From: Chiloscyllium plagiosum
Taxonomy: Eukaryota
Reading direction: 5' to 3'
DNA length: 64,000 nt
Assembly: GCF_004010195.1 (NCBI RefSeq)
Contig: NC_057755.1
Location: 5,211,643-5,275,642, forward strand
Shown: positions 1 through 64,000 of the stretch, one piece after another
Position numbering within the stretch: the first letter of the stretch is position 1
Layout: every line of letters starts with the position of its first letter
Notes under the pieces: generated by a model
Database searches by the model: none
Told to the model about the DNA's origin: nothing
Seen by the model: only the letters and a program-made list of their open reading frames with translations
Made by a program: the position numbers and the translations under genes

Positions 1-967
1 GTGGCCAATGGGTCAAGTGATCCAGTTAGTGAATGAACTTTGCAAGATTGCACATTGATAGCGGATCTGTGTAATACATGGAGTCCTCTCAATGTAATGA
101 TCCACACACAGTATTCTTTTATATTGCATTGGATTCCTCCTTCTTCCGGATTGATCTTCCTACTCAAATCAGAATCGATAGCCCGCAGTGCTGCCAGATA
201 TCAAAGATTCGGAGAACTGGCTAAGTGCATGAGACACAGGGGTGGTGCTCAGGAAGCAAATGAACGACGTCGTAGCAAAGGGTCAAACATTCAGGATTCA
301 GGAAAAAAGTTCCGATGTTGGGGATCTAAAACAAAAAAAGACAGAATCTGTGGGAAAAACTGAGCAGGTTTGGCAGCATGTGTGGACGAAGATAAAAGTA
401 ATTAAAGTTTCAAGCCTAGTGATCCTTGTCCAGAACTCAAAGAAAGATTTCGAAGAAGGGTCACTGACCACAAAACGTTAACTCTGCTTTCTCTCTCTCT
501 CCACAGATCCTGCGAGACCATCTGAGTTTCTTCACAATTTCTGTTTTTGTTACTTATTTAGGAAGCTTGGCTGAGCTAAGTGTTCAACTAGGCTGTGTTG
601 ACTCAAGAGCTGCAACGAAACACCAAACATGTGGATTCAATTCCCGACATCGGCAGAAGTTACCCTGAAGGGTTCTCCTTCTCACTCTTTCTTCTCACCT
701 GTTACATAGTTAGCCTTCGGTTGAACCACCTCTAATAATCTCTCTCGTAAGTGAAACAGCAGCCCTGTTATTTGGTGAGAGCATTGTGACGATTGCTGAA
801 CATCACAAAAGGATAATAGATCAGTATGTAAATGGCAATCAATCCCTCAACAAGGGCAGTAAGCAAATAAATCTGATATAACTGCAATTGCTGTATACCG
901 AAAAGTTGAACATAAGTGGCTAGAAACGCTCAGCAGCTCTGGGAGCATCTGTTTAGAGAAATCAGTG

Positions 968-1586
968 TGTTATGGACCACGTCAGACACCCTTAAAACAT
1001 TTCAAGAAAGTAGCCCAGACCCTAACTTTGCCAATTATTTTAAGCATGTGAAACATGCATATTCCAGAAGAAATGCAGCTGGTGAAACCAATTAGTTTTG
1101 AACAAAACATACTTTATTCACAAGATTACCGAATGACACACAAAGAAAAGAGAAGAGTGGATGGAATAACTTACCTTTTTTCTAAAGCACAACAGACTAA
1201 CCAAATTAATGATGCTGTTCTGAACACGAGCAACAATCCCCACAAATGGTCCTTAGCACAAAAGTTAAAATCAAATCCAGGGTCTTACAGGAAGTATGTC
1301 AGAGAGAGTGAGGAGGATCAACGTGGAACTGCTTCTTTCGGGTCCAGTAGCATTTTATACAAACCAGACCAAACTAGGGTAAAGCTGACCTGGGAGAACT
1401 GACACTCCCCTTTCTTTGTACAAGTAACTTTTTAAAACTTAAAAGACTTTTCCCTGAGGTATACGTTGGCTATATTCAAATTGGCCCTATAACTCTTCAA
1501 CATAGACTTCATGGATTTTGTGTCCTTCAGAAAATCTCTGAAAAAACAACAAGGATAACGTAACTTAAAGGAGTACCATCGCCACA
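968..1586. mobile_element. Possible solo LTR (~620 bp)
   Basis: Begins TGTTATG, ends GCCACA (TG...CA) and interrupts a short Penelope-derived repeat. No clean TSD. Confidence 0.3.
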
Positions 1587-1720
1587 CGGGGAAACATTAA
1601 TTTGAATTCTGGCACAGATGCTGTCTATATTTACAGGTTTTCCAGCAATTTCTGTTTTAGTAAAACCAATAACCAATTCGCAAACAGATTCGCGAACCTT
1701 AATTAGTTATTGTCACTTAC

Positions 1721-1787
1721 CAGGAACACCAATGATGGCAATGAATACGTACACTATTTTAGAAATATTGTGGAATACGTCAAGCAT
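1721..1787 (-). CDS. First coding exon of a GPR139/GPR142-like GPCR (MLDVFHNISKIVYVFIAIIGVP + G); main exon presumably beyond the left edge of the window
   Basis: ATG at 1787, then 22 codons + 1 nt ending GGT GTT CCT G|gtaagt (phase-1 donor). Same pattern as the other first exons here. No GPCR exon 2 recognisable in 1-1720. Confidence 0.8.
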
Positions 1788-1863
1788 TTTACTCCGTGAA
1801 TTGGTCTGTAGTGTCGCATCCTAATGCGTTAAAATTGAGGCACGAAATTAATGCAGCCTGGGA

Positions 1864-1869
1864 TTTATA
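1864..1869 (-). promoter_or_regulatory. Candidate TATA box of the 1787 GPCR gene
   Basis: TATAAA on the minus strand about 80 nt upstream of the ATG, matching the spacing at the 20108 gene. Confidence 0.45.
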
Positions 1870-2124
1870 TCTGCGGGAAGTCTATAGAGATTTTAAGGCT
1901 GTAACACGTCTGTGATTTCAATCCAAGAACCAGCATACGTATTGGTTAAAAATATTTAAAAAACTTGAGGATTGGGAGCAGTTTAGTTTTCAGCAAGGGA
2001 GAACAAATGGGTTGATTAAGTGGGAGAGAGGTAGAGAATGAGTGTGAGCTTGTAGAGAACAAAAACAAGATTGTTAAATATTCTTTAGGCATAACAAGAG
2101 AAAAGAATTAATGGCTGGATTACA

Positions 2125-2372
2125 TACAGTGCAGAAACGGGTCCTTCGACCCAAACAGTTCACACCCACCTATTCCCCCCGACTAATACACCTGACACTA
2201 TGGGCAATTTAGCACAACCAATTCACCTGACGTGCACATCTTTGTATTGTGGGAGATACCTAAACAGACACAGGGAGCAAACTCTACACAGACAGTCGCC
2301 CAAGGGTGGGATCGAAGCCGGGAACCTGGTGCTGTCAGGCCGCAGTGCTAACCACTGAGCCACCATACGACC
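2125..2372 (-). mobile_element. tRNA-derived SINE, HE1/V-SINE type
   Basis: Minus strand begins ATGGTGGCTCAGTGGTTAGCACTG (A box), has a B-box-like GGTTCCCGGCTTCGATCCC and the central GATGTGCACGTCAGGTGAATTGG...GCTAAATTGCCC core. Confidence 0.85.
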
Positions 2373-2859
2373 ACAATCAAGCAACAAATTCAATTGCAAA
2401 TAATGGGAAACAAAATTAAATACATACTTTACTTCGGGCTTCACAAAGGAGGACACAAAAAACTCTCAGATAATATGGGGAAACAGAGTGTCCAATGAGA
2501 GGGAAAATTCATAGAGGCACTTCAGCCCATCGAGCTCACAGTGAAAACAAATTGCCCTCTAACTACGCAAGTCCCACTTTCCACCATTTGGCCCATATCC
2601 TTGATTCATATAGCATTTGAGTTCTTCCCCGAATACGTGTTAAAGCTGGTTAGATTTCTGTCTCCACTAACCTCTCAGTGCATTTCAGACCCGCGCCACA
2701 ATTTGGGAGAACAAATTCACTGAAATCCCCTTTAAAACTCCCGCTTTTCACTTTAAAATCAGCCCTGCTTGTTACCGAGCCTTCAGTGAGGGAACAGTAG
2801 ATGAAAACCTCACCCAGGTCTCCTTCGACCCTCTCTGTTCGAAAGTGAAAGTGAATTAC

Positions 2860-3730
2860 ATCAGAGTTAGTGAGAATGACATCAGGGTGAGTGAGAAAAT
2901 GGTGTTGAGCAAACTGATGAGATTAAAGGCAGATACATCCCTGAGGCCCTGTAACTGATGTCTCAGAGTATTAAAGGAAATGACCCAAACAGTAATAGAT
3001 GCATTGGTGGTCACCTTACAAGACTCCAGCAAAAAGTGAGGATTGCAGATGCTGGAAATTAGAGTCGAGAGTGTAGTGCTGGAAAAGCATAGCAGGTCAG
3101 ACAGCATCCAAGGAGAAGGAGAATTCACGTTTCAGAGAAGAGCCCTTCATCCTGATGAAGGGCTTATGCCTGAAACGTCGATTGCCATGCTTCTCGGATT
3201 ATGCCTGATCTGCTGTGCTTTTCCAGCCCCACACTCTCGAGCCTCCAAGACTCTACAGACTCTCGAACGTCACAACTCAAGAATATTACAGCTAAGAGCA
3301 GCAGTAGGCCATTCGGCCCCTTAATCCCTTCCTTACGATCACAGTTGATCGCAAGTTGGCATCAATCCCACTTTCCTGTTCGTTCTGTAGCCCCTCAAGC
3401 CATTGCTGATGAAAAAAACTATCAATTTCCTCCTTAAAATTACTCAATGTCCCTGCATCCACCACTCTCTGAGAGAGTGAATTCTGCAGATGCATGATCC
3501 TTTGAGAGGAATGATTCCTCCACATCTCTGATTTAAGTCTGCTAAACCCTTATCCTCTATCAGCGAACTCTCATTCCCCATTGGCACACATGAGGAAACA
3601 TCCTCTGTCCATCTACTTTGCCAATGCCCTTGAGCATCTGATATTCCTCAGTTTGATCTCCTTCCTTCTTTTGATACCCGGAGACTGTCAGCTTAAACTC
3701 CTCAATCTCTCTTCACAGGACAGTCCCTGA
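2860..3730. mobile_element. CR1-clade LINE fragments (plus-strand RT piece 2860-3270, minus-strand 3' end 3280-3730)
   Basis: Plus strand: KLMRLKADTSLRP...LKEMTQTVIDALVV-type CR1 RT linker. Minus strand: SQRVVDAGTLSNFKEEIDSF, a CR1 C-terminus. Confidence 0.7.
3027..3242. mobile_element. Palindromic Penelope-derived short element with hammerhead-like core, inserted in CR1
   Basis: Inverted arms 3065-3150 and 3153-3240 around CTGATGAAGGGCTTATGCCTGAAACGTC, flanked by duplicated CAAGACTC. Confidence 0.65.
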
Positions 3731-3879
3731 AGTGGGAACTGGTGGGTCAGTGATGTAATTTGAATATTTAAAGTGAGAAAACACTTAGTTAAGGACCAAT
3801 CAGAATGACATCAGAATCGGTACCAATGCACTTCTGCAGTTTTTCTATGTGTTTAATTTCCATCCCTCTTCAGACACCC

Positions 3880-4380
3880 AATGACAGTTCAAGTCTGTGC
3901 TCCCTGTTCCTGATCCCCAGGACATACATCGATAAAAACATCGACTGCACCTGGAGGAATATTAACCCGGTGTTAGATGCTCTTTGGTCTAACCGAAACA
4001 GGTCGTCTTCCAGAACAATGAGTTGACACCGATAGAGTGTTGCAGTCTGGCCCATTCGAAGGATTAGGATTATGTGATCTGGGATGCATGAAAGTTCGCA
4101 GCACTTGCCTCCAAGGTGCATAGGGGAAAGATCACCAGTTAAGGTCTTTCAGCCAATACACAATGAGAAGCTGTTCAATTATCAAGACATTCCAATGCCT
4201 CAAGTCCTTTTAAATATAAGCTTTGTGTGTAAGATGTGTCTTGGTTTTTTTTTAGATAGATTCAAACTCCTACGAATTGGTTTTCTTGTTATGCTATTGC
4301 ACAGAACTGTATTGCATTTATAACTCGCAATGTGTAAGTATCTTTTTAAATAAATAAGATATATTTTTATTAAGATTTTA
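3880..4380 (+). mobile_element. Tx1-type (L1 clade) LINE 3' end
   Basis: Degenerate ORF2 C-terminus NIDCTWRNINPVLDALWSNRN...ECCSLAHSKD.DYVIWDA, followed by an AT-rich 3' UTR. Confidence 0.7.
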
Positions 4381-6099
4381 AATGCAATAGATGGAAGGGA
4401 AACTTTCCTTGCAGTCCAATCTAGTTTCTTTAGAATACCTTTGTCTTAATTTTTTCCAAGGTGATTTAGAGATATCACACCTCTCTGGGTCTCTGCACTG
4501 GAAATCATGACCCGCTCTTCTTTCAGTTGTTACAAAAGTTAGTGATTAAAAAATGTACGTACAATTTGCCATTCCCTTCGACGAATGTTAACAGAAAGCA
4601 TTGACCAGTCATCTGCACTGTATGGTACTTGCAATTTATGGTAAGTAATTAGACTCCAGCAACAGCCAAACTATTATTGGCCATCAGTCTTTACCCAACA
4701 AATTAAATCTATAAACCTCTTCTACACACACAAACACACTCATACGCACACACGTGTACACACATGCAGACTAGAATAAAAAGAGTGTTTCGGATGGTGG
4801 GAAAACCTGTGAAGGAAGTTCCAATTCCACTTCACATTGAAAATGATTTGATTGTATTGATTCTCTTTTGATCAGAATGCTGAATCACAGTCTTCCCTCT
4901 TCGTAGGCTCCTACTAATTTACAAGAGGCAAGAGGTCAGATCCACATCATACACATTGTCCATCATCCTCATTAAACGGCAGAGCTCACAGGAACTACAG
5001 AAGGACAAATTAACCAGGTTTCTTCTGGCTTAAAGGAACTTTTCCTGCAGAGAACGGAGAGAGAGTTCCTATCAGCTGGAGGTCAGAGGCCTCTCTGGAT
5101 CTAGTTCAGTGCCCGAAGTGGTTCAACTGGCTGAGAAACAATCAAGTCGCTGTAGGCATTGATAATTGGTCGGTGGTTTACAAACCAAGCAACTACATGT
5201 TCTAAACCAGGGCTCTATCTGTTAGTACCTATTTATTTGCAAGCACTTCAATCATTGGGTCACTCTCATTGTCAGATGAATTGCATCTGAACCATGTAAG
5301 AATCCTGCACCAAACCTCTCTTTTGAAACTCTTTTTTTCTCATTTTAGTCAACAATTAAACTCCAGATTTCGAAAAAATACGCTCTTCATATGCTTCAGC
5401 CTTCTTAAAAATGAAATACTTTTCAAAAATGCATTTCCTTACAAAAGTACATAATGTACAAAAATAAAGCATCAGACTGAAATCCACTTTTTTCTTTCTC
5501 CCACCTGACAACGTTTAACAATTAGCGTTCCTTATACCTTTCACTTACTTCAGAATTTGACACTTGAGGCAATGCATTGGCACATGTATTACGTGTTCCA
5601 TGAAACGTGTTCTTGCATTTTCTGTTTGAAATTTTTCAGTGAAGGCCAATAGATTCTGATCATTGTAAGTTCGCATTTCATTCATCCTTGTTTAATATAG
5701 ACTTCATGGTATTGGAGAGCCAGCAGCAATCCTAAAGCTTCTATTTCTCTGGAAAATAATTTTACTATGATGCGTATTCTTTCCAAGAGTAGAACGTTAT
5801 GAACATGTCTATTCCCGATTCATCGTCTTGTAACACGACAGCACACAGCCCCAAGTCACCAGCATGAACTGCCATTTGAAAACTCTGGAAAACTCAGGGA
5901 TGGTCGATATTGGTTCTTTGATTCAAATTCCCTTAATCCTCACAAAGGCAGTCTCGCATTCTGCTAAGCAGACCACGTTTGTTTGGTTCCTTCACAACTG
6001 TCCAGCTAAGATTATGCACAATTTTCCACCATCACGTACATTCGTAAAAATCTACTAATTTCTCATTTAGTTTTAGGCAAAAAAGGAATTCTTGTAACA

Positions 6100-6830
6100 C
6101 AGAATGTTACAGAGCAGTACAACCCCTTCAACTCTCGATGTTGCACCAACCTGTGAAAGCAATCGTAGCCCATGTATCCTACACTATTCCATTCTCGTGC
6201 AGATGTATATCAAATGGCCATTTAAATATCCTTAAAGTTGGCAAATCTGATATTGCTGCAGGCATTGCATTCCACGCTCCTACTACTCTCTGAGTAAAGA
6301 AACTACCACTGACATCTGTTTTTTATCAATCACTCCTCAATTTAAAGCTATGTCCCCTCGTGCTAGCCATCATCATCTGAGGAAAAAGGCTCTCACTGTC
6401 CATGCTTTCTAATCCTCTGAGCATCTTGTATATCTCTATTAAGGCTCCTCTCAACCCTGTTGTCTCTAACGAAGACATCCTGCTAAATGTCATCTGCACC
6501 CTTTCCGATGCTTCTACATCCTTCTTATAATGTTGCGACCAGAACTGCATGCAATACTTCAAGTGTGGCAGCACCAAGAGTTTTGTACAGCTGCAACATG
6601 ACTTCATGGCTCCAAACGCAATCCATATCAACCTATCCACACTTCAAAAATCTTACCATTAGCCCAGTACTCTGTATGCTTGTTACCTCTTCCAAAGTGA
6701 ATCATCTCACACTTCTCCACATTAAACTCCATTTTCTACCTCTCAGATCGGCTCTGCAGCTTATCTATGTCCCCCTGTAACCTGTAACATCCTTTGCCAC
6801 TATCCACGCCTCCATCAACCTTAGTACCAT
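6100..6830 (-). mobile_element. CR1/HER1 LINE 3' end
   Basis: LVLPHLKYCMQFWSQHYKKDVEASERVQ...LRGALIEIYKMLRGL...TRGHSFKL. Confidence 0.9.
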
Positions 6831-6889
6831 TCTATTAGACTCTTCACGTTGGCTGTCATCCGCAATATTTGTGTGCTGCTCCAGGTATG

Positions 6890-7265
6890 ACTGCGTGTTT
6901 CTCTATGCATGTATGTCTCTGAGTGTCTGTCTGTGAGTATATGTCTGAGTGTCTGTGTACATGTGATTATGAGTGCATGCATGCGAGTGTTTATGTGTCT
7001 CCATGTGTTGCCTTTGTGTGTGTGTGTCTCTGTGTCTGTCTGTGTTTCTGTCTCCCTTTATGCATGCATCTCTGGGCATCTCCTTCTATTTCTGTGCGTG
7101 TCTGTGTCTGTGTGTATGTGCACCACCCTCTGAGTCTAGCTGTATGTTTCCGTCAATTAATCTGTGTGTGACTATCTATACGTGTCTGTCGGGATGTGTG
7201 TGCGTGGGTGTGTGTGTGTCAATGTATATAAGTGTGTCTATTACAGTGCGTGTTTTGCTTGTGCA
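6890..7265. repeat. TG-rich low-complexity tract
   Basis: Degenerate (TG)n/(TGTC)n. Confidence 0.85.
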
Positions 7266-7488
7266 TATATATCGGTGTCTATCTTGGTGCTGTTGTTGGA
7301 CTGGGATGGACAAGATCAGATGTCACACAAAACCAGATCAGAGTCCAACAAGTTTATTTGAAATCACAAGCTTTAGAATTACAACATGTGACTTTTGATA
7401 CCTCGCCTGTTTGTGCCTTTTGTGTGTTAACATGACAGTACTTTCGTATTTTGATGTGTATCTCTGTGTAATGGGGTCTAGATCACTC

Positions 7489-7790
7489 ACAGTGTGGATA
7501 CAGGCCGCCCGGCCCAACAAGTCCACACCGACCCGCCGAAGCGCACCCACCCAGACCCATTCCCCTACATTTACCCCTGCACCTAACACTACAGGCAATT
7601 TAGCGTGGCCAATTCACCTAACCTGCACATTTTTGGACTATGGGAGGAAGCCGGAGCACCCGGAGGAAACCTACGCAGACACGGGGAGAATGTGCAAACT
7701 CCACACAGTCGGTCGCCTGAGGCGGGCATTGAACCCGGGTCTCTGGCGCTGTGAGGCAGCAGTGCTAACCACTGTGCCACCATGCCGCCC
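7489..7790 (-). mobile_element. HE1-type SINE, well preserved
   Basis: GGGCGGCATGGTGGCACAGTGGTTAGCACTGCTGCCTCACAGCGCCAGAGACCCGGGTTCAATGCCC head, V-SINE core and CR1-like tail. Confidence 0.92.
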
Positions 7791-8612
7791 ACCTGTGCTA
7801 TTTGGAGGTGAAGCCGTTGAAGTGGGGATAAAAACCCTGTCTCTGTGTCACTGTTGTGTTTAAGGTGGTAATGATTATGTCCATCTATATGTGTGTGTGC
7901 GTGTCTGTCTCTCTACACTTGTTTATACCTGTGTGCATGTGCGTGTGTGTGCGTGCGTGCGTGCATGTGTGTGTGCCTGTGTGTGTTCATCTCTACCCAC
8001 AATGAGATTACCGACTTCCAATGAAGATTTGAATGAATTACTTAAATTGTGGTGAATCTGAGGCTCAGACTTTCGTTCTCTCTGTCTGGCTGTCCATCTT
8101 CTGTTTAAACTGAAACAGTGCTATCTTCTGCTGGACTCCCCATGTCACTGCAAACACAGCAGATTTTGCTCAGAGTAATTATCAAGCTCTGTGAATCTCT
8201 CACATTGCATGTTTGTTCAGTTATTCAAAGAATGCCTTTGGAAACACAAATCAGTTTTGGTGATCCCTTGTGATATTGTCCCAGAGACATGAGGAGAAGA
8301 AGATAAATATACCAAGTGTGTGTCTTATCCCCTCCACTTTTGAATCATTTCTCACTAAGAATTTGACGGTTATATTAGAACAGAGCTGCAGAAATTGTAA
8401 TAAAATTCACCATAGTCTCCTGAAGAGACGATTCACTTTAAGGTTCTTGGGTACAGTTGCAACAGCAATACTCTATTTCACGTCTATTATTTCAGGAATG
8501 GTGCTCAAAGATAAATCATACTTCACCACAGAGGGAGCACAAACATTTCTCCACTGAGTGTTTTGCACACTGAGGTGCCTCAGTGGAATTGTGACCATCT
8601 CCACACCAGCCT

Positions 8613-8613
8613 T

Positions 8614-8662
<49 letters not shown>

Positions 8663-8669
8663 CGCGCAT
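8613..8669. repeat. (TG)n(CG)n microsatellite
   Basis: Uninterrupted purine-pyrimidine alternation. Confidence 0.95.
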
Positions 8670-9329
8670 TTGTGGATATATCTGTGTTCATTGTGCTGTC
8701 CTCCTTCTTTCTGTGTCTTTCTGATTGCATCAGACAGGTTCTACCCTCCACCAACCCACGTGTAGTGGTGTGGAGAGTCCAGCAGAGGTTAGCATTGTCT
8801 CACTTTCAACAAAAGTGACGTTCATTGTTCTCATTTGACTCTTCACTACATGACAGGAAATTCCTGCCAGATACTTCATTGAAGTATGACCCCACTGGCC
8901 GCTGTCATCATTCACAAGTTCAATTTATTTATAATGTCCATAATCCATGGAACTCGATTATTTACTACATTACCGAACTTCCCACTGAACCTAACAATGT
9001 CAATGCACAAATCAATGTTTGATGTGTGGTTCTGACATTGTCATGTAATCACCTGTCACAAATCCTCACATTGAAACTGGTCATAGTTGGCTCTTTGTGA
9101 CGTTAGTATGGAGTCTGTTCAATTGGTACTCAGGAGTGAGACCACGTATTTAATCGTCAAACATTTTCTGAATAACTGTGTTATATAGTTTCATCAGATC
9201 CCTTTGAAGGATATGATTTTGTTGGAGACTTACAGAGGGTTCCAATCTGATAGGTGTTACACAGTAGGAAATTCCAATCCCTGGACAATTCCGTTGGATT
9301 GTGCTGCATTAGCAAATCCGTAAGTTCCC

Positions 9330-10015
9330 AGCTGAACTCCCTCCCTGCATTGGGATAAGGGCACACTTCCAGGCATGCAATGGAATACTCCACACTTGCC
9401 CTGGATAGAGTCAGCTCCAACAACACCTAAGAAGCTCGACACCAGCCAGGACAAATCAGCCCCCTCTTGATTGTCACCACATTCTCAATCATCCCCTCCC
9501 TCCCCCACCGACGCTCGGTAGTAGTCGTGTGTACCAGCTACAATGTGCAGCGCAGAAATTCACCAAGGATCCTCAGTAAGCAATTTCCAAACACAAGCCC
9601 AATTCCATCTGGAAGGGAAAGAGTTCTGCTCTCCATCTCTTTGTCTCTGTGATTCTCTCCTTTGCTCACACTTTTTAGTCTCTTCTGGACTCAACTTGTC
9701 ACTACAATGTGTCTGACTGTCAGGGCATTGAGCAACAGAATTAAAGAAAATGACAGATACATGAGGATGCTACCTCACTGCAAATTTCCAAAGAAACCCC
9801 TTACTGTCCCGTCTTGAAAATGTATCACGTTCCTTCTGTGCTGCTTGTTCAAAATTCTGGAATTACCTTCCTCAGGGCATTGTGGGTCGGCCCACAGCAC
9901 ATGGACTGCAGTGTATCAAAAATACAGCTCACCCCCCTCTTCTCAGGTGGGGCAACTAGGGGTGGAGCAATAAATTCTGACACAGCCAGTGATGCACACA
10001 TCCCGTACAAGAATT
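9330..10015 (+). mobile_element. CR1/L2-group LINE 3' end, interrupted by a GPCR fragment
   Basis: MEYSTLALDRVSSNNT.KKLDT.QDK-like end and 3' UTR, colinear with the copy at 51620-52120. Confidence 0.75.
9624..9755 (-). pseudogene. Isolated ~130-bp GPCR fragment (TM5 end to ICL3)
   Basis: Translates FSLILLLNALTVRHIVVTS*VQKRLKSVSKGENHRDKEMESR, homologous to the same region of the intact genes. Confidence 0.85.
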
Positions 10016-10022
10016 GGAAATG

Positions 10023-10956
10023 TCATTCCATAATCTGTAAACAATTGCATCTTTCTTTTGGATTCAAGTTAGAGATGTATCTTTTCATAATGCAAGAAAT
10101 TCGTGTAAACAGGTATTTTACTGTGTTACTGATGTTCACTCTGAACCTAGACAATGCTGCTGCCTAAATGGATGCATTTGTGCAACAATGCCACCTCTGC
10201 AGCATGTATCCAATAATACCTAAGTGACAAAGAGAAGGTGAGTATTCATAAGGATGGCTTCCTTGAATGACACAACGTAAGAACTATACAAGAACAATTA
10301 ACCACGGGAGGATGAACCTCCCAGATAACGCGAAGAACAAAGTCACAGACTTCATTCTGCTCTCCATCTCTGGGTCTCTGCGATTGTTTCCTTTCCTCTC
10401 ACCCTTCAGCCTCTCTGGACACGAATTGTCACAAAATGTGTCTGACTGTTGAGCATTGAGCAATAAAATTAAAGCGAATGGCAGTAAAAGGTGCAAAACT
10501 GTAACAAGCCAAACTAATGCTGCCCACCAAGTCTCAGTAAAATAGATGATTTTGTTTTATAGTGGAACAGCACATTGTTGATTAACAACTGATGTTAATA
10601 CTGAAAATGGAAGGGGGCGTTTTCAAACATAATAGGGAGCAGGTTGTTTCGAGAAACACAGTCGCCGTTTTCTCAGTGCAATATTTTGTTTTCAGCTTCT
10701 GACAACAAATGTACAAAAGTCTGTCAAAGGTGAAAGTGACAGTGAACCAGGCAGAGCAGTCAGTGACTACACGAGACACGATCCCAATAACACTGCACAC
10801 AGGAGTGATGGACAAGAAAGACCGCGAGGAGGAATAAAAGTAAAGTCAGTGATAATGAGCAACAGATCGACAGCTTCCATAACTACCAGGTAGTGAGCAG
10901 TACAAGGGGAAACACCGCACTTTCCCGGGAAGGAATAAACATCGCCAGCAAATTAA
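10023..10956 (-). pseudogene. Main exon of a GPR139-like GPCR pseudogene
   Basis: NLLAMFIPSR/KCGVSPCTAHYLVVMEAVDLLLIITD, ITPVCS...TDCSAWFTVTFTFDRL...CCQKLKTKYCTEKTA, DPEMESRMKS, CCTNASI*A. Acceptor AG is AA at 10957-10958, there are several frameshifts, and TAG at 10164-10166. Confidence 0.92.
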
Positions 10957-12155
10957 TTACGGAAGACAAACGAGAAAAAGACTCAATGAATCATTGATTA
11001 TAAATTCCTTTGCCTCTCCCAGAGAGCAGCAATGACATTTCACTACAGCACCCGGCACATCCTATGAGTGGAAGCTGAAGTGGATGGGGTTGAGTGAGTT
11101 TAAAATTCGACAACTTCTCATTCACCTCAGATTGACCTCCTGCCCTACTGCCGCCAGATATTATGGAGTTTGGACAGAGACTGAAATCATGGTTCCTCCG
11201 AAGAGAACAGAAGGAAGTCTGAGCTTTTTTTTCGATAAAAGGGAACAATTTGAATGACTGCAAAAGTTTCTCACACTTCTCAGTTCCAACTCTGAGCATG
11301 GGCAGAAGCCCATTATTTGCATCGATCCCAACATAGTCAGAGGCAAAAATGACTAATGCTATAATTCAGAAACAAAATCAGAAACTGCTGGAGAAGCTCA
11401 GCAGCGACTGTCACTATTTGAATTAGCTGAAGCGCGAGGCTGAGGAGGAGAGAATTTCCAGAACGCATGGTAGTTGGATGAAGTTTTACAAATCAAAACG
11501 GTGTGCATCTTCCTCATTTCCTTTGTTTAGCAAAAACAAATCTCAGAATGAAAATTAACAACTGATCCTTTTTTTGGAAGAGAGCTCCTTACCTCTCTCA
11601 CATTTTGTTTCTGGATGTGCCCCTTGATATCGCTGCTAAATAGTCTGGTCCTCGTTCTCACACGATGCTGCCTTATTGCCAAATCTCCAACAGTGGAAAT
11701 CGCTAATCTTTTCTTGTCTTCTCCTGTTAATAACTTGTTGGCCTTTGCTTAGATAACACTTCAACTTTCTAAACAAGCCTCATGTGTATAACAAAACAGA
11801 AATTGTTCAGCAGGACTGGCAGCATCTATGGAGAGAAAGGAAAGTTACCGTTTCGAATCCAGTGACCCTTCTTCAGAACTAACTTGCTTGATCTCTCCTC
11901 ATACCTTCCAACCATCTGAATCTGGAACTGATGCCACAACTCTGAGACCAGAAAATGCTGTAGCAGCAATGAATTTGGGGGTCTCTGGCAGTGGAGAATT
12001 GTACTGAGAATACCGCTCAGTGACTCACTGTCACTGTTGGGATATCTGGATAAGGCTGACCTGTCAGAGAAGTGGAGATGTTATTGTTTGAAAGGTAAAC
12101 CAGAGAGCAGATCTGCAGCACATTAAAACAAGTTAAATTATCAGAATGCCCATAC

Positions 12156-12235
12156 CAGGAATACTAATAAAGGCAAGAGTAGTGTCCAACACCTTCTCCA
12201 CTTAATTAATTGGTAAAGTTATTTCTCTATCCCAT
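12156..12235 (-). pseudogene. Probable decayed first exon of the GPCR pseudogene
   Basis: M/DREITLPIN*VEKVLDTTLAFISIP + G|gtatgg (phase-1 donor), with a 1-nt frameshift after the ATG and an in-frame TAA. Confidence 0.55.
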
Positions 12236-13192
12236 TAGTCAGCTGACAAGTTCCTTGTTTGAAACTCTGAGCCGATGCATTCCCAGAGACACGGCCTTCT
12301 ACTGTGTCGAAGTTCTTTGGGGAGATCGAGTTGACAGGATTACTCAGCTTTGTTACTGTTTTTCAAAATTCTGGAAATGACCAAATGCATTACAATGATC
12401 AGTTTAATCTCAAAATATGAAGGAGCGTTACTGCTCAGAACATCATAACAAAATAACAAAAACTGAATCTGTCCACTCAAGCTGATCTCAAATCACAAAG
12501 CACTCTACCACACGGGGACAATCAACCCTTGCACAACACGGGCACATTTCTTCTATTGCAGCAGTCAGGGTTGTGGAATCAAGAATCTATGATAATTGAA
12601 TAATTTGAACACTTTCTGATGTCATGCAGAGCATGATGCCCGGTAGTAGACCAAGATATTTACAGAAAATGTTCCCTGTTCAGAAAGTGCACTGGAGCAG
12701 CTACTCCAAGTCAGCAATAAGGCCTTTATCACATGTATTGCTTACTGGCTATCAGCTTTATGTTGACTTAATGTGAAGATGTAGCATGGCCACAAGGGAT
12801 AAGAATGTGTCCAGGATCCCTGTCGAACGACCGTGGTGGGTGTAGATTGGACCTTGTGAATCCACCCTATGATATTGGGGCTGTTCAAGTGAAACCACCA
12901 GTGTATGTCGTATAGGAAACCACATACACACATGCACATGCACGCGCACACACACGTGCATGCATGCACACATACATAAACATGCGGGGACACACACGCG
13001 CGCGCGCACACACGTGCACACACCCGCATGTACACATGCATGCACATACATACACACAAACCTGGCAATGGACTATTCATTAAATTCACAGGTAAAATCT
13101 TTTCGAAAACGTTCACTGGGAAGTAATGCCAATCATCATAGATCTTAGCGAGTTTTGAGAAGATGTGTAACTCAACTTGAGGGTCTGGATGC

Positions 13193-13363
13193 AGGTTTGC
13201 TCGCTGAGCTGTAAGATTGATTTTCAGACGTTTCGTCACCCTACTAGGTAACATCTTCAGTGAGCCTCCGGATGAAGCTTGGTTCAGAGGCTCACTGAAG
13301 GTGCAACCTATTATGGTGATGAAATATCTAATAAAAGATCCTTGCAGCTCAGCGAGCAAACCT
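13193..13363. mobile_element. Fold-back Penelope terminal-repeat derivative
   Basis: AGGTTTGCTCGCTGAGCTG...CTTCAGTGAGCCTC is mirrored by GAGGCTCACTGAAG...CAGCTCAGCGAGCAAACCT. Related to the Penelope ends at 37890-37960 and 42090-42150. Confidence 0.7.
13224..13263 (-). ncRNA. Minimal type I hammerhead ribozyme motif (Penelope-associated)
   Basis: tca CTGAAGA t gttacc tagtag ggtgac GAAAC GTC tga: intact core, 6-bp stem II, palindromic ACGT stem III, 3-bp stem I. Confidence 0.6.
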
Positions 13364-15060
13364 AAATCTATAATACATCTGTCAGAGACACAGGGACTGC
13401 ATTGGTTACTTTCTGGTTTTACATGATTACATTTGCATGTTGTCTGTCGAATAACGAAATGAGGGACATAGAGATATGAGAAAAAGTCCCAGGTCAGTAG
13501 TTAATAGACAAATAATGATCCTGTCACAACATATGGGGCAGGAATGTTACTGGTCAATACCCTCAATTTGGAAAATAAACGCATAATCCTGGCTCAACAA
13601 GTCAAACGAGCCCAAGAAGCAGTGAAGTATAAACAATTAACAGGAGACCACATGATAACGACACAGAGTGAGGCTAGCCACCACCATGCTTGATGGTCAG
13701 GCCACAATAATTAACCAGATCATCCAGGACCCAATCAGGGATGACGGTGAACAACAAAACCACACTCTGTGCAGTCTCTATGGTAACTGGGATGATGGAA
13801 CAGCTGAGGGAGGAGCTCAGGCAGGTAAGCCAATAGAAAGTCCCTCCTTGGATCTGTTACAAACAGCGTGAACCATTTGTTCCAGGAGAGGACCAACACC
13901 AACATCTCTCACTGTCAGTGACACAGCTCACCAAGTTCTGGATTAATGAGAGCTGCAGGGACACTCTTAGTGAGGCACTGGGCCTGGTCCTCAGCATTCC
14001 AATTATCCCGAGGGACAAAGCTGGATTGGAGTCAAAAATATCAGAATTATATAAAAAGAGTATTTCGATGTACTACCATGATGTCCTTACATACACTGCA
14101 AAAAGACTGGGAGTATAAACAGGGATCAGTCTTAAGTAAATGTGAACAAACAGGAAATATGGCCGGAGCTTGCTATTCATGAATTAGGCTCCTCTTATAT
14201 CAGGTTGTAGGCTTATTGCTCTCACCTTGATATATGTCAGGATATTAGTTGCTATGATTGCTGGCTGGAAATGACAGATATCCCACTAAATGGGTGCGAT
14301 CATTATGAATAATACACACAGGGGTTATAAGATAGATGGAACACCATGAGTTATCACTTTATTTCTATTAACTTACAGAAGCAGAAATGAGGTAAAAATG
14401 CAAGGAGGGATTGACAAAAAGACGTCAATTGTTTTTGATACAGGGCTGCTAAACAAGTCAAGAGATTTGCTTCAGTGGATCAGCACCTTTCATTTATTTC
14501 ATTCCAAACAGAACTACATGCTATGAACATTTCAAAATATCCATAACTAGTTTGGAGTTTATGTTCACATCAGCAATCAGAATTTCTAACTTCAGATTGT
14601 AGTTCCGATAGTTGTGTGTCTGTTATGATGTACAGGGCATTAGACAGCACCTTGTCCTGTCGGCCCAGAAACAAATGGGGAATAGACAGGAATGGAGAAA
14701 ATCGAAGCCGCCATATTCGCTCCAACATTGCAGTCGAATTAGACATATGCATCACATTGTACATAGGAGGTCATTCAGCTCTTTGAGCGATATACTTGCC
14801 TTTGGTGCTTAAGATCTTTGAATAAAAATGTATCGATCTCAAATTTAAACCTATCAACAGATCCAGCGTCCACTGTTGTTTGTGGAAGAGACCTCGCCCA
14901 CCCTTTGTGAGCAAAACGCTTCATAATTGTCTGGCCCTGATGCACCCATGTTCTAAAATACCTAAACAATGGAAACTGTTTATCTTTATCTGCACTGTGT
15001 GGTTTTCCTGTTAGTATCTTGGAGACGTACACACTGAGGACTCTATGCAGAAATCGATCA

Positions 15061-15406
15061 TAGAATCCCTACACTGGTGACAGAGACAATTTGGCCCAAG
15101 CACTGACCACCTGAACAGCATTCTCCACAGACTTTCTACCCCCAGCCTATCCCTGTATCCGCGCATTCACTGCAGCCAATCTGCTTCGCCTGTGTATCCC
15201 TAGTCACTATGGGCTAATTTAGCTTAGCCAATCCGCCTAATTTTCACATCTCTGGACTGTGGGAGAAATCCGGTGTACCCCGAAGGAAACCCAAGCAACA
15301 CAGGGAGAATATGCAAACCGCACTGGAACAGTTGCACAAAGGTAGAACTGGACCGCAGCCCCTGGTGCTGTGGGGAGCAGTGCTGACCACTGAGCCATTG
15401 CGCTTC
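15061..15406 (-). mobile_element. HE1-type SINE, diverged
   Basis: AATGGCTCAGTGGTCAGCACTGCT head, TTTCTCCCACAGTCCAGAGATGTG core and GTAGGGATTCTA tail. Confidence 0.8.
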
Positions 15407-16129
15407 CTCACCAGTAATGCATTGATTATTGCACTTGCCCTCATTTCTCCTGAATTTCTGTTAAACCCAACAAAGTCTGCTTGTCCTAGTAATTCCATGC
15501 GTTTGCCTCTATGATTCTGCATATTCCTATGCACGATCATTTCTTTCTTTTTTACTTGCGCCATCTCAGACTGAATAAACTCCACTACCCTTTCCTTCCT
15601 ACTTGTCTTTTAGTAAAGACACATGAACCACAATATTTCGAACAGTCTTTCATATTCCAGTCGCTGAAAACCAAGAGAACAGATTGACACCCAAATGGTC
15701 ATCATCAACGTTGAATGGTAAAACAAGCATTTTGCCTTTGAGTCCTGACTGCAGAGTGAACAGTTTCAAAAGGAAATGATCACCCCGCCAACACTCCTGC
15801 CCTGAACCCTCCCCGCCAGCCTGATTTCTCTGTCAGCCGGTGTTGCATGACCTGCTGAGTTTCTCCAGCTACTCTCTGTGTTTGATCCAGAAGGAAATTC
15901 AGTTTTAGTGGATGTCGTACACAAAACACATGGAGAAGAAGCGATTACTGATGACTGATCCTTTTCACAAGAAGAGCCACTTTCAGTCCCAATGTGAAGT
16001 ACACACGCAAAGAAGTGAAAATTGTTAAAATCTAAAATCAGAACAAGAGAGAGTTGGAGAAACTCACAGATCTGGCTGCGTCAGTAGACAGAGAGAAACA
16101 ACATCAACGTTTTGACGTTTATGTAAATT

Positions 16130-16910
16130 GAGTCACAGAGACGTACAGCATGGAAACTGGCCCTTTGGTCCAACTCATTCATGCTGAACGGATACCCTAA
16201 CCTAATTTCCCCCTATTTGCCAACAGTTGGCCCATATCCCTCTGAACCTTTCCTATTCATATACCCATCTAGATGCCTTTTAAATATTGCAACTGTACGA
16301 GAGTCCACCACTTCCTTTGGCAGCACATTCCATACACGTACCACCCTCTGAGTGAAAAAGTTGCCCCAATGGTCCCATTTATGTCTTTTCCCTCTCACCC
16401 TAAACATATGCCCTCTAGTTCTGGACTAGCCCACTCCTGGGAAAAATACCTTATCTACTTATCCCAGCCATGCCTCTCATGATTTTATAAACCGCTATAA
16501 CGTCACCACTCATCCTCTGATGATCCAGGGAAAACAGCCCCAGCCTGTTCAGCCTCTCCCTGTAGCTCAAATTCTCCGACCATGGCAACATCCCTGTAAA
16601 CCTTTTCTGAACCCTTTCAAGTTTCACAACATCCTTCCAAAAGGAAGGAGACCAGATTTGCATGCAATATTCCAAAGTGGCCTCATCATTTCATTGTCCA
16701 GCCTCAGCATGACCTCCCAACTCCGATACTCAGTGGTCTGACCAAGAAAAGAAAGCATAGTAAATGCCTTCTTCAGTAAACTATCGCCCTGCGATTCTAA
16801 TTTCGAGAAACTATAAACCTGCACTCCAAGGTCTCGTTGCTCAGCAGCACTCCCCAGAACCTGAACACTAAGTGTAAAAGTCCTGTTCTGATTCTCTACA
16901 AAGCATGGAA
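16130..16910 (-). mobile_element. CR1/HER1 LINE 3' end
   Basis: EYCMQIWSPSFWKDVVKLERVQKRFT...FFTQRVVRVWNVLP. Confidence 0.9.
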
Positions 16911-16950
16911 GATTCTCATTGCACACAAGAGCACGAGAAGAAATTGAGCT

Positions 16951-17882
16951 TTATGTTGGACGCAAAATTTTGCAGTGTTTATTGAATGCATTGACCATTG
17001 TCAAGAAAAGCGTCCAAGGGAATGCAAGCACTTTATGTAGCTCTGACCTGAACTTAGTTTGCGTCATAGCATAGATGCATGTGTTTGCACAAGAACTCAA
17101 ATGGGTGAGCAGATGTCCGGTCTCAGTGGCAATGTATGGGGAGGAAATATAATGTATTTGATCAAGCACAGCCAAGGTGTTGACCATAGAATTGACTGCA
17201 GATGCCAGATTTAGCAGTATAAGACTGCCCGACACCATGAAGAGAAGAACAATCGATTTTCTTCGAGTTTTAATTTCTTGATCGCTCTGGTTTTCAGACT
17301 GCTGAGCCCGAAGTCTTCTGCGACGAATATTGCTTACTACAATGTGTCTGGCAGTCAAAACATTAAATAGTAATATGAAAAAGAAAGGAATCCATGTAAC
17401 TAAAAGATTTTGCAACTTCTCATAAGCTGCACCTATTGTTGATTTGAGAAAATTCACACTGGGACGGTATCCCCAGTGAATATTGTTAATTGTGCGTTGG
17501 TGTTCATATGCAAACCAAAATGGAATGTTCTCTAAGTACACCAGCACCGTGACAATTATTATGACCGTAGATGCAGTTCTCACTGTGCTATACTTGGTTT
17601 TATGCTTCACACAGCATATAGCTATAAATCGGTCAAAGGTGAAGCAGACTGTGTACCACACTGACAGATATACATTAGTGCAGCTCATGTACAATATAAG
17701 TTTGATGACCACAGTGTAGGAGAGGAATGAATATGGAAACCGTCTGCTCAAAATTTGAAACAAAATAACGTTAATGAGCATGACCAGCAGATCTGCTGTC
17801 ACCATCGCCAACATGTAGATTGAAATACATTTGGAAAGGCCGCAATTTCCTCTCAAGAGAATCACAGTTGCCAGGAGGATTG
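16951..17882 (-). CDS. Exon 2 (main exon) of intact GPR139/GPR142-like class A GPCR; joins exon 1 at 20039-20108 to give 333 aa
   Basis: Polypyrimidine tract and CTGCAG acceptor at 17883, then an open frame to TAA at 16951. 7TM pattern with RGNCGLSKC, ADLLV, SVWYTVCFTFDRFIAICC, RRKS and CANTCIYAMTQTKFR. 70+932=1002 nt, in frame. Confidence 0.93.
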
Positions 17883-18399
17883 CTGCAGGAAAAGAAGAAA
17901 AATATGTAAGTTAGCGAACACAGAACAATAGAATAGATGATGGACCGAGCAGCATTATCACCAAGTTATTAATTCAGAAATCCAAATAATATTTTAGGGG
18001 TTTTGGTTCAAATCTGAATTAGACATTTGAATTTGAATTCATAAAGTTTGAATACAATAAACGTCAAGAGCTAAGAATCAAATGATGAAAATGGAATAAT
18101 TGTCAATTGTCAGAGGAAATCCCATTTGGTTCAGAAATGCCCTTTTAAAAAGAAACTGCTACCCTTACCTGCGATTCAGGACCACAGCTTTGTGGTTGTT
18201 TCTCAACTGCTGTCTGGGCAGTGAGGAATGGGCAATAAATGCTTGCCTATCTTGTGCCACACACCTCTCATGTGGAATAAAATATTAGATTTAATGACAT
18301 TTCACCTGCCAATGTGTAGATGCTGTCCAGTGCATTATGAATTGTGGGGTGTCCTATTGTGATAATCAAAATGGTTAACGATAATCCTTTTGAAACAAC

Positions 18400-18770
18400 T
18401 CATTGTCGATGTAATTTGTTTGTCGGACTGCAAGGATTCTTCCAGATTTTGGAAATGCACCCCATAGAAAGGATTCTATCTGGATGCATCACAGTTCGGT
18501 ATAGCAACTGTTCTTTGCAAAACCACAAGAACTACTAGGAGACATGATGACAGCCCAGCCAATCGTGCACACCCGCTTCCTAACCATTAACTCTAAATTT
18601 ACTTTCCACTGCCTCAGCAAAACAACTAACATAATCAAAGACCCCTCCCATCACAATTCTACAATATTCCAATGTCTTCCATCGGGAAGAATTCATAAAT
18701 GTCTGTAATAAGTGCAAATAGAAACAGAATTATTTTCTTCCCAATTGTTCTCAGACTTCTAAATAGACCT
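18400..18770 (+). mobile_element. Rex1/Babar-type LINE 3' fragment
   Basis: IERILSGCITVRYSNCS, the same motif as the element at 22570-24055. Confidence 0.65.
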
Positions 18771-20038
18771 CATAATTGCTGCATTTATCACAGAATCTAG
18801 AATCCCTACAATAGGGGATAAGGCCATTGGGCACAACCATTCACAGCTGCTCTCTGAAGAGCAACTCACCCAGAATCACCCTGCTATCTTATCCTTGTAA
18901 CCTTGCATTTCCTATTGCCAAACCATCTAGCCTGAGCTCTTTTGGTCTTGCTCTCTGTGAACCTTCTCTGCAGCTGTATTCTTTGCACTGTTCAATTTCC
19001 CTTTCCAATCTTTACGGTATGATCTGCCTGCATTGCACGCAAAACAAAGCTTTTCACTTTACCTGGTCACAGTTGACAATAATAAATCAAATCAAATCAA
19101 ATCAATGGTTTAGTAAGGAAGCTCAGCACCAGTTTCTCAAGGTCAATCTTGATGAATAACAAAGATTGACTCACTCCCCAGGAAAGCAGGAGGAAACAAT
19201 ATAGAGCGATAGAGGAATCCATCCTGAAAAAAAGGTAATCTTGGATGTATTCCGCAATACATCAATAATCAGGTCCCATAGCGGAATGCACATCTCACTG
19301 TTTTGTATGAACGTATGAAACAGGAACAAGAGTAGTGTTTTCCACCTCTCGAGTCTACTGTGCCTTTAAATACAATCGTGCTGTTCTGTCTGCATTTTGA
19401 ACTCTACATTCCCATCGACCCAAGATAGCCCTGGATTGACCTGGATTGATACATGAATCTATCAACACCAGTTTGGAAAATATTGAAGAAATCTGCCTCC
19501 ATCACCTCATGATGCAGTTAAACTAAATTCGCATAACACCCCAGAGAGCGAAAGAGAAAAAAAAACTGTCATTCACTTTCTCAAATGGTGACACCCAACT
19601 TTACAGCAATGAAATCAGACATTAGGATTCAATCCTTTTCACAACGGGTGGGTGCATTTGATAATCGATCATTGTTCAATTTCAATCGGAAATCAACAAT
19701 TGTTCTCTTAAACTGAAGTATTGAGTAATACTGGCCAAAGGTGAGTCGATAGACTTAGGTCGCAGCTCAAACATTGTCATTGACAGGCAGAACAGACTCG
19801 ATGGGCAGAATAGCCTATTTGCAGTGTTCCTATGTGCAGTGTTACATGACGATCCACAATGTGTTCAAATGTAATTATAAGGAAGTGAGATACGTTAATT
19901 AAATAGAATGAAGAACTTCAGATGCTGGAGATCTGAATCAAACAAACAAACAAAAGTAGCTGGAGAAACTCTGCCTGCATGGCAGCACCTGTGGAGAGAG
20001 AAACATAGTTAACGTTTAAATCTTTTTTCAGAAAATAC

Positions 20039-20108
20039 CTGGAACACCAAAGGCTGCGAGCACAGGATAGAAGATATCCTTTATCAGTAAAATTATTGGC
20101 CGCACCAT
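20039..20108 (-). CDS. Exon 1 of the minus-strand intact GPCR (MVRPIILLIKDIFYPVLAAFGVP + G)
   Basis: ATG at 20108, 23 codons + 1 nt, donor G|gtattt. Phase 1 matches the acceptor at 17882. Confidence 0.88.
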
Positions 20109-20182
20109 TGTTTAGAAGAACTCAGTCAGTATCCCTTGTATCTTTTCGCTGAGAATGGATGGGAGATTCACGAAGGCTTCCC

Positions 20183-20189
20183 TTTTATA
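20183..20189 (-). promoter_or_regulatory. Candidate TATA box
   Basis: gcTATAAAAggg, a perfect consensus, 75-81 nt upstream of the ATG. Confidence 0.55.
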
Positions 20190-21244
20190 GCACAGTTGGT
20201 GATCAAGCATGAAATGAGTTTGCGAAATGTGAGTCCTTAATTAGTTCATTAAAAGACAGTTCAGTTCAGGCAGACTGGCAGTCCATGAAAGCTTTGCAAT
20301 CAAAATTCATCACAAGGAAATATATTGGTGAATAAGCATTGAATTAAAATGTGAGAAGCAATCACAAAGCTCATAAAACTAATATTTTAATATTAAAACC
20401 AATCTACTTGGTGAATTGGAAGCAGCAATAACTGTTCCTGCATTTTCACCTTTCTTGATGTCTGGGGTAGAGAGAATTATTGAGGAATAGCCAGCGATGG
20501 GGTCTTGAAGTTTGAGGAAGAAAGGATGTAAGAGAGACAGACAGATAGAAAGTAGAATTGCAAAATTTTGAAGAGTTGGAAGAGAGAGAGGGATGAGTGT
20601 GAGATCGAAAATGACAGAGAGAACAAGAAAGAGAGATAGAGAGAGAATGGTGAACGAAAGAAGCAGAATCTGCAATCTGTCACCGATGCTATCCACTGTA
20701 ACACCATGAAACTTATCCGGAAATCGCAAATTATTACAACAGGTACATCGCTGACCTCACTCTTTCTGACACTGTCCATCCAGTTATATCACTAAACGTG
20801 CAATAAAATTTATCAGGAAATGACAACATAGCTTTCTGTTATTATAATATAATTGCAGATGAATTGAGAAGATTAGTGAAGGATAGTGTGGGGTCAATAA
20901 GGAACACGTAGGGTGAGCTGCTTACTAGCAAATGTTATGGTGGAGATACTAAATTAATATTTTGCTTCTGTCTTTACTAAATTAGAAGATGGTGACATTG
21001 GCCCAGTTGAAACTATGATTGTTGAACAACTGAACAGTACAGAGATGGATAAAACAGAGATTCCAAATAGTCTGGCAGCACTCCAAACGTCACCAGACCT
21101 GAATGGGATACTTACGAGATTGTTGCGTGAGAGAAGGGAGCAGATCACAGAGACATTGATGGAAATTGTACAGACCTCTCCGAGCATGAGATAATTGCTG
21201 TCAGACTAGAAGATTTGACTGTGGCATTTGATTTCTGAAAGTGA

Positions 21245-21990
21245 CGGAGAGAGAGAGAGAGAAGAGGGAAAAGAGAGAGAGAGAAAAAAGGGAAAGAGAG
21301 AGAGAAAAAAGGGAAAGAGATAGAGAAAAGGGACGGAGAGAGAGAGAGAAAAAAAGGACGGAGAGAGAGAGAAAATGAAGGANNNNNNNNNNNNNNNNNN
21401 NNNNNNNNNNNNNNNNNNNNNNNNNNNNNNNNNNNNNNNNNNNNNNNNNNNNNNNNNNNNNNNNNNNNNNNNNNNNNNNNNNNNNNNNNNNNNNNNNNNN
21501 NNNNNNNNNNNNNNNNNNNNNNNNNNNNNNNNNNNNNNNNNNNNNNNNNNNNNNNNNNNNNNNNNNNNNNNNNNNNNNNNNNNNNNNNNNNNNNNNNNNN
21601 NNNNNNNNNNNNNNNNNNNNNNNNNNNNNNNNNNNNNNNNNNNNNNNNNNNNNNNNNNNNNNNNNNNNNNNNNNNNNNNNNNNNNNNNNNNNNNNNNNNN
21701 NNNNNNNNNNNNNNNNNNNNNNNNNNNNNNNNNNNNNNNNNNNNNNNNNNNNGAGAGAGAAAAGGGACGAAGAGAGAAAGAGAAAAAAGGGACGAAGAGC
21801 GAGAGAGAGAGAAAAAAGGGACAGAGAGAGGGAGAAAAAAAGAACAGGGAGAGAGAGAAAAGGGACAGAGAAAGAGAGACAGAAAAGGGACAGAGAGAGA
21901 GAAAAGGGATGGAGAGCGAGAGCGAGACTGAAAAAGGGACAGAAAGAGAGAAAAGGGACAGAGAAAGAAAGAAAAGTGACTGAGAGGGAG
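21245..21990. repeat. AG-rich tandem repeat spanning assembly gap 21383-21752
   Basis: Repeating GAGAGAGAAAAGGGAC-like units on both sides of the N run. Confidence 0.9.
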
Positions 21991-22569
21991 ATAAAAGGTC
22001 ACACAGCAAGCATTGATACCACCTGTAGAATTGCCTTCAGAGTTGTCCATGTTTTGGCCCACTCTGGAAACAGAGGGGCTTCATCTCTACAGCAGGGATG
22101 TCCCTACAACACGCTGCACTGGTCTGTAATCCCCTGGAAGCTGTCCTCTTACCTTCCGCCTTGGCGATGATAAAATGCCCTGCCCATCGCTCTGGCACTG
22201 ACCGTGTCACCCTGGGGAATGCCTCAGCTGACCAAGCAGCCTGGGAGGACCACACAGCCCGCCCCACCACTCAGCTCCAGCCCAGCCCAGAATAGTGAAG
22301 GCCCCAGTATTTCCTGACTCTATGGAGGCTGTGTGAGCTGCCCAACAGGCTGCTCCACCGCAAGGAAAGCAGAGTTGGGCCCAGCATTGGGACCATGCAG
22401 TCTCCTTCCCTACAGCTGCTCAGACACCCTGATGGCTGCATCATTTACCCAAAAACCACCTCCACTCACTGACCCTCGCAGCCCATGGCATTGGCCACAT
22501 GGGCAAGAGGGGCATGATGCACAGAGTAACGCAGTCCTGGTATGCACCAGGTATTGCTGCTACTGCCCT

Positions 22570-24055
22570 GCTAGATTATGTTCAGGCCCTTAGCAGGAGC
22601 ATTAGTGTTACACACGACCAGGTCAGAGGTTGGAGCAAAACATTGCCAGGGTGGGATGGTTCTTTGATAATGCTGGCTGCCTTTCCTGGCCAGCGGGCCT
22701 GAGTAGATGGATTCTACGTACGGGAGGTTGGCCTTTGTGATTGTTCGGGCCGAGTTCACACTGTTACTCTCTGTAACAGTCTCCAATCTTAAATGGTACA
22801 GTTGCCATACCAGGTAGTGATACACCCAGACAGAATAATGCTCTCGATGGCGCACCTATAAAAGTTGGCAAAGGTATTCACCGTCAAGCCAAATTTCCTC
22901 AGCTGCCTGACGAAGAACAGATATTGCTGAGCCTTTGTAACCAGTGTGTTCACATGACGAGTCCAAGAAAGCTTGTTGTAGATGACCACACCCAGGAGCA
23001 TGACATTCTCCACTCGTTCCACCTCTGTGCTGTTAATGTGTGTGTGTGTGTGTGTGGGGGGGGGGCAATCAGTGACATCCCGTTGAAAGTCAATAATGAG
23101 TTCCTTGGTTTTGCCTGCATTCAGAGCGAGTTTGTTCTCAGTGCACCATTTTTCCAGGTATTCCACCTCCTCTCTGTAGTCTATTTTATTGCCATCTGAG
23201 ATTCGACCGACTATGGTGGTGTCATCAGTGAACTTGCAAATGGCATTACTCTGCTATTTGGCGACACAGTCTTGGGTATACAGTGAGTACAGTAGCGGGC
23301 TGAGTGCAGGCCCCAAAGGGCTCCAGTGTGGAGTGTTAGTGAGGATGAAATATTGCCCCCAATCTCTACTGATTGTGGCCTGTGGATCAGGAAACTGAGG
23401 ATCCAGTTCCAGAGAGTGGGGTGCAGTCTGAGATCACTAAGTTTAGTAATCAGTCTCCAGGAGAGAATAGTGTTGAAGGCTGAACTGTAGTCAATGAGTA
23501 GGATTCTTATGTCGCTGTTCTTGGTGTCAAGATGTTCTAGGGAGGAGTGAAGGGCAAGTGATATGGCATCTGACGTGGCTTTGTTGGTCCGATAGGCAAA
23601 TTGGAATGGCTCAAGTGTAGAGGGGAGGCTGGAGTTGATTAATGACATGACCAGCCTTTCAAAGCACTTCATGACCACTTAAGTTAGGGCCACTGGGCGG
23701 TAGTCATTGAGATATGCTGCATGAGCCTTCTTCGGCACAGGGATGATGTTAGCCCTGTTGAAACAGGCAGGGACAGTGGCCTGTTGCAGGGAGAGGGTGA
23801 AGATGCTCGGGAAGACCTCTGCCAGTGGAAATGTGCGTGCTCTGAGTGCACGGCCTGGTACTCTGTCTGGTCCCATCGCTTTCCTTGGATTCACACGAAG
23901 GAAAACTGATGTGACCTCTGATGCAGTGACTGTTGAGATAGTTTCGTCAGGACTTGTCGGAATAGGTGTTACCTCTCCGCCGAAATTTAGCTCAAAGCGA
24001 GAGTAGGAGGCGTTGAGACGATCTGGGAAGGGATGTGTCATCGTCTGCTATCTTG
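22570..24055 (-). mobile_element. Rex1/Babar-type non-LTR retrotransposon, 5'-truncated, frameshifted RT
   Basis: NPRKAMGPDRVPGRALR, IIPVPKK...LNDYRPVALT, MKCFERLV, QFAYRTN, LLIDYSSAFNTI, KFTDD, LNAGKTKELIIDF, NFYRCAIESI. Confidence 0.9.
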
Positions 24056-24577
24056 TCCCTTTTTAAAGAAATTACAGCTCATTTGGAATTCTGAAAACAA
24101 CATTGGCCAATTGTATGGCCTGCTGGGAAAACTGGATAACTAAGTTGGATCAGGGCCAGACCAACACATACTCAAACCTGTTACCTATTTGATGGTATGG
24201 GATAGGTTGTAATAGGACAGTGGGAACTGCAGTATGAAGGCAGGAAGCTTGCAGCATTCACTTGGATCAAGTCAGACAGATATACAGGCCATTCAACGTG
24301 ACTGGTTGAACAGCTGTTGACAGGACAATGCTACAAGGTTTTGGGTGGAACGGTAGATATGAGTTTTAGTCGAACTGCTATCGAGATAATTTGGCTCCTA
24401 GGGTCCGCTCAGTCAATAGGGAAATTACAATATCCTACACTGTCTTTTGTAACAGCCATCCCGAGATAGAATGTCAATTAATATCAAGTTATTAATTTAT
24501 GCAAATTACATTCTTACATCAAACCGTTGCTGCCGAACAGTACTCGGAGGTGACCCAGATAACTAGTTAAAAGCCTT

Positions 24578-24665
24578 GTCCTGATGAAGGGTTAGACCCG
24601 AAACATTGACTTCTCCCCCTACTGAAGCTGCCTAGTTTGCTGTGTTCTTCCAGTCTCCTGCCTGT
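24578..24665 (+). mobile_element. Short Penelope-derived repeat with hammerhead-like core (related pieces at ~452-550, 11790-11880, 19905-20030, 27230-27400, 31800-31895)
   Basis: CTGATGAAGGGTTAGACCCGAAACATTG followed by GCTGCCT...TGCTGTGTTCTTCCAG. Confidence 0.6.
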
Positions 24666-25095
24666 TAACGAGTTCAATAAAGCAACTCAGATCAGCGAAG
24701 TCCATCACGCACTCCAGAGAGAACATCTGCAACAAGAATCAGCAACAAGGAGCAGGAAGAACAGCCTGTCTTCAGTTTGACCCGTTATAATCGGGGTCGT
24801 ATTAACCTCTTTATCACCTTCTGAAAATGCAATCTTGCACAAAGAAGAGATGCCTTTTCTTGGTTTGTTGATTAGAGTAAAACTCCGATGTTTATTAGTT
24901 TCTTTGATATGTTGCTGTACCCTGCGTTTTTGATAAAACATATATATGTAAAGAAATTTTAATGATTAAAGTATAAATTTTAAAATTAAAATTTATCTTG
25001 CGCTCTCAAAGCCAGAGGGCACAGGCATCACAGAACTGTAAAGTTGCTCTGGAAATTAGAAGGGCAGGCGGGGTTTATAGCAATGCGAAATGGGA

Positions 25096-25372
25096 GAAGC
25101 ACGGTGGCTCAGTGGTAAGCACTGCTGTCTCACAGCGCCAGGGCCGCGTTATCAATTCTAGCCTCGCTCAACGTTCTCCCCCGTGCCTGCGTGGGTTTGC
25201 TCCGGATTCCTCGCACAGTCTAAAAATGTGCAGGTTAAGTGAAGTGGCCATGCTAAAATTGCCTGCTGCATTAGTCAGAAGGGAAATGGTTCTGGGTGGA
25301 TGACTCTTCTAAGGGTCTGTGTGTACTTGTTGGGCTGAAGGGCCTGTTTCCACACTTATGGGATCTAATCTT
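25096..25372 (+). mobile_element. HE1-type SINE
   Basis: GCACGGTGGCTCAGTGGTAAGCACTGCTGTCTCACAGCGCCAGGG head and GGGCTGAAGGGCCTGTTTCCACAC tail. Confidence 0.85.
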
Positions 25373-25839
25373 GTAAAACACGTTTCATTATTAGTGCAAG
25401 TAAATCAAATACATATGAAAATAATATTGACATTTGAATCACAGGCGAGTGTTTTCCAAATAACAGAGGGTGTTGAAAACATGGAATGTGCATCCAGAGA
25501 AGGTGGTGCCCTCAGTTTAATGTGACATCCAAACAAAGTTGAGAAATATTCACTTGTGCCTGGAATCCTTAACCTTAACCGTGAGATCTCCTGAAGGAAT
25601 TGATCTGCAACTGGTGCAACATAGAGGGTGGGAGATTGCAAGCCTGCTGTTTCACAAAAAGAAGATTTGTTCAATTTGTAGGGATTAGGATAAAAATGAT
25701 TTCAAAATATCGTTCAAGTTTCACCAGCAAAGCTTACAAATAGCTTTTATTGGCGTTCACCTCCCATTGTGAACAGTGTTTGACAGCAGAGAGCTTCACT
25801 TGTCTGATACATTACTGGGGCTTTGTTTTGGTGAAATAG

Positions 25840-26099
25840 GAGGCAGCCTGAAGGGCTGGGGAAAGACCACTGTGTAACATCTGCCTACCTAAGAAGAACA
25901 GGGGGCCCACGCAGTCATTTGGGCTCTGCTGACGTCTCAGCTAAATATATGGACATATGAGTGATAAACGTACAAACCTGTATATACAAATGATAAATTC
26001 CGATCTCTGTATGCAAATGTTTATGTATGTGTGGCATGACCAACTGTACAGACCATCAAATTATTTTATGAATAAAGTATATTTTTGACATAAATAAAA
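25840..26099 (+). mobile_element. Tx1-type LINE extreme 3' end
   Basis: ORF2 terminus TGG GGA AAG ACC ACT GTG TAA (WGKTTV*, 25857-25877), then a 3' UTR ending TTTTATGAATAAAGTATATTTTTGA and a short A-rich tail. Homologous to the element at 3880-4380. Confidence 0.7.
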
Positions 26100-26226
26100 G
26101 TAGTTCTCCCAGGACGAGGCAATCCCATTGCACTTCGGGTGTGTTGACGCCTGCGATGTCCACAAATGTGGGATACTCGACTGCAAAATTTGTCGTAATG
26201 GGGGACTGCATTCGCGCTCTCCCCTG
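26100..26226 (+). ncRNA. RNU1: U1 snRNA copy, 5'-truncated (about nt 38-164), non-functional
   Basis: Colinear with vertebrate U1: TCCCAGGACGAGGC, CCATTGCACTTCGG (U1A loop), CCTGCGAT...CAAATGTGGGATACTCGACTGC, Sm site AATTTGTC, GGGGGACTGCATTCGCGCTCTCCCCTG. Lacks the 5' ATACTTACCTG end. Confidence 0.93.
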
Positions 26227-27524
26227 GTTTACAAGCAAAAAGCAGATGTTCCAATAGATGGCGCTCACTTGTGTTTCCCACAGCTTCCTTATGTACTGCC
26301 TGTCTCTGTTCAACAAGTTGACAGATATATGCTGCACGTCTTACTTCATCCTGCTATAAACCACTATGTTGAAACCTTTTGACAAGAGCAACAAGCCAAG
26401 CCTTCAAATTACCAAATCTATTTCCCTCTATTTACTGCCTTTTGCTCAAAATGCCTCTTTAAACAATTTATCAGAGAGAGGGAAAACAGCCCAGCCTATT
26501 CAGCCTCTCCTGTAGCTCAAATCCTCCAACCCTGGCAACCTCCTTGTTATTCTTTTCTGAATCCTTTCAAGTTTCACAACATCCTTCCAATATGAAGGAG
26601 ACCAGATTGCACGGGTGATGTCCGGGGAACAACCCTCGGTAGTAAAGTACTTACAATCGCCACAGCAGAATGTTAGTGAGAATGAAAAGTAGATCTGATG
26701 TTGCCTTTGCCAACAGACAGCGCCTTGTGCAGTTAGAGAGGTCACACATTCCTCACGCGAGAACCAAAATCAGCAGGAAATTAACAGAAAGAGTCAGAAG
26801 GTAAAATACAAATCAGAAATTAATTGATCAAACATCCTCTGCATCTGCCCACAGAGCAATGGAAGGTCTTCACATCTAACTGAGTCAGGGAATTAACAGA
26901 TGGCAAAGGGCCATCGTTTGAAGGTGAAAGGCAAAAGTTTGGTGGTGATTTGAGGAAAGGTCTTTCACTCAGATAATGGTGGGGTTCTTGTAATTCAGTG
27001 CTTGGAGGCTAGTTGAGGTGGGAAACATCACAACTTTTAAAAACTACCTGGGACGAGACTAGATTTCATTCGGCTTTGGTAGCACAAGCTTGATGGACCT
27101 TTTCTGTACAATGGTCATAGAGTCATAATCATTGAGAGGTACAGCATGGAAACAGACCCTTCAGTCCAACCCGTCCATGCCAACTTCTGGGAGATAGGTT
27201 GGGAAGGGTACAATTTTCCTGAAATAAATCAAAGCCTGTGCATACTGGAAATATGAAACAGAAACAGAAATAGCTGGCGAAACCCAACAGGTATGGTAGC
27301 ATCTGTGGAGACAGAAACAGAATTAATCAAATCATTCTTCATCTGAAGACATTCGTCTGAGCATTTGTCAAGGAACTCGAAACATCAACTTGGTTTTCTC
27401 CTCATTCCAGGCCCTCTCATTTCAAATGGAGTGATTTCCAATAAGAAATTGAGATTTCTAGTGTTGATATTTATTGGCTATGAAGCATTTGTTTGTCGGC
27501 TCTAAGCATACTGGGCTCGATTGG

Positions 27525-30500
27525 GGTCATAGATATCTTGAGCATGGAAACAGGCACTTTGGTCCAAATCGTCCATGCCGACCAGATATTCTATCATCAT
27601 CTACTCCCATTTGGCTCCATATCCCTTGAAACCTTTCCCCTTCAATTACCCATTCAGTTGCTTTGTAAATGTTGTAATTTCATCATTCTCCATCATTTCC
27701 TCTGGTAGTTCATTCCATACATGTGCTAGCCTTTGTGTGAAAGAAGTTTTACCTTTTAAATCTTTCCTCTCCTATCCATGACCTTGGGATTTTATAAACC
27801 TCTATACGGTCATCCTAGCCTCCAATGCTTCATTAAGACCAGACTTATTCAACGTTTACCAATAGTTCAAACCCTCCAAACCTGGCAACATCCTTGCAAA
27901 TATTTAATGAACCCTTTCAAGTTTTACTCCGTGCATCCTTTCGAAGTGAGACCAGAATTACACACAGTTTTCCCATAAGTGGCCTAACGAATGTCCTGTA
28001 CAGCTGCAACATGACCACAATTCATATAATAAATGTTCTAACTAATAAAGGAGCAGATATTGAACGTCTTCTTCACTATTCCACCGACCAAAGTCTCGAC
28101 TTCTAAGGAACTATGAAACTGCACTTCAAGGTCTCTTTATTCAGCAACACTCCCCAGGAACTTACCATGAAGTTAGTGAGATGTGATTTCCAATGTGCAG
28201 AACCATGTTGAATATCTCTATTCAGTCCTTGCCTATACAAATGCAGGGTACATATAAATCCGTCAGGATTCCTTCCAACATTTGCCGACCACAAATGTCA
28301 CGCTCATTGGTCTATAGTTCCCCGACTTTTCCTTACCACCTTTTTTGAAATAGTGGTACTACATTAGTCAACCTCCAGTCTTCCGACACCTCATTTGTGA
28401 CTATTGATTATCCAAGTATTTTAACAATGGGCCTGCAATCACTTCCCTAGTTTTCCACAGATTTCGAGGGTACACCTGATCAGGTCTTGCGGATTTATCC
28501 AACTTAATGTATTTTATGACATCTATCACCTCCTCCTGTGTTATATGGAAATGTTTTAAGATGTCACCATCTATTTCCGCCCATTCTATATCCTCCATGC
28601 CTTTCTCCACACGAAACACTGATGCAAAATCCGCGTTTAGTATTCACCCCGCCCCCCACCGTCTCCTGCAATTCCACACAGAGGCTGTCTTGATGATATT
28701 TGAGGGGACTCATTCTCTCCTGGGAAGCCCTTTTGTCCTTAATGTATTTATGAAATCCCCTTAGATTCTCCATAACCTTATTTGCTAAATTTATCTTATG
28801 TCCCATTTTGCATTCATTACATTACATTACAGTGTGGAAACAGGCCCTTCGGCCCAACAAGTCCACACCGACCCGCCGAAGCGCAACCCACCCATACCCC
28901 TACATTTACCCCTTACCTAACAGTATGGGCAATTTAGCATGGCCAATTCACCTGACCTGCACATCTTTGGACTGTCCATCTTAAGTACACCCCTGCTGTC
29001 CATCTTAAGTACACCCCTACTCTTCAATGGATTCACTCAAACTCTGCTATCTACACTTGATGTATGCTTCATTCTTTTTCTGAACCAAAACCTAGACTTA
29101 ACAGCTTTATCTTTGCCCAAACAGGAATGTACTCTTTCTGGACTCTCGTTATCTCATGTATGAAGGCTTCTCATTTTCCAGCTGTTCCTTTTCGTGAGAA
29201 CATCGCCCTTCAATTAACGTTTGAAATTTCTTGCCTAATGGTCTTCCTCTAATCTGGAACTTTAACATTTAGATTCAGTCGATACTTTTCTGTCATTATT
29301 TTAAACTAACAGAACTTAAGTCTCTGACCCCAAACTGCTCCCCCAACTATTCCTCGGTCACTTGCCCTGCCTTCTTTGGAGGTCAGGTTTTGCACATTCT
29401 CTTGAAAATACATCCACATCCTGAATCAGAAAATTTTAATAGGCAAACTTAACAAATTCTTTTCCATCCAAGCCCTCAATAATGTGGAAGTCCCACTCTA
29501 TCTTTGGAAACTTAAAATCACTTACAATTACACACTACTATTCTTACAATTAACTGAGATCCCTTTACAAATGTGTTTCTCTATTTCCTGCTGACTCTTG
29601 AGGGGTCTGTCGTACAGTCCCAATAAGGTAATCAGCTCAATCTTATTGCTCAGTTCCAAACAAATAACTAGATGTATTCCCAAGAATATCTTCGGTAAGT
29701 GCAGCCAAAATGTAATCACTTATCAAAAAGCAAATCCCCCTCTTCTCTTGTATCCATTCTTTCCTTCCTATAGGATTTCTACCTTGCAAACTTAATCTGC
29801 CGGCCATATCCATCCCTGAACCACATCTTTGTAATTGCTATGACATTCCAATCTCATGTTTCTAACAACATCCTCAGTTCATTTGTCTTCCCTGTTGGGC
29901 ATCTTGTTTAGAAATAAATGCAATTTAATTTTTCAGTCCTGCTTTATTCTCTGCTTTTTGCCTGCCTGCCCTGAATTTTCCCAACTGTACCAATCTCAGT
30001 CTGTTCTCTTTCCTCACTATCTCCCTGGCCAAACCAACAGCCCCCCCCCCCCCCGCCACCCCAAGCCACTCCATCCTTAATAGTTAAATATTCCTGAGCA
30101 GCTCTCGCAAATCTTCCTGAGATTTAATTAGTTCTCTTCCAATTCAGGTGCAATCTGTCCTCCTTATACTCGTCATTACACCACAGAAAAGTTTCCAAAT
30201 ATCCAAAAATGTGAACTCTTCTCCCCTGCATCAGCTCCTTAGCTACTTATGCATCTGCTCTATCCTGCTATTCCTACACTCAGCTGCCCGTGGCAACAAG
30301 AGTAATCCAGATATTACAAAGCGCAAGACTCTCCTTTCAATTTCATGCCTAACCTCTTACACGCTCCCTTCAGAATTTCATCCTTTTTCCTTTCTATGTC
30401 GTCAGTTCCAATGTAGAAAACGACCTACTGTTGTCCTACACCTCTTTGAGAATACTCTGTACTCTCTCCGAGATATCTTTGGCACCAGTGAGGCAACATG

Positions 30501-30930
30501 TGCTCTTTGGCAAAGAAACGTCTGTCTGTGTCTCTGACGAGAGAGTCCCCTATCACAGTCGATCAGAACCTGACGTGACTCTCTTTACATTCAAACCAGT
30601 CTTGATGCCAGAAATGTGGCTGTTCATGCTCCATTCCCCTCAGAGTCCATCACCCAGTACGTTTTCAAAAACAGCATACCTGTTCAAGATAGGGTTAGCC
30701 ACATTAGAATCCTGCACTACCTATCCCCCTCTCCTATCTTTCTTGGAGCTAACCCATCTACCTGACTGTATCTGTGGTTTTTCACTCTTCCTAGAACGGC
30801 CATCCATCACACAGCCCAGCTACTGGAAATTCCTTATCACTTCGAACTGTTGCTTCAATCGATTCATGCAATCTGATAGGATTCACAACCAAACACACTT
30901 ACTGAAGCCATAACCATCAGTAGCATGGAA
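27525..30930 (-). mobile_element. Decayed CR1/HER1 LINE with ORF1, endonuclease, partial RT and 3' end (internal deletions)
   Basis: ITLLGLYDRPLKSQQEIEKHICK, KINLANKVMENLRGFHKYIKDKR and KLDKSARPDQVYPR. ORF1 remnant is colinear with 43700-44500. Confidence 0.85.
28812..28974 (-). mobile_element. 5'-truncated young HE1 SINE with (GTAAT)n tail, nested in CR1
   Basis: CATTACATTACATTAC tail. Body is nearly identical to the 7489-7640 part of the other copy. Confidence 0.85.
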
Positions 30931-31249
30931 GCTATAGCGAACTTTGGTGAGGATCCAGCAGAAGTATTGTGTACAGTTCTGGTCAACACATGATAGGAAT
31001 GTAAACACTCACAGAAACGCATCAATCTTCAAAACGCTGATGAGAGATGGGAAGAGTGACGGAGTTTAATATGGGGAAGAGGTTAACTATGTAAGAGTGG
31101 AGATAATCCCTTGTCAGTAGAGTTCCAAAAATGGTTCTCTCCAAAAAAGGATAACAGGCTCCTCTTATTATGGGGAAAGCAAATATTCAGATCACATTGT
31201 CTTCAGCAGAGCTGAAACACTGAGCATTGATACAGTCCAGCAAGCCTTG

Positions 31250-31780
31250 ATAGTTTTCTGTGATGCATCTGGTAGTTGCTACACATTTCTGCAACTTTCA
31301 GTGGTGGAGGAAGTGGATGCTTGTGGATGTGATGCCAATCAAGCGGGTTGCCTTTTCCTGGATGGTGTCAAGATTCTTGAGTGTTGATGAAGCAACACCC
31401 ATCCAGTCAAGTGTGGAGTATTCCGTTACACTTATTAATTTTACTTTGGTTTTGGAGAGTCAGGAGATGAGTTACTTGCCGTAGTATTCCTTGCCTCTGA
31501 TCTGCTGTTAGAGCAATAATATTTAAATTGATTATGAACAGATAATTATTGATGAGGCAGATGCGGTTGGTGGGACTAGGACACTAACCTGAGATACCCT
31601 TGCACATGTCGTGAGCTGAGATGACTGACCTCCAACAACCTCAACCATCTTCTGATGTGTCAGATATGACATCAACTCGTGGGGAGTGTGCCACTGATTG
31701 TCATTTTGTGAGGGACACACGGATGTCATTCTCACCTCACCTCTGGATCTCAGCTCTGTGTCTATGTTTGAAGCAATGAT
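31250..31780 (-). mobile_element. CR1/L2-group LINE fragments
   Basis: Minus-strand MEYSTLDWMG.ASSTLKNLDTIQEKA and GQSSQLTTCARVSQVSVLVP (RT GVPQGS region). Confidence 0.7.
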
Positions 31781-31959
31781 ATATTGATAAACTATAAAAA
31801 CGTGATTTCGGGAAAAACCTCAGTAGGTCTGGCAGCATCCATGCAGAGAAAGCAGAGTCACAGCTTCAGGCCCGTTGGCACTCTCTCAGAACCTGATGCG
31901 ACTTGCCATCTCAACTATTTTTGTTTCATCTGCAAACTTGGCAACAGCACATTCACTTC

Positions 31960-32690
31960 CTGCACCTATATCATTCATATGCATATTATTACACCTTTTA
32001 ATGTATAGTATATACAGTATTGGATTATTATATGTTGGAGCTGTGTGTGTCTGCACAAATATTACTGTGTACAGCATCAGATCATGTTTACATGCAAATA
32101 TTATTGTGCATTGCAACTGTGTGTTTATATCGAAATATTATTTTGCATCAGATACATTCCGGTTTATATATAAATACAATTGAGCATTAGAACTATTCAT
32201 TTGTAAATATAAATATTGTTGTGTCTGGAAAGTGTTCATGTTTGTATTCAATTCCTGTTTTGTTTCGGAGCTATTCGTGCCTTCATATAAGTATTGTTGT
32301 GTTCTCTATTACATATAAACCTGTTGTGTGTTGCAGCTGCACGTGATTATATATAAATAATTTTCCATTTTCGAAGTATTTATATTTATGCACCAATCTT
32401 GTCTCATATTGAAGCTGTAATGAAACTGTTCATATTCCTGTCATGAAATTGTGTCTTAGAACTGTTTATGTTCATATTTAAGTATTGTATATTAGAACCG
32501 TTCTTGTCTATATGTAAATATTAAAGTGTGCTGGAGCTGGTTCAGTTAATATATAAAAATTGTGAATTGAAACTATTCCAGTTTATGTTCAAGTATTACT
32601 TTATATTAGAGCTGCGGCAGTTTGTACATAAATATTGCTGTGTATTGGAGCTGTTGCTGTTATATGTCAATGAGTGTATGTTGTAGTTAG
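31960..32690. repeat. Degenerate AT-rich tandem repeat, unit about 37-40 bp
   Basis: Recurring ATATAAATATTGTTGTGT(A)TTGGAGCTGTT motif. Confidence 0.7.
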
Positions 32691-32919
32691 GCCTGCCTCC
32701 TATCGATCAGCAAGCGTGTGTCTAACGTGTGGTTCGGCTACTGAGTCCCACCAGAGCTATGTGATGAATTTGCAATTCCAGCGCTGGCCAGAGGGACGGC
32801 AACACAAAGCAGCAGCAGTCACGTGTTAGCGGTAGTGGTAAATTATCAGGCAGGGACTCCTGGTCTCTGTTTATTGTAGTGTAAACACACATTCTGGAAT
32901 TGGGAACAATAATTGAAGA

Positions 32920-33360
32920 GCATCAGGGGAGGATAGAGAACGTTAGAGAGGGACTCAAGATTGTAATAGGGAGATAATTCAATACAGAAGAATGGTGATA
33001 GGATTAAATAGACAGTAACAATGAGAGGGTTTTATAGAGAGTAATAGGGAGAGGGTTAAATACAGGTAACGGGACGGGATTTAAAATAAAAAAAGTAACA
33101 AGGAAAGGTGGAAATGGATCTATATTGGAAGAAGATTGAATATAATTGAGCGAGGAAATGGTTAACTACAGTGAAAGGGAGAGGATTTAATATCAAGAAT
33201 CATGGAGAGGATTAAACAGGGAATAACGCGAAGAGAGTTCAGTATAAAGAAATAAAAATGCTGAAATAAGGAGTGTTATGACACAGCGGTGAATTTTTCT
33301 GCTAGTTAAACTAAACACAGAGAAAAGCTCACCTCGATACATAATTGGTAAAGTATGAGT
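32920..33360. repeat. Degenerate purine-rich tandem repeat, unit about 25-27 bp
   Basis: Recurring AATACAGAGTAATAGGGAGAGGGTT-like motif. Confidence 0.65.
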
Positions 33361-34779
33361 GACAGAGAACTTCCCAAATTCCACTATTTGAAGAAAAAAT
33401 TCAATATTATTCTTTAACTCTAAAAGGGAATATTAAACAACAACTATTTACAAGTCTGAGCCTCCTTACTCTTAAAGATCTGTTATCTACCTTCAAATCT
33501 GTGACAATATTTTGATACAATAAAAGCCCCTATTAAAACTGCGTCAACTTAATTTTCAGAACAAGCCACCGTCTGTTGGTGTCGGTGCCTGTCTTCTTTC
33601 AGCTGAAGATCGCCCTGCGTCATCTTCGGTCTTTTGTTCCAAAGGTGGTTCCTATGAAAAGGTAGCTTTGATAGAGTGTGTTTTGCTTGCAGATACTCTG
33701 ATGATGGCAGTTGGTCGTTCTTTCTGGCGAACTGTCCAAAATGCCAGCTTGTTTATACTCCAAAACATCATATATACTCATCGGTTAAATGTTGTCAAAA
33801 CAATAAAATTAAAATGTGATTGGAGTTTAGAATCCTGGGGAATCATGGAAACTGCTTGCTTAAATTTGAACTGGTGTGAACATAGCAGCCAAATGTTAGG
33901 TATTTTCAATGTTCCAGTATCCTCTGAGACTGGTAGTCATTCACATGACAGTTGTCTGCAATACTGTTGCACCAAATGTTCTGCAATTCTTGTTTTTTCT
34001 TGCTCCCCGCCTTTTTAAATAGTTTGGTTACTCTTACCACCCTCCAATCCATTCGAACTTCTCCAGAGTTGCCAGAATTTTGGAAGATGATCCTTGGAAT
34101 TCAATATTACCAAGGACACTGTCTTAGCACTCTCCAGGGGGAATTATCATGCCTGGTGATTTCACAGCGTTTAACCCCTTTAATTTCCCAATAATAACGC
34201 TTCTTTTTAAATTTGGCCCTTTAACTAAAGCCTTGTCAACTGAACATTTCTGGGACGTTATTTGTGAAGCAAAATCCATATATATGCTTAATTCTTCTCC
34301 CATTTCAGTTTACCTCTCCTGTTATACTTTCCCCACATTCTGAATTAAAGGGATTCACATTTGACATCACATTTTTCTAAAATGTCATACATCGTCAATA
34401 ACTTTACAGTCATTGTCTTTTGGTCCCTGTACGTTTATTCTCACGTTAGATTGCTCCACTATTGACAAATCTTTTCATCTTCTCTTTCTGAATTCTGAAC
34501 TGCTCCTCAAGCTCAGGCTTGTTATTTTTGTGAATATTTTAGACATTCCCTCTTTGGATTCAATAGTATTCATGATGTCTTTTGCAAGCTCTAGCCGAGA
34601 CTCCTTTCCCCTCTTCAAATCAAAAATAACAAAAACTTCATACGCATATGTAGGCGCTGAAGCAGAATACTTATTTACAATGAAAAGAAACAAACATTTG
34701 AGTTTGAGCCTATCGAGCAAACAAACCAAAGGCATTTCTTACTTGCACAAAATTATATGCCCATACAATTGAGGCATCA

Positions 34780-34782
<3 letters not shown>

Positions 34783-34829
<47 letters not shown>
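34783..34829. repeat. (GA)n microsatellite
   Basis: Perfect dinucleotide run. Confidence 0.95.
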
Positions 34830-34833
<4 letters not shown>

Positions 34834-35275
34834 GTTTCTATTTGTCAATTCTACCATTTCCAATGACACAGTAAAAACGATCAGCGTTCCTGCAGGACCG
34901 ACGGTGCTACATGAACAGCACAAACTACACAATCTTACACGGCATAAAGTGCATATGAAGTGCAAAACACGAAAGTTGCAGTGAAATAGAAGAATGATAA
35001 ATAATGGACTTTTTCTAGCAGCAACTTGAAGCCGTGCAAAGAATTTCAGATGGAAAATGTGTCCAGTCATACTGTGTTACGGAGAATGGTGGCTTGTGGG
35101 AAGGAACTGTTGCAAGTCTGGACGCGAGAGACTGAATGCTTCCGTCTCTTCTGCAAGATAGCAGAAGGGTGAAGAGTGAATGATGGGTGTGTGGGGGCAT
35201 CCATAATGCTCTTAGCCTGTCGGATGCAGCGTGTTCCATAAAAATCTGGAATGAAGTGAAGGAGTTCCGACAATT
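34830..35275 (-). mobile_element. Rex1/Babar-type LINE 3' end
   Basis: AKSIMDAPTHP / HSLFTLLLSCRRDGSI / CNSSFPQATI. Confidence 0.65.
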
Positions 35276-35289
35276 GAACGGCCCTTCAT

Positions 35290-35770
35290 TAAACGTCAAC
35301 ACAAAGGATTTGGACGTTAGTCTTCCCCTATTCTGCTTTGACTGCAAATGACTGATTCTTACTGCACTCCTGAGCACATCGTCCTGATATTTGTGCCACA
35401 CTAGTTCGAGGTCAACTCCTTGCTCTGGAAAATCTATTAAATTCTGGCGAAGAGCGTCTTTCACTGAGTTCTTCATCCTTCAGGCAGTATTGATATTTTC
35501 TTGACCTGCATCCAAGGGGAAGAATGTGATGAACACAGAATCCTGCATCACGGAACTGCTCAGAATGAACCTCACAATAAAAATACTTGTGGCTTTCTCC
35601 AGACTTCTTTTGCAAAGTTATTTTCCAGTAGGATGTGTGAGATAGTCTCGAAACTCATGCAGCTTACTTCGAGGGCAGCGTGAGGTGATGGGAAGCGTCT
35701 GGCTGTACATTAAGGATCTCACAAGTTGTGCCCTTCTCACCACCGGCCAAGTGATATCTTGGTTCTTGTT
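35290..35770 (-). mobile_element. Tx1-type LINE ORF2 C-terminal fragment
   Basis: HKYFYCEVHSEQF, KNSVKDALRQNL, HKYQDDVLRSA. Confidence 0.65.
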
Positions 35771-36499
35771 GCAAACTCCTAGAGATGAGGAATTCTGCCA
35801 AGTGACTTTGACACTTTCCTGTTTTATTGCTGGTCCAGACTGAAATGATTAATTATTTCCCTTCATGTGCATGTTCCTTCCATATTAGCCATTTCTTATC
35901 CTCTGCCAATTCTTTTAGAAAGGTATTATTGCCAAGTTATTCATCAATGTCTCCTTGTTCTCTTCATTTAGATTCTGGATCGCAGTTTCAGGCTGAATTT
36001 CTTCACTGTCCTATTGAATAAACAATTCTACCATTTTACAGTCACTCCTTAAAATGTACCCCAAACAATAAGATTGTAAATTAATACCATATCATTGCAT
36101 GTAACCACTCCACGATATACTCTTCTCCCGGTTCTTGCTCAACATGTTGGTCTAAACAACATCCAATAAAGACTTCAGGAAATTGTCCTATTTATAGTTT
36201 GGTTTGTCAAACAAATATGCATATCACAGTCAAACATGATTGCAGTTGTATAGTGCATGCATCGTGTTAAATGCCTTCCTGCATGTCCCCAGTACTGTTT
36301 GGATCCTATAGACAAACCACACCAGCACATACTGTTGTTTGGGATTTCCTCCCACCTACCATACAGGTTCTGCTAATTATGTGCATGTTAACATAGGGCA
36401 GTAGGGCGCAAGAAATCTGCAGCACTTATTTAGTGGAGGAGAGACAGGAGGCGATTGCTGTATCAGGGTAGATGGAATTAAAGGGATTTATTCTTTGTT

Positions 36500-37110
36500 T
36501 TAATGGGGACAATCTTTGGAATTCTGGAACAGAAGTGTCTTCGGCGTTGCAGTTCAAAATCTTGTTGAGTTTAGCAAGCACGGTTCAGTTGGCAGTTTGG
36601 AAGAGCATCTGCAATCTTCGTATTTGTTACAAGAAGGCTAGAATATACGAGCAGGGGCGTATTGCTGAAACTCTATTAGGCTCTGGTCAGAATACATTTG
36701 GAATATTCTGAGCAGCTGTGGAATCCATATCTATGGAAGCATGTGCTGGCTTTCCAGGCTGTTCAGAGAATGTTTTCAAGAAGGAGTCCAGGGAAGAAGG
36801 ATTTTTGATATCAGGTGCAGTTGAGGACCCTGGGTCTGCACTCAGTGGAGTTCAGAAGGATTGGGGAGGGAAATCTCATGAAGCTTGCAGAATACTGGGA
36901 AATCTGGATAGATTGGACATGAAGAAGATGATTCCACTGGTAGGAGAGAGTAAGAATCAAAGACAAAGCCTCATAGTGAAGGGATGTCTCTTCGGGATTA
37001 CGATGAGGAGGAACTTCTTTAAACAGTGGTTGGGGAATCTGTGGAACTGGTTGTCGCAGAAGGCTGTAAGGCCCAAGTCCCTGACTGCACGTATGACAGA
37101 GATAGATCGG
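36500..37110 (+). mobile_element. CR1 LINE 3' fragment
   Basis: LDRLDMKKMIPLVGES...MRRNFFKQWLGNLWNWLSQKAV. Confidence 0.8.
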
Positions 37111-37560
37111 TAAAAACTGAAAGACGTGAGGATGCGGTGAACTCGAATCAAAAGCAGAAGTGGCATGACATCGTCAGAAAATCTGGCGGCACTCGTGTTG
37201 GGAAATCTGACTTACCATTTTGGATCGAGTAATACTTCCTCATGAAGTTTCTCAGGAGAAGAGCGACAGATTCTTGATTGGTAACGGGATGGAGGCTTCT
37301 ATGGTGAAGGCAGAAGAATCTGGTTTTATCAAACCCAATACGTTTTCATTTTTACCTTATTTGAGAATGGGCAAATTGGCACTAGACTTGGGAGGCTTAT
37401 GAGAAGAAATTGAGTCCACTATAATTATACTAATTGGAATTGAGAATAATGAAGCAGGGATCTTATGGAAACATTTGAAAATATGACGGTGACAGATAAA
37501 ACAGAAATAGGGAGATTATTTCCACTGGCAGAGGAAACTGCATAGCCTCGAAACAAGTGG

Positions 37561-37968
37561 AGCTGGTCGTGGCGTTTCGTGGCTAGTTGATGTCAACTAG
37601 CCACGAGACGCCACGACCAGCTATCCTTAGTAGCCACACACGCAGACGACAAGCAGCATGAATTCGACTGGGACAACACTACCATTATAGGGCAAGCCAA
37701 ACAAAGAACAGCCAGGGAATTCCTAGAAGCATGGCACTCATCCACAAACTCCATCAACAAACACAGCGACCTGGACCCAATATACCGGCCACTACAGCAC
37801 AGCTGAAACTGACAACTGGAAGCGGCAGGGACAGGCCACTATAAATGCCGGAGGAAACACCACAGAAGCGCTTCACAGAATGCTCCCAAGCACTGAGGAT
37901 GTCACCCAGACAGGGGACGAAACGTTTGCAACAAAAATTTCCAGCTCGGCGAACAGAATCACAACAGT
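37561..37968 (+). mobile_element. Penelope-like element 3' end (GIY-YIG C-terminus and terminal repeat) with 5' fold-back
   Basis: HEFDWDNTTIIGQAKQRTAREFLEAWHSSTNSINKHSDLDPIY, with a 30-bp inverted repeat at 37561-37622. Confidence 0.88.
37890..37929 (+). ncRNA. Minimal type I hammerhead ribozyme motif
   Basis: gca CTGAGGA t gtcaccc agaca ggggac GAAAC GTT tgc. Confidence 0.6.
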
Positions 37969-38119
37969 ACCTAATAAGGTGAGATTGCGAAGTTGGATTT
38001 GTTAAAAACCGCAATGTGTTATCTCAATTAATTTAGTAACATTCCTTCACGGAACAACTAGTTGCTATGCAGGATGTGGAGGTGGATGTGTCGAACAGGG
38101 GTGGACAAAACTAAAAAAC

Positions 38120-39460
38120 CCAGATGGCCTCCTTCTTCAAGGACCGCAATTTCCCCCCCGACGTGGTCGACGATGCCCTCCACCGCATCTCTTCCACTTC
38201 CCGCTCCTCCGCTCTTGAACCCCGCCCCTCCAACCGCCACCAGGACAGAACCCCACGGGTGCTCACCTACCACCCCACTAACCTCCATGTACAGCGCATC
38301 ATCCGCCGCCACTTCCGCCACCCCCAAACNNNNNNNNNNNNNNNNNNNNNNNNNNNNNNNNNNNNNNNNNNNNNNNNNNNNNNNNNNNNNNNNNNNNNNN
38401 NNNNNNNNNNNNNNNNNNNNNNNNNNNNNNNNNNNNNNNNNNNNNNNNNNNNNNNNNNNNNNNNNNNNNNNNNNNNNNNNNNNNNNNNNNNNNNNNNNNN
38501 NNNNNNNNNNNNNNNNNNNNNNNNNNNNNNNNNNNNNNNNNNNNNNNNNNNNNNNNNNNNNNNNNNNNNNNNNNNNNNNNNNNNNNNNNNNNNNNNNNNN
38601 NNNNNNNNNNNNNNNNNNNNNNNNNNNNNNNNNNNNNNNNNNNNNNNNNNNNNNNNNNNNNNNNNNNNNNNNNNNNNNNNNNNNNNNNNNNNNNNNNNNN
38701 NNNNNNNNNNNNNNNNNNNNNNNNNNNNNNNNNNNNNNNNNNNNNNNNNNNNNNNNNNNNNNNNNNNNNNNNNNNNNNNNNNNNNNNNNNNNNNNNNNNN
38801 NNNNNNNNNNNNNNNNNNNNNNNNNNNNNNNNNNNNNNNNNNNNNNNNNNNNNNNNNNNNNNNNNNNNNNNNNNNNNNNNNNNNNNNNNNNNNNNNNNNN
38901 NNNNNNNNNNNNNNNNNNNNNNNNNNNNNNNNNNNNNNNNNNNNNNNNNNNNNNNNNNNNNNNNNNNNNNNNNNNNNNNNNNNNNNNNNNNNNNNNNNNN
39001 NNNNNNNNNNNNNNNNNNNNNNNNNNNNNNNNNNNNNNNNNNNNNNNNNNNNNNNNNNNNNNNNNNNAAACGATGGTTGGAGGAAGAACGCCTCATCTTC
39101 CGGCTTGGAACCCTCCAACCACAAGGGATGATCTCGGATTTCACCAGTTTCCTCATTTCCCCTCCCCCCAGCCTGTCTCAGTCAAATCCATCAAATTCAG
39201 CACCGCCTTCCGAACCTGAGATCTTCTTCCCGACCTCTCCGCCCCCACCCCAGTCTGACCTATCACCCTCACCTTGACCTCTTTCCACCTATCATATTTC
39301 CGACGCCCCTCCCCCAAGTCCCTCCTCCCTACCTTTTATCTTAGCCTGCTGGACCAACTTTCCTCATTCCTGAAGAAAGGCTAATGCCCGAAACGTCGAT
39401 TCTCCTGTTCACTGGATGCTGCCTGACCTGCTGCGCTTTTCCAGAAACACATTTCCAAAG
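38120..39460 (+). mobile_element. Penelope-like element of a second family (RT C-terminus and GIY-YIG end) spanning gap 38330-39067
   Basis: MASFFKDRNFPPDVVDDAL...PRVLTYHP and EEERLIFRLGTLQPQG, ending with CTGAAGAAAGGCTAATGCCCGAAACGTC. Confidence 0.85.
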
Positions 39461-39462
39461 CT

Positions 39463-39769
39463 AAAAATCACACAACACCAAGTTGTTGTCCAACATATCT
39501 ATTTGGAAGTATTGGATTTCACAGTGCGGCTCCTTCATCAGGTAACTTCTGGGACAGTATCATAAGACGCAGAATTTAAAGCAAAAGATCACTGAGTTAT
39601 GCAATTAAAGCAAAATATTGAACAAACCACTCACACCCACGCAGCACTCTCTCACAGGCTTTTCCACCGTCACATTCAGGCTCACATTCTACCAAATACA
39701 AACGCACACAAACACACACTCTCATGCACACTCACTCGCATGCACACTCCCTCTCTCTCTTTCACTCTT

Positions 39770-39801
<32 letters not shown>

Positions 39802-40324
39802 GCACACACAGACACACACACACACAGACACACACATACACACGTCTATGGAACGATTTTCCATTTGCAAATACATTTTATTTATGCTCAAAAACCACAC
39901 AGCCTGCAGGTAGTCAATTCATATAGCGTTTTATACATTGCCAATTTGGAAATAGATCCTATCTCACTCAAGATTGGTATACAGACAGGCTCTAACTTCA
40001 CAACTTTCATACATTTCCTGGGCTGAGGTGTCTTTTTTTTAAAAAAAAACCTTCAATTATCTCGAGAATGTGATTTAAAAGAAGGTCTCGGCTTTTACAT
40101 ATTATTGAACCGAAGCAACCAAACCATTCTAAATGATTAAAGACTTGACAGTAATCTAGGTTTGTTCAAGTAATTGATTGAATTGCATGATTTTGTCATC
40201 GTTTGCTATAAATTCTGTGACTCATGATTTTGTCCCACCAATTACCTGGTGAAAAAGCAGCACTCTGAATGTTAGTACTTCCAAATAAACCTGTTGGACG
40301 AAAACCTAGTGATGTGCGATTGTT
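39463..40324. mobile_element. Non-coding element with ~130-bp diverged terminal inverted repeats, probably Penelope-derived, containing a (CT)/(CA) microsatellite
   Basis: AATCACACAACACCAAGTTGTTGTCCAACATATCTATTTGGAAGTA... is mirrored by ...TACTTCCAAATAAACCTGTTGGACGAAAACCTAGTGATGTGCGATT. Confidence 0.65.
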
Positions 40325-40735
40325 AACACTGTCACAAGAGGAAGCCAAATTGAGGAAAACAGTTCTCAGAAAGACTATTAACAACCAGGATTTCATTACC
40401 AAATGGTCAGAGTTTAGAGAAAGTCGACACTGAAATGAGATCTCAGCATGGGACGGATGGTGTTTTGTATCAATGATGGCGGATATGCAATTTTCAATAT
40501 TTGTTATTAACCGAATGAGGCTCACATAATCCAATCAACTTCAAAACAATTTCTGTGTCAACTGTGGTTTAAGTCACTTTCGTCATCTGTTTTTCCAAAT
40601 TCTTGGAAAGGAATTGGGGCGTGATGTGACAGTCCCCCAGGCAATGCCAGCAGGTACACAGGAAAGGCTTTGGGAAATATTGCATCATTTTTTAAAACGG
40701 GGGAGATTGCCTGACAAAAATATTTTTTGCAAAAA

Positions 40736-40802
40736 ATGCACATTCTAATTAAGACAGCACAGAAAATATTTTACATGGTCATCTCGTTTGTAACAATTCC
40801 TG
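40736..40802 (+). CDS. Orphan or alternative first exon of a GPR139-like GPCR (MHILIKTAQKIFYMVISFVTIP + G)
   Basis: AAAATG start, 22 codons + 1 nt, donor G|gtgagt. Same length and KI(F/V)Y...(V/I)P pattern as the 1787 exon. Confidence 0.68.
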
Positions 40803-41704
40803 GTGAGTGCCTTGTATCATTGAATTTGTGTAAATCTGTCTTGAAGATTCCATGCAGTTTCGTTATGCAATTCACAGGTATACATGGACATGTGGCTACT
40901 CTCACACACGGGTAGATGATCGGTAATCTAGTCTCAGATTACAGTTGACCTGTCGAATCTCCATCACTGCACTCAGCAGAATTTGCCTGGGCAATTGAAA
41001 TTCCCCTTTGGTTAACCATTTTGTGTGGCAACCTTCTAAACAACTGCATTCCAATTGGAGACTACAGAGAGTTTCGATGGCTGAAGTAAAATATTCACTT
41101 TGGTTTTCTTGTGTGAATAACCGTTAGGTTTCTTCTGTTTGTCTGAAGATAATAGTTAACTTGTAGGCATTTTTGCAATCACAGACTTTTTTTAAAAAAG
41201 TAAACAATTTTATACACTGGCGCTAGGCTGAATGGGTTTGTACAACGATAAACTTCGGTCCTTTTTTCCGATTGTATGCAACCCAGCTTTCTGGAATCAG
41301 ATTTCAAAGAAAACACGCTTCACACGGAAGACTTTAATTTCATTTTTAACTGTGAGTCACTTCTTGTAGCCCTTGGAATACGCTGGAACCGGGTGGATGT
41401 ATAGATCGATCTGTGCTCATAAGAATGGACTCAGAGACTGAGTCAATTAGATTAATTTGAAGAGAAAGGTTCGTGTTGGGATTTTTAAAAAACCTAGAAA
41501 AGACTACTTAAAGCTGAGTATATTGACCCAGCTCTGTGCTGGATCCCGAAAAACGTTATTGCAGTTATGTTTTAAATCGCAACAGACTTAACCAAGCGTT
41601 AAATACAGATATTCTGGTGTCAGTATGATACAAGGGACGGTTTTTGGAACTACACCAGAAATGGTGTTCGGTATACTCAATAAAATCTGTTTCAGTAAGT
41701 ATCT

Positions 41705-42155
41705 TGCTGAACTGGAAGATTTGTTTTCAGATGTTTGGTCACCAAAGACATCGGTCAAACCAACAGGAAACTTGCCACCAGGAGACATGAACACCAAATA
41801 GCCAGCAAAAGTTGCGTCCCACGATCAGTAGTTTCCATACATAAAGACAAAGGAGGACACCACATTGACTGGAAGAATACACACATGCTAGTACTGACGA
41901 AACAAAGACACGCATGAGAATTCTTAAAGGCATGGCATTCGAACCGGAACTCCATCAATAAACACGTCGACTTAGATCCCATCTACCTTACCTTCAAAAG
42001 ATAGCCAGAAATGAAATCACCCACCTCAAGAAACCAACACTTATAAATAGAGAGGCGGGATATCTGAGTAACCCTTCACCGAGACTGTCACGGATGATTT
42101 TATCGAACCATGGTGACGAAACACCTGAAAATTAACATTCCAGCTCAACGAGGTA
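41705..42155 (+). mobile_element. Decayed Penelope-like GIY-YIG fragment with inverted terminal piece
   Basis: IGQTNRKLATRRHEHQ...IDWKNT...EFLKAWHSNRNSINKHVDLDPIY. Confidence 0.8.
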
Positions 42156-42324
42156 CAGTCTCAATAATCGCTGACCTGTTTTATTTCTTTTCAATTTATA
42201 GGGTAGGTTTGGATTAATGCTTTTACAAATTGTGTGTTCAATGCCTCTGAATCTGTGTCATGAGTACACAATTTGTATTATTCTATCTTATCATCATTTG
42301 TTTTGTCATGAACTGATGTCATAG

Positions 42325-44880
42325 AGTCCTAGAGATGTGCAGGTCCTGGGTATTTATCCACCTTTAACAGTTTCAAGACATCCAGCACTTTCTCCTCTGT
42401 AATCTGGACATTTGGCAAGGTGTCACCATACATTTCCTTACAGTCTAAATTTTCCATATCCTTTCCCACAATAAATACTGATGCAAAATATTCATTTAAT
42501 ATCTTCCCCATTTACTGTGGCTCCACACAAAGGCCACCTGGCTGATCTTTGAGGGGCCCTATTCTCTCCCTAGTTACCCTTTGACCTTAACATATTTGTA
42601 AAATCCTTTTGGATTCTCCTTAATTCTACTTGCCAACGCTATCTCATGTCCTCTTTTTGCCCTCCTACTTTCCCTCTTAATTATACCTCTACTTCCTTTA
42701 TACTCTTCCAAGGATTCACTCGATCTATCCTGTCTATACCTGACATTTGCTTCCTTCTTTTTCTTAACCAAACCCTCAATGTCTTTAGTCATCCAGCATT
42801 CCCTATACCTACCAGGCTTACCTTACACCCTGACAGGAATATACTTTCTCTGGATTCTTGTTGTCTCATTTCTGAAGGCTTCCCATTTTCCAGCCGTCCC
42901 TTTACCTGCGAACATCTGTCTCCAATCACATCTCGAAAATTCTTGCCTAATACCGTCAAAAATGGCCTTTCTCCAATTTAGAACTTCAACTTTTAGATCT
43001 GGTCTATCCTTTTCCATCACGATTTTAAAACGAATAGAATTATGGTCGCTGGCCCCAAAGTGCTCCACCACTGACAGCTCAGTTACCTGCCCTGCCTTAT
43101 TTCCCAAGAGTCGATCGCGTTTTGCACCTTCTCTAGTAGGTACATCCACATACTGAATCAGAAAATAGTCTTGTACGCACTTATGAAATTCCTCTCTAAC
43201 TAAACCTTTAACACTATGGCAGTCCCAGTCGATGTTTGGAAAGTTGAAATCCCCTACCATAACTACCCTATTATTCTTACAGATAGCTGAGATCTCTTTT
43301 CAAGTTTGTTTCTCAATTTCCCTCTGACTATTAGGTGGTCTCTTGTACAATCCCAATAAGGTGATCATCCCTTTCTTATTTCTCAGTTCCACCCAAATAA
43401 CTTTCCGGGAATATTCTCCTTCAGCACAGCTGTAATGCTATCCCATATCAAAAATGCCACTCTCCCTCCTCTCTTGGCTCCCTTTCTATCCTCCTGTAGC
43501 ATTTGTATCCAGGAACATTAAGCTGCCAGTCCTGCCCATCCCTGAGCCATATTTCTGTAATTGCTATGATATCCCAGTCTAATGTGACGAACCATGCCCT
43601 AGGTTCATCTGCCTTCCCTGTTAGACACCTTGCATTGAAATAAATGCAGTTTAATGTATTAGTCTACCTTATCCCTGCCTGCCCTGACTGTTGCGAATAC
43701 TTGTCCCATACACCAGCTCCTCAGCCATGCATTCATATGCTCTATCCACCTATTCCTGCTCTCACTGGGAGTAATCCAGAAATTACTAATTTTGAGAACC
43801 TCCTTTTTAAATTTCTGTTTAACTCTCTGTAATCTCCTTTCAGAATCTGAACATTTTGCCTTCCTATATCGTTGGTTGCATTGTGGACAGTGACCTCTTG
43901 CTGAGCCCTCTTCCCCGTGAGAACATTCTGCACCCTCTCTGAGACATTCTTGATCCTGGCACCAGGGAAACGACACACCATTCTGCTTTTTCTCTTCTGG
44001 CCACAGAAACGTCTGTCTGTACCTCGGACTACAGAATCACCTAACACAATTGATCTCTTGGAAGCCGAGGTACCCCTCGTTGCATTAGAGCCAATCTCAA
44101 TATCAGAATCTTGGCTGTTCGTGCTTCGTTCCCCTGAGAATCCATCACCCCTACATTTTCCAAAACAATATACCTGTTAGAAGTGGGTATATCCACAAAA
44201 GACTCCTGCCCTAGTTGCCGACCTCTCTCACCCTTCCTGGAGTTAACCCATCTAGGTGACTGTATCTGAGACTTCCCCCCCTTCCTATAACTGCCATCCA
44301 TCATATACTGTTGCTGTTGCGAATGCCTCATCGCTTCTATCTGTATCTCCAACCGATCCACCCGATCTGATAAGATTCGCATCCAAAAGCATTTTTGGCA
44401 GATATAATCCGCAGTAACTCTTAAACTCTCTTTAAACTCCCACATCTGACAAAAAGTACATATCACTGCAAAGGCGAGTTTTGCTCCTTCACAATCTACA
44501 GACCCAGAAAATAACACCGTCTTACTCCTCTACAAAACACTTCACCAGGTTAAATTAATAGTTATGGCTTATATTTTCATTTTAATCAAGAGTCTTATCT
44601 CCAAAAACATATAATCAAGAAAGAACCACTGTACTCACTAAAACAGCCTTTCCCTTGGACAGATGTAAAACAATAATTAACTTATCTGATTCTGTGCTGT
44701 GAACTTCGCCCAAACCAGTTCCTCCAAGATTATTTGTGAAATTCACTGTTTGTTAATTTTCCCAGCTGCACTCCGATGTCCAGCGACACACGAATTCAAA
44801 AACAGCAAAGGCAGTAACTGTGCAGATTCTCTCTCTCTCTCTCTCTCCTGCACTCTCCTCACCATGTGCTTCCGTTCATT
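42325..44880 (-). mobile_element. CR1/HER1 LINE 5' half: 5' UTR, ORF1 (zinc finger, coiled coil, SGNH esterase), APE endonuclease; truncated before the RT core
   Basis: CTFCQMWE...CQKC, LGDSVVRGTDRRFCG, VGDFNFPNIDW...GASDHNSIRF, LNEYFASVF, KVDKYPGP. Confidence 0.92.
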
Positions 44881-45959
44881 CAAGTAAAATTTGCAACATT
44901 GTGTGTTTCTGATTTGACAAGAGATCACGTTGTTCAAAACCAAAACAAATAAAGTTCTGATCCATCACAATGTATTCGGGTCCAGCTTTCGGTTTGTTCT
45001 GTAGTTACATCAGCTCATATCCGACAGAAGGAATGCTATTAAACTCAAAGCCTAATTTCTGACGAACTGATTAACTGATCCCACAATAGATCAGACACAC
45101 CCAGCTCCAGTCGTCCAGATCGATGTTACCTCCCAGACCTTGGCAAGACATCTACGCTGGGAATTAAATCCATATTAACTCTTCCCTAAACGATTCCTCA
45201 CTCAACCTGGACCTCATCCAACCTGAAACAAAATTTTCCCGCCCCTGCAAGACCTGTTGCTGTGCTATTACACAAGTCAGTGGGTAGATTACAGGTGCAA
45301 TGCTGTGCTCAGTGTTGTTCAGCACTTAACAGGAAGAACAGAATTACACTGGGATGAACACAGAGGAGACTTACAACCAAATTACTAGCGCTTGGAAATT
45401 ACAGCCGCGTTGAGGGACAGGACACGGCTTGTTTTCTGGAGAACAGAGGTGAATGAGAGATGATGCCGTTGAGGTGCACAAACACAGAAGGATATTGATA
45501 CAGATCTGTTACCAAGAACAGAAAGGAACATTTACCACACAGTGAGGCAGATTGCTGAAGGATTATATGATTCTTGAGGGCTAACCCCTCCATCCAGATG
45601 GTGGTGGTGTGTCTGGACTTCATTTCCTAGTTTGGGATCGTCAGGTGGCAATTCTCAATTCATTTAAAGGCAACCAGGATCTTGAACTGAAATGAATTTG
45701 CTTTCTAGACTGTAGACTAGGTGTCGGAAATTGGACTGTGAACATGGAGCCGGTTCAAATTTCTTTAAGAAAGTAGCACCTGTCCTATGTTTGCAACTTT
45801 AAGTTCTTGTCTACGGAGAAAACAGAAGTAACATTTTGAGACCAGTAACCATTCGTCAGAAGATTTTTTTCGGTGAAGAGTGGCTTCAGACAGGAATTTC
45901 TCCACCAATGCTGCCATACCTCTTGCGTTCCGCAAGCTGCTTTTGTTTCAGTTCTACGT

Positions 45960-46198
45960 GTCCATGTAGGACAGATGTTAAGGGTAGATTCTTTAGTCAG
46001 CGAGTCGTGAGTTTATGGAATGCCCTGCCAGTAACAGTCGTGGACTCTCCCACGTTATGGGCATTTAAACGGGCATTGGGTAGGCATATGGAGGATATTG
46101 GGCTAGTGTAGGTTAGGTGGGTTTGGATCGGCGCAACATCGAGGGCCAAAGGGCCTGTACTGCGCTGTATTTTTCTATGATCTATGTTCTATGTTCTA
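45960..46198 (+). mobile_element. CR1 3' end with (TTCTATG)n tail
   Basis: DVKGRFFSQRVVSLWNALP followed by the tandem tail. Confidence 0.88.
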
Positions 46199-46550
46199 CA
46201 CACACAAACACACACAGTTCCACACTCACACTCTCTCACACACACAAAAACACAAACGCACGCACAAATACACACACCACACACACAAACACACACACAC
46301 GCACACACACTCACACACTCACTTACACAAGACACACACACGCTCAGATACACAAACACAAAACGCACACACAAATACACACACACTTGCACAGACAAAC
46401 ATACACAAACATACACACAAACACACAAAAACACACACAAACACACATACACAAACGTACTACACACACGCACGAACACAAACACACATATACACACACA
46501 CGAACATACACGAACACACACACAAACACACACATACACACACACAAGCG

Positions 46551-46580
<30 letters not shown>
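46198..46580. repeat. Degenerate (CA)n tract
   Basis: Direct inspection. Confidence 0.92.
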
Positions 46581-46581
<1 letters not shown>

Positions 46582-48039
46582 CTGCAGGTTCAAACCCTGA
46601 GAAGCCCCAGAGACACACTCACGACACAAACTGTCACCAGTGTACTCCATAAACTAACACAAGATGTTTGCACAACCTAACAAAATCTTTGTACAATTTG
46701 AGACATCATTTTTTACCTGCCTGAGGAAAGGCTTGTCCCTCAAATTAAACAAGTGTTTTGTTCAGGTGTATAAAACGTTTTTCCCAAATTAACACAAGTT
46801 TATTCCACATATTTATGCAAAGTATTTGCACAAAGTCACACACATTTGTCCAAATGAATGCCGCATTTTTGGCCCAAAACGGACACTAATTTATTTCACA
46901 GAGTAACACAGGATTTTTGCACAGATTAATTGAAACCACGGTGCGCCAGTGCAGTCTTCAAGCTTGCTGAGTTTGAATTTTATCCGAATGAGGATATACC
47001 TTCTACAAATAAACAAGGCACCTTCACAATTCGACATCGGAAAAGGATTACACAAAAGGACAGGGAGGATAGGCCTGACTTGAGCTGACAACTCAGAAGG
47101 AACATGCATCAGAATTCACTCAATGAAAGAACAGCTGACCATCTGATATTGAAATGTAAGAAGAGAATTCTCTATGTTTGTCACCATCAAACCCTGACTG
47201 TCATCAAATTCTGAATAATAACAGAACTAACCCAATTCTCCAAATGACAACAGCAAACAAGCAAATGATGAGAATTCTGCATAAAGCAACTTCGCAGCCC
47301 TGTAGCAATTCCATAGCAATCCCAGGGATCCCCCGAACTCCACCCACCCTCCTCACTAAGTGTTACAATCCAGGACCTGACATCGACATCAATGTGACTA
47401 TGAGCTTAGGGATCAGTAAATTGGTTTCTCTGTATTGCAGGTCAGTTGCAATGGCTCAGAAAATAGAGCAAACGTTTTTATTTCCAGTTTAAACAAATAA
47501 AGTAATTTTAAAAATATATATGCTCAGAAAGATGAAACAATCTACGGTGCACACACACACACGCATACATATGCATACATACGTATATACACATCTCTAA
47601 TTCCATTCATTTGTTTGCATTTCTTTGCAATGTGTACTATTTAGAAACAATAAAATAAACAGCAGACAGGAGCAAATGCTCTAAAACATACATCACTGCA
47701 TTGGCGTGGGGAGGCCACCAGAGGTTGCCAATGTTTCACATTAAACAGATCGAGGACCTCTCTGTAGGCCACTCTGGCCTAATTACCTGACTATCCTCCC
47801 TTGTTCCAGAATTCCTAACCAGTCGTACTGCCCTTGCCTCCCTTCCTGATTGAACAGACCAGCAGTCCATCAAAGAATCCCCGCCCACCGACCCAGTACC
47901 TTTCCCTGGTTGGATACCCTGTCACCACCCTTTTTCCATGGCATGTGGAAGGTCAGTGTTGATTTGCGGCTGTTCCCCACCTGAGCCAGTCGACAATGGG
48001 GTGTACCTTGGATCTTGGTGTCCAATGCTATTGTGCAGT

Positions 48040-49000
48040 TGGATGAGAGAACAAAATGTAATATCCTAAAGTTTGCAGATGATACCAAGCTGGGTGGATG
48101 GATGAGCTGTGATGTGATTGTCGAGATTCTCCATCATGATCTGGGTAGGGTGGTTGAGTGGGCAAACCAATGACAGTTGCAGCATAATTTCGATAAGTAC
48201 AATGTTTTCACTTTGGGTGCAAAAACATGAACCTGAATGGGTGTAAATTGGGGGAGTGGAGTGTGCAGTTGGACCTGGGTCTACCTATGCACCAGTTAGT
48301 GAAGGTAAGCATGCAGGTGTAGCAGGCAGTAAAGAAGGCAAATGCAATGTTGGGTTTCATTGCGAGAGGCTTCGAGTACAGGAGCAGGAATGTGTCGTTG
48401 CAGTTATACAGGGCCTTGGTGAGGTCACCCCAAGAATGTTACAGGCAGTTTTGGTCTCCATTTCTCAGAAAGGGTGCTCTTGCTCTCGAGGAAGGGAGTG
48501 CAGGGAAGGTTTACGCAGACTGATTCCAGGGATGGTGGGATTGACGTGTGAGGAGAGATTGACCCAGTTAGGAATGCTGTCATTGGAGTTCAGACGAATG
48601 GGGGGGACGGGATAGGGTACATTTCATAGAGTCTTGTACAACTCTAACAGCACTAGACAGGGTAGATACAGGGAGGATATTCCAGTTAGTGGATGCTCCC
48701 AGAAACAGGGTTTACAGTTTGAGGATTCAGGGTGAACCATTTAGGACGGAGCTGCGAATGACGTTTCTTCACCCAAAGAGTGATGAGCCTGTGGAATTCG
48801 TTACCACAGGAAGTAGTTGTTGCAAAAAAAATAAATGTATTGAATAGGCGGCTAGATATAGCGCTTGAGTCGAATGGGATCTAATGTTCTGTGGAGAAAG
48901 AACGCGATAGTGATCAGATATGATCATGATGAATGATGGGGCAGGCTCAAAGGTTCGAACGGCCTCCTCCTGCTCCTATCCTCTCTGCTTTTATGTTTCA
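48040..49000 (+). mobile_element. CR1 LINE 3' part (RT FADD to 3' UTR)
   Basis: KFADDTKLGG, LIPGMVGLTCEERL and FFTQRVMSLWNSLP-like sequence. Confidence 0.88.
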
Positions 49001-50511
49001 ACTACTTTCTGACTGCTGCCGAATAGCTTTATCATTCAGTTTGTTGGATTAACTGTTTACAGTTGGCTGCCTTTTTGTGTGTAACTGGATCTACTCTTGT
49101 TCGAATATAATTACATTGATATAGGATATCGGGAGGACACATCATGAATGTGCTATCTAGTTACACATCTTCCTTTATGTTGGCATGTCACCATCTGTCA
49201 AATACAGTTTAGGCACCTCCAGTGTCATTTGTAGAGGTTTGACCCCTGTTACAACTAACATCGGAACATATTTTCTTCAGGAGTCTGTGCATAAATGAAG
49301 TGCCTCCTTTTCTGCCCCATTGAGGGTATTAGATTAAGTCTGTGCATTTAACATGTTTGTACTATGGTGCACAATAGCACACAAAAGCAATTGTCGACGT
49401 ATTTTTATTGGTCACGCTAAATTGTCCACAGTGTCCAAGGATGTGCAGGTAAGTTGGGTTAACTGTGGTAAATGGAGGTCAGTGGGATAGGGTGGGAATG
49501 AATGCTCTTTGAAGCGTTGGTGTGGACTTAAGGGGCTGAATGCCCTGCATCTGTAAGTGGTAACTCAGTGCCTCGCTTTGCTACCTTCCAGTGCTAGGCT
49601 CCTGGGTTTAGTACCATCCATATGGGCCTGCTTCCATCCTGTAGGGATTCTATTCTATGATTCATTTGGGAATGGCACAACTTAATTTCTGATGCCCGCT
49701 GAGTGATGTTTCCTCATATTCGATATCTAGTTGTTGAACCTAAAGGGGGCTTCTGAAATATAGGGAGCAAATGAGGTTCATTTTCAATTCTTCACGTAAG
49801 TTTGGTATTTGGATTCAAGAGCATATCCCTCCAAACCTTTCCTAATCATTTGTCTATCTATGTGTCTTTTAAACATTGTAACTGTTTCCTCGTACACCTT
49901 CGTCAGGAATCTCACTCCGAATACAAACCAGCATGGTAAGATTTACGAGACTGGAGTGGTTCTACTTCGAGGACAGAGGTTGTAAGGAGGTTGGAAAGAG
50001 CTGTTTAAAATCCATAGGGTAAATGGAGGAAAACTTATGCTGCTTTCGCGTGAGTGTCAGAGGTTGAGAGACAACCTGACAGGAGTATTTCAAATTGATG
50101 AGTTGCCTAGATAGGTTGGAAAGTTGGAGCCTTTTCCTCAGACTGTCGGTCATAGGTTTAAGGTGAGAGGGGGAAAGGTTAATGCAGATGTGCAAGGCGG
50201 GGTTTTTACACAGACGGTAGTAGTTGCTTGTAATGTGCTGCCTGGGGGTGAACAAATTAAATTTTTGAATAAGAAAAAGGATGATTTTTCAAGAACATTC
50301 TGAATGTGACTAACTAGCTTTCATTGTGGAGCATATCATAGTGCTGAACTGAGTTGTTTGTTCAATTAATTCTTCACTTAATGACCTCTCATGGGAATAG
50401 AATCTCCTCAAGGGATTCTTTCAAACTCTTTAAAGTGACAGCGCGCTTTCTCAGTGTCAGGTGAAGCATTTTGGTTCTCTTGAATGAGAGGGATCCTTGT
50501 GTAACGAACTC

Positions 50512-50608
50512 ATGGAGAGATGTCAAGCAGCAGAACAGAAGATACTCGATATACTTTATTCCGTAGAAAAGATATATTTTCCACTCCTGGCTTGTTTTGG
50601 TATTCCAG
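50512..50608 (+). CDS. Exon 1 of the plus-strand intact GPCR (MERCQAAEQKILDILYSVEKIYFPLLACFGIP + G)
   Basis: ATG at 50512, 32 codons + 1 nt, donor CAG|gtgagt. Phase 1 matches the acceptor at 52434. Confidence 0.88.
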
Positions 50609-50834
50609 GTGAGTTCCTCTGTCCTGTTTTGAAATCAATCCATATTTATTAATGGTCTGATGTCTTCGAACCGATGATAAGTATTGTTTAAAACATTCCA
50701 GATATCTCTGTCACTGCGCTATGAATTCAGATGGATCAATCAAATGATAATTTATGTTTGCTGTTTAAATTGCACTGCAGAAGTGTTGTCATAAAAATGA
50801 ATCACAAGTTGAGCGATTAACACACATTGAACTT

Positions 50835-52120
50835 TATTCATCTGGGAAGTGATGGAAGGTGTCAGCAACAGTGCTATCAAGCAGCACCTGCTCAGCAATA
50901 ACCTGCTCAGTTACGGTTCCACCAGGGCTAATCAGCTCCTCACCTCACTACAGACAAAAGAGCTGTATTCCAGAGGGGAGATGAGATTGACAGCCCTTGA
51001 CCACAGACTGCATTCGACCGAGTGTGGCATCAAGGAGCCGAGCATAACTAAAACCAAGGGGAATCAGGGGGCAAACGTTCTGCTATTTGGAGTCATACCT
51101 GATATATAGGAAAATATACTTGTTAGAGGTCAGTCATCTCTGCTCCAGGACATCTCTGCAGGCGTTCCTCAGGGTAGTGTGCTAGACCCCAACTACCTTC
51201 AGCTGCATCATCATAAGATCAGAAGTGTGGGTGTTCGCTACTGATTGCACAATGTTCAGCATCATTCCCGACGCCTCGGATACTGAAGCAGTCCATGTTG
51301 ATACACAACAAGATCTGGACAATTTCCAGGCTTGGGCTGTCAACTGGCGAGGAACATTCACGGCACACAAACACCAGGCTGTGACTGGCTCCAATAAGAG
51401 ACAATATGACCACTGCCCTATGACATTCAATGGTGTTACCATCACTGCATCCCCCACTATCAACACCATGGGGGGTATTCATTGACCAGAAACTAACTGG
51501 GATAGCCATATAAATGCAGCAGCTGCAAGAGGAGATTTAAGACTGGGAATCTTCCAACAAGTAACCCACCCCCTGACCCCCCAAAGCCTGTCCATCATCG
51601 ACAAGGCACGAGTCAGGAGGGTGAAGGAATATTTTCCACTTGCCTGGATGGGAGCAGCTCCACCAGCTCTCAAGAAGATCGACACCATCCAGGACAAAGC
51701 AGCCCCCGCTTCACTGGCACATCATCCACAAACACCCACTCTCACTATCGCCAACACGTGGTAGCAGAGAGTACTATCTACAAGATGCACTGCAGAAATT
51801 CACTAAAGATCCTTAGATCGCATCTTTCAAAATCATGACCACTTCCATCTAGAAGGAGGAGGTCAGCAAATAGATGGGAATACCAACCGCTACATGTTCC
51901 CCTCCGAGCCATTCACCATCCTGACTTGGAAATATATCGCTGTTCCTTCACTGTCGCTGCATCAAAATCCATTAATTCCCTCCCTAACTAGATTGTGGAT
52001 CAACCCACAGCACATATACTGCAGCGGTTCAAGAAGGCAGCTCACCCCAACCTTCTCAGGCGCAGCGAGGGGTGAGCAATAAACGCTGGTTGCAAACAGT
52101 CAGACCCATGTCTCACAAAT
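50835..52120 (+). mobile_element. CR1/L2-group LINE 3' half inside the GPCR intron
   Basis: GQSS...SAGVPQGSVLDP, FATDCTMFS, QQDLDNFQAWAVNW, KKIDTIQDKAA, then 3' UTR. Confidence 0.88.
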
Positions 52121-52433
52121 GAATTTAGAATATTAAGTCTAAAATTGACACAGGATTAAAAATATTTTTCTTTGTTGTTGTAGTTCGTTTATAACAGCTG
52201 ATCAAGTTAGAGGCATAACGGACATTGATTTGAAATGTTTGGTAAACTTTCTCTTTGTCATTTTATATTTATACATGAATAACTTTTAATGGTATAGTAT
52301 GTAGGTTTGCTAATTGATGTAGATTTACAAAAGTCTAGCACTGGAGAAAGGAGATAACTGTAATTTTTAGCTTTTGTAACGCTACTCTTCACTAATTTTT
52401 TTAATGGGACTATTTGATTTCTTTCCTTTACAG

Positions 52434-53362
52434 CAAATCTAGTCACAACTGTGATTCTCTCTCGGGGTAAATGTGGTCTCTCTAAGTGTGTCACCAGCTA
52501 TCTGATGGGCATGGCTCTGGCAGATCTACTGGTTGTTCTCATTGATCTGATACTAAGACACATTCCAGTTGTGTATTGGCTGAAGTTCATGTTCCTATGG
52601 TATGTGCCTGTATGTAATATACATGCTGTCTTCCTCTATGCTGCGACAGACTGTTCTGTCTGGTTCACCGTTACTTTCACCTTTGACCGTTTTGCAGCTA
52701 TTTGCTGTCAGGAGTTCAAAACAGTGTATTGCACAGAGAAAACTGCAGCTGTTGTTCTTGGAACAATCACTGTGCTATTCTGTTCAAAGAACATTTTCTG
52801 GTATTTTCTGTACACGGGAGAATATCTGCTTGCTAATTATCCCTGGTTTTGCTTCATACCAAGCAGTTTACTTTTCTCAGAGGTCTGGATAGTAATTGAA
52901 TTCCTCCATTATATTTTAAACCCATTAATTCCATTTGTCCTTGTTCTGCTGTTCAACGTATTGACAGTCAGGTATATTGTAGTGGCCAGCAGATCCCGAA
53001 AGAAACTGAAGGGTCACAGCAGATCTGAGAGAGTCTGGGACCCAGAGATGAACAATCGAAGGAAATCAATGAAATTGCTGTTTGTTATATCTGGGAATTT
53101 TGTTCTATTATGGGCGGTGTTTCTTATTTATTTTGTTTGGAGACGTATGTGGTATTTAGGATATAAATCTGTACGGATGCCCGCATTAGTTAGAGAAATT
53201 GGATTCATGCTTCAGCTCCTGAGTTGCTGCACAAATACCTGTACTTATGCTATGACCCAGGCTAAATTCCGAGAGCAATTGAAGAATGGTTTGAAATATC
53301 CATTTAATCTAATTGCGAAAATATTTAAGTCATCAGATGGAATAAAAGCGTCCTGCAGTTAA
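52434..53362 (+). CDS. Exon 2 (main exon) of intact GPR139/GPR142-like class A GPCR; 341 aa with exon 50512-50608
   Basis: TTTCTTTCCTTTACAG acceptor. ANLVTTVILSRGKCGLSKC, MALADLLV, PVCN, SVWFTVTFTFDRFAAICC, PWFCF, DPEMNNRRKS, CCTNTCTYAMTQAKFR. 97+929=1026 nt, in frame. Confidence 0.95.
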
Positions 53363-54114
53363 ATTGCGTCAATTTCTCCATTGGTCTTTGGAGCTGGCTA
53401 TTGAATGAGAAAAATAATCAGAAAACGGAAAAGCTACAGCAGGTCGTCTGTCAGGTGTTATACACTCGTGTTTATTTTGATAATAGGTCACCCACACCAC
53501 GCAATGTTTATGGTTTGTGCAAATACCATGTTCTGACATTACCAGTCCAAAAATAGGACTGGAAATGTAACAAAACTAAACTGCCACACACGAAATCAGT
53601 ATGCCCAGCACAAGACACGACAACGATTTTGAGAAAGGTTATAAGAAAGTGAAAACGTGCTCGATGAGTGAAATTGCACAACAGTAGTTCTGTCCTGGTT
53701 TGAAATTGAGCGATAGTTCTGCTGTTCTTTGCCACAATGAAGCAAATTTGTGAAACACATAATTCACCTTCAGCAAAATTTTTTTAAAATCTGCACTCCA
53801 GGGTTCTCAAAGGTTAACCTGATGGGTAGTGATATCTCTCGCGTATGACAATGCATCATTGAAGCTGTAGAAATAATTGTATAAGTTTAGGTGTTTCATC
53901 ATGAAAAGGAGGCAGAAAAGAAGATTTGAGACACCTCCAGGAAGCTGTTTAGTGCAAATTCTAGAACGATCTAATGATAAGCGATTTGAGCAGGTTTATA
54001 TTTGCTGTCAATTATTGTCGAGATCATGTATGCCTCAAAGCTGCTCAATGTTTAACTGGTTCAAAGTATGTTTTTCAACTGGCCGAAGAATTACGTAAGT
54101 CAAGTAAAGTTTAT

Positions 54115-57100
54115 CCATCCATCCTCTCACTCTGTGCATCTCTCTCTATATATCCCACCCTCACTCTGTGCGCCTCTCATGATCTATACCCCCTCACTCT
54201 GTGCATGTCTCACTATGTTTTACCCTCTCACTCTGTGCATCTCCCTCTATATATCCCACCCTCACTCTGTGCATCTCTCACTCTTTATCCCCCCTCACTC
54301 TGCGCATCTCTCACCATCTATCCCTCTCTCGCTCCATGCATCTCTCACGACCTATCCCACCTCACTCTGTGCGTCTCTTACTGTATATCCCAGCTTCATT
54401 CTGTGAATCTCTCCCTATCTTTACCTCCTCACTCTGTGCATCCCCCACTAGCTATACCCGCTCGCTCTATGCATCTCTTACTATCTATCCCACCCTCACT
54501 CTGTGTGTCTCTCACTGTCTATCCCGCCCTCATTCTGTGTTTCTCTCACTCTCGATACACCTTCACCCTGTTCGACTCTCACTATCTACCTCCCCTCATT
54601 CTATGTGTCTCTCAAAATCTATACCCCCTCATTCTATGCGTCTCTCACTATCTATACCCCGTCATTCTGTGCGTCTCTCACTATCTTTCCCCTTTCACTC
54701 TATGCATCTCTCACTATCGATCCACCCTCACTCTTTGCGTCTCTCACTATCTATCCATCCTAACTCTGTGCATCTCTCACTATCTATACCCCCTCACTCT
54801 GTGCATGTATCACCCTGTATTACCATCTCACTCTGTGNNNNNNNNNNNNNNNNNNNNNNNNNNNNNNNNNNNNNNNNNNNNNNNNNNNNNNNNNNNNNNN
54901 NNNNNNNNNNNNNNNNNNNNNNNNNNNNNNNNNNNNNNNNNNNNNNNNNNNNNNNNNNNNNNNNNNNNNNNNNNNNNNNNNNNNNNNNNNNNNNNNNNNN
55001 NNNNNNNNNNNNNNNNNNNNNNNNNNNNNNNNNNNNNNNNNNNNNNNNNNNNNNNNNNNNNNNNNNNNNNNNNNNNNNNNNNNNNNNNNNNNNNNNNNNN
55101 NNNNNNNNNNNNNNNNNNNNNNNNNNNNNNNNNNNNNNNNNNNNNNNNNNNNNNNNNNNNNNNNNNNNNNNNNNNNNNNNNNNNNNNNNNNNNNNNNNNN
55201 NNNNNNNNNNNNNNNNNNNNNNNNNNNNNNNNNNNNNNNNNNNNNNNNNNNNNNNNNNNNNNNNNNNNNNNNNNNNNNNNNNNNNNNNNNNNNNNNNNNN
55301 NNNNNNNNNNNNNNNNNNNNNNNNNNNNNNNNNNNNNTGTGCGTCTTTCACGATCTATCCTCCCTCACTCTGTGCATCTCTCACTATCTCTCCCACCCTC
55401 ACTCTTTGCATCTCTCACTCTCTATTCCACCCTTACTCTGTGCGTCTCTCACTATCTATCCCCATCAGTCCTTGCATCTCTCACTACCTATCCACCTCAT
55501 CTGTGCGTTTCTCACTATCTATCACATTTCACTCTGTGTGTCTCTCACTATCTATCTCACCTCACTCTATGCATCTCACACTATCTATCCTTCCTTCACT
55601 CTGTGCGTTTAACACTATTTAGCCCCCCTCACGATGTGCATCTCTCACAATCTATCCTCATCTCTCTGTTTGTCTATCACTATCTCTCCCCTCTCACTCT
55701 GTGGGTCTCTCATGATCCATCCCACCTCACTCTGTGCGTCTCTCACTATCTATCATATCCTTACTCCGTGCGTCTCTCAATATCTATCTTCCCTCATCAG
55801 TGTGTCTGTGACAAGTTATCCCATGTTCACTCTGTGCGGCTCTCACTATCTATCTCCCCTCACTCCGTGCATCACTTACTCTCGACCCCCATACTCTTTG
55901 CATCTCTCACCATATTTCTCCCGTCATTCTAACCGTCTCTGACTATCTTTGCCCCATCACTCTGTGGGCCTCTCACGATTTATCCACCGCATCACTCCGT
56001 GTATCTCTCACCATCTATCCCACCCTCACTTTGTGGGTCTCGCACTATCTATCCCCTCTCACTCTGTGCGTCTCTCATGATCTATCCTCCCTCACTCTGT
56101 GCATCTCTCACTATCTATCCCACCCTTACTCTGTGTGTCTCTCACTATTTCTCCCATCCTCACTCCGGGCATCTCTCACTATCTATTCCTCTCACACTCT
56201 GTTCACCTCTACTAACTATCCCACCCTCACTCTGTGTCCCTCACTATCTATCCCCCGTCACTCTGTGCGTCTCTCACTATCTATCCCACCCTCATCTGTG
56301 TGTCTGTAAGTATTTATCCAATATTCATTCTGTGCGTCTCTCACTATCTATCACCCCTCACTCTGTACAGCTCTTACTCTTAATCCCCCATACTCTTTGC
56401 GTCTCTCACCATCTATCTCCCTTCATTCTAACCGTCTCTCACTATCTTTGCCCCCTCACTCTGTGAGTCTCTCACGATTTATCCACCGCATCAGTCCGTG
56501 TATATCTCACCATCTATCACACCCTCACTCTGTGCGTCTCTCACTATCTATCCCTCCTCACTTTGTGCGTCTCTCACGATCTATCCTCCCTCACTCTGTG
56601 CGTCTCTACTATCTATCCCATCCTTACTCTGTGCGTCTCTCACTATTTCTCTCATCCTCACTCAGTGCGTCTCTCACAATAAATCCCTCTCACACTCTGT
56701 TCATCTCTACTAACTATCCCACCCTCACTCTGTGTCCCTCACTATCTCTGCCCCCTCACTCTGTGCATCTCTCACTATCTATCCCATCCTCATCTGTGTG
56801 TCTGCAGCTATTTATCCCCTGTTCACTCTGTGCGTCTCTCACTATCTATCTCCCCTCACTCTGTGCATCTCTTACTCTTAATCGCCATACTCTTTGCGTC
56901 TCTCACCATATATCTCCCTTCATTCTAACCGTCTCTCACTACGTTTGCCTCATCACTCTGTGAGACTCTCACGATGTATCGACCGCATCACTCCATGTAT
57001 CTCTCACTATCTATCCCACCCTCACTTTGTGCGTCTCTCACTATCTATCCCTCCCTCACTCTATTCATCTCTCACTGACTATCCTACCTCCACTCTGTGC

Positions 57101-58812
57101 GTCTCTCACTTTCTATCCCCCTCACTCTGTGCGTCTCTCACGATCTATCCTCCCTCTCTCTGTGCGTCTCTCACTATCTATCCCTCCCACACTCTGTTCA
57201 TCTCTACTAACTATCCCACCCTCACTCTGTGTCCCTCACTATCTCTCCCCCCTCACTCTGTGCGTCTCTCACTATCTATTCCACCCTCACTCTGTGCATC
57301 TCACACTATTTACCTGTACTTTCTCCGTGCATCTCTCACTATCTCTCTCCCCTCACTCTATGCATCTCTCACTATCGATACCGCATAACTCTGTGCATCT
57401 TCCACAATCTATTCCCTTCTCTCTTTGTCTCTCTCATTATCTATCCCCCTTCAGTATGTGCATCTCTCACTCACTATCCCCCCTCAGTCTGTGCGTCTCT
57501 CACTATCTATCTCCCCTCATTATATGCTTTTCTCACTGTCTATACCCCTTCACTGTGGGCGTCTCTCACTATCTATCCATTCACTCTTTGCGTCTCTCAC
57601 TATCAATCCGCCCTTACTCTGTGCGTCTCTCACTATCTATAACCCCTCACTTTGTGCATTCTCTCACTATCTAGCCCACCCTCACTCTATGCATGTACCA
57701 CTATCTATCCCATGCTCACTCTGTCCGTCTCTCACTATCTATTTCCCCTCATTATATTCTTCTCTCCCTGTCTATACCATTTCACTGTGGGCGTCTCTCA
57801 CTATCTATACCCACACTCTATGCGTCTCTCACTATCTCTCCCCTCACTCTGTGCGTCTCTCACTACCTATCCACCTAATTAAAAGCGCCTATCACTATCT
57901 ATACACCCTCGCTCTCTGCATCACTCACTACCTATCCCACCCTCACTCTGTGCATCTCTCTCTATTTAACCCCATCGCTGTGCGTCTCTTACTATCCACA
58001 CCCTCTCACTCTGTGCGTCTTTCACTATCTATCATCCCTCAAACTGTGCATCTCTCACTTTCTATCCCACCCTCACTCTGTGCATCTCTCACTATCTATC
58101 CCCCACACACTGTGAGTCTCTCACTATCTATTCCACGCTCAGTCTGTGCATCTCTCATTATCTAACCCCCTCACGCCGTGCTTCTCTCAGTACCTATCCT
58201 CCCTCACTCTGCGTTTCTCTCACTGTCTATCCGTCCTCACTCTCTGTATCTCTCACTACCTAGCTCCCTCACTCTGTGCATCTCTCATTACCTATCCTCC
58301 TTCACTCTGTGTGTCTCTCACTATCGATACCCCCTCCTCTGTGCACTTCTCACTATCTAACCCCTACACTCTCTGCGTCTCTCAATACCTATCCCACGCT
58401 CACTCTCTGCATCTCTCACTATCTATCCTCCTCACTCTGTGTCTATCCCTATTGATTCCCCCTCACTCTATGTGTCTCTTCCGATTGATTTCCCCCCTCA
58501 CTCTGAAGGTCTCTCACTATCAATCCCCCCACTCTGTTCATTTCTCATTATCTGTCCACTTCTCCTTCTGTGTGTCTCTCCCACTATCTTTCCATCCCAT
58601 CATTCTGTGTGTCTGCCTTACTATCTATCCACCCCTGCACAGTGTGGGTTTCTCACTTTCTATACATCTTCTCACTCAGTGCGTCTCTCACTTTCAATTG
58701 CCCCTCACTCTGTGCATCACTCACTGTCAATCCAACCTCTCATTTTTTGGGTCTCTCACTATCTATTCTCCTTTACTCTGTTTGTCGCTCACTATCTATC
58801 CACCCTCACTCT
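54115..58812. repeat. Satellite/minisatellite array, ~33-34 bp unit (CTCACTCTGTGCGTCTCTCACTATCTATCCCACC), with gap 54838-55337
   Basis: Unit is visible throughout the array, with a higher-order period of ~498 bp in the middle. Confidence 0.95.
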
Positions 58813-59499
58813 GTGTTTGTGTGTGTGTATGTATGTGTGTGTGTGTGTTTGTGTGTTTGTGTGTGTGTGTGTGTGCCCATCGCTCTGTCTGTCTGTCTTC
58901 CTCCCCCTTATTATCTGCCTTTCTCTCTATATCTGTCCAATTTTCTTTGTCTCTCCATTTACGTGTCTGACCCTGGCAGCCTCTGCATCTTTTTTTCCTT
59001 TGTCTCTACCTCCTATCCCTCTGTCACACACTCTCTATGACAGCCTCTCTGTACTTATCTCTCTCTCTCTTCTGTCTCTGATTCTCTTCCTCTCTCCTTC
59101 TCTCTGTCTCGTGCAGCCTCTCATTGTTTCTTTCTCTGTCTCGTCTCTTTCTGTCCTTCGCACACTTTATCTCTCTTCTCTCAGTCACACATTCCCCTGA
59201 TAAATAGTCCATATTAACAAATCTCTTTCCGTGGGTCTGTTTTCAACAAGATCTCAGCTTTTCCACAATGACTGTGATAGTTCTGCACATTACTGCAGAG
59301 CAGACAGCTCGATGCAAACAAACAAAGGGATTCCTTCAGCAAAACATTGTGAAATTCCTTTCTCATCACCAGATGGTCACCAAGTTCCACAGGTTTCCTT
59401 CTCCTTCTATTCTAACTTAATTTCACGTCGCCAAAGGCAGCAAATGTTAAGATCAAATTGACACTGTCCCCTGTGACCGCCTCTACATAACCCACTCCA

Positions 59500-62400
59500 T
59501 CTCAGAACATAGAAAGTACACCACAGCTCAGGCTCTTTGTCCCTTGATTTTGTGCTAATCATTTCTCCTCCTCTAAGATCAGACTAACCTACATACATTT
59601 CATTTTGCTGATATCAATGTGCCTATCCAAGAGTCGATAAAATGTCCCTGTTGCAATTGACTCTACTACCACTCTGGCAGTGCATTCCACACACCCACTC
59701 TCTGTGTAGAGAACCGACCTCTAACATCTCCCCTAAACCTTCCTCCAAACATTATGCTCCTTCGTGATAGCCAGTTGCACCCTGGGAAAAATTTCTGGCT
59801 ATCCACTCTATCTGTGCCTCTCATCATCTTCTTCACCGCTATTCATAGATCTCTCATTCTTTTTCGCTCCAATGAGAATAACCCTAACTCCCTCAAGCTT
59901 TCTTTATAAGACATGCCCTCCAGTCCAGGCAGCATCCTGGTAAAGCTCCTCTGCACCCTCTCTAAAGCTTTAACATCCTTCCTATAATGAGGCGAACAGA
60001 ACTGAACACAATATTCCTAGTGTGGTCTCACCAGGACTTTAAAGAGCTGCAGCATATCATCGCGGTTTTTATATGCAATCCCTCTGCCAATGAAAGCCAA
60101 CACACGATATGCCTTCTTAACAAACCTACCAACTTTGGCGGCAATTTTGTGGGATCTATGAATATAGATGCTAAGATCCCTCTCTCCTCTACACTGCCAA
60201 GAATGAATCACTTCACACTTTTCCAGGTTGACCTGCATCTGCCACTTCTCAGCCCAGCTCTGCATTTTGTCAATGTCATTGCAACCGACAACAACCGTCC
60301 ACACTATTCACCACTCCACCAACCATCGTGCCGTCCGCAGATAGGTACCCAAACGTCTCGTTCCTTATCCAAGTAATTTAGAAAAATCATGAAGATTAGA
60401 TGTAAAAAAGCAGATCTCTGTGGAACACCACTGGTCACTGAGCTCCAAGCTGTAAACTTTCCACCTACCACCACCCTGTGTCTTCTACTGGCCAGCCAAT
60501 GTTATGTCCAGACAGACATGTTTCCTTCTATCCCATGCCTCCTTACCTTCGGAATGAGCCTGCTTGGGGAACCTAATCAAGCGCCTAACTAAAATCCATA
60601 TTCACCACATCCACTGCTCTCCCTTCATCAATGTGTTTTGTCACTTATTCAAATAGTTTACTAAGTTTTGTGAGTCATGACCTGCCCATCACAGAGCGAT
60701 GCTGACTATCTCAAATCAAGCTGTGTTTTTCAAAATAATCGTATATCCGGTCTCTCGGATTCCACTCTAGTAATTTGCCCAGCAGTGATGTAACACTGAC
60801 TGGTCTATCATTCCCCAGGTTATGCTTATTCCCTTTGTTGATCAAGGGAATGACATTTGCCACCATCCAATAATCTGGTACTACTCCAGTAGACAGTGAG
60901 GATGCAAAGATCATTGCCAAATGCGCAGCAATCGCTTCCCTTGTTTCCCGTTGTAACCTAGGGTATATCCCGTTGGCCCGGGGGTCTTAACTATCCTCAC
61001 GTTTTTCAAAGTTTCCAGCAACTGCCCGATCAACTGTCTATCCATCCTCACAGGCTCTCTGTACATTGCATCTGCCTGTTCACCAGCCACCCCATCCTTT
61101 GATCCGGAGCTCTGGCTCCCATCACCCTGCCAAACTAGTTATCCTCCTTCTAAATATCAACCTGCTGAAGCTTAACAGCCAGGTTCACGCTGTCCTCAAA
61201 CACGACAAGATCCTTCTCACTAGTGAATACTGAAGCAATATGTTCATTAAGTCCTCCCATACCTCCACCGACTCCAGCACAAGTCCTCTCCACCATTCCT
61301 CACTCGGGCCATCCTCTTGTTCATCACAAAAGTGTAGAACATCTTAGGGTTTTCCTTAATCTTACCCGCCAATGCTGTTTCATACCCCTTCACGTTCTCC
61401 TATGTCCATTCTTCAGTTTCTTTCTGGATGCTTGAAACCATCTACAGCCTTGTCTAATCCATGCTTCCACAACCTTAAGTAAGCTTCCTTCTTCCTCTGG
61501 ACTCGATGTTCCCCATCTCTTGTTACCGAAGGTTCCTTTGCCCTAAAATCCCTTCCTTGCCTCAGTGGGACTAACCTATCCAGCACTACCAGCAACGTGC
61601 TTCCTAAACAATCTCTACATTTCTGTTGTACATTTCCCTGAGAACACCTGTTCGTAATTTGGGCGTCTCAGTTTCTACCCAATAGCACTGTAACCTCCAC
61701 TCCTTTTCATACCGTCTGCTCCGATTTTTCTCCATCACTACAGTGAATGTCAGGGAGTTGTGATCACTATCACCGAAATTGTCTCCCACCAAGAGATCCG
61801 ACGCCTGACCTGGTTCGTTGTCAAATGCCAAATCCAATATAGCCTCCACTCTTGTCGGCCTATCTACATATTGAGTCAAGAATCCTTCCTGGACACGCCT
61901 GACAAAGCCTGCTCCATCAAAACTATTTGCACTAATGAGCTTCCAATCGATATTGGAAAAGTTGAAGTCACCCATGACAACAACCTTTTACTTCTGCACT
62001 TTTCCGAAATCTGCCTCCCAATCTGCTCCTCCGTGTCTCTGTTGCTATTGGCGTGTCTGTAGAAAACTCCCAATAAGGTGACTGTTCCTTCCTGTTTTTG
62101 ACTTCCACTCCAAATGACTCAGTAGACAGAACCTCTTCGATGACCTCCCTTTCTGCAGCTGTGATGCAATTCCTGGTTAGCAACGGCAGTTTCCCACCAC
62201 TTTTACCTCTCTCCCTATTACTTTTGAAACATCTGAATCGCAGAACATCCAACAACCTTTCCTGCTTCTGTGATATCCAAGTCTCCACAATGTCTACAAC
62301 ATAGTAGCTTCAAGTATTGATCCATGCTGTAAGTTCATCTCTCTTATTCCTGGCACTCCTTGTGATAAAAGGGACACACTTCAACCCATGACACTGACTG

Positions 62401-63450
62401 CAACTTTGCCCTATCAGGTGCCTATCTCTCCTCACAGGCTCTCTGTACGCTGCATCTGCCTGTTCACCAGTTATCCCATCCTCTGATCTCTCGCTTTGGT
62501 TCACATTACCCTGCTAAACTAGTTAAAACCTTCCAAAGAGCTCTAGCAAACCTCCAACCCAGGATATTGGTGCCCCCTCCAGTTTATGTAAAAACTCTTC
62601 CTTGTACTGGTCCCATTTTCCCCAGAAGGTATCCCAAAACCAACATACCTGAGGCCCTCCCTTTGTCACCAGTCCTGCAGACACATGTTTAGCTGCATTC
62701 ATTCTCCACGCCCCACTAAACCGTGTGCAATCCTGAGATAACTACTCTGCTCGTCCTGCCTTTTAGCTTTCAACCTTACTCCCTGTATTCACTTTGCAAG
62801 TCCTTATCCCATTTATTAGCCATGTCATCGGTACCGATGTGTACCACGAATCTGGCTGCTCACTTCCCCTTTAAGATTCCTGCAGACTAAATCCGAGACA
62901 TTCCTGACCCCGACACCGGGAGGCAAATGTCATCCGATAGTCTCGGTCGTGAAGAGAGAATCTCCTGTCTGTTTGTCTCACTGTTGAAACTCCTGTCACT
63001 ATCGCTCTCATATTAGCCCCCTTTCCGTTTTGAGCCACAGAGCCAGGCTCAGTGCCAAAGACCTGGGCGCTGTGGCTTTCCCTTGGTAGGTTGTCCCCCC
63101 ACCCAACCCCAACAGTTTCCATCGTGGTACACTGTTTATTGAGGGGAACGGCCACTGGGGATACCTGCACAGTCTGCCTATTCCCTTTCTTTCTCCTGAC
63201 GGTCAGCCAGTTAGCTTTATCTTGTAACTTGGATACGACTACCTGATTATAATGCCTCCATATCAGTCCCTCAGACTCCCGAATGATCCGAAGTTCATCC
63301 AGCTGCAGCTCCAGCTCCACTTCCCTGATGTGGTCTTTGAGGAGCTGGAGTTGGGTGCATCTCTCGTGGGTGAAGCTGGCAGGGACCCTTATCGCCCACA
63401 TTCTGCAAGTGGAGCATGCAACTGCCCTGGCTTCCATTCCTTCCACTCTA
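59500..63450 (-). mobile_element. Near full-span decayed CR1/HER1 LINE (ORF1, endonuclease, RT with deletions, 3' end)
   Basis: VACSTCRMW...CTQLQLL, GDFNFSNIDW...GDSDHNSL, VPDYWMVANVIPL...DRPVSVTS, WAEKWQM, LFKVLVRPH. Confidence 0.9.
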
Positions 63451-64000
63451 AAATGATTGAAGAGATTTTTTAAAAGCCTTAAAAAACTTCTACACCATGT
63501 TTTTGTTTTGTTGTTTGGGGAGGGTGCGTGGACAGGTGGAAGACACAAAACGTGTAGTGTTTAGCCACTGCACGAACACATTCGTTTACTTACCCAGCCG
63601 TCCCTGTGTCTGTGTCTGTTCCTGTACAACCTTTCCTTCATTGATTCACAAGGTAAGTATCTAATATTATAACCACCTTTCCCATCTGCCCCCGGCTCGT
63701 GCTCTCTCGATGCTGCCTGCTGAAATAAAGGATGCTGTCACACAAGGGAAATATTTAATATTCCCACTTTAACATTCTAATCTCGGTTTCTTTCTACAGT
63801 CAGCCCTGCCTCAGCTGTGGGCCACACTCTCTCAGAATTGCAAAGGACCCACTCTCTACTACATCCTCAGGAGAATTCATATTCTCAACAAACAGTGTTT
63901 CGACTCAAAAACTGTAAATACAACAAACTTTAATCTACCCACCTCGATAACCAGCGCTCTTCAAACATTCCAGAATATTCCCCCGGCCTCTGGAACTAAT

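Follow-up and report, generated by a model that had tools for sequence, protein, structure and literature searches.

A cluster of class A receptor genes in the bamboo shark Chiloscyllium plagiosum and its place in an apparently undescribed receptor family of cartilaginous fish

Several vertebrate receptor families, namely, OR, TAAR, ORA/V1R, V2R, and the vomeronasal FPRs of rodents, are characterized by tandem clusters, species-specific births and deaths of genes, a conserved cytoplasmic face, and a variable pocket. Two of them, TAAR and FPR, were co-opted from a non-olfactory ancestor. MRGPR and FPR are class A families that have expanded and vary in their outer faces. The receptor family to which the bamboo shark genes analyzed below belong shares the above traits with the olfactory families but differs from them in its ancestry and in its two exons, with the intron located in TM1; with MRGPR and FPR, no sequence kinship beyond class A was seen. 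According to the available part of PMC6368271, about 54–65 chemosensory receptor genes are present in cartilaginous fish, although their olfactory organs are large, and 65 such genes are known in the catshark. Near GPR139 and GPR142, three fish sets were named GPR210 by Rinne et al., and the accessible sections of that paper (PMC6504862) include no sharks. The wider clade is related to the invertebrate MIP/sex-peptide, FMRFamide, and myosuppressin receptors (PMC8514136, in its accessible part).

The window, that is, the whole analyzed stretch of 64,000 nucleotides of the C. plagiosum contig NC_057755.1, was examined by six-frame translation and tBLASTn, which detected the intact frames, the broken copy, and the fragments (Table 1). 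The two intact genes, the edge gene, the pseudogene, and the orphan exon proposed in the sequence-only reading were all recovered, whereas its single loose fragment turned out to be two. Exon 2 of gene D is expected beyond the left edge of the window, and D is not callable as intact. Neither tBLASTn nor six-frame translation of the window found an exon 2 between orphan exon E and gene B; as there is no N gap between them, no such exon is hidden by the assembly. E is in phase with gene B as a candidate alternative first exon. No Rfam matches were found in the window.

Table 1. Receptor gene pieces and putative promoter elements in the window (positions counted from its first nucleotide)
Feature	Position	Strand	Description
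Gene D exon 1	1721..1787	-	22 codons + 1 base; donor GTAAGT; TATA 82 nt upstream
Duplicated TM5-ICL3 fragment	9624..9756	-	81% identity to part of pseudogene C; embedded in repeat
Pseudogene C, exon 2 only	about 10086..10960	-	several frameshifts and stop codons; acceptor decayed
Gene A	exons 20108-20039 and 17882-16951, separated by a 2156-nt intron	-	333 aa; sole stop terminal
Gene A exon 2	16951..17882	-	intact
Gene A exon 1	20039..20108	-	23 codons + 1 base; donor GTATTT
Gene A proximal promoter	20180..20256	-	ATG preceded by TATA (81 nt) and by homeodomain-type sites (about 143 and 135 nt)
Fragment F	about 26594..26800	-	decayed TM1-ECL1 part of exon 2; repeat cuts off the rest
Orphan exon 1 E	40736..40802	+	22 codons + 1 base; donor GTGAGT
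Homeodomain + Ebf-like composite	50379..50396	+	133 nt upstream of gene B ATG
Gene B	exons 50512-50608 and 52434-53362, separated by an 1825-nt intron	+	341 aa; no internal stop
Gene B exon 1	50512..50608	+	32 codons + 1 base; matches N-terminus of sawshark orthologue model
Gene B exon 2	52434..53362	+	intact 7TM receptor

A tiny exon 1 followed by a phase-1 intron, previously ascribed to all pieces, is present in four of them (A, B, D, and E), whereas pseudogene C and fragment F have decayed acceptors and no recognisable exon 1. In a search with a block profile of the family first exon, these four first exons together took ranks 1–4 among 58,897 open 16-mers, with scores of 44.5, 29.9, 22.0, and 13.1 bits versus 7.1 bits for the top background. 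All four end with a proline codon plus one base and are directly followed by a phase-1 G/GT donor. Exon 1 of gene A matches the N-termini of whale shark and zebra shark gene models, and the proteins of these two species are the closest named relatives of A among the matches listed (80–81% identity), as would be expected of a carpet shark. The best matches of A, of B, and of C, D, and F belong to three different subfamilies; judging by these similarities, the pieces of the window derive from three old subfamilies.

According to Pfam, the two intact proteins match 7tm_1 with 53.9 and 49.7 bits (curated cut-off, 30.5), the only other match being a weak one to Srx. The structure model of exon 2 of gene B (pLDDT 79.6) matches class A structures, none of which is singled out; A and B are class A (rhodopsin-like) GPCRs with the seven-helix fold. 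Foldseek gave no separation of GPR139 from other class A receptors. The four motifs reported earlier (RGxCGLSKC, FTFDRF.AICC, RRKS..LLF..SG, and YAMTQ.KFR) are all present in both A and B. The proposed contrast between a conserved cytoplasmic and a divergent outer face is borne out by counts of identical positions: 65/105 in the inner TM and 16/22 on the G-protein face versus 3/33 in the pocket, 3/10 in ECL1, 5/26 in ECL2, and 0/10 in ECL3. The very short N-termini, in turn, are not a family-wide feature: in the B-type models, TM1 is preceded by about 60 residues (median). WN-x-T sequons occur in 28/46 and 17/27 scorable B-type models.

Gene A and its whale shark and zebra shark orthologues lack the TM3–ECL2 disulphide cysteines and W6.48, while I at 1.50 is found in A and not in its orthologues. 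At 91 conserved sites, A departs from the consensus 17 times and B nine times, with a median of three. In two other DNA samples, all four listed coding differences in gene B are amino acid changes, one of them at P5.50, which fits weak constraint on this copy. Taken with the LINE relics between the gene pieces and with four of the seven pieces being broken or orphaned, such departures and non-synonymous differences would suit copies that multiplied in a largely neutral way within unstable regions rich in repeats and that have mostly been decaying. We regard this explanation as highly improbable: most departures of A are common to its intact whale shark and zebra shark orthologues at 80–81% identity, divergence is aimed at the ligand face while the G-protein face is spared (column identity of 0.83–0.94 everywhere), and in the tree, the subfamilies persist across sharks, rays, and chimaera.

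The size of the family was assessed using searches with both intact proteins. At E 0.001 or better, the B query returned 1580 clusters, the best 120 of which were all from sharks, and the A query returned 746, the best 120 being all from sharks or rays; these totals are not family sizes, since lower-ranked matches may include other receptors. The gene counts per species were taken from two subfamilies and are floors. Among the matches listed, models distinct at <95% identity numbered at least 76 of 86 in Heptranchias, at least 70 of 75 in Heterodontus, and at least 34 of 34 in Pristiophorus; at <90% identity, at least 57, 65, and 32 distinct models were left, respectively. The first two counts each exceed the 65 known chemosensory receptors of the catshark.

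The nearest neighbour belonged to the same species for 157 of 180 models, and the species labels on the tree required 25 changes versus 79.3 when shuffled, with 0/200 shuffles as low. Thus, neither a low copy number nor one-to-one orthology was found, and the many clustered copies, species-specific clades, and pseudogenes sustain the idea of a birth-and-death expansion. Its supposed restriction to elasmobranchs had to be widened to chondrichthyans: 18 of 20 representatives looked up were chondrichthyan, including two proteins of Callorhinchus, each grouped with different members from sharks (97/89 and 97/86). Since these chimaera proteins stand at different places, the radiation started before the chimaera–shark split. 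The data suggest that the lineage was tandemly duplicated in cartilaginous fish to tens to hundreds of copies per genome. A metagenome scan gave 138 pattern matches, none of which was confirmed.

No paper describing this family was found in the open-licence literature, subscription papers lying outside the search, and the term "gpr139-like" had no match there. The main text of the catshark sensory paper, as far as it is available (PMC11979771), does not contain GPR139, and the name is absent from the supplements of PMC11372145, PMC10529500, and PMC13188829, in which the genes may carry LOC ids. This receptor family of sharks, rays, and chimaeras is apparently undescribed.

The relation of the family to GPR139 and GPR142 was analyzed in an exhaustive profile search (139 representatives at E 1e-30). 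Among the named full-length non-chondrichthyan proteins, the top scores belonged to those of a salamander (235 bits), coelacanth (217 bits), silverside (197 bits), anchovy (134 bits), and caecilian (117 bits). Human GPR139, which is the nearest solved structure by sequence, reached 76 bits, about a third of the salamander and coelacanth scores, and the next structure reached 51. By score alone, the first four of these proteins are closer to the family than GPR139, and the earlier designation of the family as a set of GPR139/142-like paralogues is replaced by that of a separate old lineage. The salamander query produced 25 matches, namely, 20 amphibian clusters whose names come from as many species (66–74% identity), one sturgeon protein (46%), and four elasmobranch proteins; this word-based search, which recovered four of the many shark members, returned no teleost or amniote orthologues.

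A tree of 49 proteins was constructed under a mixture model, with 33 chondrichthyan rows and without any GPR139 sequence. The amphibian–sturgeon clade was sister to the chondrichthyan rows (100/99), which formed a clade of their own (94/91); further out were the coelacanth–teleost and anchovy–caecilian lineages and then an amphioxus clade (99/95). The amphibian and sturgeon receptor, labelled "probable GPR139" in RefSeq (e.g., XP_069092602.1), thus represents the sister clade, but with one cluster per species and a near-invariant pocket. The coelacanth and teleost lineages may correspond to GPR210A/B, going by their place in the tree. A protein of the amphioxus clade scored 167 bits with the coelacanth relative versus 80 bits with GPR139, and since it is twice as close to the former, the split from GPR139/142 may be older than vertebrates. 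In addition, gpr139 and gpr142 are present in a bamboo shark as separate single genes, and their orthogroup contains no more than three genes per species (PMC13689627, available part), and it is these genes, not the shark family, that fill the slot of a one-to-one GPR139/GPR142 orthologue. Judging from the scores and the tree, the shark family is an expansion of a separate old lineage, a cousin but not an orthologue of GPR139/142.

The amino acid site of GPR139 leads to the same distinction. GPR139 and GPR142 are class A receptors that respond to L-Trp and L-Phe. According to the accessible part of PMC5430874, its Trp/Phe site comprises F3.33, H5.43, W6.48, R6.51, and N7.38. At these positions, B has Y, H, W, F, and F, with H5.43 and W6.48 kept, whereas A has C, Q, N, S, and H, with none kept. 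Like the shark family, GPR139 and GPR142 have no proline at 7.50, and B shares H5.43 and W6.48; unlike in GPR139, R6.51, N7.38/39, and P6.50 are lost in the shark family. As the site is not kept, an aromatic amino acid ligand is not transferable to the shark family.

The amphibian orthologue retains F3.33, W6.48, and N7.39 and has a lysine at 6.51, so that four of the five Trp/Phe site residues of GPR139 are represented, counting the basic residue. This retention and the kinship of the wider clade to MIP/sex-peptide, FMRFamide, and myosuppressin receptors (PMC8514136, as above) would agree with internal sensing of nutrients, hormones, or reproductive peptides in the gut, rectal gland, gonad, or brain, with the function of the one ancestral gene retained. 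Such a role appears improbable for the shark family: an endogenous ligand keeps the pocket fixed, as in amphibians, but the shark paralogues have diversified and lost both the basic 6.51 and N7.39, and one hormone hardly explains dozens of species-specific copies.

To localize this diversification, residues were numbered relative to the class A anchors of B, and no alignment rows were dropped; the pocket positions were those of the usual class A set. In the 20 amphibian orthologues, column identity was 0.81 overall, 0.97 in the pocket, 0.91 on the G-protein face, and 0.83, 0.81, and 0.94 in ECL1–3. For the A-type paralogues, three sharks (n = 25, 27, and 28) gave 0.64–0.70 overall and 0.83–0.88 on the G-protein face; the pocket (0.50, 0.43, and 0.48) was less conserved than outer positions that are not part of it (0.65, 0.59, and 0.67). 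Gene A and its two orthologues showed a pocket identity of 0.90. The pocket is therefore held in orthologues (0.97 and 0.90) and changed in A-type paralogues (0.43–0.50). The B-type paralogues of two sharks (n = 61 and 48) showed 0.76–0.77 overall and 0.92–0.94 on the G-protein face; their pocket (0.81) was more conserved than the non-pocket outer helix positions, and their extracellular loops had 0.40–0.57 versus 0.81–0.94 in amphibians. Hence, not every duplicate has a new pocket: a pocket fixed in orthologues and variable in paralogues was found in the A-type sets and between subfamilies, and the B-type variation lies in the loops. The p-values of the pocket and loop comparison are overstated, since alignment columns and sequences are non-independent. 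The varied binding pockets suggest that the family may be a set of chemical sensors.

On balance, the cluster probably belongs to a chondrichthyan repertoire of chemoreceptors that serve olfaction or a related chemical sense. In amphibians and sturgeon, an old class A receptor has stayed a single gene with a frozen pocket; in cartilaginous fish, it would have been tandemly duplicated from before the chimaera–shark split onward. The copies would retain the G-protein face and alter the ligand face, each for a different water-borne ligand, and would use a shared pathway with a common G protein in sparse olfactory or related chemosensory cells. Polar pockets and the peptide-receptor kinship described in the accessible part of PMC8514136 suggest peptides or charged/polar small molecules as candidate ligands. 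A bolder version, which we offer tentatively as a possibility short of probable, is that the receptors constitute a fifth vertebrate olfactory receptor family and the largest chemoreceptor family that sharks, rays, and chimaeras have, recruited from a lineage resembling peptide receptors and switched on by the Lhx2/Ebf code that mammalian odorant receptors use; if true, it would overturn the view of a shark nose with a few dozen V2Rs.

Nine motifs were scanned in the promoters of A, B, D, and E. The composite before B consists of TAATGA, two bases, and an Ebf-like palindrome. This pattern, written after sight of the B site, has a single match in the window (a mean of 0.01 expected by chance), whereas looser definitions give 2–7 window sites and a post hoc chance of 0.04–0.14 for one before any of the four ATGs. 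The distance from TAAT to the pyrimidine–purine block is the same as in the Lhx2/Ebf composite probe of Monahan et al. from a mouse olfactory-receptor enhancer (PMC5608512, available part); with the spacing fixed to that of the probe, the window contains two strict and seven loose matches (chance, about 0.04–0.13). Since, in that part of the same source, the composite characterizes enhancers and is enriched there relative to OR promoters, the match before B, which leans to olfactory use, is a lead only. Gene A has TTAATGA at about 144 nt from its ATG (134 nt in B) without the Ebf half, and there are 14 such sites in the window. Altogether, the full composite is present in one of the four promoters and the homeodomain site in two, D and E having neither. 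The action of Ebf and Lhx2 is not limited to the nose. A further homeodomain/Ebf-like site (14000–14016) was considered as the promoter of pseudogene C and rejected, being located inside a coding-like relic with no adjoining decayed exon 1.

The promoters also bear on an innate immune or barrier repertoire, in which granulocyte, mast-like, or epithelial receptors would recognize peptides from microbes or parasites, as FPR and MRGPR do. Clusters, turnover, and a variable outer face are a signature of immune GPCR families too, and the fixed polar pocket with variable loops of the B-type would suit a shared peptide anchor. No NF-kB, ISRE, or clear PU.1 excess was found in the four promoters, however, and the composite before B resembles an olfactory enhancer element. 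In automated fusion models, members adjoin TRIM, integrin alpha-X-like, Ig, trypsin, and uromodulin-like genes (5/23 long models scanned), but the neighbours are mixed, as sodium channel, hexokinase, and hemopexin are also among the partners. We consider this repertoire rather unlikely. Irrespective of a use in smell or immunity, the family is an extensive set of receptors confined to one of the two lineages of jawed vertebrates; in single sharks, it outnumbers the known chemosensory repertoire while hidden beneath one misleading automatic label. The single amphibian orthologue offers a tractable model for the ancestral ligand.

As for the tissue, a link with electroreception was rejected, because frogs, which lost electroreception, keep the orthologue. 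Expansion as such does not fix the tissue, since in the catshark, OR, TAAR, and ORA genes are without olfactory specificity and some V2Rs are expressed elsewhere (PMC11979771, available part). The top 50 olfactory genes of the catshark given there include no GPCR, a list that is uninformative for sparse receptors. No RNA sample was listed as containing gene B. In two single-cell runs of one sample of unstated tissue, of which about 2% and 6% were read, the exons of gene B had 0 reads, which is uninformative on expression. The intronic repeats of gene B had 402 reads in one of these runs and 0 in the other.

Gene A is an intact two-exon receptor gene. Together with its whale shark and zebra shark orthologues (P0121, P0122) it makes up a carpet-shark subtype in which both the class A disulphide and W6.48 have been lost. 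The genes of this subtype are still intact in all three species despite these losses. Comparison of gene B, the second intact receptor gene, with two other DNA samples showed that all four listed coding differences (50527, 52890, 52932 and 53024) are non-synonymous, one of them altering a conserved TM5 proline. Many B-type relatives (P0004–P0120) carry tandem N-terminal repeats of 14 residues, which vary in number and include an N-glycosylation sequon.

The unnamed amphibian and sturgeon receptor (P0330, P0403–P0422) has S at 1.50, N at 2.50 and a near-invariant, charged pocket. Compared with GPR139, it retains most of the Trp/Phe site of that receptor (F3.33, H5.43, W6.48, R6.51, N7.38), and it is a good target for a ligand search.

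Coordinates of the described features in the window.
Feature	Position	Strand
High-copy repeat enclosing a receptor fragment	9376-9974	
Hammerhead-ribozyme-like core	13230-13260 (within 13136-13370)	-
Coding-like relic	~13610-14140	
Gene A	16951-20108	-
Remnants of LINE reverse transcriptase and endonuclease, lying between receptor genes	22792-23678, 42826-43299, 61607-61987	
33-bp tandem array	54126-58816	

Since the 133-nt receptor fragment is embedded in a high-copy repeat that is also present in the gene B intron, its sequence context suggests capture or local rearrangement. No further cellular genes were found among the 30 frames scanned in the window. The hammerhead-like core (CTGAAGA, a hairpin and GACGAAAC) had no match in the Rfam search; its pattern occurs once in the window versus none in 100 shuffles. 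Together with the adjoining coding-like relic, it resembles a Penelope-like element. The tandem array, with more than 120 copies and an assembly gap, starts approximately 760 nt downstream of the gene B stop codon.

What the first reader, a model, noticed from the sequence alone, without database searches (positions are those of the whole stretch)
25840..26226. Tx1-type LINE 3' end joined directly to U1 snRNA at about nt 35-38: possible U1-targeting retrotransposon
Seen: a Tx1-like ORF2 end (WGKTTV*), 3' UTR, AATAAA and short A tail run without a spacer into U1 sequence that starts in stem-loop I and continues to the exact U1 3' end. The U1 5' end is absent upstream. Known: Tx1-group elements are often sequence-specific for multicopy small RNA genes, and Keno inserts into U2 snRNA genes. 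Inference: this is either a site-specific insertion into a U1 gene or a copy that retrotransposed with 3'-transduced U1 flank. The order (LINE first, then the U1 3' part) is the reverse of ordinary template-switch snRNA-LINE chimeras.
Basis: partly seen in the sequence, partly recalled or inferred. Interest (0 to 1): 0.72.

Follow-up and report, generated by a model that had tools for sequence, protein, structure and literature searches.

The report
Shark LINE tail inside U1 gene
A short piece of a very common shark jumping gene, related to elements that normally aim at the U2 spliceosomal RNA gene, sits in a dead copy of the U1 gene at a spot that resembles its U2 landing site; most copies of the family land elsewhere, so this is probably a side target and not a U1-specific element.

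Summary
A 243-nt, 5'-truncated Tx1-type LINE end (25857-26099) runs straight into U1 nt 38-164 (26100-26226). U1 nt 1-37 and any target-site duplication are missing.

The family is not U1-specific. In three shark DNA runs, depth falls to about 2-4% across the junction, and 62-123 contigs per run leave the tail into mixed flanks. One contig shows tandem copies separated by the 20-nt Keno target, U2 nt 39-58 (19 of 20 letters), so the family behaves as a loosened Keno-type element.

The U1 piece keeps a partial 3' box and a flank that other U1 copies share, so it comes from a genomic U1 gene, not a mature-RNA copy. Its junction carries the Keno core GTTC-YY at the same offset as in U2 (chance about 0.3%, defined after the fact). 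A second in-register LINE-U1 contig and two looser links exist, but duplication could explain them.

Best reading (0.5): insertion at a look-alike site in a U1 gene, with loss of the 5' side. A U1-aimed sublineage is not excluded. The scan has noted LINEs in U1 genes in other genomes and Keno-type elements in this one.

The parts
25450..25856 (.). 5' flank: low-copy repeated sequence. Paralogues lack the LINE here and run on into other sequence. No U1 5' end, no PSE or octamer in it.
   Evidence: tables 2 and 8: depth about 114-192 against about 16 single-copy in X1; records 4 and 5 end at 25855 with 125 and 57 unaligned letters beyond..
25857..25877 (+). Last six codons and stop of a Tx1-type ORF2 (WGKTTV*); 5' truncation point of the LINE piece
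   Evidence: table 7: family loose ends before 25857 in X1, X13 and X21 encode the preceding ORF2 residues. Homologues.
25878..26087 (+). LINE 3' UTR with poly(A) signal AATAAA at 26071-26076
   Evidence: depth 8,000-630,000 in DNA runs
26088..26099 (+). Decayed poly(A) tail
   Evidence: table 3 (26089 and 26095 read A in other copies); table 7 (235 RNA reads go on in poly(A) behind 26099)
26100..26226 (+). U1 snRNA nt 38-164, dead copy with one change in the Sm site. Starts with the Keno-like core GTTC-YY at +4.
   Evidence: (by eye, 19 of 127 differ from human U1); table 3 (26194 reads G in other U1 copies)
26227..26246 (+). Partial snRNA 3' box: AAARRYAGA at 26238-26246, GTTT displaced upstream
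   Evidence: background 1.3e-4 per base; consensus from PMC5493778
26227..26394 (+). Downstream flank shared with other U1-bearing copies; no second poly(A)
   Evidence: tables 2, 3, 8 (X9 records 21 and 22, X13 record 16 cross the U1 end into this flank)

Best explanation
A high-copy Tx1-type LINE of the Keno (U2-targeting) kind, with loosened specificity, inserted by target-primed reverse transcription into a genomic U1 gene copy.

- Inferred: its AP-type endonuclease nicked at U1 nt 37/38 because the bases behind the nick resemble its U2 site in the same register.
- Shown: the LINE tail joins U1 nt 38, and the U1 piece carries gene-type downstream flank.
- Shown: U1 nt 1-37, the promoter and any duplication are gone.
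- Inferred: they were lost at insertion or by a later deletion ending at 25856/25857.

The locus is dead. The family is still transcribed and ends at its own poly(A) signal. U1 is at most a minor side target.
For: - Keno behaviour of the family: 1 of 3 rows table 5c has two tandem copies separated by 20 letters that match the printed Keno target, U2 39-58, at 19 of 20 (PMC6136364). This is the spacer expected from repeated insertion with a 20-nt duplication.
- Loose specificity: 63, 62 and 87+36 contigs leave at 26098-26099 with consensus agreement 0.35. Depth at 26121 is 2.4%, 3.5% and 3.3% of that at 26095.
- Site likeness: GTTC lies at +4, as in U2. Scored against the core shared by the two printed Keno-lineage targets (U2; Mariner-N4), 9 of 11 letters match with one gap. 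0.08% of window sites score as well, about 0.25% over three offsets.
- Gene origin: partial 3' box and shared flank.
- Recurrence: records 6 (X1) and 20 (X9) span 26068-26202 with 20 differences and 1 gap. Two joints link the tail to U1 nt ~101. Chance of an independent hit within 1 nt is 5e-5 to 1.5e-3.
- Age: the 5' junction is present in a second species (X9 record 19).
- Precedent: crocodilian Utopia at U2-like sites and the Tx1-Mar target shift.
Against: - The U2 spacer rests on one contig of depth 4.6, laid at 80% likeness, which may belong to another subfamily.
- The loose-end consensus is AT-rich, not U2-like, so most insertions may ignore this motif.
- The motif test was set up after seeing the junction. 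Human U1 has T where the window has the C of GTTC, and the shark ancestral base was not determined.
- No duplication or U1 5' part survives, so the nick site is known from one side only.
- The extra LINE-U1 contigs could be duplicates of one event, since both flanks are low-copy repeats. Their letters were not seen (24 of 6431 pieces shown).
- The tool drops human-like reads, which can hide intact U1-flanked copies.
- The tree does not name Keno by any search.
Confidence: 0.5

Rival explanations
1. Chance insertion. One of thousands of dispersed copies happened to land in a U1 gene or pseudogene. The site likeness is incidental, and the other LINE-U1 contigs are segmental duplicates of this one event.
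For: Flanks of the family are mixed and AT-rich. A hit anywhere in some U1 copy has an expectation of 0.005-0.16 per genome, not small for a scan of many windows. Both flanks are low-copy repeats, and the window is a duplicated GPCR region.
Against: Same-register core match. The second contig differs by 15% and leaves at 26202 without rejoining the window's 3' flank in the rows shown, which a plain duplicate should do. The 5' junction has single-copy depth in X9.
Confidence: 0.25
2. RNA-level join. A 5'-truncated U1 RNA copy was laid behind the LINE tail, either by a second insertion into a rebuilt target site (stack) or by a template jump from U1 RNA to the LINE RNA's tail.
For: Keno-lineage elements carry and mobilise U1/U2 pieces in crocodilians. 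Tandem copies exist in this family (table 5c). An unchecked note reports stacks with RNA copies in this genome (e1-8020005).
Against: No poly(A) after U1 (longest A run 5). The flank behind U1 has a partial 3' box and is shared with other U1 copies. There is no spacer between tail and U1. Paralogues of the 5' flank do not join the 3' flank in the 15 of 19 joints shown. A random truncation would not recur in register.
Confidence: 0.1
3. A dedicated U1-specific subfamily, hidden among related families with other targets.
For: In-register second junction in two species, and two looser tail-U1 links. Against the subfamily-specific mid-UTR (25975), the U1 depth bound is weak: 17%, 50% and 9%. Human-like contigs are filtered out.
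Against: Those bounds include free U1 genes. Only 2 of the 24 pieces shown bridge the junction, both at single-copy depth, and none in X13. No U1 1-37 or duplication upstream. A junction pattern found 0 in metagenome contigs, which is weak because the family was not found there at all.
Confidence: 0.08
4. 3' transduction. A source element inside a U1 gene was read through, and LINE end plus U1 3' part moved together to this place.
For: It explains the missing U1 5' end and the gene-type flank at once.
Against: No terminal poly(A) in 26200-27200 and no duplication around LINE plus U1. Family transcripts end at their own signal (235 of 548 laid reads run into poly(A) at 26099). It would still need a first insertion into U1.
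Confidence: 0.07

Closest known systems
Keno (Tx1-clade, AP-endonuclease LINEs specific for U2 snRNA genes; Kojima and Fujiwara 2004, not read, as cited in PMC4494074, PMC4640811 and PMC6136364)
   Same: AP-endonuclease/RT/zinc-finger ORF2 in a family proxy; poly(A) tail; a tandem pair spaced by U2 39-58; the proxy groups with teleost ORF2s BAD04856 and BAC82621 (that these are Keno proteins is my recall only).
   Different: Thousands of copies by rough depth, with mixed flanks instead of strict U2 residence; this copy is in U1 at nt 38, with no duplication and no 5' gene part.
Tx1-Mar and SINEU of crocodilians (PMC4494074; parts 1-4 of 5 of the text read, supplements not available)
   Same: Keno-related elements that moved to another target; the printed Mariner-N4 duplication shares GTTC..ATCAG with the U2 site; close traffic with U1/U2 sequence.
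   Different: There U1/U2 pieces are 5' heads added from RNA; here U1 lies 3' of the tail and comes with gene flank.
Crocodilian Utopia (PMC4640811; sections 6 and 8 and passages read)
   Same: A U2-nt-39 element with weakened specificity that lands at short U2-like sequences; loss of the gene's 5' part upstream of insertions is reported in Phytophthora.
   Different: Utopia has a restriction-like endonuclease; U1 is not named as a landing site in what I read.
Dada-U1 DNA transposons (PMC3706591; passages read)
   Same: Insert in U1 genes.
   Different: DDE transposons with 6-bp duplications at another U1 site; no poly(A) tail, no RT.

Membership tests
Tx1-type (L1 group) LINE | ORF2 with AP-type endonuclease, RT and C-terminal zinc finger | tested here: met
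   By proxy only. P0091 (1138 aa; ends in the same motif as the window piece and the family's loose-end letters) has PF03372, PF00078 and PF13966. The window piece holds 6 codons.
Tx1-type (L1 group) LINE | Poly(A) tail and 5' truncation | tested here: met
   (tables 3, 7)
Tx1-type (L1 group) LINE | RT groups with named Tx1-clade elements | tested here: inconclusive
   Quick tree of 62 rows that I chose from 224 proteins. No row bears a Tx1 or Keno name in any call.
Keno | 3' flank starts at U2 nt 39 (family level) | tested here: met
   One contig: 20-letter spacer matching the printed target at 19 of 20
Keno | Strict residence in U2 genes | tested here: not met
   Mixed flanks, agreement 0.35; this copy is in U1
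Keno | Phylogenetic placement with KenoDr1/KenoFr1 | tested here: inconclusive
   Proxy plus amphibian rows (SH-aLRT 99) are sister to a group holding BAD04856 and BAC82621 (joint support 97); the Keno names are recalled
   Depth behind the junction 2.4-3.5% of tail depth; 62-123 contigs per run with other flanks. The bound is weaker for the narrow subfamily (9-50%).
   (this copy only; full-length copies could not be read)
   Records 6 and 20 and two joints; independence from duplication not shown
SINEU / snRNA-headed chimera | snRNA piece at the 5' end, followed by body and poly(A) | tested here: not met
   U1 lies 3' of the tail and has no poly(A) behind it
3' transduction | Second poly(A) after the carried flank, and a duplication around the whole | tested here: not met
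Functional U1 snRNA gene | 5' splice-site-pairing end, PSE/DSE, intact Sm site, 3' box | tested here: not met
   5' end, PSE and upstream octamer absent; Sm-site change at 26194; 3' box partial

The most novel reading that the evidence does not exclude
A shark sublineage of Keno has widened or shifted its endonuclease specificity from U2 nt 39 to the look-alike site at U1 nt 38 and has hit U1 genes there several times independently. This would be a target switch between two spliceosomal RNA genes, caught in progress. No U1-targeting LINE was found in the five literature searches run; Repbase and Dfam could not be searched.
Probability: 0.25. Interest if true: 0.6.

Novelty: new member of a known kind. 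Interest (0 to 1): 0.35.

Why it matters
Target-specific LINEs are studied as models of how an endonuclease changes its target and as possible insertion tools. A 2015 paper lists only Keno and Utopia (U2) and Dada (U1, U6) as snRNA-targeting elements; another figure legend names a U5 target. If U1 nt 38 is a repeated side target of a Keno-type enzyme, then U2, Mariner-N4 and U1 sites together define its recognition core and can be tested with a simple cleavage assay. If it is a single event, the locus is only a dead U1 copy and a dated insertion shared by two sharks.

Tried and rejected
- Whole genome: none is held for this window, so flanks could not be tabulated one by one.
- Junction pattern in metagenome contigs: 0. 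ORF2 C-terminal alignment in metagenome contigs: 180 pattern hits, 0 confirmed. LINE-end pattern in viral and prokaryote contigs: 0 and 0. These collections lack the family, so the blanks say nothing.
- Look-alike stretches in the scan's index: none for the junction or the 5' flank; no notes nearby.
- A degenerate U1 5' end at about 25807-25822 was considered and rejected: paralogues differ there and the motif scan shows nothing.
- Folding the U1 piece was uninformative (z -1.44).
- Naming BAD04856 and BAC82621 as Keno failed in papers and supplements.
- The supplements of PMC4494074 could not be read; they list Tx1 flanks and may bear on novelty.
- No RNA holder was listed for the stretch. 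In about 2% of one RNA run no read lay on either flank, which is no evidence on this copy's expression.
- 4 of the 16 protein hits (P0006-P0009) were set aside as not LINE-like (three had unrelated Pfam families, one had none).
- The third Tx1 piece (35315-35821, minus strand) shows no recognisable family tail by eye and was not used.

Full report
1. Observation. The window shows, without spacer, the last codons of a LINE ORF2 (WGKTTV*, 25857-25877), a 3' UTR, AATAAA (26071-26076), a decayed A tail (26088-26099) and U1 sequence. Rfam gives U1 at 26079-26226 with 65.9 bits and E 7.2e-16, just under the gathering score. By eye, 26100-26226 matches nt 38-164 of the human U1 printed in bioRxiv 2021.08.01.454689 (passages) with 19 differences and no gap. 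The U1 5' end is absent, and no other snRNA lies in the window. No duplication of 6 nt or more was found between the 5' junction and the end of the tail. Behind U1 only 6-7-mers with a mismatch turned up, and the longest A run in 26200-27200 is 5.

2. The LINE. The older piece at 3999-4139 found 16 proteins. Twelve are LINE ORF2 ends; of 10 looked up, 8 are from whale shark, 1 from horn shark and 1 is unnamed. Their ends match the letters by which family contigs leave the window at 25857 plus WGKTTV. A full-length relative, P0091, has AP-endonuclease, RT and zinc-finger domains. In a quick tree of 62 rows chosen from 224 proteins, it joins amphibian rows (SH-aLRT 99). Together they are sister to a group with the fugu and zebrafish ORF2s BAD04856 and BAC82621 (97). 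That those two are Keno proteins is my recall; no call confirmed it. The pieces at about 3862-4370 and 35315-35821 are older relatives with other UTRs; no U1 hit lies behind either.

3. Other copies. No genome is held, so I laid 4 of 24 listed runs on 25450-26470 at 80% likeness: DNA contigs of three organisms and one RNA run. Summed depth is only a rough guide, human-like records are dropped, and the tables show a part only (24 of 513 loose ends, 24 of 6431 pieces, 15 of 19 joints, 40 of 331 differences). The LINE piece has a depth hundreds to thousands of times single copy. Depth at 26121 is 2.4%, 3.5% and 3.3% of that at 26095, and this includes free U1 genes. Behind the tail, 63, 62 and 87+36 contigs run into other sequence with consensus agreement 0.35. 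The family is therefore not U1-specific. Against the narrower mid-UTR (25975) the bound is weaker: 17%, 50% and 9%. In the RNA run, 235 of 548 laid reads pass into poly(A) at 26099 and only 2 are 99% alike, so other copies are transcribed and stop at their own signal. A single-copy contig of the second species spans the 5' junction (record 19, 24 differences in 349), so the insertion predates that split.

4. The Keno link. One of the three rows of table 5c shows the tail, 20 letters, then a second truncated copy. The 20 letters match, at 19 of 20, the Keno target printed in PMC6136364 (passages), which is U2 nt 39-58. This is what repeated insertion at the U2 site with a 20-nt duplication leaves. 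PMC4640811 (sections 6 and 8) gives nt 39 as the shared Keno/Utopia site and describes crocodilian Utopia copies at short U2-like sequences outside U2. The evidence is one contig of depth 4.6 and may belong to a sister subfamily.

5. The U1 side is gene DNA. AAARRYAGA starts 12 nt after the U1 end (background 1.3e-4 per base). It matches the 3' half of the 3' box in PMC5493778 (passages); the GTTY half is displaced. Contigs of the other two species cross the U1 end into the same flank (records 16, 21, 22), and 7 contigs of summed depth 454 cover 26235 in X9. Both flanks are low-copy repeats of similar depth in X9 and X13. Paralogues of the 5' flank stop matching at 25855 and go on for up to 125 letters that fit nothing in the stretch. 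The simplest reading is a duplicated unit with a U1 gene, one member of which lost its promoter and nt 1-37 (inference; those letters were not seen).

6. Why this base. The window's U1 begins with GTTC at +4 from the join, as the U2 target does. The Mariner-N4 duplication printed for SINEU-3, which Keno-related Tx1-Mar is thought to mobilise (PMC4494074, parts 1-4 of 5 read), shares GTTC..ATCAG with U2. Scored against that shared core, the junction gets 9 of 11 with one gap; 0.08% of window sites do as well, about 0.25% over three offsets. The test was set up after the fact, and human U1 has T at the fourth position, so it is support and not proof.

7. Recurrence. Records 6 (X1) and 20 (X9) begin in the last 32 nt of the LINE and align through U1 to 26202 with 20 differences and 1 gap, then run on for 600 and 784 letters. 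Two joints link the tail to U1 nt ~101 (26088 to 26163 in both species; 26094 to 26164 in one), with short sides of 25-26 letters and unknown letters between. An independent hit within 1 nt has a chance of 5e-5 to 1.5e-3 (with assumed copy numbers and genome size). So these are either aimed insertions or duplicates of one event. The 15% difference and the failure to rejoin the 3' flank lean towards independence; the duplicated surroundings lean the other way. This is the open point.

8. Mechanism. Shown: LINE tail on U1 nt 38, gene-type flank, no duplication, mixed family flanks, one exact U2 spacer. From established knowledge of target-primed reverse transcription: the tail joins the DNA 3' of the first nick. 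Inferred: a loosened Keno-type endonuclease chose this site by likeness, and a deletion removed the 5' side. Confidence 0.5. Rivals: chance plus duplication 0.25, RNA-level join 0.1, U1-specific subfamily 0.08, 3' transduction 0.07.

9. What is known. It works like Keno or loosened Utopia. It fails strict Keno membership on U2 residence and is not a SINEU-type head. No U1-targeting LINE appeared in five searches; only the Dada-U1 DNA transposons did (PMC3706591 and PMC8869645, passages). Kojima and Fujiwara 2004, Repbase, Dfam and the supplements of PMC4494074 were not seen and may hold such a case. Other papers seen only as passages and adding nothing: PMC4889948, PMC3747384, PMC4275248. Unchecked notes of this scan report a U2-headed Keno-type copy and Tx1 stacks in this genome, and LINEs in U1 genes in other genomes; they are leads, not support.

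10. Verdict. New member of a known kind; interest 0.35. A repeated U1 side target has probability about 0.25 and would merit 0.6.

Noticed in passing
run X1 contig, table 5c (26099 to 25899): Tandem LINE copies spaced by U2 nt 39-58: a sign of Keno-type U2 targeting in a shark.
   Followed up: partly
run X9 contig, table 7 (before 26106): A strongly diverged U1-like 5' part that seems by eye to keep stem-loop I pairing; possibly a variant U1 gene.
   Followed up: no
window 16951-17910 (-) and 52418-53362 (+): Two open reading frames of rhodopsin-family GPCRs in a region with about 70%-alike duplicated blocks, e.g. 28481-30893 and 42340-44387.
   Followed up: partly
window 3862-4370 (+) and 35315-35821 (-): Two older, broken Tx1-type ORF2 ends of other subfamilies.
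   Followed up: partly
window 23310-23987 (-): Broken RT piece of another LINE type, PF00078.
   Followed up: no
window 54126-58815: Tandem array of a 33-nt unit, about 21 plus 105 copies on either side of a 500-base N gap.
   Followed up: no
window 25099-25356, 7489-7785, 28829-28975, 2189-2366: Copies of one short dispersed repeat; its likeness to a shark SINE is recalled, not tested.
   Followed up: no
window 25840-25856: The end of the 5' flank shares short words with the LINE letters upstream of the truncation point (by eye), a possible microhomology at the join.
   Followed up: no
window 26012-26019: An exact octamer motif lies in the LINE 3' UTR, about 90 nt before the U1 piece; probably chance.
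   Followed up: no
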